The notes under the pieces are model-generated. The model was not told the origin of the DNA. It saw only the letters and a program-made list of their open reading frames with translations, and searched no databases. Shown piece after piece: positions 1 through 27,242 of a stretch of DNA of 27,242 nucleotides. The stretch is from Armatimonadia bacterium (GTDB lineage: Bacteria > Armatimonadota > Zipacnadia > Zipacnadales > UBA11051): positions 1-27,242 of the forward strand of contig JBDKRC010000164.1 in NCBI GenBank assembly GCA_039683575.1. The letters are read 5' to 3'. How positions within the stretch are numbered: position 1 is the stretch's first letter; the number at the start of each line of letters is the position of its first letter. The position numbers and the translations under genes are program-made.

Positions 1-3
1 ACT

Positions 4-26
4 GGCGGGCGAGCCGCCCGCCCCAC
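4..26 (-). repeat. GTGG-type REP-like palindrome
   Basis: Minus strand reads GTGG-GGCGGGCG-GCT-CGCCCGCC: a tetranucleotide followed by an 8-bp stem. Confidence 0.55.
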
Positions 27-137
27 TGGCACAGGTTAGCTCCAACGGGCCGACGCTCCCCCACATCCTACTACCGCCGATAATAGCTGCCACTCCCCGC
101 CGCTACCCGCCCGCCACTGTCGCCGTAGCCGTTTCCG

Positions 138-170
138 AAACTGACAACTGAAAACTGGCAACTGACAACT
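138..170. repeat. Degenerate heptamer tandem repeat (ACTGACA/ACTGAAA/ACTGGCA)
   Basis: aaactgacaactgaaaactggcaactgacaact, about 4.5 units of 7 bp. Confidence 0.7.
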
Positions 171-184
171 TCTTCCTGTATAAT
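155..184 (+). promoter_or_regulatory. Candidate sigma70-type promoter for lipA
   Basis: Perfect TATAAT at 179-184, CTGGCA (4/6 match to TTGACA) at 155-160, 18-bp spacer, about 40 bp upstream of lipA. Confidence 0.35.
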
Positions 185-222
185 GCCCCGGCCGGGTCGT
201 ATCCCGCCGAAATCCCCCTAAG

Positions 223-1128
223 GTGGCCTTTTTCGTGTCTCAACCACTGCCTGACCAGCCCCCGCACCTGCCCCTCCCCCCGTGGCTCCGCGTCAAAACC
301 GGTAAGGCACGCCTCACTTGCAGCACCCGCGCCCTCGTCGACTCCCATGGTCTGCACACCGTCTGCGACAGCGCCCGCTGCCCTAACATCGGCGAGTGTT
401 ACTCCAGCCAGACCGCGACCTTCCTCATCATGGGTTCGGTCTGCACCCGCAATTGCGGTTTCTGCGCCGTAACCCACGGCTGCCCTGAGCCCCTCGACCC
501 CGAGGAGCCCCGGCGCCTCGCCGAGGCCGCGCTGAACCTCGGTCTGCAGTACGTCGTCGTCACCTCCGTGACCCGAGATGATGTAGAAGATGGTGGCGCC
601 GGCCATTTCGCCGCTACCATACAATCACTGCGCGATGCCGGCATATCTCAGGTAGAAGTCCTGATTCCGGACTTCCAGGGCCAAGTGGCCCCCCTGCAGG
701 CCGTCTTGCAGGCCCAACCCTATGTCCTCAACCACAACGTCGAGACGATCCGCCGTCTGTGCCCGAGCGTGCGCCCTGCGGCGGCCTATGACCGCTCCCT
801 CGGCGTCCTGCGCCACTCCCGCGAACTCGCCCCCAAAATCATACGAAAATCAGGCTTCATGGTAGGTCTCGGCGAATCGGATGACGAAGTGATGGAGTTG
901 CTTCACGACCTGCAACAGGCCGGCTGCCAGATTCTGACCATTGGGCAGTATCTGCGCCCTTCGCGCGCTCACCTGCCGGTGCAGCGTTACGTCGAGCCCG
1001 AACAGTTCGACCGCTACGCCGCCGCCGCGCAACAAATCGGCATCCCGCAGGTCCTGGCAGGGCCCTTCGTCCGCAGCAGCTACAAAGCCGCCGAAACCGC
1101 CGCCGCCCTCGGGTCCGCCTCCGGGTAG
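223..1128 (+). CDS. lipA: Lipoyl synthase (radical SAM)
   Basis: PPWLRVK N-terminus, auxiliary cluster motif CX4CX5C (CDSARCPNIGEC), radical SAM CX3CX2C (CTRNCGFC), HNVET, TIGQYL and C-terminal RSSY. Start (GTG 223 vs GTG 235) uncertain. Confidence 0.95.
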   Translation: MAFFVSQPLPDQPPHLPLPPWLRVKTGKARLTCSTRALVDSHGLHTVCDSARCPNIGECYSSQTATFLIMGSVCTRNCGFCAVTHGCPEPLDPEEPRRLAEAALNLGLQYVVVTSVTRDDVEDGGAGHFAATIQSLRDAGISQVEVLIPDFQGQVAPLQAVLQAQPYVLNHNVETIRRLCPSVRPAAAYDRSLGVLRHSRELAPKIIRKSGFMVGLGESDDEVMELLHDLQQAGCQILTIGQYLRPSRAHLPVQRYVEPEQFDRYAAAAQQIGIPQVLAGPFVRSSYKAAETAAALGSASG

Positions 1129-1270
1129 GGGCTCCCCTGAGCGCGACCGGCGTGGTGGCCGACCAACCTGCATCAGCATCACCCGGAGGGGCCGCATGGG
1201 CAGCCTCACCGCCCATCCGGCCCTGCCGTCATCACCGTCCAGCATCGCGCGGGCTCGCCCCCAATACGAA

Positions 1271-4200
1271 ATGCTAACTCGCCTGTCGCGTCACCTTCTC
1301 CTTCTTGTCCTGGCCCTGGCCCTGGTGATCATCGCCGGCGTGCTGGTAATCGTTCGTGAATCCGACTGGGCGCACCGCCGCCTCCAGCAGGCTGTCACCC
1401 GCCAGCTCGTTGACCTCCTCGACCGCGAAGTCGCCGTTGGCCCGGTGACCGGCGACCCACTCACCGGCCTCACCGTCCACGGCCTCGCCATCGCCGAAGG
1501 CAAACGCCTCTCGGGCGGCGCCATCATCACCGCCGGCCGCGTCGTCATCAAGTACGACTTTGCGTCCCTCGTGAGCGGCCGTCTCGCCCCCATCGCCTCC
1601 ATCTCGGAAGTCAATGTCTACCAGGCCAACGCCCGGATCATCCGTGACGCCAAAGGCCGCCTCAACGTCAAGGGCCTCCTCCCGCCAGCCCGCCGGGTCC
1701 CGCCCGAGAAGCGCTTCCGGGGCCGTCTCTTTATCCACGACAGCGCCCTCGCCTATCTGGACTACGGCAGCTTCGTCAAAAGACCGCCCTTGCGCGTCCA
1801 CGTCATAGACGTCCAGGGGCAGGCCGATCTGCGCCAGGTAACGCGCCTCGTGGCTAATCTCTCCGCCCGCGTCGCCGATGGCAAAGCCGAGAGCCTGGCC
1901 GCCAAACTGGTTACCGAACTCGAGCGCCCCTACTTCGACCTCTCCGCCAAGTTAGTCGGCGTCAACGCGCCTTGGGCCTACGCCACCTTTGGCGCTCTTC
2001 CCGGCCTGTCCGTCACCTCCGGCCGCGCCGACATCACCGGCAGCGTCTATCAGGTCCCCATCGCCGGCAAGCGCAAACTAGACTTTAGCGTCAATGCGAC
2101 CCTCAGCGGTGTCACCGGCCGCTACCGCAATCTGGGCCCCGATCCCGTCCACGTTGACGGGGCTGTGTGGGCCAGCCTCGCCGGCGGTCGTGCCAGCAAC
2201 CTGCGTGCTACCTGGGCGGGCAGCACCTACGACCTGCGCGGCTCGATGAGCAACTGGTCCAAACCAACGTTCGATATCTCCCTGACCTCTGCCCACGCCC
2301 GCCTCTCCCCTATCGTCAACTTCCTGCCGGCCAAAACCCGCCGCGGCCTAAGCATCCCTGCCAGCGGCTTCGCCAGCGTGGTCGCCTCGGTCGTCGGCCC
2401 GCCGGACAATGCCGATCTTCGCCTGAAACTCGGCCTGCAGGACGGCCTCAGCGTCCGCCTCCCCAACCTCGGCCTCGTCCAGGCCGACCGCCTGCAACTC
2501 GCCGCCGACGTGGTATCCACCGCCAACCCCTCCGTCCGCGCCACTCTCAGTGGCCGCCGTCTCGTCGTGCCCACCATGCAACCTGCCGGCAAGGGCTGGC
2601 CGCGCCGCCTCACCATCGCTCCCCTCTCCCCCTTTGCCGCTTCTGTCCAATGGTGCGGAGGCCAGCCCGTCGCTGAGGCCACTCTCCGGGCCCCCGCCGT
2701 CCGCGCCGACAACCTCCGTCTCGCCAACGTCCGCACCCGCGCCACCATCGTGGACGGCGTCGCCCGTCTGCAAGACATCCAGGCTCAGGCCCTCGGTGGT
2801 CGTCTCACCGCCGAGGCCAGCCTGCGCTTCCGCGGCGGCCCTCCCACCGTCCGCACCCGCGGCTCCATCACCGGGCTCGACCTTGCCCGCCTGAAGGAAT
2901 TGCCCCTGAACCTCCGCGACACGGTGAACGGCTCGGCCAATCTCGACTTCCAGGCCCACCTGCGCGATCAGCGCTTCGCTGGCATCTTCGGTCTCTCCGC
3001 AGCCAACATCATCGTCCGCAACACGATCATCCAGGGGCTCAAGGGCACTTTCGGACTCGAAAGAGGCGCCGCCCTGCACGGTGCTGGCCGCTTCACGGCC
3101 ACCGGCGTTAAGCAGGAGGACCTGCAAGCCAACCAGGCCGAGGCCCTCGTAGAGCTGACCGGTAACCGCCTGGACATCCTCAGCGGCTCCTGGCAGGGCC
3201 CCGATGGCCTCTTCTGGGCTTCCGGGGATATCAACCTCGACACCGAACAGGCCGACCTGCAGGTAAGCGGCGCCGAGCTTGCCATGCGCCCGCTCTCCCA
3301 CATGATCGGCCTGCGTGACTTCGCCGGCACCGGCTACCTCTCCGGTCGGGTTGTGGGTACTCCTTCGGCCCCGACCTTCCTCGGCCGCCTGACCGTCTTC
3401 AAGCCGGAAGCCAGCGAGTATGTCTTCGATGCTTTCACCGCCGACGTCACCTACCGGCCGCCCTTTCTCGCCGCCAAAGACCTCCTGCTCAGCCGCGGCA
3501 GTATGATCATCAGTGGCGACGCGAGCCTTGCCAATCTAGGCGCTCCCGCTGCCCAGATGCCAATCTCCGGCACCCTCAATGGGCAGAGCATCAGTCTCGC
3601 CGACCTGGCTGACTTGCTGCAAAAGGACTGGCCTGTAACTGGCCTCGCCGAGTTCACCGCCAAGATCGGCGGCAGCCTCGCCCGCCCGAGCGCCTCGGGC
3701 ATCCTCCGCCTCGCCAATGCGAGCTACAAAGAGCTCGTCGTCAACAGCGCCAGCGTGCCATACACCTACTCCGGGAATGATCTTCACTTCGAAGGCGCGC
3801 AGGCCGTGCTCTTCGACGCTCCCGTCACCGCCACCGGCACTCTGGTCCTGTCCGAGCCTCCCAACCTCGATGCCACTCTCACCGTGGGCAAGGTCGCCCT
3901 GCAGGGCCTTGCGCCGCTCCTGGGCGAGGACTTCCCCGTGGCCGGCATGGTTTCCATTCCTGAGATCAAGGTCTCGGGCCCGCTCGACAAATTGCAGGGC
4001 CAGGGCCGGCTTGTTGGTACTGACCTTGAGCTGGGTGGCGAGACGGTTCAGAACGTGAACACTGCCATTTCGCTTGCGAGCGGGCAGGTCCAACTCGAGA
4101 AGACCACACTGGGCCTCGCCGGCGGTCGGGTCGTCGTCAGCGGCGCCTACGACTACGCCACGCACCCCCATACCGTCAACGCCAAGCTTGACCTGCAGAA

Positions 4201-6523
4201 CGCCGATATCCCCGACCTGCTCTATCTTGCCCTGCCCATCATTCAACTCGCCGACGATCGCCCGTTGCGCGAGCGCGCCGACACGCGCCTGGAGATGCGC
4301 AGCCTTGCTTTGCGCCTCAAGGGCAATCTCACCGGCGACCTCAACCTCACCGGCACCGTTGCCCACCCCACCGCCGTGGCTAACCTGAAGGGCCGCAATC
4401 TCGTCCTCGATGACCGCAAGCTTCCGGACGTTGACGGACGAGGCACCGTAAGCCGCACCGCCCTCACCAAGCTCGCAGTGGAACTGCGGCAGGGGCAAGC
4501 GCTCGTAACCATAAATGGCGATTTGGCCTACAAGGGCGACCTCAAACTGGAGATCTTTGGAAGCGCCATCGAGTTGGCCCAGCTCCGGCCCTGGATTCCA
4601 CTCGATGTGACGTATGGCGGGAGGCTCGGCTTCGGCATTGGCGCCGAAGGTCAAACGCGCAGTCCCCATCTCGTCATGTCAGTGGACGTCGTCGATCCCA
4701 CCTTTGCGGGAGTCAAATTCGATCTACTGAACATACCCACGATTGACGTCCAGGATGGCAGAATCAACATCGACACCGGCGCTCTCATCCGCCAGAAGCA
4801 GGAAGTAGTCGTCAACGGCACCCTGCCCTTCTCCTGGGGCGCCAAGCCCGGCTCTCATCTGGGCCTGGATCCCAAGGGAGAGCTCAACCTCAGCGGCAAG
4901 GTCGCGGACACGCAACTCGCCTTCTTCCTCCCGCTTATCGACGAGTACCTCCGCGCCCATGCCCAGGCTGTCGGCTCCGGCGCCGAACCCACCTTCCGCT
5001 GGGCGAACATGACCTCCACGGGCAAGGTCTCCGCAACTTACAGCGTGACGGGTACCACCCCAAACCCGGTCATAAATGGCAACCTCAAGCTGGCCGACGG
5101 CTCCCTTGCCCCGCCCGGCTGGGACCACCCGGTCACAGGTCTGCAAGCCGACCTCGTCTTCACCGGCTCAGGTGCCGAAAACCTAGTCCAGGTCAAGGCG
5201 CTGACCGGCGCCTACGAAACCTTCACCCCGAGCCTCACCGGCCGCATGTGGCTCGACAAGCTCGGCCTGCCGCGCTTCTGGCAGAACCGCTTCGATCTTG
5301 ACCTCGCGCTGACCGCAGGTGCCCTTGACCTCCCGGGCGGCAGCCGTCTCACCGGCCTGAATGGCGGTCTCACCTTCCGCACCGAAGACGGCGCCCAGGT
5401 CCTGCGCCCGCGCGACAACCTCGGCTTTACCCTCGGTGGCGGCCGGGTAAACATGGAGGGCGAGGCGCGCCTCAGAAACTTCTACGTCCCCGAGCTCGCC
5501 AGCAACTTCTATGACCTCACGCTGAACGTCCCCGGCAGCCGCGTGCTGTATCGCAACTACGTCAACGCGCTGCTGGCCGGCAAGCTGCAGATCGTCACGC
5601 CGCCCTCGGCCAAGCCCAAAGCCGAAATCCGGGGCGGCCTCGCCCTTTCCGACGGCATGGTGGGCCTCATCATGCCCGCCGCCGGCGGCACCGGAGGCAT
5701 GCACGCCCTCAGTTCCGCCGCGCCCTCTCCGCTGCTGAACCTCACCCTCGACCTCGGCAAGCGCATGGCACTGCGAGGCTCTGGCGTCACCCTGCAGCTC
5801 GAACCGGAAGAGAAGACCGTAGCCATCACCGGCACTCCGCAGGCCCCAACCCTGGTCGCCAGCCTCCACTCCCGCACCGGCACGACCACCTTGCCGACCG
5901 CCAGCTTCCACATCGAGCAGCTTGACGTCAACCGCTTCACGGTCTCCCCGGTCCCCGGTGGCGATCCCCAGCGCCTGACCGCCAGCGGCGAGATCTCTGG
6001 CGTCGCCTATACCTCGATCAGCCGCCCCGGCGACCGCCCCATCCGCGTCCGAGCCGACATCAGCGGCCGCCTCCCTGACGCGGTCAAAATCTCCACCAGT
6101 TCCGATCCGGAACTCACCGAGTCCCAGATCTACGCCCTCGTCGGGGGCGTGCCCTTCGCCTATCTGCCCGGACTGGGCACCCGCGACCCCAACCTCGGCG
6201 ACGTTGTCTCCGAGCAGTTCCTGGCCACCCTCGCCAACGCCTTCAGACTGCGGGTCTTCCAGCCGATTGAAGAGCAGCTAAAGGGCCTGCTGGGCCTTGA
6301 CGAACTCGGCATCAGCTTCGCTTTCGACCAGCCAATCTCACTGCAGGTAGGCAAGTACCTGGTGCAGAACTTACTGGTCTCATACGAACGGCCACTGGCA
6401 GATAATGCCGAGCAATACGACCTCCGCGTATCTTACCAGTTGCCGGGAGGCCTAAGAATCACGTATCATAATGACGAACGGAACGATAACCGCGTCGAGA
6501 TTGGCTATACTTTCACGTTCTAG
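1271..6523 (+). CDS. tamB: TamB/AsmA-like translocation and assembly module protein (~1750 aa)
   Basis: N-terminal hydrophobic anchor (MLTRLSRHLLLLVLALALVIIAGVLVIV), repeated beta-taco motifs (GTPSAPTFLG, GSLARPSASG, GTTPNPVING), DUF490-like C-terminus (SSDPELTESQIYAL, LQVGKYL) and adjacency to bamA. ATG 1271 preferred over the ORF-track start at 941, which overlaps lipA. Confidence 0.8.
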   Translation: MLTRLSRHLLLLVLALALVIIAGVLVIVRESDWAHRRLQQAVTRQLVDLLDREVAVGPVTGDPLTGLTVHGLAIAEGKRLSGGAIITAGRVVIKYDFASLVSGRLAPIASISEVNVYQANARIIRDAKGRLNVKGLLPPARRVPPEKRFRGRLFIHDSALAYLDYGSFVKRPPLRVHVIDVQGQADLRQVTRLVANLSARVADGKAESLAAKLVTELERPYFDLSAKLVGVNAPWAYATFGALPGLSVTSGRADITGSVYQVPIAGKRKLDFSVNATLSGVTGRYRNLGPDPVHVDGAVWASLAGGRASNLRATWAGSTYDLRGSMSNWSKPTFDISLTSAHARLSPIVNFLPAKTRRGLSIPASGFASVVASVVGPPDNADLRLKLGLQDGLSVRLPNLGLVQADRLQLAADVVSTANPSVRATLSGRRLVVPTMQPAGKGWPRRLTIAPLSPFAASVQWCGGQPVAEATLRAPAVRADNLRLANVRTRATIVDGVARLQDIQAQALGGRLTAEASLRFRGGPPTVRTRGSITGLDLARLKELPLNLRDTVNGSANLDFQAHLRDQRFAGIFGLSAANIIVRNTIIQGLKGTFGLERGAALHGAGRFTATGVKQEDLQANQAEALVELTGNRLDILSGSWQGPDGLFWASGDINLDTEQADLQVSGAELAMRPLSHMIGLRDFAGTGYLSGRVVGTPSAPTFLGRLTVFKPEASEYVFDAFTADVTYRPPFLAAKDLLLSRGSMIISGDASLANLGAPAAQMPISGTLNGQSISLADLADLLQKDWPVTGLAEFTAKIGGSLARPSASGILRLANASYKELVVNSASVPYTYSGNDLHFEGAQAVLFDAPVTATGTLVLSEPPNLDATLTVGKVALQGLAPLLGEDFPVAGMVSIPEIKVSGPLDKLQGQGRLVGTDLELGGETVQNVNTAISLASGQVQLEKTTLGLAGGRVVVSGAYDYATHPHTVNAKLDLQNADIPDLLYLALPIIQLADDRPLRERADTRLEMRSLALRLKGNLTGDLNLTGTVAHPTAVANLKGRNLVLDDRKLPDVDGRGTVSRTALTKLAVELRQGQALVTINGDLAYKGDLKLEIFGSAIELAQLRPWIPLDVTYGGRLGFGIGAEGQTRSPHLVMSVDVVDPTFAGVKFDLLNIPTIDVQDGRINIDTGALIRQKQEVVVNGTLPFSWGAKPGSHLGLDPKGELNLSGKVADTQLAFFLPLIDEYLRAHAQAVGSGAEPTFRWANMTSTGKVSATYSVTGTTPNPVINGNLKLADGSLAPPGWDHPVTGLQADLVFTGSGAENLVQVKALTGAYETFTPSLTGRMWLDKLGLPRFWQNRFDLDLALTAGALDLPGGSRLTGLNGGLTFRTEDGAQVLRPRDNLGFTLGGGRVNMEGEARLRNFYVPELASNFYDLTLNVPGSRVLYRNYVNALLAGKLQIVTPPSAKPKAEIRGGLALSDGMVGLIMPAAGGTGGMHALSSAAPSPLLNLTLDLGKRMALRGSGVTLQLEPEEKTVAITGTPQAPTLVASLHSRTGTTTLPTASFHIEQLDVNRFTVSPVPGGDPQRLTASGEISGVAYTSISRPGDRPIRVRADISGRLPDAVKISTSSDPELTESQIYALVGGVPFAYLPGLGTRDPNLGDVVSEQFLATLANAFRLRVFQPIEEQLKGLLGLDELGISFAFDQPISLQVGKYLVQNLLVSYERPLADNAEQYDLRVSYQLPGGLRITYHNDERNDNRVEIGYTFTF

Positions 6524-6630
6524 GCGTACCAACAAGCTTCTCCCGGTAGTGTAAGCCGGCGCCCGCCCTGTGCAGACGTCCGGCTCTTTGCGTGTGTGTG
6601 CGATTAACACGGCGGCTCTGGGCTTCAGCC

Positions 6631-6658
6631 GCAACCCGACGCCCGACTGCCTGTCTAA
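6631..6658 (+). promoter_or_regulatory. Candidate ECF-type (autoregulatory) promoter
   Basis: GCAACCC-N16-TCTAA (AAC in -35, GTCTAA in -10) about 60 bp upstream of the ECF sigma gene; architecture resembles RpoE/AlgU GAACTT-N16-TCTAA. Confidence 0.35.
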
Positions 6659-6720
6659 CCTCCCGCGGGGCCTAGTTGCAGCGCTTCGTGACCATGCCTC
6701 TCAAGCGGCCATGACCATGG

Positions 6721-7326
6721 ATGGTACCGCCGGTGACGATGGATGGCCCTACCCCCGAGTTCGCCGAGATTATCGCTGCGAACTACCAACGGGTTTACAA
6801 CGTAATCCTCAGGCTGATTGATGATCGCGAAGAAGCCGCTGATCTCACTCAGGATACCTTCGTCAACGCCTGCCGGGCGTATGACAACTTCCGCCACGAG
6901 TCACAGGTCTACACCTGGCTCTACCGGATCGCCGTCAACCTGACCAAAAATCGCCTCGAACGTCGGGGCCGGCAGCGCAATATCGAGGGTGTCTCCATAG
7001 ATGCACCCCTGGAGACCGCTCAGCAAGATGAACTCTTCCGCCAGATCGAAGACTTCTCGGGTAGCCCTGATAGCCTCGTTCTGAATGATGAGCTCAAACG
7101 CTTCCTGGTGGATCAGGTGACCCGCCTGCGTCCCGATTACAAGGAAGTCATCGTCCTGCGCGACTATCAGGGCCTGTCTTACGAAGAGATCGCTGACGTG
7201 CTGGGCTGCAGCGTGCAGGCCATCAAGTCGCGACTCTTCCGCGCCCGCAGCGTCTTGCGGGATCGACTCGGACGCTATCTCTACGACGCCGCCCCGGCCG
7301 CATCAAAGCAAGGAGAAGCCAAATGA
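6721..7326 (+). CDS. ECF RNA polymerase sigma factor (RpoE/SigW-like)
   Basis: Region 2 (EAADLTQDTF...TWLYRIAVN) and region 4 (LRDYQGLSYEEIADVLGCSVQAIKSRLFRAR). Start may be 6721 or 6739. Confidence 0.92.
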   Translation: MVPPVTMDGPTPEFAEIIAANYQRVYNVILRLIDDREEAADLTQDTFVNACRAYDNFRHESQVYTWLYRIAVNLTKNRLERRGRQRNIEGVSIDAPLETAQQDELFRQIEDFSGSPDSLVLNDELKRFLVDQVTRLRPDYKEVIVLRDYQGLSYEEIADVLGCSVQAIKSRLFRARSVLRDRLGRYLYDAAPAASKQGEAK

Positions 7327-9197
7327 AGCCGATGCTGAGACTGGTTGTCGTTATCCTCTGGGTGCTGGTAGCTCTCTCGGCCTCCGCTTACGCTCAGGAG
7401 CCTCAGCTCATCGAGGCCGTCCGCGTCGTTGGCAATGACTACATCCCCAAAGAAGGCATCCTCGACGAGGTTAAAGACATCCTGCCTGCCGGCCAGCCAT
7501 ATACCCCCGAGCGGTCCCGCGCCGCTCATGATGCCGTCATGGCCATGGGCTACTTCGATGATGCCCAGGTCACGACCGAGGCCGGCGAGCGCGGCGTCAT
7601 CGTCGTCATCCGCGTCGTCGAAAAGCAGCGCATTCAGAAGATACTCTTCGTCGGCAACACCGTCGTCAAGGAAAGCGCGCTGTCCGACACCATCTTCACC
7701 CGCGTCGGCCACGTCATTGATCACCGCATCATCCGCCGCGATGTCCGCCGCATTGAGGACTACTACGCCCAGGCCGGTTATATCGCCCACGTCTCCAAGG
7801 CCTCCGTCGGCCAGTTCGGCGTCCTCACCTTCGTGATCGAGGAAGCCCGCGTGGAAGACATCGTCATCGAGGGCCTCAAGCGCACCTTTCCCTTCGTCAT
7901 CACACGCGAACTCTCCGTCAAGCCGGGCGAGCTCTTTCAGGAGCGCGCCATCGCCCGCGACATCCAGAAGATCTTCAACCTCGGCCTCTTCGGCAACGTC
8001 ACCTCAGACATCAAGCCGGGCATCAAAGACCCCCAGCGCGGCATCATCATCGTCCTCAAAATCGAGGAGAAGCGCACTGGACAGGCCTCCGTGGCCGCCG
8101 GCTACAGCAGCCTTGACGACTTCGTCCTGGTGATCTCGGTCGCCGAAAACAACTTCCGCGGCCGCGGCGAACGCGTGGCGGCCAACATCGAGCTCTTCGG
8201 CCGCAGTAGCTACGAACTAAGCTTCTTCGAGCCCTACATCGACGCCCGCGGAACTTCCTTCTCCGCCCGCATCTATGACACAGAGCGCCAGCGCCGCTTC
8301 CTCAACGGCATCTCATCCGCGAGTGGTGACGACACGTTCGACGAACGCCGGACTGGCGGCTCCTTCTCCTTCAGCCGCCCGATGAACGACACCACCCGCG
8401 CCAGCCTCCGCTTCCGCAGCGAAGAGGTCTCCAGTTCCTACTTCCAGGGCCGCCGCATCATCAACTCAGACGGCACCATCACTACCCGCCAGTCTGGTGA
8501 TAACCTGCCGGACTCTGACGATGACATCGTCCCGCCGCCCAACCCGGACCTCGAGCCCGACGAACCCGAACCCGGCGACACCAACGGCCCGGTCGTGGTA
8601 GCCGCCCCGCTGCATCCTGGTGGCCGCCTCGCTTCTCTCACCCTTGGCTGGACCAAGGACACACGCAACCTCATCGCCAACCCGACCAATGGCGGCTACT
8701 CCTCGCTCAGCTTCGAGCAGGCTGGCAGGTTCCTTGGGGGCCAGACGACGTTCGAGAAGGTCCAGGCGGAGCAACGCTTCTACTGGCCGCTGCCCAACAA
8801 GCGCGACGTAGTCGCCGCCCGCATCTCCGGCGGCGCCGCCTTCGGCGATCTGCCCCTGTTTGAATCCTTCAGCATGGGCGGCGCCAACACTCTCCGCGGC
8901 TACGAGGAAGACCGCTTCCGCGGCGAGAAGATGCTCCTGCTGAACGTAGAGTATCGCCGCCCGCTCAGCGACCGCCTCACCGCAGTCGGCTTCGTAGACG
9001 TCGGTGACGCCTTCGGCGGACAGTTCCCGACCATCGTCCCGGGCTTCAGCGTCCCCGCCGACGACCAGAACCTTACCGCCCACGTTGGCGCCGGCGTCGG
9101 CCTCCGCGTGGTAACACCCATCGGCCCGATCCGCCTCGACTTCGGCTGGGGCGAAGACGGCAGCCAGGCCCATTTCAGCTTCGGCCACACCTTCTAG
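7323..9197 (+). CDS. bamA: BamA/Omp85-family outer membrane protein assembly factor
   Basis: Signal peptide, about 3 POTRA-like repeats (IEAVRVVGN, IQKILFVGN, VEDIVIEGL), ENNFRGRG, GGANTLRGY, TPIGPIRLDFG and C-terminal F. AAGGAG RBS; ATGA overlap with the sigma stop. TamA-type paralogy not excluded. Confidence 0.88.
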   Translation: MKPMLRLVVVILWVLVALSASAYAQEPQLIEAVRVVGNDYIPKEGILDEVKDILPAGQPYTPERSRAAHDAVMAMGYFDDAQVTTEAGERGVIVVIRVVEKQRIQKILFVGNTVVKESALSDTIFTRVGHVIDHRIIRRDVRRIEDYYAQAGYIAHVSKASVGQFGVLTFVIEEARVEDIVIEGLKRTFPFVITRELSVKPGELFQERAIARDIQKIFNLGLFGNVTSDIKPGIKDPQRGIIIVLKIEEKRTGQASVAAGYSSLDDFVLVISVAENNFRGRGERVAANIELFGRSSYELSFFEPYIDARGTSFSARIYDTERQRRFLNGISSASGDDTFDERRTGGSFSFSRPMNDTTRASLRFRSEEVSSSYFQGRRIINSDGTITTRQSGDNLPDSDDDIVPPPNPDLEPDEPEPGDTNGPVVVAAPLHPGGRLASLTLGWTKDTRNLIANPTNGGYSSLSFEQAGRFLGGQTTFEKVQAEQRFYWPLPNKRDVVAARISGGAAFGDLPLFESFSMGGANTLRGYEEDRFRGEKMLLLNVEYRRPLSDRLTAVGFVDVGDAFGGQFPTIVPGFSVPADDQNLTAHVGAGVGLRVVTPIGPIRLDFGWGEDGSQAHFSFGHTF

Positions 9198-9208
9198 CCG
9201 CTCTGGCC

Positions 9209-9314
9209 GGGCCTCTTCTGTAGGGCGGGGCCTCTTCTGTAGGGCGGGGGCTCGTACCCCGCCGGCCGTTATCACCGACCAACTCCGCCGTAGGGGCGGA
9301 CCGTGTTCCGTCCG
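9209..9314 (+). repeat. GTAG REP cluster (REP-A at 9239-9263, REP-B at 9290-9314, preceded by a 19-bp partial duplication)
   Basis: GTAG-GGCGGGG-GCTCGTA-CCCCGCC and GTAG-GGGCGGAC-CGT-GTTCCGTCCG; both recur at 11187-11244. Confidence 0.85.
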
Positions 9315-9395
9315 TTTTGCAGGCACTTTTCCGCTCTTCCAGGGGTTAGAACCTTCAGACGAATCACGATTTGCAGATTCAAGGAGATCGAACAA

Positions 9396-10076
9396 ATGTC
9401 ACGACGGCTTCTCTGCGGCCTCAGCCTCCTCGCGCTGTTCGCCGCCCTCACCTCCTCTGTAGCTTCCGCCCAGGACCTCAAGATTGCCATACTGGACATG
9501 GAGAAGGTCCGCACCGGCTTCACGGAGGCCATCCAGTCCAAGAACCAGCTAGGCGCCTACGTACAGGACAAGATGGGCTACCTGCGCAGCCTCGAGAACT
9601 ATCTCTTCGTCGCCGGCACGGAATTCCAGGAAGTGGCCGCCATCGCCCAGATCCCGAAGGCCCAGTGGACCGCGGATCAGAAGAAGCGCGAAGCTGAAAT
9701 CCTGGCCATCGCCCAGGCCAACGAGAAGAAGTTCACCGAACTGCAGTCCAAGAGCCCGCGTTCGGCCGACGAGAACCACCAGTACAACACTCTCCAGGAG
9801 ATGCTCCGCGACCGCAGCCGCGACCGCGACAAGATCGCTGCCGTCTACCAGGAAGAGCTTGGCGCCAAGAGCAGTGAGGTCCAGGCCAAACTCATGACCC
9901 GTCTCCAGCAGGTCATCGAGACCATGTCCAAGGAAAAGGGCTACAACCTCGTGCTCGACAAAGCCGTCACGTTCTACGTTGCCGCGCCGCTTGTGGACAT
10001 TACCGATGATGTCATCAAACTGCTCAATGCCGCCACACCCGCCCAAGGAGCCGGCGATGGGGGCGCGACGAAGTAA
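9396..10076 (+). CDS. skp: Skp/OmpH periplasmic chaperone
   Basis: AAGGAG RBS at 9381, ATG 9396, signal peptide ending ASA-Q, N-terminal KIAILDMEKV, long helical core, C-terminal KGYNLVLDK...DITDDVIKLLN; located after bamA. Confidence 0.85.
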   Translation: MSRRLLCGLSLLALFAALTSSVASAQDLKIAILDMEKVRTGFTEAIQSKNQLGAYVQDKMGYLRSLENYLFVAGTEFQEVAAIAQIPKAQWTADQKKREAEILAIAQANEKKFTELQSKSPRSADENHQYNTLQEMLRDRSRDRDKIAAVYQEELGAKSSEVQAKLMTRLQQVIETMSKEKGYNLVLDKAVTFYVAAPLVDITDDVIKLLNAATPAQGAGDGGATK

Positions 10077-11190
10077 CGCCAGCCTCTGCCCGGCTTCTCT
10101 GCTCGTGCTGCTGGGGCTGATAATCTCATTAACCTGCCACGGCTGTGGCCGCAAGTCGGCCCCAGCCGTGTCGTTCTCGGGCCGCCCGCCGCGTGTCGCC
10201 CACGTCTTCACGGCCCGTCTGATGAATGAGCACCCACTGTACGAGCAGTACCGCCGTCTGGAGCAGGAGATCGCCGCCCTGCGCCGCCCTTGTGTCGTGC
10301 CCGCCCTGTCGCCTCTCTTTCTCGACATGGGCGAGCTCATCATCCCCGGTCCGGAGCCTCCCTCCTTCCCCCTCGAGCAATTCACCGAGCGCCGCCACGA
10401 CTGGGAGCTTACCCTCCTCCCGCCGCCCACGCCGCCACCCTCCGATCTCGCCCCCGACCTCGCTGCCCGTCTGCGCTGGGCCGAAGCCCGCGCTAAAGAG
10501 CAAACCAGCGAGCAGCTCGCCGCAGTCCGCAACGAGCAGGATAGCATCGTCGCGGCAGTACGCGCCAAGGCCGTTCGCGACCGTCAGGAAGCCCTGAACA
10601 ATGTCGGTCTCGACCTGACAATCAAGGAGGCGGACCTGCCGGAGGCCACCGAGCGCGAGCGACGCCGTCTCTGGGCTGAGATCGAGGCCGAAGTGTCGGC
10701 TGCCCGGGCCGCTGCAGATCAGAGGATAAAGGCCGCACGCCAGCGTCTCGTTCAGCAGGAGGCCCGCGGGGTCGCCGAGTCCGAGGCCGAAATCCGCGGC
10801 CTGATGAGAAAAAGATTGGAGATTTCTCTAAAAAGCGGAAGCGAAACCAAAAGTCGCATGTCTAACGCCATAACGCCCCCGCAAGCGCCGCCCATGCAGC
10901 GCCAGGTGGCGTGGAGCCCCCAGGTCTCCATAGCCTCCGCTGCGGCGCTGAGGCCCTCGGTTCCGGCTCTCGCGGCTTCTGACCAGCGTCTGCGTATGGC
11001 CCAGGCCGCCCGCCTCGCTGCTCAGCGCGCCAAACTCGGTTCTGAGATCCTTGAAGCAGTCGCTGTCGCCTCCCAACGCCTCGCGGGCCTGCAGGGCATG
11101 ACCCTGAGCTTTCCCCCGGGCGAACGGGCCGCAGGCCGCGACGTCACAGAGCAGATAAGACCGCAACTGCGGCAAATGTATACACCGTAG
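10057..11190 (+). CDS. Putative lipoprotein, divergent extended Skp/OmpH-like coiled-coil protein (~377 aa)
   Basis: AAGGAG RBS at 10045, ATG 10057, hydrophobic stretch ending in HGC (lipobox-like), Skp-like ends (RVAHVFTARLMNEHP; AVAVASQRLAGLQGMTL...DVTEQI). Confidence 0.6.
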   Translation: MGARRSNASLCPASLLVLLGLIISLTCHGCGRKSAPAVSFSGRPPRVAHVFTARLMNEHPLYEQYRRLEQEIAALRRPCVVPALSPLFLDMGELIIPGPEPPSFPLEQFTERRHDWELTLLPPPTPPPSDLAPDLAARLRWAEARAKEQTSEQLAAVRNEQDSIVAAVRAKAVRDRQEALNNVGLDLTIKEADLPEATERERRRLWAEIEAEVSAARAAADQRIKAARQRLVQQEARGVAESEAEIRGLMRKRLEISLKSGSETKSRMSNAITPPQAPPMQRQVAWSPQVSIASAAALRPSVPALAASDQRLRMAQAARLAAQRAKLGSEILEAVAVASQRLAGLQGMTLSFPPGERAAGRDVTEQIRPQLRQMYTP

Positions 11191-11255
11191 GGGCGGACCG
11201 TGGTCCGCCCGATCCCGCTGTAGGGCGGGGGCTCGTACCCCGCCGGCCGTCATCA
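11187..11255 (+). repeat. GTAG REP cluster (REP-B at 11187-11210, REP-A at 11220-11244)
   Basis: GTAGGGGCGGACCGTGGTCCGCCC followed by GTAGGGCGGGGGCTCGTACCCCGCCGGCCGTCATCA; the first GTAG contains the upstream gene's stop codon. Confidence 0.85.
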
Positions 11256-11334
11256 ACGATCACAAACCATCACGCGCTACCTTGGCGCGGTCGTACAGCC
11301 AGCCCGTTTCCGACGATCCGCAGGAGGGTTTCAC

Positions 11335-12375
11335 TTGACCGTCGCGATACCGCTCTCGAAGATAGCCGCCCTGGTAGAGGGGCAAATCGAAGGTGACGAG
11401 GTCACCATTACCGGCGTCAACACCATTGATGACGCCGCTGAGGGTCAGATCGCGTTCGTCGAGCGTGCCGATCTCCTCGCCCTGGGCGAGGCTTCGTCAG
11501 CCGCCGCCCTGATCGTCTCACCCGAGATCAAGACCACCTCCAAGCCGATCATCGTCACCGAAGACCCCCGCCTTGCCTTCAGCAAGGTACTCGAACTCTT
11601 CGCTCCCGAGCGCCGCGTCTATGAGGGTATCCACCCGACCGCGGTCATCGGCAGCAATGCCACCATCGCCGATGGCGTCAGCATCGGCGCGCACGCCGTA
11701 CTCGGCGACAACGTCAGCCTCGGCGCTGGCACGGTAATCCACCCCCTGGCCTACGTGGGCCATGACGTGTGCATCGGTGAGGACTGCCAGATCCATCCGC
11801 AGGTCTTTGTCGGCGAGCGCGTTACAATCGGCGACCGCTGCATCGTCCACGCCGGCGCGGCCCTTGGCTGCGACGGCTTTGGCTACCTCCAGCAGCCCAC
11901 TGGCCACCGCAAGATCCCCCAGATCGGTACCGTCATCATCGAAAACGACGTGGAGATCGGGGCCAACTGCACTGTAGACCGCGCGACTATCGCCGCGACT
12001 ATCATTGGCGCCGGCACCAAGATTGACGACGCCGTCCACATTGCCCACAACTGCGTCATCGGCAAGAACTGCCTGTTCGCCGGCCAGGTCGGCATCGCGG
12101 GCAGCACCGAAGTCGGCGACTGTGTCATCATGGGCGGCCAGGTCGGCGTCAACGACCACGTCCGCATCAGCGGCAACACAGTGGTAGCGGCCCAGGCTGG
12201 CGTCTTCTCGGACCTCGAGGAGCCCGGGATCTACTCAGGGTACCCCGCCCGCAACCACCGCGGCCAGATGAGAGTCCTCGCGGCCACGCAGAAGCTTCCC
12301 GACCTGGTGAAGACCATTCGCGAGCTCCAGGAGCGCATAGGGCAACTGGAAGCCCGCCTAAGCTCCAAAGAGTAA
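11335..12375 (+). CDS. lpxD: UDP-3-O-(3-hydroxyacyl)glucosamine N-acyltransferase
   Basis: LpxD N-domain (EDPRLAF), hexapeptide repeats, GCDGFGY, KIPQIG, VEIGANCTVDR, TKIDDAVHIAHNC. AGGAGG RBS and TTG start. Confidence 0.95.
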   Translation: MTVAIPLSKIAALVEGQIEGDEVTITGVNTIDDAAEGQIAFVERADLLALGEASSAAALIVSPEIKTTSKPIIVTEDPRLAFSKVLELFAPERRVYEGIHPTAVIGSNATIADGVSIGAHAVLGDNVSLGAGTVIHPLAYVGHDVCIGEDCQIHPQVFVGERVTIGDRCIVHAGAALGCDGFGYLQQPTGHRKIPQIGTVIIENDVEIGANCTVDRATIAATIIGAGTKIDDAVHIAHNCVIGKNCLFAGQVGIAGSTEVGDCVIMGGQVGVNDHVRISGNTVVAAQAGVFSDLEEPGIYSGYPARNHRGQMRVLAATQKLPDLVKTIRELQERIGQLEARLSSKE

Positions 12376-12402
12376 CGCTGAACGCACCAATAGTCCCCCA
12401 CC

Positions 12403-12429
12403 CAGGCGCTCCCCCTTCAGGAGCGCCTG
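12403..12429 (+). terminator. Hairpin downstream of lpxD (possible terminator)
   Basis: CAGGCGCTCC-7 nt-GGAGCGCCTG, 10-bp stem; weak U-tract. Confidence 0.4.
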
Positions 12430-12453
12430 TTCGCATGTAGCAGCTACAGTCGC

Positions 12454-12545
12454 GTAGGTCGGTTCGTCCCGAACCGACACCCCGTGGGAGGGGTCACTGA
12501 CCCCGACGGCCAAGTACGCCCGTGGGAGGGGTCACTGACCCCGAC
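12454..12545 (+). repeat. GTAG/GTGG REP-like cluster
   Basis: GTAG-GTCGGTTCG-TCC-CGAACCGAC (12454-12478), then two direct copies of CCCGTGGGAGGGGTCACTGACCCCGAC (12481 and 12519; 38-bp period). Confidence 0.8.
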
Positions 12546-12597
12546 CGGCCAAGCACCCGACCCGGTGATGCCAAAAACCGCCCTCAGCCTCTCTGCG

Positions 12598-12673
12598 TGT
12601 CATCCTGAGGTGCGTCGTTTGCGACGAAGGATCCCCCCATGCCCCGAGATCCTTCGCTTCGCTCAGGATGACA
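12598..12673. repeat. TGTCAT(C/T)CTGAG...CTCAG(G/A)ATGACA palindromic element
   Basis: Inverted termini TGTCATCCTGAG/CTCAGGATGACA plus inner CGAAGGATC/GATCCTTCG; same family as 20304-20380. Confidence 0.8.
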
Positions 12674-12711
12674 AGCCTCATCACACACTCGCATGCCCGC
12701 ACACGCCGCTC

Positions 12712-12899
12712 CCTCCGCAGGCCCGAAGGGCCGACCGGCCTCTAGCCCGGGGCGCAAGCCCCGGGTCACTCGCCCCCAATCACCTTGAGCCCCGAAGGGG
12801 CGCCAGAAACCGCTGGCGCCCCTTCGGGGCTCGAATCATGCCATGCCCGGCGCCGGGGCCTTGCGGCCCCGGCTATCATCCAACCGGCCCTTCGGGCCT
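12712..12899 (+). repeat. ~188-bp composite palindromic element (REP doublet/BIME-like), copy 1
   Basis: Built from GGCCCGAAGGGCC, CCCGGGGCGCAAGCCCCGGG and GAGCCCCGAAGGGGCG...CGCCCCTTCGGGGCTC hairpins; highly similar reverse-complement copies at 16394-16581 and 16639-16957. Confidence 0.9.
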
Positions 12900-13009
12900 A
12901 ACGCCCCCGCCTCGGCCCCGTTTCCCCTCCGCCATTACCGATTCCCCTTCTATCACCAAATGGTGTAGAATAATGACCAGACCCACTCCATCACTTCGAG
13001 GTATGGATT

Positions 13010-14779
13010 TTGACCAGGGGAAGTACACTTCTCGCCTTCTGTCTCAGCCTGCTGCTCACCGCTATCTGTCTGGCCCCCGCCTCCTCCGCGCAGTTCCTGC
13101 AGTTCTCTGCCGCGCGACAGGCGCAGGGCTCTGACGTGCTGGCCAATGGCAGGACCGTCATCCGTCTGCGCACCGGCGGCGGCGCGGGACAGATTTGCGG
13201 CAAGCTCACCAGCCTTGCCCTCGCGGGCCTTGCCCCGGGTCAGGTGACAGTCAAAGCGGCTAAGGACAGCGCTCAGCTCATCGCCGCTGGCACGGTACTG
13301 GCCACTGTTGACGCCAAGATGGCCGCGGCCTCCAAGAGCACCCCGGCCGGGCTTGTCGGCAACTGGGCAGCGAACCTCAAGGCCGCGCTGAGCACCCCCT
13401 ATGTCATCCTCGAATGCCGCGCGACCATGCCCGTGCCCCTCGGCGAGAAGCGCACCCTCAAGTGGGGTGGCACCGCCGGCACCGACCTCACTTTTGCCTC
13501 GCTCAAGCCCGACGTGGCGGCGCTTCACCTCGACAACGCGAAGGGGATTCTCTATGTCGAGGGCGTGGGACTGGGGCGCGGAGTCATTGAGGCGACGCTG
13601 GACAACCAGCAGGTGAACATAGAGGTCGAGGTCAAGGCCTGGGCCGTCCGGGTGCAGTCCCCGGTGGTCGCCGAGATCACCTCTCCCCCACTCCCGGCCG
13701 ATGACGTGCGGCGCACGGTTCGGAATGCAGTTCTGATGGGCGTCACACCGGCTCCCGGGGCCACTGTGGAACTCGGCGAGCCCCATCGCAGCGGGGGCGC
13801 ATACACCATTGAAGTCAAAGCCTCGGGCCGCGACTGCTTCGAGGTAGCCACGCCGGTCAGAGTAACGCTCAGGACGGTTCCAGCGCCGAAACGGCGCGCG
13901 CAGGAGGTGCTGGTCAGCAACGCTCCCGAGCGTATCCTGGAGCCCGTCACACTGCTGCGCGAGAACCTCGTAGGCCTCGCCCCGGTGCGCCTGCTGTGGC
14001 ACCATGTGAACTCCTCCCCCACCGCACTGCGCTTCGCAGTGAGAGTGGTTAACCGCGGCACCAAGACGGCCAAAATCCACCTCACCGAGGCCGCCACAGG
14101 GCCTATGACCGATGAGATATATGTGGGCCACACGGCCATGGCGCGGTTTGTGGGGCTGATTCAGCAGAGCGAGGGGTACATGCTGAGCGTCCCGGCGGGC
14201 AGCATGCTTGAGCTGTATGACACCAGGATACAGGTCGGTGGGATCGTGAGCGGGTTGGCGCTGATCACTCCGGTGGAAGCGGAGAATCTGATGCTGGAAG
14301 TGCTGGCGGAGAGAAGCTGGCCGACCACGGCCTACTTCGCTCCGGTGCCCGAGAGGCTGCTAAACGACCCGCCACTGACGCCGTACCGGTTTGAGGCCGA
14401 GAAGGTCGTAGAACTCGAGCACGAAGTCGGCGGGGCGTGGACTTTCTATCATGTTGGCAAGGAATACAGCACCAATCTGCAGGGGCAGAAGCTGTATGGG
14501 GACTATGGGGTGAACTACACCCTCAAATGCACCTTCCGCAACCCCTCTGACAAGCCGGCAAGGGGTGAAATGCACCTGCGGGCCAGCGGCGGGGTGGCGC
14601 GGTGCACATTCCTGCTCAACGGCAATATCCTCGAGACCGGGATGCTGCGGGGACTGAACGAGCAGATACTGCACAAGGTCGATCTGGCGCCTGGAGAGCA
14701 ACGCTCAGTTACCTTGATAACGATGCCGGAGTCCGGATCGAACTACCCGGTGACGCTGACCATGATGAGCCGCCAGTAG
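13010..14779 (+). CDS. Exported hypothetical protein with Ig-like segment and DUF3370-like C-terminal domain
   Basis: 589-aa ORF with TTG start and signal peptide; motifs VSNAPE, LLWHHVN and LYGDYGVNY recall the DUF3370-like SNSPE/HH/GNYGVxY pattern (recalled similarity, not searched). Confidence 0.7.
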   Translation: MTRGSTLLAFCLSLLLTAICLAPASSAQFLQFSAARQAQGSDVLANGRTVIRLRTGGGAGQICGKLTSLALAGLAPGQVTVKAAKDSAQLIAAGTVLATVDAKMAAASKSTPAGLVGNWAANLKAALSTPYVILECRATMPVPLGEKRTLKWGGTAGTDLTFASLKPDVAALHLDNAKGILYVEGVGLGRGVIEATLDNQQVNIEVEVKAWAVRVQSPVVAEITSPPLPADDVRRTVRNAVLMGVTPAPGATVELGEPHRSGGAYTIEVKASGRDCFEVATPVRVTLRTVPAPKRRAQEVLVSNAPERILEPVTLLRENLVGLAPVRLLWHHVNSSPTALRFAVRVVNRGTKTAKIHLTEAATGPMTDEIYVGHTAMARFVGLIQQSEGYMLSVPAGSMLELYDTRIQVGGIVSGLALITPVEAENLMLEVLAERSWPTTAYFAPVPERLLNDPPLTPYRFEAEKVVELEHEVGGAWTFYHVGKEYSTNLQGQKLYGDYGVNYTLKCTFRNPSDKPARGEMHLRASGGVARCTFLLNGNILETGMLRGLNEQILHKVDLAPGEQRSVTLITMPESGSNYPVTLTMMSRQ

Positions 14780-14816
14780 GGGCGTATGCTTGTCGTGGTA
14801 TCCCAACATGAAATCT

Positions 14817-15240
14817 AAAACTTACCAAATGGGGCCTTTTCGGGCCCCATTTTGGCTTCCGCGATCGAGACACTAGAACGCGCTACGGGGCAATGAGCAA
14901 GCTCTGTGGGCCGTTTGGACTATTCAACGAAACCCGCAAGTAGTGGATTCTGCTTTGGGTAAGCTCAGAAATGGCCCCAGAGCCACGTAGGGGCCATCAG
15001 GAGCCGTTTTCGCTCTTGCCGGATTGCTTAGTGCAACAAAAGCCAGGAAATCGGGGGCTTTTCGAGCGGCATTTCGGGGTGCCAACCGCGCACTCGCGAA
15101 ACGCGCTGTGGGCCAGTGAGTGGCGGCTACGGGGCAGCGAGACTATTCAACGAAAGCCTTAAATAGGGGGTCTTTCAGAACTGAAGCAGACGAAAATGCC
15201 ACTGGGAGCCACGGAGAGGGCATTTTCCGCCATTTGTGTC
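14817..15240. repeat. Degenerate tandem duplication, ~223-bp period, in a lower-GC convergent spacer
   Basis: Exact GACTATTCAACGAAA at 14918 and 15141; AACGCGCT at 14877 and 15100; CTTTTCG at 14836 and 15058; GAGCCACG at 14980 and 15206. Confidence 0.75.
14827..14853 (+). terminator. Possible intrinsic terminator
   Basis: AAATGGGGCC-TTTTCG-GGCCCCATTT(T), about 50 bp after the stop at 14779. Confidence 0.5.
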
Positions 15241-15326
15241 GGCTGAGCGAATCAGAAATTCACAGCTTCTCGTTCAGTTCAAGGGCCAGGCAGAGCAGGA
15301 TCACAAAGGGTACATCGGCGTCTGCT

Positions 15327-15363
15327 TAAGCCCTGCGACATGACAACTGTCGCGGTAGGCTTA
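15327..15363 (-). terminator. Imperfect hairpin just downstream of the FecR-domain gene
   Basis: TAAGCC-CTGCGACA-loop-TGTCGCGG-TA-GGCTTA. Confidence 0.35.
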
Positions 15364-15375
15364 TGTAGGAACTAC

Positions 15376-16257
15376 CTACTTTCGCACCGCGACCTTGACC
15401 TCTTCCGTAGAGACATACCCCCGGCGATCCCGCGCGGTTACTTTTATCGTGAAGCTACCAGGTTTGAGTGGCGCCGTCACCGACGAGTTGAACAGACCCT
15501 GAAGCCGGACCGGAGCTTCCTGACCATTGACCGCAACCCGAGCCCCGGCCTCGGACACTCCGCGGACGTCAACCAGCGATCCGGGAGCCACAACCCGCCC
15601 GGCCAGTGGCTCGCGCAGTTCGAGGTTCGGCCCTGCGATACTGCGGTTCTGAGACCACAGGTTGTCCTCTTCCCTGCTAAGCTGCGGAAGCACCTGCCCG
15701 CCCTGTGCCATCTTCCCTGGCACCACGGCCTCCTCCGCATGGTCCCCCTTGACCATGACCTTCCCCTCGATCACGGACACGACCGTCTTGCCCGCCGGGT
15801 CTACGGCAACTGAGAAGACAGTGCCACGCACGCCGGCGGTGGCGGTGGGGGTCATGACCTCGAACTTGGACTTGTTGGAGAGTGTCTTAAGTACCCTGAT
15901 CCACACGCGGCCGAGATCGAGGCGGAACAATGAAGTCTCGGCCTTGGTCATGGAATTGATCTGGCACTTGAGGATGGTGACGACCGAGTTGGGGCCCAGG
16001 CGCATGCGGGTGCCGTCGAGCCAGTGAAGACTGAGGCTGGCCCCATCGCCAGTGCGGAGGGTGTCGCCCGCGGCCACGCGCTCGCGGCCGGCCAGGGCAA
16101 CGAACTCGGCGGCGCCACGCTGCTTGACCCAGACGAAGCCGCGGACGTCAGAGACGGCGGCAACGCGCTGGAGGATTACCAGTGACTGGGCAATGAGCGC
16201 GGCGACGATGATGCAGGTGACGCCGAGGGTCAGGAGTAGTACAACAGCTTTTCGCAT
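15376..16257 (-). CDS. FecR-domain exported/membrane-anchored protein with C-terminal Ig-like domain (~293 aa)
   Basis: FecR motifs GDTLRTG, DGTRMRLGPNS and TPTATAGVRGTVFSV...VSVIEGKV; N-terminal hydrophobic helix. AGAGGA RBS before ATG 16257, preferred over 16377. Confidence 0.85.
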   Translation of the reverse strand: MRKAVVLLLTLGVTCIIVAALIAQSLVILQRVAAVSDVRGFVWVKQRGAAEFVALAGRERVAAGDTLRTGDGASLSLHWLDGTRMRLGPNSVVTILKCQINSMTKAETSLFRLDLGRVWIRVLKTLSNKSKFEVMTPTATAGVRGTVFSVAVDPAGKTVVSVIEGKVMVKGDHAEEAVVPGKMAQGGQVLPQLSREEDNLWSQNRSIAGPNLELREPLAGRVVAPGSLVDVRGVSEAGARVAVNGQEAPVRLQGLFNSSVTAPLKPGSFTIKVTARDRRGYVSTEEVKVAVRK

Positions 16258-16341
16258 GAGATTGTCCTCTGGCGAAAGGGCGGTTTGATTTGGATCTTTG
16301 GCACGATAATGATATACCCTTGAGGTGATTGGGTCAAACGG

Positions 16342-16367
16342 CGGGGAACGGGGAACGTGGAACGGGA
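16342..16367. repeat. Heptamer tandem repeat (CGGGGAA-like)
   Basis: cggggaacggggaacgtggaacggga. Confidence 0.55.
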
Positions 16368-16393
16368 GGAGGGGCAAACGGTTCGAGGGCCCC

Positions 16394-16581
16394 AGGCCCG
16401 AAGGGCCGGTTGGATGCTAGCCGGGGCCGCAAGGCCCCGGTGCGAGACATGGCATGATTGGAGCCCCGAAGGGGCGCTAGCGGTTTCTGTCGCCCCTTCG
16501 GGGCTCAAGGCGATTGGGGGCGGGTGACCCGGGGCTTGCGCCCCGGGCTAGAGGCCGGTCGGCCCTTCGGGCCTGCGGAGG
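16394..16581 (-). repeat. ~188-bp composite palindromic element, copy 2 (inverted relative to copy 1)
   Basis: Reverse complement of 12712-12899 with scattered substitutions. Confidence 0.9.
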
Positions 16582-16638
16582 CGACGGCGGGCGTTAGGCC
16601 CGAAGGGCCGGTTGGAGGCGACGGCGGGCGGGCGCTAC

Positions 16639-16957
16639 GCCCCAAGGGCCGGTTGGAGGTTAGCCGGGGGCGCAAGGTTGTGTTCAAAAGAGTATGTGAT
16701 GCCCCAGAGTGATCGTGGGAGGGCTCTCCAGAGCCCGATCCGTGCGGTCTGGGAGCCATGTCGGGCCCTGGAGAGCCCTCCCACAAGCGTTTCCTAACAC
16801 AACCGCAAGGCCCCGGTGCGAGACATGGCACGATTGGAGCCCCGAAGGGGCGCCAGCGGTTTCTGTCGCCCCTTCGGGGCTCAACGCGATTGGGGGCGGG
16901 TGACCCGGGGCTTGCGCCCCGGGCTAGAGGCCGGTCGGCCCTTCGGGCCTGCGGAGG
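16639..16957 (-). repeat. ~188-bp composite element, copy 3, interrupted by a 129-bp insertion
   Basis: 16803-16957 nearly duplicates 16425-16581; the left part resumes at 16639-16675. Confidence 0.85.
16676..16804. mobile_element. 129-bp MITE-like insertion with 9-bp TIRs and 4-bp target duplication
   Basis: GCAA-[GGTTGTGTT...AACACAACC]-GCAA; the empty site GGCCGCAAGGCCCC is visible in copy 2. Contains an inner inverted pair GTGGGAGGGCTCTCCAGAGCCCGA/TCGGGCCCTGGAGAGCCCTCCCAC (16715-16784). Confidence 0.75.
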
Positions 16958-16975
16958 CTACGGCGGGCGGGCGAT

Positions 16976-17125
16976 AGGCCCGAAGAGCCGGTTGGAGGCG
17001 ACGGGCGGGCGCTAGGCCCGAAGAGCCGGTTGGAGGCGACGGCGGGCGACAGGCCCGAAGGGCCGGTTGGAGGCGACGGCGGGCGCTAGGCCCGAAGGGC
17101 CGGTTGGCGGCGACGGCGGGCGGGC
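16976..17125. repeat. Tandem array of four 37-38-bp units
   Basis: AGGCCCGAAGRGCCGGTTGGAGGCGACGGCGGGCG units start at 16976, 17014, 17051 and 17088; derived from the end of the 188-bp element, with another unit near 16596. Confidence 0.85.
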
Positions 17126-17225
17126 ACGATGATTTCGAGGCATTGACCGGCGGAGATGAAGAGGAGAACCGGGGAAAAGCGGGAATAGTCATTGTTTGCG
17201 ACGATGACGAGCCCCACGCGACGGG

Positions 17226-17250
17226 CTGAACCCTGAACCCTGAACCCTGA
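17226..17250. repeat. Heptamer repeat (CTGAACC)x3.5 directly before the kinase start
   Basis: ctgaaccctgaaccctgaaccctga ends 2 bp before ATG 17253. Confidence 0.75.
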
Positions 17251-17252
17251 CT

Positions 17253-19643
17253 ATGGAATTTGAGCTGCGGGATAAGATCGATAACCAGTACCGTGTCACC
17301 GAGAAGCACTATGGCGGCATGAGTGTGGTTTATATCGTGCTTGATGAGTTTTCACAGCGACGGTTTGCGGTGAAGACACTCAAGCAGGAACTACTGGATG
17401 ACCGCAATGCGGCCAGCCGGTTTGCTGCCGAGGCGCGGACGTGGATGAACCTCGGGCGGCATGAGAATATTGTCGAAGCCATCATCTACCGCGAGATTGA
17501 CGGACAGCCGTTCCTCTTCCTGGAGTATGTCGAGGGAGCCAGCCTGCAAGTGCTGCTGGATCTCGAACGACACCTCTTCCCTCCCCAGTTAGTCACCTTC
17601 ATGCTCCAGGTCTGCGCGGGAATGGCCTATGTTCACAACGTGAAGGTGGGCCCTGCGCAAACCGGCGTGATCCACCGGGACATCAAGCCGGCGAATCTGA
17701 TGCTCACCCGTGAGGCCGTGATCAAGATCACGGACTTTGGACTGGCTAAAGCCCACGGGATGCGGACCGAGCACAGCGATGTGGGGATTGGGCTGGGGAC
17801 CTATCTGTACATGCCGCCCGAGCAGCTACTGGATGCCTCGACCGCAGACCGCACCTCGGACATCTACTCCTTCGGCGTGGCGTTCTATGCGGCGATTACG
17901 GGGCGGGCGCCGATCCAGGGCCATAGTGTCGGACAGATAGTCCGCAATATCATCAACCAGGAGCCGCTGCGTCCGAGCCAGTTGGTGGCCGGGGTGCCGC
18001 GCGAACTTGAGGACCTGATCCTGCGGTGTCTGGCCAAGAAACGTGAAGACAGGTTTCAGAGTTTCGAGGAAGTGCGGGTGGCGCTGGAGGGCGTGAGGGA
18101 GGCCGTGACGGCGGCGCATGCGGGGCGGGATGACGTGCGGCAGTGTCGTGGGTGCAGCTATCTGACGACGTTCACGCACCGGGCTTGCCCGCTTTGTGCT
18201 AATACGTTTGAGTTGGTGGCGTTTCCGTTGGGAGGCGGGGCGGGGGCGGAGGCGGGTGCGACCAGTTTGCCCGACGGCGGGGTACGAGCCCCCGCCCTAC
18301 AGACGGAGGAGGGCGACGGCGGGGTACTAGCCCCCGCCCTACAGACGGAGGAGGGCGACGGCGGGGTACGTGGCCCCGCCCTACAGACTGAGGCGGAGGT
18401 TTCCCCTGAGGAGGAAGCGGTGCAGGTGCTGCTGCAGACGGCGCGGAGCTGGAAGGAGCGGGACGATCTGCAGCGGGCTGTGAATGTGCTGCGGCAGGCT
18501 GTGGCGCTGGCGCCGGGGCATGTGGAGGCGCGGCGGGAACTGGATGAGACGGTGCTGGAGATGGCGCGGCGCAGGCCGCGAACGCCGACCAAGGCTTACA
18601 ATTGGCCGATGTTTCGCGGGAACATCACGCGAACGGGCTACACGCCGGAGATCGTGGCGCCGCCGCTGCAGCGCCGATGGCAGTATAAGGTTGGCGACTG
18701 GGTGATGGCCTCGCCCGTGGTGTCGAACGCCGTCGCGTTTGTGGGCGGGCACCAGGCCAAGCCGGCGGCACAGGGACGGTTTGTGGCGGTGCACTGCGAT
18801 CGCGGGCAGCTCGTGTGGGAGCTTGAGACGCCGCATGAGATCCTGCTGAGCGCGTGCGTGCTGGGGGGCAATATGCTGTTTGTGGCGAGCCATAACTGGC
18901 TGATGGCGCTGGACCCCCGGACGGGGCGGCGGTACTGGGACTTCACGGCCAGTTCGCCGATCACCTCGGCGCCGACGGCGTGGCAGAACATGGTGTACTT
19001 CGGGACCGAGAACGGGACCTTCTATGCGCTGCACGCCCAGAGCGGACAGCGCATCTGGACTTTTGGCGCGGAGATGGGTATCTACTCGGCGGCGATGGTG
19101 TGGGAGGGGTGCGTGTACTTCGGGTCGAGCGATCACCGGCTGTACGCAGTGGAGCAAGCGACGGGGGCGCTGACGTGGGAGTTCATGAGCGCGGGCGAGA
19201 TCAGCTCGACACCGCTGTTTCACCGGGGGCGGATCTACGTGGGCTCCAGCGACCAGCGGCTGTACTGCCTGGACTACCAGACGGGGCGACGGGTGTGGGA
19301 GTTTGCGACGGCCGGGGCGGTAAATGCGTCGCCCGCGGCCTCGCAGGATATCGTGTACGTGGGGTCACGTGACCGGAATCTGTACGCGGTGGCGGCAGAT
19401 ACCGGGACGGCACGGTGGCACTTCAGCGCCGGGGACTGGATCGATTCCTCGCCAGCAGTGAGTGGGCGGACGGTATATGTGGGATCGCACGACGGCAAGC
19501 TGTACGCGCTGGAGGCGGAGACGGGGATACTGATGTGGGAGTATCCGACGGATGGTGAGGTGGGATCGTCGCCAGCGGTGTCGGGCGGACGCGTGGTGGT
19601 GGGTGGGAACGATGGGAATTTGTATTGTTTCCGGTCGGTGTGA
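17253..19643 (+). CDS. Ser/Thr protein kinase with Zn-ribbon, TPR-like helix pair and PQQ-type beta-propeller
   Basis: FAVK, HRDIKPANL, DFGLA and GTYLYMPPE kinase motifs; CRGC...CPLC; NWPMFRG followed by repeated SSPAV...VYVGS.D.LYAL...G...WEF blades; no transmembrane segment seen. Confidence 0.92.
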   Translation: MEFELRDKIDNQYRVTEKHYGGMSVVYIVLDEFSQRRFAVKTLKQELLDDRNAASRFAAEARTWMNLGRHENIVEAIIYREIDGQPFLFLEYVEGASLQVLLDLERHLFPPQLVTFMLQVCAGMAYVHNVKVGPAQTGVIHRDIKPANLMLTREAVIKITDFGLAKAHGMRTEHSDVGIGLGTYLYMPPEQLLDASTADRTSDIYSFGVAFYAAITGRAPIQGHSVGQIVRNIINQEPLRPSQLVAGVPRELEDLILRCLAKKREDRFQSFEEVRVALEGVREAVTAAHAGRDDVRQCRGCSYLTTFTHRACPLCANTFELVAFPLGGGAGAEAGATSLPDGGVRAPALQTEEGDGGVLAPALQTEEGDGGVRGPALQTEAEVSPEEEAVQVLLQTARSWKERDDLQRAVNVLRQAVALAPGHVEARRELDETVLEMARRRPRTPTKAYNWPMFRGNITRTGYTPEIVAPPLQRRWQYKVGDWVMASPVVSNAVAFVGGHQAKPAAQGRFVAVHCDRGQLVWELETPHEILLSACVLGGNMLFVASHNWLMALDPRTGRRYWDFTASSPITSAPTAWQNMVYFGTENGTFYALHAQSGQRIWTFGAEMGIYSAAMVWEGCVYFGSSDHRLYAVEQATGALTWEFMSAGEISSTPLFHRGRIYVGSSDQRLYCLDYQTGRRVWEFATAGAVNASPAASQDIVYVGSRDRNLYAVAADTGTARWHFSAGDWIDSSPAVSGRTVYVGSHDGKLYALEAETGILMWEYPTDGEVGSSPAVSGGRVVVGGNDGNLYCFRSV
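18272..18388 (-). repeat. Three 42-bp REP-A units inserted in frame in the kinase gene
   Basis: Units at 18272, 18314 and 18356 contain the reverse complement of GTAGGGCGGGGGCTCGTACCCCGCC or a 1-2-nt variant; they encode DGGV(R/L)(A/G)PALQTE. Confidence 0.9.
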
Positions 19644-19750
19644 GAGAGGCGAGGAAAGAGCTTGTCAGGATGGACAGGATGACGGCCGGATAGACAGGAT
19701 TTGAGGCAGATGGGTTCGGATGGGGGCGAGATGAGTTAGGGAGGCTTGCT

Positions 19751-20218
19751 ATGGGTTTGTTGGTACGGTGGGCTACCCGGTGGGATCGGAAGGCCTTGGT
19801 GGAGATGCTGGAGGCTCTGGCCGTGCAGCATGGCGTGGAGGTTACAGAGGAGAAGCTGAGCGCGGCGTTCGACTATGCCTTGGCTCACCCGGCGCAGGTG
19901 CGGTTTGCAGTGGCGCAACGGGATGAGGAGGTCGTGGGGACGGTGTCTTTGCAGGAGGCTTACTCGACGTGGCAGGCGGCGCCGTATGGGACGATTGAGG
20001 ATTTCTATGTGAAGGCCGGCGAGCGCGAGAAGGGCGTGGGGACCGAGTTGCTGGCGCTGCTTCTGGAAGAGGCGCGGCGGAGGAAGTACTGCCGGGTGGA
20101 GCTTCAGGTCCAGGAGGACAATGACTCGGCGTGGAAGTTCTACGAGGCGCGGGGGTTTCGGTTCAAGGGCAATCTGGTGTATGCGCACGATCTGGGGTTG
20201 GCGGAAGGGGAGGAGTGA
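19751..20218 (+). CDS. GNAT-family N-acetyltransferase
   Basis: IEDFYV...REKGVGTELL acetyl-CoA motif, NDSAWKFYEARGF; GGGAGG RBS. Confidence 0.92.
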   Translation: MGLLVRWATRWDRKALVEMLEALAVQHGVEVTEEKLSAAFDYALAHPAQVRFAVAQRDEEVVGTVSLQEAYSTWQAAPYGTIEDFYVKAGEREKGVGTELLALLLEEARRRKYCRVELQVQEDNDSAWKFYEARGFRFKGNLVYAHDLGLAEGEE

Positions 20219-20303
20219 CGGGGAAAGGCGGGAGAGGGTCAGGATGGACAGTCGTCGTGCTGGATTCTCCGGCACCCTGAACGAATCAAAACTCTTCGCC
20301 CGC

Positions 20304-20380
20304 CTCTGTCATTCTGAGCGAAGCGAAGAATCTCGGCCACCAACACGTGGGGATTCTTCGCTTCGCTCAGAATGACAGAG
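20304..20380. repeat. Perfect 29-bp inverted repeat element (TGTCATTCTGAG family)
   Basis: CTCTGTCATTCTGAGCGAAGCGAAGAATC (20304-20332) and its exact reverse complement (20352-20380), 19-nt loop. Confidence 0.9.
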
Positions 20381-20537
20381 CAATTCCGGAGCAGGATGGA
20401 GGCGGATGGGCAGGATGGGATGGGGGGTAAAGGGAAGGGTCTGCGCGAGGGGGACATGCAAAGGATGATGAGGATAGAGACGAGGATGGGGAGGATATGG
20501 CGGAGGGGGAATGTGGCGGCTAGTCGGTGACTGTGAC

Positions 20538-20579
20538 GGGGACGGGATCTTGGCTTGCGCTGAGGCTCCGTCCCCTTTT
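20538..20579. repeat. GGGGACGG...CCGTCCCC hairpin between convergent genes (possible terminator)
   Basis: 8-bp terminal stem followed by TTTT; AGGCTCCGTCCCC is shared with 26641-26660. Confidence 0.5.
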
Positions 20580-20603
20580 GCGTTTGTCTGGTGAGGGTAA
20601 GGG

Positions 20604-23261
20604 TCACTTTCGCCAGAGGTAGGCCCAGGCGAAACCGTTGGCGCTCTGGGCGCGCTCCAGGGCTGTCCAGACTGTGGGGAGGCTGATGGCGTTGGGATAT
20701 ATCAGGAACCGCGGCTGCCACTCGGGGTTGAACTTGGATTTGAACTCGTAGAGGCCTTTGAAGTCGTAGAAGCGGTCGATGCTCTCGAAGACGTAGTGCA
20801 GCACGCGCTCGAGAGCGGGATCGCCGGGCGCTTCACCGATGCCTGCCAGGGGGCTGAGGCCAAGGTTGAAGGTGGCGTGGCCCTGATCTCGGGCGTACTC
20901 GAACAGCCGGACGAAGAGTAGATCCATCGTCCCCCTTTCAGTCTCCCGGCGCTGCCGCATCAGGTCTATCGTCGCCTCGTTCAACTGGTACTCGGGTATC
21001 AGGTTCGCGAAGGCCATGATGATGCCCGCCGCATCGTGGATTGCCATGACCGGGCAGTCCCTCAGGTACTCCTCGTCAAACCACCCCAGTGAGAAACGCT
21101 TCTCCGTGCCGTGAACGCTGGTCAGCCAGTCGTCGCTTACCTCTCGTAACTGGGCAATCAGGCGCGGGGACAAGGGCGGAGAGTGGACCTGTGCTTCGTA
21201 TCCGAGCTTGGTGAGACGGTTTATCGTGTGCCGGAGGCCCTTGGCCTCTCCGCCCGCGAGACTGAAGGTTGTCACGTCCACGATTGCCTCGTGGCCGATG
21301 CGCAGGGTTTGATAGCCGGCCTGGGTGTAGAGGTCGAGATAGTCAGGGAGGACCTGGAACCAGGCGGGTTGCCAGTCGTGGCGGCGGCAGTGCTCGGCGA
21401 ACTCCCTGATGGCGTCCCGGGCGTCGTCGGGCGGGCCGATCGGGTCGCCGAGGGCGACGGCAGTGGCCCCGCGGACGGCGAAGGGTGTGACTGAGCCAGC
21501 CGTGGAGAAGTGATAGTGCTTGTCGGGGAGGAGAGCGATGTGAGCGAGGGAAGAGCGGCCGTGGGCTTCCACGATATCACGCGCCCGGCGTCGCTGTGCC
21601 GCTGTGGCCGGACGGCGCATCAGCACCGGGCGGAGCAGCATGACGAGGGCGTAGGCGAAGGTCAGCGCGGCTACGAGGTAGATTGACCTTGCAAAGTACC
21701 GTCCGAAGCCGGTGATGGGCTGTAGGGAGGGCTCCCCGAACTCGGTGAACATGACGAGGGACTGCTTCAGGGCGGCGGCCAGGCCGAAGTTGAGGCTGAA
21801 GTGACGGTCCAGAAGGTAGAGGCCGAGGGTGCCGTAGGCGAGGGTGAAGACCAGCGCGGCGGCAACGGCAATGAGGCCCTGCGTCACCGAGGGCGGGTCG
21901 GAGACGGCGTTGAAGCTGCCTCGAAGGCTTAGCAGCCAGAGGGCGAGTGCGGCTGCGAGGGTGGCCTCCTCGTAGTCGAGGCCTTTGACGAGGTGGCTGA
22001 CGATGGAGACGCCAAGGACCAGCAAGGTCAGTAGCCAGGCAATGCGCTTGTGGCGGCTCAGGCCGCGGGCCAGCATGATGAGGGCGAAGCCGGCCATGCT
22101 GGCAGCCAGGTGGCCGCCGTGACGGACCTCCAGCGGCAAGTCGGCACGGATCAGGTGCAGCCGGGCGGCGAGCGAGGGGGTGATGCCCGACAGGAGGTTG
22201 ACGATCCCCATCAGGGCGGTCAGGAGGGACACGATGGCCACGCTGGCGGCGGTGTGGGCGGGGTGGCGCCACTTGCGGAAGGACGGCACGCGGTGCACAA
22301 GGATGAACCCGGCTAACAGCGGGAGCCAGAAACCCAGGCCTCGGAAGGCGAGGGAGATGGTAAGGGCCTTGGCCATGGGAACGTCGAGGGAAGCGAGCGC
22401 CAGAGGCATGGTGGTCTCGACGACGCCGATGCCCTGTGGGGTGATGGCTATGATCCAGAAGAGGATGCCGACCGCGTAGCCGGCAACGAGGACGCCGAGG
22501 CTTACGGGATGGTCGAAGGCCAGGAAGAGGGCGTAGAAGCTGGCAAGATCGATGACCTCGCAGGCGACGGCAGCGCCGGCGGGTGGCAGCAGGACGGCGG
22601 GATGACTGGCGACCGCGGAGGCGGCCTGGGTCAGCTCCTGAGCGGAGTTCTCGACCCAACCGGGAGGGATGAGGCCCGGGCGTCCGACGCGTGAGGCCAG
22701 CCAGTTGCCGATCATGCCCACAAGGCTGAGCAACCAGCGGAGGGCTGAGGGAAACCACTGGCCCATGAGCAGGACGGCGGCCCAGCCTACTATCACCAGG
22801 AGCAACAGGACGCTCGCGATCTTTTCGTAGATCGTGAGGTCGTGATAGCGGTACAGCCATCCAAGGCCGACCATGAGGACGACGGCGAAGGCGCTGAAGT
22901 ACAGGATGCGGACGAGCACTGTCGCGGCGGCCGCTTTGACGCCGGACTGGCCTCGCTGGACGGCATCGTCCACCCAGAGGGCGGTGCCGGTGGCGGGAGC
23001 GACGACGCTGATGAAGATCGAGGAGAACATGACCGGGAGCAGGTCGCGCAGGCGTCCGGAGACTCCCATGGCGCGAAAGCAGGTCTGGTAGAGCAGGGTG
23101 TGGGCGACCCAGAAGCCGAACTGCAGGATGGCCGCCGCGAGGAGGTAGGTCCAGTGCGCGCCGGCGAGCGTGCGGCCGAGGGCCTCAATCTCAGGCAGCC
23201 GACTGATGATGACCCAGATGGCACCCACGATCAGCAGTCGCAATATCCAGACTCTAGTCAA
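20604..23261 (-). CDS. mprF: MprF-like aminoacyl-phosphatidylglycerol flippase/synthase
   Basis: Multi-TM N-terminal flippase domain (ITPQGIGVVE...AFRGLGFWLP), HLVKGLDYEEA, and DUF2156 C-terminal domain (DKHY, ALGDPIG, IGHEAIVD, EKRFSLG, IDLMR, GTMD, LGLSPL, FKGLYEFKSKFNPEWQPRF). Confidence 0.88.
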   Translation of the reverse strand: MTRVWILRLLIVGAIWVIISRLPEIEALGRTLAGAHWTYLLAAAILQFGFWVAHTLLYQTCFRAMGVSGRLRDLLPVMFSSIFISVVAPATGTALWVDDAVQRGQSGVKAAAATVLVRILYFSAFAVVLMVGLGWLYRYHDLTIYEKIASVLLLLVIVGWAAVLLMGQWFPSALRWLLSLVGMIGNWLASRVGRPGLIPPGWVENSAQELTQAASAVASHPAVLLPPAGAAVACEVIDLASFYALFLAFDHPVSLGVLVAGYAVGILFWIIAITPQGIGVVETTMPLALASLDVPMAKALTISLAFRGLGFWLPLLAGFILVHRVPSFRKWRHPAHTAASVAIVSLLTALMGIVNLLSGITPSLAARLHLIRADLPLEVRHGGHLAASMAGFALIMLARGLSRHKRIAWLLTLLVLGVSIVSHLVKGLDYEEATLAAALALWLLSLRGSFNAVSDPPSVTQGLIAVAAALVFTLAYGTLGLYLLDRHFSLNFGLAAALKQSLVMFTEFGEPSLQPITGFGRYFARSIYLVAALTFAYALVMLLRPVLMRRPATAAQRRRARDIVEAHGRSSLAHIALLPDKHYHFSTAGSVTPFAVRGATAVALGDPIGPPDDARDAIREFAEHCRRHDWQPAWFQVLPDYLDLYTQAGYQTLRIGHEAIVDVTTFSLAGGEAKGLRHTINRLTKLGYEAQVHSPPLSPRLIAQLREVSDDWLTSVHGTEKRFSLGWFDEEYLRDCPVMAIHDAAGIIMAFANLIPEYQLNEATIDLMRQRRETERGTMDLLFVRLFEYARDQGHATFNLGLSPLAGIGEAPGDPALERVLHYVFESIDRFYDFKGLYEFKSKFNPEWQPRFLIYPNAISLPTVWTALERAQSANGFAWAYLWRK

Positions 23262-23423
23262 AATGTCTCCCTGAGGTAAACGGTGCGGACCGCTCTTTCC
23301 TACGAAGGGTTGTGAGGGAAGGTTCAGTGGGAGAGAGAGCGTCAGGATGGAGAGGATGGGGCCGGGGGGGTGGAGGATGATTGGAAGCGAGGGGGAATGT
23401 TGTGGTGTGTTCTGGGGCGAGGC

Positions 23424-23541
23424 TGGGTCGGTGATGACGGCCGGCGGGGTACGGAGCCCCCGCCCTACAGCGGAGGGTGGGTCGGTGATGACGGCTGGCG
23501 GGGTACGGAGCCCCCGCCCTACAGCGGAGGGTGGGTCGGTG
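23424..23541 (-). repeat. Two 54-bp tandem units each containing REP-A
   Basis: Units start at 23424 and 23478 (partial third at 23532); the reverse complement matches 9238-9290 including the CCGTCATCACCGACC tail. Confidence 0.9.
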
Positions 23542-23580
23542 TTCGTGGCGGAGGGCTGTTTACATATGGGAGGGTTTCAC

Positions 23581-26406
23581 ATGCGTCGAGCGCTCTTGGT
23601 GGGAATTTGTCTGGTGGCGTTGGTGTCGCTGGCGGAGGCTGGTGGGTTTGTTGCGGCTACTAATGTGGAGTGCACGCCAGAGGGCGTGTCGCTGGCGCCG
23701 CGTTGGGAGCGGGCCTATGCGGAGGGGTTTGAGGGGGATTTGAGCGGATGGGCGTTTGAGAATTTCGAGGACAAGCTCGTGATTGAGCGGAGTGCGGAGG
23801 GGGCGCATGGCGGGGCCGGGCTCTTTCGGGTTGCGGGCAACAAGAGCGGGGATACCGCGTGGGAGATGAAGTCGAAGCCGGTGGCGGTGGAGGCTGGGAC
23901 GACGGTTCGCCTACGATTCTGGCTGAGGAACAACAGGGGGCTGGAGTTTGTGTCGGGGCATCAGGGGCACTATGAGTCGCGGGTGGAGTACCTTGACGCG
24001 GCGGGACAGGTCGTCGGGTTCACGCCCGTGATCTGGGGGGAAGTTGACGACAAGTGGCATCTGGTGACGGCTGCGGGTGAGGTGCCGAAGAAGGCGGTGG
24101 CGGCCGTGGTGCGGCTGGGGTTCGATTCGCCGAATATCGGGCCCGGGGAGTATGTGCTGGTGGATGATCTGGAGCTTGAGGCGCGGAGTGAGACGACCGG
24201 GTACGTGAAGGATGGGGAGTTCTCGTCGAGGCCGATCCCGGTGAAGGCCGGGTGGGGTGGCCTGGCGCTAACGCAGGCTTTGACGCCGAAGGGGACGGCC
24301 GTCTCAGTGGAGATGCGGACGGCGGCTGATGAGGGCGGGAAGCCGGGGGCCTGGTCGGAGTTCAACAAGCCGAGGAAGGAAGCAGACAAGCTCGCGGGTT
24401 GGGTGCAGTACCGGGCGCGGCTGACGTCGGCTGACGGGAAGGCTACGCCGGTGCTGAGGTGGGTGAAGATCGGGATGGGGGCAGGGGCGGTTACGGATAC
24501 CGGGTGGACCGGCGTTGATACCGAGGCGCCGGTGCTTGGGGAGCATTCGCCGACGCGGACGGAACAGGCGCAGGTGACGCTGCGGTTCAACGTTCAGGAC
24601 GCGGGCGTGGGGCTGGAGATGCCGAGCGTGCGGCTGGCGCTGGATGGCGAGGCTTTGGCAGTGCGGCGAGAGGCCAATGGGGAGTATGTGGCCCAGCCGG
24701 CGAAGGCGTTGGCGCCGGTGAGCAATCCCGGCGGGTTCCGAGGGTGGCGGACTAGTAACTTCAGCAATGCGCTGACGATCAAGCGCGGGGAGCCGCGGGT
24801 GGCGGACGGGGCGGAGAGTATGAGGGTGAGCCGCGCGGCGGGGGAAGTTGATACGGCGTTCACGCTGGCTTCGCCGGAGATTCCAGTCGAGGCCGGGGCG
24901 AAGTATGTGCTGTCGGTGTGGCTGCGGACGGATGTGGATTTGCGTCAGGTGGACGCGCGCGGGGCGAGGGGGATCAGGTGGCTGAATGACAAGGGGGAAG
25001 CGATCGGCGAGCCGGTGGCGGTTGCGTATGGGGCGGCAGGGACGGATTGGCATGAGGTGCGGAAGGAACTGGTGGCTCCGGCCGGGGCGGCGGCTTGTGT
25101 GATCGCGCTGGGTTGGGACACCCCGAACCTGGCGAATGGGCGGTACGTGGAGTTTGCGGAGGTGAAGCTGGAGGGGCCGCACCCGGCGCGGGACATGGGC
25201 CCGAACCTGCATGAGATCGTGGTGACGGCGCGGGATCTGGCGGGCAATGAGATGCGCAAGACGTGGCATCTGCTCGTGAAGGAGGCGCCGAAGACGGGGC
25301 TGGTGACGGTGCGGAAGGATGGAGTGACGCTGGTGGATGGCAAGCCCTTCTTCCCCATCGGCATCTACTCGGTGTCGCGGCGGCCGGACAATAACAACAG
25401 CTATGACGATGCCTTCAAGGAGCTCAAGGCGGCGGGCTTCAACCTGGCGCACACCTATGCGAATGCGCGTGGGCCGGAGTTTACGGAGTTCATGCATGCG
25501 GCGGAGCGGCAGGGCATGAAGCTGTTCATCGCGCCAGAGACCGGCAACAACAACCCCGATGCGGAGGGAGCGCTGCAGTCGGTGGTGCGGGAGTGCAATG
25601 AGCCCGCGGTGCTGGCGTGGTACCTGGCGGATGACACGTCAGGGCACATCAGCCCCAAGGATCTCAAGCGCGTCCATGAGGCGATCATGGAAGTTGACCC
25701 GTATCACATGACGACGCAGGCGGATGGAGTTGCGAAGCTCAATGACGACCGGTATGTGCGCTACGTGAACTCGACGACGGGGTTTTTGCCGGAGCTTTAC
25801 CCGATATATCAGAAGACCGGCAACCACGTTGCCGACGTGATCCGCGGGATGAAGAACGTGCAGGAGGCGTGGAAGGCGTCGGGGCGGGTGACGCCGGTGT
25901 GGGCGATCATCCAGGACTTTGAGGGCTGGGGCTGGGCGCGGTTCCCGACCGATGCCGAAGAGCGCTGCATGGTGTACCTGGCGATCATCCACGGGGCGCA
26001 GGGGATGACGTGGTACACGTATGCCTACAGGGATGACAAGCATGGGGCGCCGTGGGACAAGAAGGTGTGGGCGTACCTGAAGGGCATCGCGACCGAGTTG
26101 TCGTCGCTCAGCGGGCCACTAACGGCGGAGGCGCCGAAGGAAGTGGCGAAGGGTGAGGTCGTGGCGGGGCCGGCGCTGGGTGATCTGGAGTATCCGAGCC
26201 TCAATCTGAGGCTGATGAAGCATGAGGGCGCTTGGTACCTGCTGGCGGCGAACTCCGCGGAGGCGCCGATCAAGGCGAGGATGACCGTGCCGGGGCTGAA
26301 GGGTGAGGCGGACGTGGTGTTTGAGGGGCGGAAGGTGAAGGCTACGGGTGGGAGGATTGAGGATGAGTTTGGGCCGCTGGCGGTGCATGTTTACCGCTGG
26401 CGGTGA
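23581..26406 (+). CDS. Secreted multidomain protein: two CBM4/9-like modules, Ig-like domain and C-terminal glycoside hydrolase-like TIM barrel (~941 aa)
   Basis: GGAGGG RBS, ATG 23581, signal peptide MRRALLVGICLVALVSLAEA; duplicated module DTA..S..V.VEAG...WLR...WH.V...LG.D.PN; LVDGKPFFPIGIY, AGFN, AWYLADD and YLAIIHGAQGMTWYTY typical of clan-A-like barrels. Confidence 0.75.
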   Translation: MRRALLVGICLVALVSLAEAGGFVAATNVECTPEGVSLAPRWERAYAEGFEGDLSGWAFENFEDKLVIERSAEGAHGGAGLFRVAGNKSGDTAWEMKSKPVAVEAGTTVRLRFWLRNNRGLEFVSGHQGHYESRVEYLDAAGQVVGFTPVIWGEVDDKWHLVTAAGEVPKKAVAAVVRLGFDSPNIGPGEYVLVDDLELEARSETTGYVKDGEFSSRPIPVKAGWGGLALTQALTPKGTAVSVEMRTAADEGGKPGAWSEFNKPRKEADKLAGWVQYRARLTSADGKATPVLRWVKIGMGAGAVTDTGWTGVDTEAPVLGEHSPTRTEQAQVTLRFNVQDAGVGLEMPSVRLALDGEALAVRREANGEYVAQPAKALAPVSNPGGFRGWRTSNFSNALTIKRGEPRVADGAESMRVSRAAGEVDTAFTLASPEIPVEAGAKYVLSVWLRTDVDLRQVDARGARGIRWLNDKGEAIGEPVAVAYGAAGTDWHEVRKELVAPAGAAACVIALGWDTPNLANGRYVEFAEVKLEGPHPARDMGPNLHEIVVTARDLAGNEMRKTWHLLVKEAPKTGLVTVRKDGVTLVDGKPFFPIGIYSVSRRPDNNNSYDDAFKELKAAGFNLAHTYANARGPEFTEFMHAAERQGMKLFIAPETGNNNPDAEGALQSVVRECNEPAVLAWYLADDTSGHISPKDLKRVHEAIMEVDPYHMTTQADGVAKLNDDRYVRYVNSTTGFLPELYPIYQKTGNHVADVIRGMKNVQEAWKASGRVTPVWAIIQDFEGWGWARFPTDAEERCMVYLAIIHGAQGMTWYTYAYRDDKHGAPWDKKVWAYLKGIATELSSLSGPLTAEAPKEVAKGEVVAGPALGDLEYPSLNLRLMKHEGAWYLLAANSAEAPIKARMTVPGLKGEADVVFEGRKVKATGGRIEDEFGPLAVHVYRWR

Positions 26407-26416
26407 GGGGAAGAGG

Positions 26417-26458
26417 CAGGGGTCAGGAATCAGGGGTCAGGGGTCAGGGGTCAGGGTC
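26417..26458. repeat. Heptamer repeat (TCAGGGG)n
   Basis: caggggtcaggaatcaggggtcaggggtcaggggtcagggtc. Confidence 0.75.
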
Positions 26459-26484
26459 CGAAACGACGGTAACGGCGGGAAGGG

Positions 26485-26538
26485 CCCTCACCCCCGGCCC
26501 CTCTCCCATGCGACTGCGGACCGTCGCCGGGAGAGGGG
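26485..26538 (+). repeat. CCCTCACCCC..CCCCTCTCCC...GGGAGAGGGG palindromic element
   Basis: 10-bp stem (26498-26507 with 26529-26538) preceded by CCCTCACCCCC; a widespread REP-like family. Confidence 0.65.
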
Positions 26539-26572
26539 AGAAAGGCGTGTGGGAAGGACGGAGCTTGGTGGT

Positions 26573-26660
26573 CAACATGGGGACGGAGCCTTGGCGCGAA
26601 TGCGCCGGATTGAGTGCTGGCGAGGGGACGGTGGCGCGCAAAGGCTCCGTCCCCATGTTG
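26573..26660. repeat. Perfect 20-bp inverted repeat
   Basis: CAACATGGGGACGGAGCCTT (26573-26592) / AAGGCTCCGTCCCCATGTTG (26641-26660). Confidence 0.85.
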
Positions 26661-26702
26661 GGTGAGGGGTGTCGGGGACGGCGGAGGCGGGCTGGGGAGG
26701 CC

Positions 26703-26787
26703 GGAATGGGGACAGACCCCAGTTTCGCATTGGGGGAAGGCGGGAAGAGGCTGGGAAGGTTGCGAAATTGGGGTCAGTCCCCATTCC
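26703..26787. repeat. 27-bp inverted repeat (2 mismatches), GGGGACAGACCCC family
   Basis: GGAATGGGGACAGACCCCAGTTTCGCA / TGCGAAATTGGGGTCAGTCCCCATTCC. Confidence 0.85.
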
Positions 26788-26885
26788 TGGGGAAGCGCGG
26801 GAGGCGAAGGGGGGGCTGGGCCGGATGCGCGTCGCGGACGTTCCGTCCGCAAGACAGCGCACTCGGCCCCTCCAACGGCGTAGTG

Positions 26886-26916
26886 GGCGCCCCATCCTTG
26901 AGGAGGATGGGGCGCC
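26886..26916. terminator. 13-bp stem hairpin between convergent genes
   Basis: GGCGCCCCATCCT-TGAGG-AGGATGGGGCGCC followed by TTT; 10 bp from the TGA at 26926. Confidence 0.5.
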
Positions 26917-26925
26917 TTTGGGTTC

Positions 26926-27240
26926 TCAGGGGGCCAGGGCTTCGTGGGTTTCTTTCAGCTGCTCGATGATCTTGATCTTCTGCGGGCACTAGGGCTCGCA
27001 CTGGCCGCAGGCTCTGCAGGCGGAAGCGTCGGTTTCGCCCTTGTCGTTTTCCTTGCTTAGCTCGGCGTACATTTCCCTGGCGTGGGCGGTGAGGCCCCAG
27101 ACGCGGTGCAGGTTGATGGCCGCGAAGGCTTTGGGGATCGCTACGCCCTGCGGGCAGGGGAGGCAGTACTCGCAGCCGGTGCAGTAGAGCTCGGCGAGCT
27201 TTTGATTGTCCTGCAGGGCCTGGTTGATGGCCTCGATCTC
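26926..27240 (-). CDS. 3' end of an Fe-S dicluster protein (probably aldo/keto reductase with C-terminal 4Fe-4S domain), with an in-frame TAG at 26991-26989; 5' part outside the window
   Basis: Manual translation (not in the ORF track): EIEAINQALQDNQKLAELYCTGCEYCLPCPQGVAIP...DASACRACGQCEP*CPQKIKIIEQLKETHEALAP-TGA. Confidence 0.8.
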
Positions 27241-27242
27241 GG

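What the first reader, a model, noticed from the sequence alone, without database searches (positions are those of the whole stretch)
1..27242. Strong C-rich to G-rich strand-skew switch, independent of gene orientation, mirror-centred on the 14780-15375 spacer
Seen (hand counts on selected 60-nt lines, + strand). Left: 2461-2520 has C29/G14, 8341-8400 C26/G15, 13021-13080 C25/G11. Right: 24961-25020 has G32/C10 (a + strand gene) and 21841-21900 G26/C17 (a - strand gene). So + strand genes prefer C-ending codons on the left and G-ending codons on the right. Within about 1 kb of the spacer the sign locally reverses on both sides (14221-14280 G24/C14; 15721-15780 C29/G10), giving reverse-complement symmetry about the spacer. 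Established: a C-to-G skew transition is the signature of a replication origin. Inference: no dnaA, dnaN, gyr or parAB gene and no consensus DnaA box was seen here. This could be a non-canonical or orphan origin, or one of many sites imposing bidirectional strand-asymmetric mutation or repair.
Basis: partly seen in the sequence, partly recalled or inferred. Interest (0 to 1): 0.8.

Follow-up and report, generated by a model that had tools for sequence, protein, structure and literature searches.

The report
Motif-marked strand-skew switch sites
This bacterial contig flips from C-rich to G-rich at a short inserted DNA element, one of about fifty such elements in the genome that each sit at the centre of a two-sided, roughly 15-kb zone of strand-biased base change that close relatives lack.

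Summary
All seven hand counts are exact. The + strand GC skew goes from -0.156 (1-12900) to +0.241 (16401-27242), and third-codon-position skew follows position, not coding strand.

It is not a lone origin. The 6.2-Mb Armatimonadota draft genome has a sawtooth skew: sharp C-to-G jumps outnumber G-to-C jumps 21 to 4, and declines are gradual.

Two short AT-rich motif families mark the jumps. Family A has two tandem copies in the window's 14780-15375 spacer. Family B has about 28 copies, and 25 of 25 evaluable copies show an upward jump. An unbiased 11-mer scan ranks these two motifs first.

Neither motif was found in 40 relatives. A same-genus genome is collinear across the site but lacks the spacer and shows no skew, so the skew arose in this lineage.

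Around the elements the strand running 5'-to-3' outward loses C and A and gains G and T, whatever the gene orientation. The effect ramps up over about 1.5 kb and fades by 12-18 kb. The dnaA locus shows no jump.

Best reading (about 0.45): the elements start a two-way DNA unwinding or synthesis process that exposes one strand. The protein involved is unknown. About half the jumps carry neither motif.

The parts
1..12900 (.). C-rich arm: the + strand is C-rich although all called genes here are on the + strand (radical SAM, TamB 941-6523, ECF sigma 6721-7326, BamA 7323-9197, Skp 9303-10076, LpxD 11335-12375)
   Evidence: Total skew -0.156. GC3 skew per gene -0.25 to -0.54. Pfam names. Orthologues in same-genus G002 have little skew.
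12704..12909 (.). Left arm of a 206-nt inverted repeat built from GC-rich REP-like palindromes
   Evidence: I1: 92% complementary to 16384-16589; I2: to 16803-16965. The units score 31.7-36.9 bits against Rfam Acido-Lenti-1, whose gathering score is 37.
13010..14779 (+). 589-aa gene with no Pfam family. It lies in the transition zone and its 3' end shows the locally reversed skew.
   Evidence: GC3 skew -0.03 overall. No Pfam match. An orthologue is present in G002, G003 and G004.
14780..15375 (.). 596-nt low-GC spacer between convergent genes. It is the centre of the switch and is absent from the collinear locus of same-genus G002.
   Evidence: GC 0.545. In G002 the two convergent genes abut. 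An independent DNA contig (X2) spans 12827-15433 and X1 spans 15212-16346.
14864..15019 (+). Family A element, copy 1. Its core palindrome at 14918-14946 has a degenerate right arm.
   Evidence: nhmmer 93.1 bits, E 2.7e-26; alignment.
15098..15240 (+). Family A element, copy 2. Its core at 15141-15169 is of the A1 type, one mismatch from the form found at the strongest jumps.
   Evidence: nhmmer 98.5 bits, E 5.9e-28. Core pattern match at 15142-15166. All 5 A1-type loci show jumps of +0.46 to +0.87.
15376..16377 (-). FecR-like gene in the transition zone
   Evidence: Pfam FecR 9.6e-19. GC3 skew +0.14 on the + strand. An RNA-library contig covers 15166-16294.
16384..17125 (.). Right-hand REP-like repeat cluster: the inverted-repeat partners at 16384-16589 and 16803-16965, plus seven tandem units about 37-41 nt apart
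   Evidence: D1, D2, I1, I2.
16401..27242 (.). G-rich arm: the + strand is G-rich in + genes (Ser/Thr kinase-PQQ 17253-19643, GNAT 19751-20218, CBM protein 23347-26406) and in the - gene MprF 20604-23261
   Evidence: Total skew +0.241. GC3 skew on the + strand +0.30 to +0.57. Pfam names.

Best explanation
The window holds one of about fifty sequence-defined sites in this Armatimonadota genome. At these sites a two-way, strand-polar DNA transaction starts again and again over evolutionary time. Two short AT-rich recognition sequences mark the sites. Family A is a roughly 160-nt dyad element whose core has two 10-12-bp inverted arms around a short centre; two tandem copies lie in the 14780-15375 spacer. 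Family B is a conserved sequence of about 30 bp preceded by two TGCGCAAA boxes. INFERRED: a protein not yet identified binds the core and starts unwinding, or leading-strand-type (strand-displacement) synthesis, outward in both directions for about 15 kb. On each side the strand running 5'-to-3' away from the site is left single-stranded. There it loses C (to T) and A (to G). Under this genome's general pressure toward G+C, G becomes the sink at fourfold sites. The outcome is a sharp C-to-G switch at the element and a gradual fade with distance. SHOWN: the association of motif and jump, the two-sidedness, the independence from gene orientation, the base-change pattern, the range, and that skew and spacer are derived in this lineage. 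NOT SHOWN: the molecular event (origin firing, displacement synthesis or helicase loading), the binding protein, and the direction of causality.
For: (1) Skew is positional. Opposite-strand neighbour genes share + strand GC3 skew (r=+0.61, n=914) and are anticorrelated on the coding strand (r=-0.67).
(2) Sawtooth. In 4-kb bins, steps above +0.5 number 9 against 0 below -0.5 (n=1026, skewness 0.73, p=5e-18). Jumps are 21 up against 4 down.
(3) Motifs. Family B: 25 of 25 evaluable copies have a positive left-to-right jump in either orientation (sign test 6e-08). Family A: 9 of 21 evaluable loci exceed +0.4, against 4% of 973 background gaps (p=5e-08). The A1 core variant is 5 of 5.
(4) Unbiased scan. 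Among 144,563 11-mers the top 14 are all family B (z up to 9.8), followed by family A (z 6.5). No motif is tied to down-jumps (lowest z -4.0).
(5) Lineage-specific and derived. Both motifs have 0 hits in 40 relatives, 3 of them same-genus. G002 is collinear over window 6716-20217 but lacks the spacer and any jump. In 400 kb of G002, 0 of 100 bins exceed |0.25|, against 25% of 971 bins in G000. Orthologues of G000's skewed genes have GC4 skew of -0.05 to -0.07 in G002, against +0.53 and -0.51 in G000. Three-species parsimony in the window gives, on the left, G>C 44/80 against C>G 22/172, and on the right, C>G 71/122 against G>C 6/52.
(6) Two-sided. Both arms of B are significant (+0.17 and +0.27); the A1 arms are +0.38 and +0.39.
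(7) Independent of transcription. 139 genes point away from the sites and 135 toward them, and both sets are skewed (+0.19 and +0.27).
(8) Base-change pattern. At twofold sites T/(C+T) is 0.36 on G-rich strands and 0.16 on C-rich strands. A/(A+G) is 0.10 against 0.22 (3557 genes). This is the deamination-of-exposed-strand pattern as I recall it from organelle DNA.
(9) Profile. The effect ramps to a plateau by 1.5-2 kb and fades by 12-18 kb in both families.
Against: - Only 22 of 43 up-jumps (delta above 0.40) have A or B within 3 kb.
- Only 96 of 448 strongly skewed 3-kb bins lie within 15 kb of a known site.
- No third motif was found.
- Several family A copies show no jump: C113 -0.14, C149 -0.09, C171 -0.29, C323 +0.03.
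- No initiator-like gene recurs beside the elements.
- Rep_3 and Prim-Pol are absent from G000.
- If ordinary forks leave no skew in this genus and none at the dnaA locus, ordinary origin firing cannot explain the effect. A special, uncoupled process has to be assumed.
- The 1-1.5-kb ramp and the slight reversal in the first 300 nt are not predicted by a simple origin.
- Synonymous sites are near saturation between the species compared. The primary mutation types are therefore inferred from equilibrium composition, not observed.
- The genome is a 352-contig metagenome bin.
Confidence: 0.45

Rival explanations
1. The elements are passengers. Another process in this lineage makes the skew domains, for example origins or unwinding sites defined by something other than these motifs. 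Mobile A and B elements then insert preferentially at the existing switch points.
For: About half of the jumps carry neither motif. No third motif turns up. Some A copies sit where there is no jump. The elements are multi-copy and lineage-specific, as mobile DNA is.
Against: The core sequences are nearly invariant while their flanks have diverged. This looks like constraint on a recognition site, not recent copying. Jump strength depends on the core variant: A1 is 5 of 5 strong and the palindromic A2 is weak. Family B is 25 of 25 positive. No transposase recurs beside the elements. Y1 transposases are equally present in the skew-free congeners G002 and G003.
Confidence: 0.2
2. Orphan transfer-origin-like nick sites. 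Single strands with their 5' end at the element are displaced or transferred, damaged while single-stranded, and recombined back into chromosomes of the population (Hfr-like), with inheritance falling off with distance.
For: The exposed strand would be the one running 5'-to-3' away from the site, which matches the sign. An end-proximal dip is expected for recombination of a strand that starts at the site, which matches the 1-1.5-kb ramp. Family B's downstream arm tends to be stronger, +0.27 against +0.17, p=0.056.
Against: No relaxase (PF03432, PF08751) and no coupling protein (PF02534) was found in G000, though plasmids can be missing from a bin. Both arms are affected at nearly all sites, whereas a nick site acts on one strand. 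Neither element resembles any plasmid record.
Confidence: 0.1
3. The elements are strong outward-facing promoters or R-loop sites, and the asymmetry is caused by transcription, with the non-template strand exposed.
For: The sign fits, since the non-template strand would be the outward strand. An RNA-library contig begins at 15166, at the edge of the copy-2 core, and runs to 16294. Its strand is unknown and DNA carry-over is not excluded.
Against: The effect spans about 15 kb through genes of both orientations, with equal gene numbers and equal skew once the coding-strand offset is allowed for. Family B has no consistent relation to the downstream gene, 12 co-oriented against 17 opposed. There is no conserved RNA structure and no Rfam match.
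Confidence: 0.07
4. Artefact or rearrangement: a misjoin, an inversion between the 206-nt inverted repeats, or a scrambled genome whose ordinary two-replichore skew has been shuffled.
For: Inverted repeats flank 12910-16383. The genome is a fragmented bin. No single contig bridging the whole of 12.7-17.2 kb was listed.
Against: Gene order and orientation are collinear with G002 from 6716 to 20217, across the flip. Independent contigs cover both spacer junctions. Inversions would give equal numbers of sharp up and down jumps, not 21 against 4 or 1.31% against 0.03%. They would give blocks, not gradients. Congeners have no replichore skew to shuffle. The motif association is unexplained by this reading.
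Confidence: 0.03
5. Selection rather than mutation: a motor or packaging protein reads G-rich polar words pointing away from the elements, and selection for those words builds the skew.
For: At fourfold sites every other base tends toward G on the outward strand, which looks like a preference for G.
Against: The skew is a general single-base effect at synonymous sites of all gene classes. It includes T over C at twofold sites, where G is not an option. A GC3 skew of 0.4-0.5 would need an implausible density of words. No enrichment of particular words was tested.
Confidence: 0.05

Closest known systems
Bacterial chromosomal origin (oriC, DnaA-dependent)
   Same: A sharp C-to-G switch of strand skew, with G and T enriched on the strand running 5'-to-3' away from the site, on both sides.
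   Different: There are dozens of sites rather than one. There is no DnaA-box cluster and no adjacent dnaA or dnaN. The actual dnaA locus, which has DnaA-box-like sites, shows no jump. The effect fades within 12-18 kb instead of filling a replichore. There is no gene-strand bias. The sites are absent from congeners.
Multiple origins of archaeal chromosomes (origin recognition boxes beside orc1/cdc6 genes)
   Same: Several sequence-defined sites per chromosome with dyad-symmetric recognition elements. As I recall, such origins can be captured from mobile elements.
   Different: The organism is a bacterium with BamA, TamB and LpxD. No initiator gene sits beside the sites. The skew is much stronger than I recall for archaeal origins. 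Two listed papers argue that archaeal skews come largely from gene orientation (10.1101/2023.11.15.567178 and PMC12999951; search listing only).
Skew N-domains of mammalian genomes (upward skew jumps at origins, gradual decline between them)
   Same: A sawtooth: abrupt upward jumps and gradual declines, independent of gene orientation. Papers PMC2764438 and PMC3320577 were seen in the search listing only.
   Different: The scale is about 15-kb arms rather than megabases. Long stretches near zero skew lie between sites. The sites are defined by conserved motifs. The organism is a bacterium.
Strand-displacement replication gradients in organelle DNA (mitochondrial heavy strand; chloroplast deamination gradients)
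   Same: Loss of C (to T) and of A (to G) on the strand left single-stranded, with strength that depends on position relative to the start site. Papers PMC8565317, PMC3269012 and PMC2695485 were seen in the search listing only.
   Different: Here the pattern lies on a bacterial chromosome, around many short elements, on both sides, with a limited range. Displacement synthesis is inferred, not observed.
'Jagged' GC skew noted for Fimbriimonas ginsengisoli (same phylum)
   Same: A bacterial genome of the phylum whose skew map is irregular rather than two-armed (PMC4072686; passages read).
   Different: [quoted passage not shown] I could not examine that genome. The relatives I did examine, in the same genus, family and order, show no such skew at the loci or contigs sampled.

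Membership tests
Bacterial oriC | Cluster of DnaA boxes (consensus as printed in PMC4072686) | tested here: not met
   The window has 2 matches at up to 1 mismatch against 1.66 expected, and none lies in the spacer.
Bacterial oriC | One per chromosome, usually beside dnaA/dnaN | tested here: not met
   dnaA is on contig C252, and no C-to-G jump occurs there. There are 24 family A loci and about 28 family B copies.
Bacterial oriC | C-to-G strand-skew switch at the site | tested here: met
Bacterial oriC | Replication starts there (marker-frequency peak, nascent strands) | not testable with these tools
   All runs found were held as contigs, with no usable depth.
Archaeal-type origin | Initiator gene (orc1/cdc6-like) next to the recognition boxes | tested here: not met
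   No protein family recurs within 2.5 kb of the 48 sites, except an expanded prepilin-like family at 8 of them.
Plasmid or phage origin captured in the chromosome | Sequence similarity to a plasmid or phage record, or a cognate Rep gene | tested here: not met
   No blastn match for A or B in the plasmid and phage collections. There are 0 matches in viral contigs. Rep_3 and Prim-Pol have 0 hits in G000. Only these two Rep families were searched.
Transfer origin (oriT) | Cognate relaxase and coupling protein in the genome | tested here: not met
   PF03432, PF08751 and PF02534 have 0 hits in G000. Other relaxase families were not searched, and plasmids may be missing from the bin.
Xer/dif-type recombination site | A core of about 28 bp with two inverted arms around a 6-8-bp centre | tested here: inconclusive
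   The family A core reads as 10-12-bp inverted arms around a 4-6-bp centre. I saw no similarity to the dif consensus as I recall it, and no formal comparison was run.
Xer/dif-type recombination site | Located at the G-to-C (terminus) skew switch, single copy | tested here: not met
   The polarity is the opposite, C-to-G, and there are many copies. The terminus location of dif is from my knowledge.
REP elements with their Y1 transposase | Lineage distribution follows the transposase | tested here: not met
   Y1_Tnp genes: G000 has 7, G002 has 7 and G003 has 10. Motifs A and B occur only in G000.
Structured non-coding RNA gene | Conserved secondary structure with compensatory changes, or an Rfam match | tested here: not met
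   Family B alignment of 15 copies: 5 predicted pairs, 0 with compensatory change. Family A fold z-score -1.7. No Rfam match to A or B.
Promoter or operator of a regulon | Fixed orientation and distance to the downstream gene | tested here: not met
   For family B the downstream gene is co-oriented in 12 cases and opposed in 17, at distances of 9-1934 nt.

The most novel reading that the evidence does not exclude
A bacterial lineage has acquired two families of short, possibly mobile DNA elements. Each acts as a secondary start site for two-way, uncoupled (strand-displacement-like) DNA synthesis on the chromosome. That would make dozens of origin-like sites in one bacterial genome. Each would rewrite the synonymous and, more weakly, the non-synonymous composition of about 30 kb of neighbouring housekeeping genes.
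Probability: 0.35. Interest if true: 0.95.

Novelty: new variant of a known kind. Interest (0 to 1): 0.85.

Why it matters
Strand skew in bacteria is used everywhere as the mark of the single origin and terminus. Here it is local, motif-centred and lineage-specific instead. It is strong enough to move fourfold-site GC skew from about 0 to ±0.5 in conserved genes such as bamA, tamB and lpxD.

If the elements start DNA synthesis or unwinding, this is a natural case of many origin-like sites on one bacterial chromosome. It would also be a new way in which short elements shape the evolution of neighbouring genes. If they only mark the sites, an unknown site-specific, strand-polar mutational process remains to be found.

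Either way the question becomes directly testable, because the sites can be predicted from 25-30-bp sequences. It is also a practical warning for origin prediction, and for assembly checks based on skew in metagenome bins.

Tried and rejected
- **Coding-strand or codon-usage cause:** rejected.
- **Contig ends as hidden jump sites:** no bias. The first 4 kb exceeds the last 4 kb in 110 of 199 contigs, p=0.21.
- **Rfam:** no match to A or B.
- **RNA structure:** none for B; the A fold is not significant.
- **Third motif family:** nothing among the 21 unexplained jump windows. Nothing after masking A and B (highest z 4.4 of 26,972 10-mers).
- **Recurrent flanking genes:** none of note.
- **Gene fishing across G000-G004.** Y1_Tnp is not lineage-specific. 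Prim-Pol and Rep_3 are absent from G000. UDG is present in all five and endonuclease V absent from all five, so there is no G000-specific loss of these two deamination-repair genes. Relaxase, TrwC and the coupling protein are absent. The extra DnaA-like hits are IS21 IstB proteins.
- **Metagenome scan for the B core:** 44 loci. About 14 short contigs from one sample series carry the extended B context. The other 30 are chance or coding matches in unrelated low-GC organisms.
- **Viral contigs, plasmids, phages:** no match.
- **Read depth as a replication test:** not possible. All nine runs are kept as contigs, and per-contig depths of about 4.5-7 are flat and uninformative.
- **Joints:** those with sides under about 30 nt fall in REP-like repeats and were disregarded.
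- **Break-and-resection at the element:** considered and rejected on sign. It would expose the inward strand (reasoning from established polarity of 5'-to-3' resection).
- **The 'G002-lineage' counts:** set aside as a control, because frequent G000 changes confound them.
Full report
**Observation.** The window is a whole 27,242-nt contig (C164) of a 6.23-Mb, 352-contig genome bin. The bin is 63.5% G+C, 96.4% complete and 2.0% contaminated. Total GC skew on the + strand is -0.156 over 1-12900, +0.013 over 12901-16400 and +0.241 over 16401-27242 (1-kb profile). Third-codon positions carry most of the skew. Left-hand + strand genes have GC3 skew of -0.25 to -0.54. Right-hand + strand genes have +0.30 to +0.57. 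The right-hand - strand gene 20604-23261 is +0.36 when read on the + strand. The short reversal of sign beside the spacer is also there. A left-right difference as large as the window's occurs at 1.3% of 93,133 genome grid points.

**What organism and genes.** The genes are ordinary outer-membrane biogenesis and housekeeping genes: TamB, BamA, Skp, LpxD, an ECF sigma factor, a FecR-like protein, a Ser/Thr kinase with a PQQ propeller, GNAT and MprF. BamA relatives at 50-65% identity are Armatimonadota bins. There is no dnaA, dnaN, gyr or par gene in the window and no DnaA-box cluster.

**The skew is positional, but there is no single origin.**
- Across the genome, neighbouring genes on opposite strands share the same + strand GC3 skew (r=+0.61, n=914). 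They are anticorrelated on the coding strand (r=-0.67). So the asymmetry belongs to the DNA strand and the place, not to the gene.
- The genome-wide distribution of GC3 skew is one broad hump from about -0.6 to +0.6, not the two peaks of a two-replichore chromosome.
- 22 of 177 contigs of 12 kb or more change sign internally.
- Long contigs show a sawtooth: gradual declines over tens of kb, then abrupt upward jumps.
- The asymmetry is unaffected by reverse-complementing a contig, and it is strong. In 4-kb bins, steps above +0.5 occur 9 times and below -0.5 never (n=1026, skewness 0.73, p=5e-18).
- With 5-kb flanks there are 21 upward and 4 downward jumps of 0.45 or more. At 0.40 the count is 43 against 20.
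- Grid points at +0.49 or above are 1.31% of the total, against 0.03% at -0.49 or below.
- The jumps sit in intergenic gaps between genes of any orientation.

**Two motif families mark the jumps.**
- A 15-mer from the window's spacer recurs exactly in the gaps of the two strongest jumps of the genome, on C34 and C44.
- Alignment defines family A, a dyad element of about 160 nt. GC-rich inverted ends flank a nearly invariant AT-rich core of two 10-12-bp inverted arms.
- A profile search finds 24 family A loci at E below 1e-3, often matching on both strands. Two tandem copies lie in the window at 14864-15019 and 15098-15240.
- Of 21 evaluable family A loci, 9 have a jump above +0.4, against 4% of 973 background gaps (p=5e-08).
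- Loci with the A1 core variant are 5 of 5 strong, +0.46 to +0.87. A more perfectly palindromic variant ranges from -0.29 to +0.71.
- Gaps at other jumps share a second sequence, family B. It is a conserved stretch of about 30 bp preceded by two TGCGCAAA boxes.
- Family B has 27 copies by the 23-mer search, and all 25 evaluable copies show a positive jump, +0.04 to +0.64, in either orientation (p=6e-08).
- A scan of all 144,563 canonical 11-mers present at 8 or more loci ranks family B words 1 to 14 (z up to 9.8). Family A words follow (z 6.5). Nothing comparable is tied to downward jumps (lowest z -4.0).

**The state is derived and lineage-specific.**
- Neither core occurs in 40 relatives of the same order, three of them in the same genus. 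Family B gives 28 hits in G000 and 0 elsewhere. Family A gives 18 and 0. These genomes are 66-98% complete, so the finding is 'not found in those searched'.
- Same-genus G002 is collinear with window 6716-20217 at about 66-76% nucleotide identity.
- In G002 the two convergent genes abut, so the 596-nt spacer is missing. Skew stays between -0.10 and +0.14 across that contig.
- In 400 kb of long G002 contigs no 4-kb bin exceeds |0.25| (sd 0.079). In G000, 25% of 971 bins do (sd 0.208).
- More distant relatives show no jump at the orthologous locus.
- At fourfold sites of window genes, three-species parsimony assigns changes to the G000 branch. On the left this gives G>C at 44 of 80 ancestral G against C>G at 22 of 172. 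On the right it gives C>G at 71 of 122 against G>C at 6 of 52.
- Over 119 orthologue pairs, genes that are strongly skewed in G000 (+0.53 or -0.51) have -0.05 to -0.07 in G002.
- About 14 short metagenome contigs from one sample series carry family B in contexts orthologous to G000 copies, so a sister population shares the sites.

**Anatomy of a domain.** Averaged over sites, the strand running 5'-to-3' away from the element has a GC3 skew of about -0.05 in the first 300 nt. It rises to +0.14 by 0.9-1.5 kb and plateaus at +0.2 to +0.28 between about 2 and 10 kb. It falls to zero by 12-18 kb. The profile is the same for both families. Both arms are affected: B gives +0.17 and +0.27, and A1 gives +0.38 and +0.39. 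Within 1.5-10 kb of 36 active sites, 139 genes point away and 135 toward. Both sets are skewed, at +0.19 and +0.27, and the gap between them equals the small coding-strand offset. So there is no gene-strand bias and no dependence on transcription direction. Non-third positions also flip, from -0.07 to +0.09.

**Base-change pattern.** In 3557 genes, twofold pyrimidine sites have T/(C+T) of 0.36 on G-rich strands and 0.16 on C-rich strands. Twofold purine sites have A/(A+G) of 0.10 against 0.22. So the outward strand loses C to T and A to G. From my own knowledge, this is the pattern of deamination on a strand left single-stranded, as described for lagging-strand templates and for the displaced strand of organelle DNA (PMC8565317, PMC3269012, PMC2695485; search listing only). 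At fourfold sites every other base tends to G on that strand. I read this as the same loss of C acting under this genome's strong G+C pressure. Synonymous sites are near saturation, since the neutral class shows 31-36% C/G differences. The primary mutation types are therefore inferred, not observed.

**What it is not.**
- It is not a canonical oriC. dnaA lies on C252 with DnaA-box-like sites upstream, and there is no upward jump there.
- It is not a misjoin or inversion. The locus is collinear with G002. An independent DNA contig spans 12827-15433 and another spans 15212-16346. Shuffled replichores would give equal numbers of up and down jumps, and blocks rather than gradients.
- It is not a known RNA family, and B has no conserved fold.
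- It is not promoter-like.
- It resembles no plasmid, phage or viral record.
- No recurrent neighbouring gene was found.
- No Rep_3, Prim-Pol, relaxase or coupling protein was found in G000.
- UDG is present in all five of G000-G004 and endonuclease V in none. Loss of these two repair genes does not explain why only G000 is skewed.

**Mechanism.** The sign means that the outward 5'-to-3' strand is the exposed one. That fits forks or unwinding moving away from the element. It fits strand-displacement synthesis especially well. It is the opposite of what 5'-to-3' resection from a break would expose. Congeners and the dnaA locus show that ordinary replication leaves almost no skew in this genus. 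I therefore favour a special, probably uncoupled, two-way synthesis or unwinding that starts at the A and B cores and runs about 15 kb (confidence about 0.45). The main rivals are:
- the elements home to switch points made by something else (0.2);
- nick-and-transfer of single strands followed by recombination, which would explain the 1-kb ramp but lacks any machinery in the bin (0.1);
- outward transcription (0.07);
- selection for polar words (0.05);
- artefact or rearrangement (0.03).

**Limits.**
- Only 22 of 43 upward jumps have A or B within 3 kb.
- Only 96 of 448 strongly skewed 3-kb bins lie within 15 kb of a known site, although 90 of those 96 have the predicted sign.
- No third motif was found.
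- Several family A copies show no jump.
- The assembly is fragmented and is a metagenome bin.
- No raw reads were available for marker-frequency analysis.
- The gene calls come from a simple codon-usage caller of my own. A method that uses no gene calls gives the same picture.

**Literature.** Searches combining 'GC skew' with Planctomycetes, Armatimonadetes, Armatimonadota, and 'multiple replication origins' or 'jagged' found only one related remark. The Fimbriimonas ginsengisoli genome paper notes a 'jagged' skew map and gives no explanation (PMC4072686; passages read). I found no description of motif-centred local skew domains in bacteria in those four searches. Subscription journals and supplementary files were not covered. 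The nearest formal analogue is the skew N-domain of mammalian genomes (PMC2764438, PMC3320577; search listing only).

Noticed in passing
window 12719-12765(-), 12853-12899(+), 16394-16440(-), 16528-16574(+), 16904-16950(+): GC-rich REP-like palindromic units score 31.7-36.9 bits against Rfam Acido-Lenti-1 (RF01687, gathering score 37). They build the 206-nt inverted repeat that brackets 12910-16383. Similar 30-nt units occur at 90-100% identity in congeners G002 and G003.
   Followed up: partly
window 16577-17125 and 12481-12545: Seven copies of a GC-rich unit, the last four in tandem 37-38 nt apart (16957-17125), lie to the right of the FecR-like gene. A 27-nt exact direct repeat lies at 12481-12507 and 12519-12545.
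   Followed up: no
window 15166-16294: A metatranscriptome-library contig (X3, depth 29.9, 0 differences) covers the FecR-like gene. It ends at 15166, at the edge of the family A copy-2 core. Its strand is unknown and DNA carry-over is not excluded.
   Followed up: no
window 15376-16377: The FecR-like anti-sigma gene has no adjacent ECF sigma gene. In same-family G004 the neighbours (the 589-aa gene and the kinase) matched about 60 nt apart with no match to this gene between them, so it looks like a genus-level insertion.
   Followed up: partly
window 13010-14779, 9979-11190, 26403-26969: Three ORFs (589, 403 and 188 aa) have no Pfam family. The 589-aa one is conserved in G002-G004.
   Followed up: no
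G000 contig C51 about 5.9-7.7 kb: A Y1 (IS200/RAYT-type) transposase gene at 7083-7421 sits inside an array of REP-like repeats. It lies at an upward skew jump (+0.46) that carries neither motif A nor B.
   Followed up: no
G000 genome-wide: A third repeated intergenic word (ACGGAAAACAGAAA-like, about 30 loci) shows a weak positive association with upward jumps: mean +0.11 to +0.14, 75-83% positive, z about 4. This is not significant after correction.
   Followed up: partly
window 6001-26000 against runs X1 and X2: Strain-level differences in independent contigs include many C/G transversions: 65 of 313 changed places in X1 (C>G 31, G>C 34) and 70 of 377 in X2. The direction of change is unknown.
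   Followed up: no
G000 contig C116 16673-17107: Five tandem copies of a 22-nt unit lie about 250 nt upstream of a family B copy, in a low-GC (0.53) gap.
   Followed up: no
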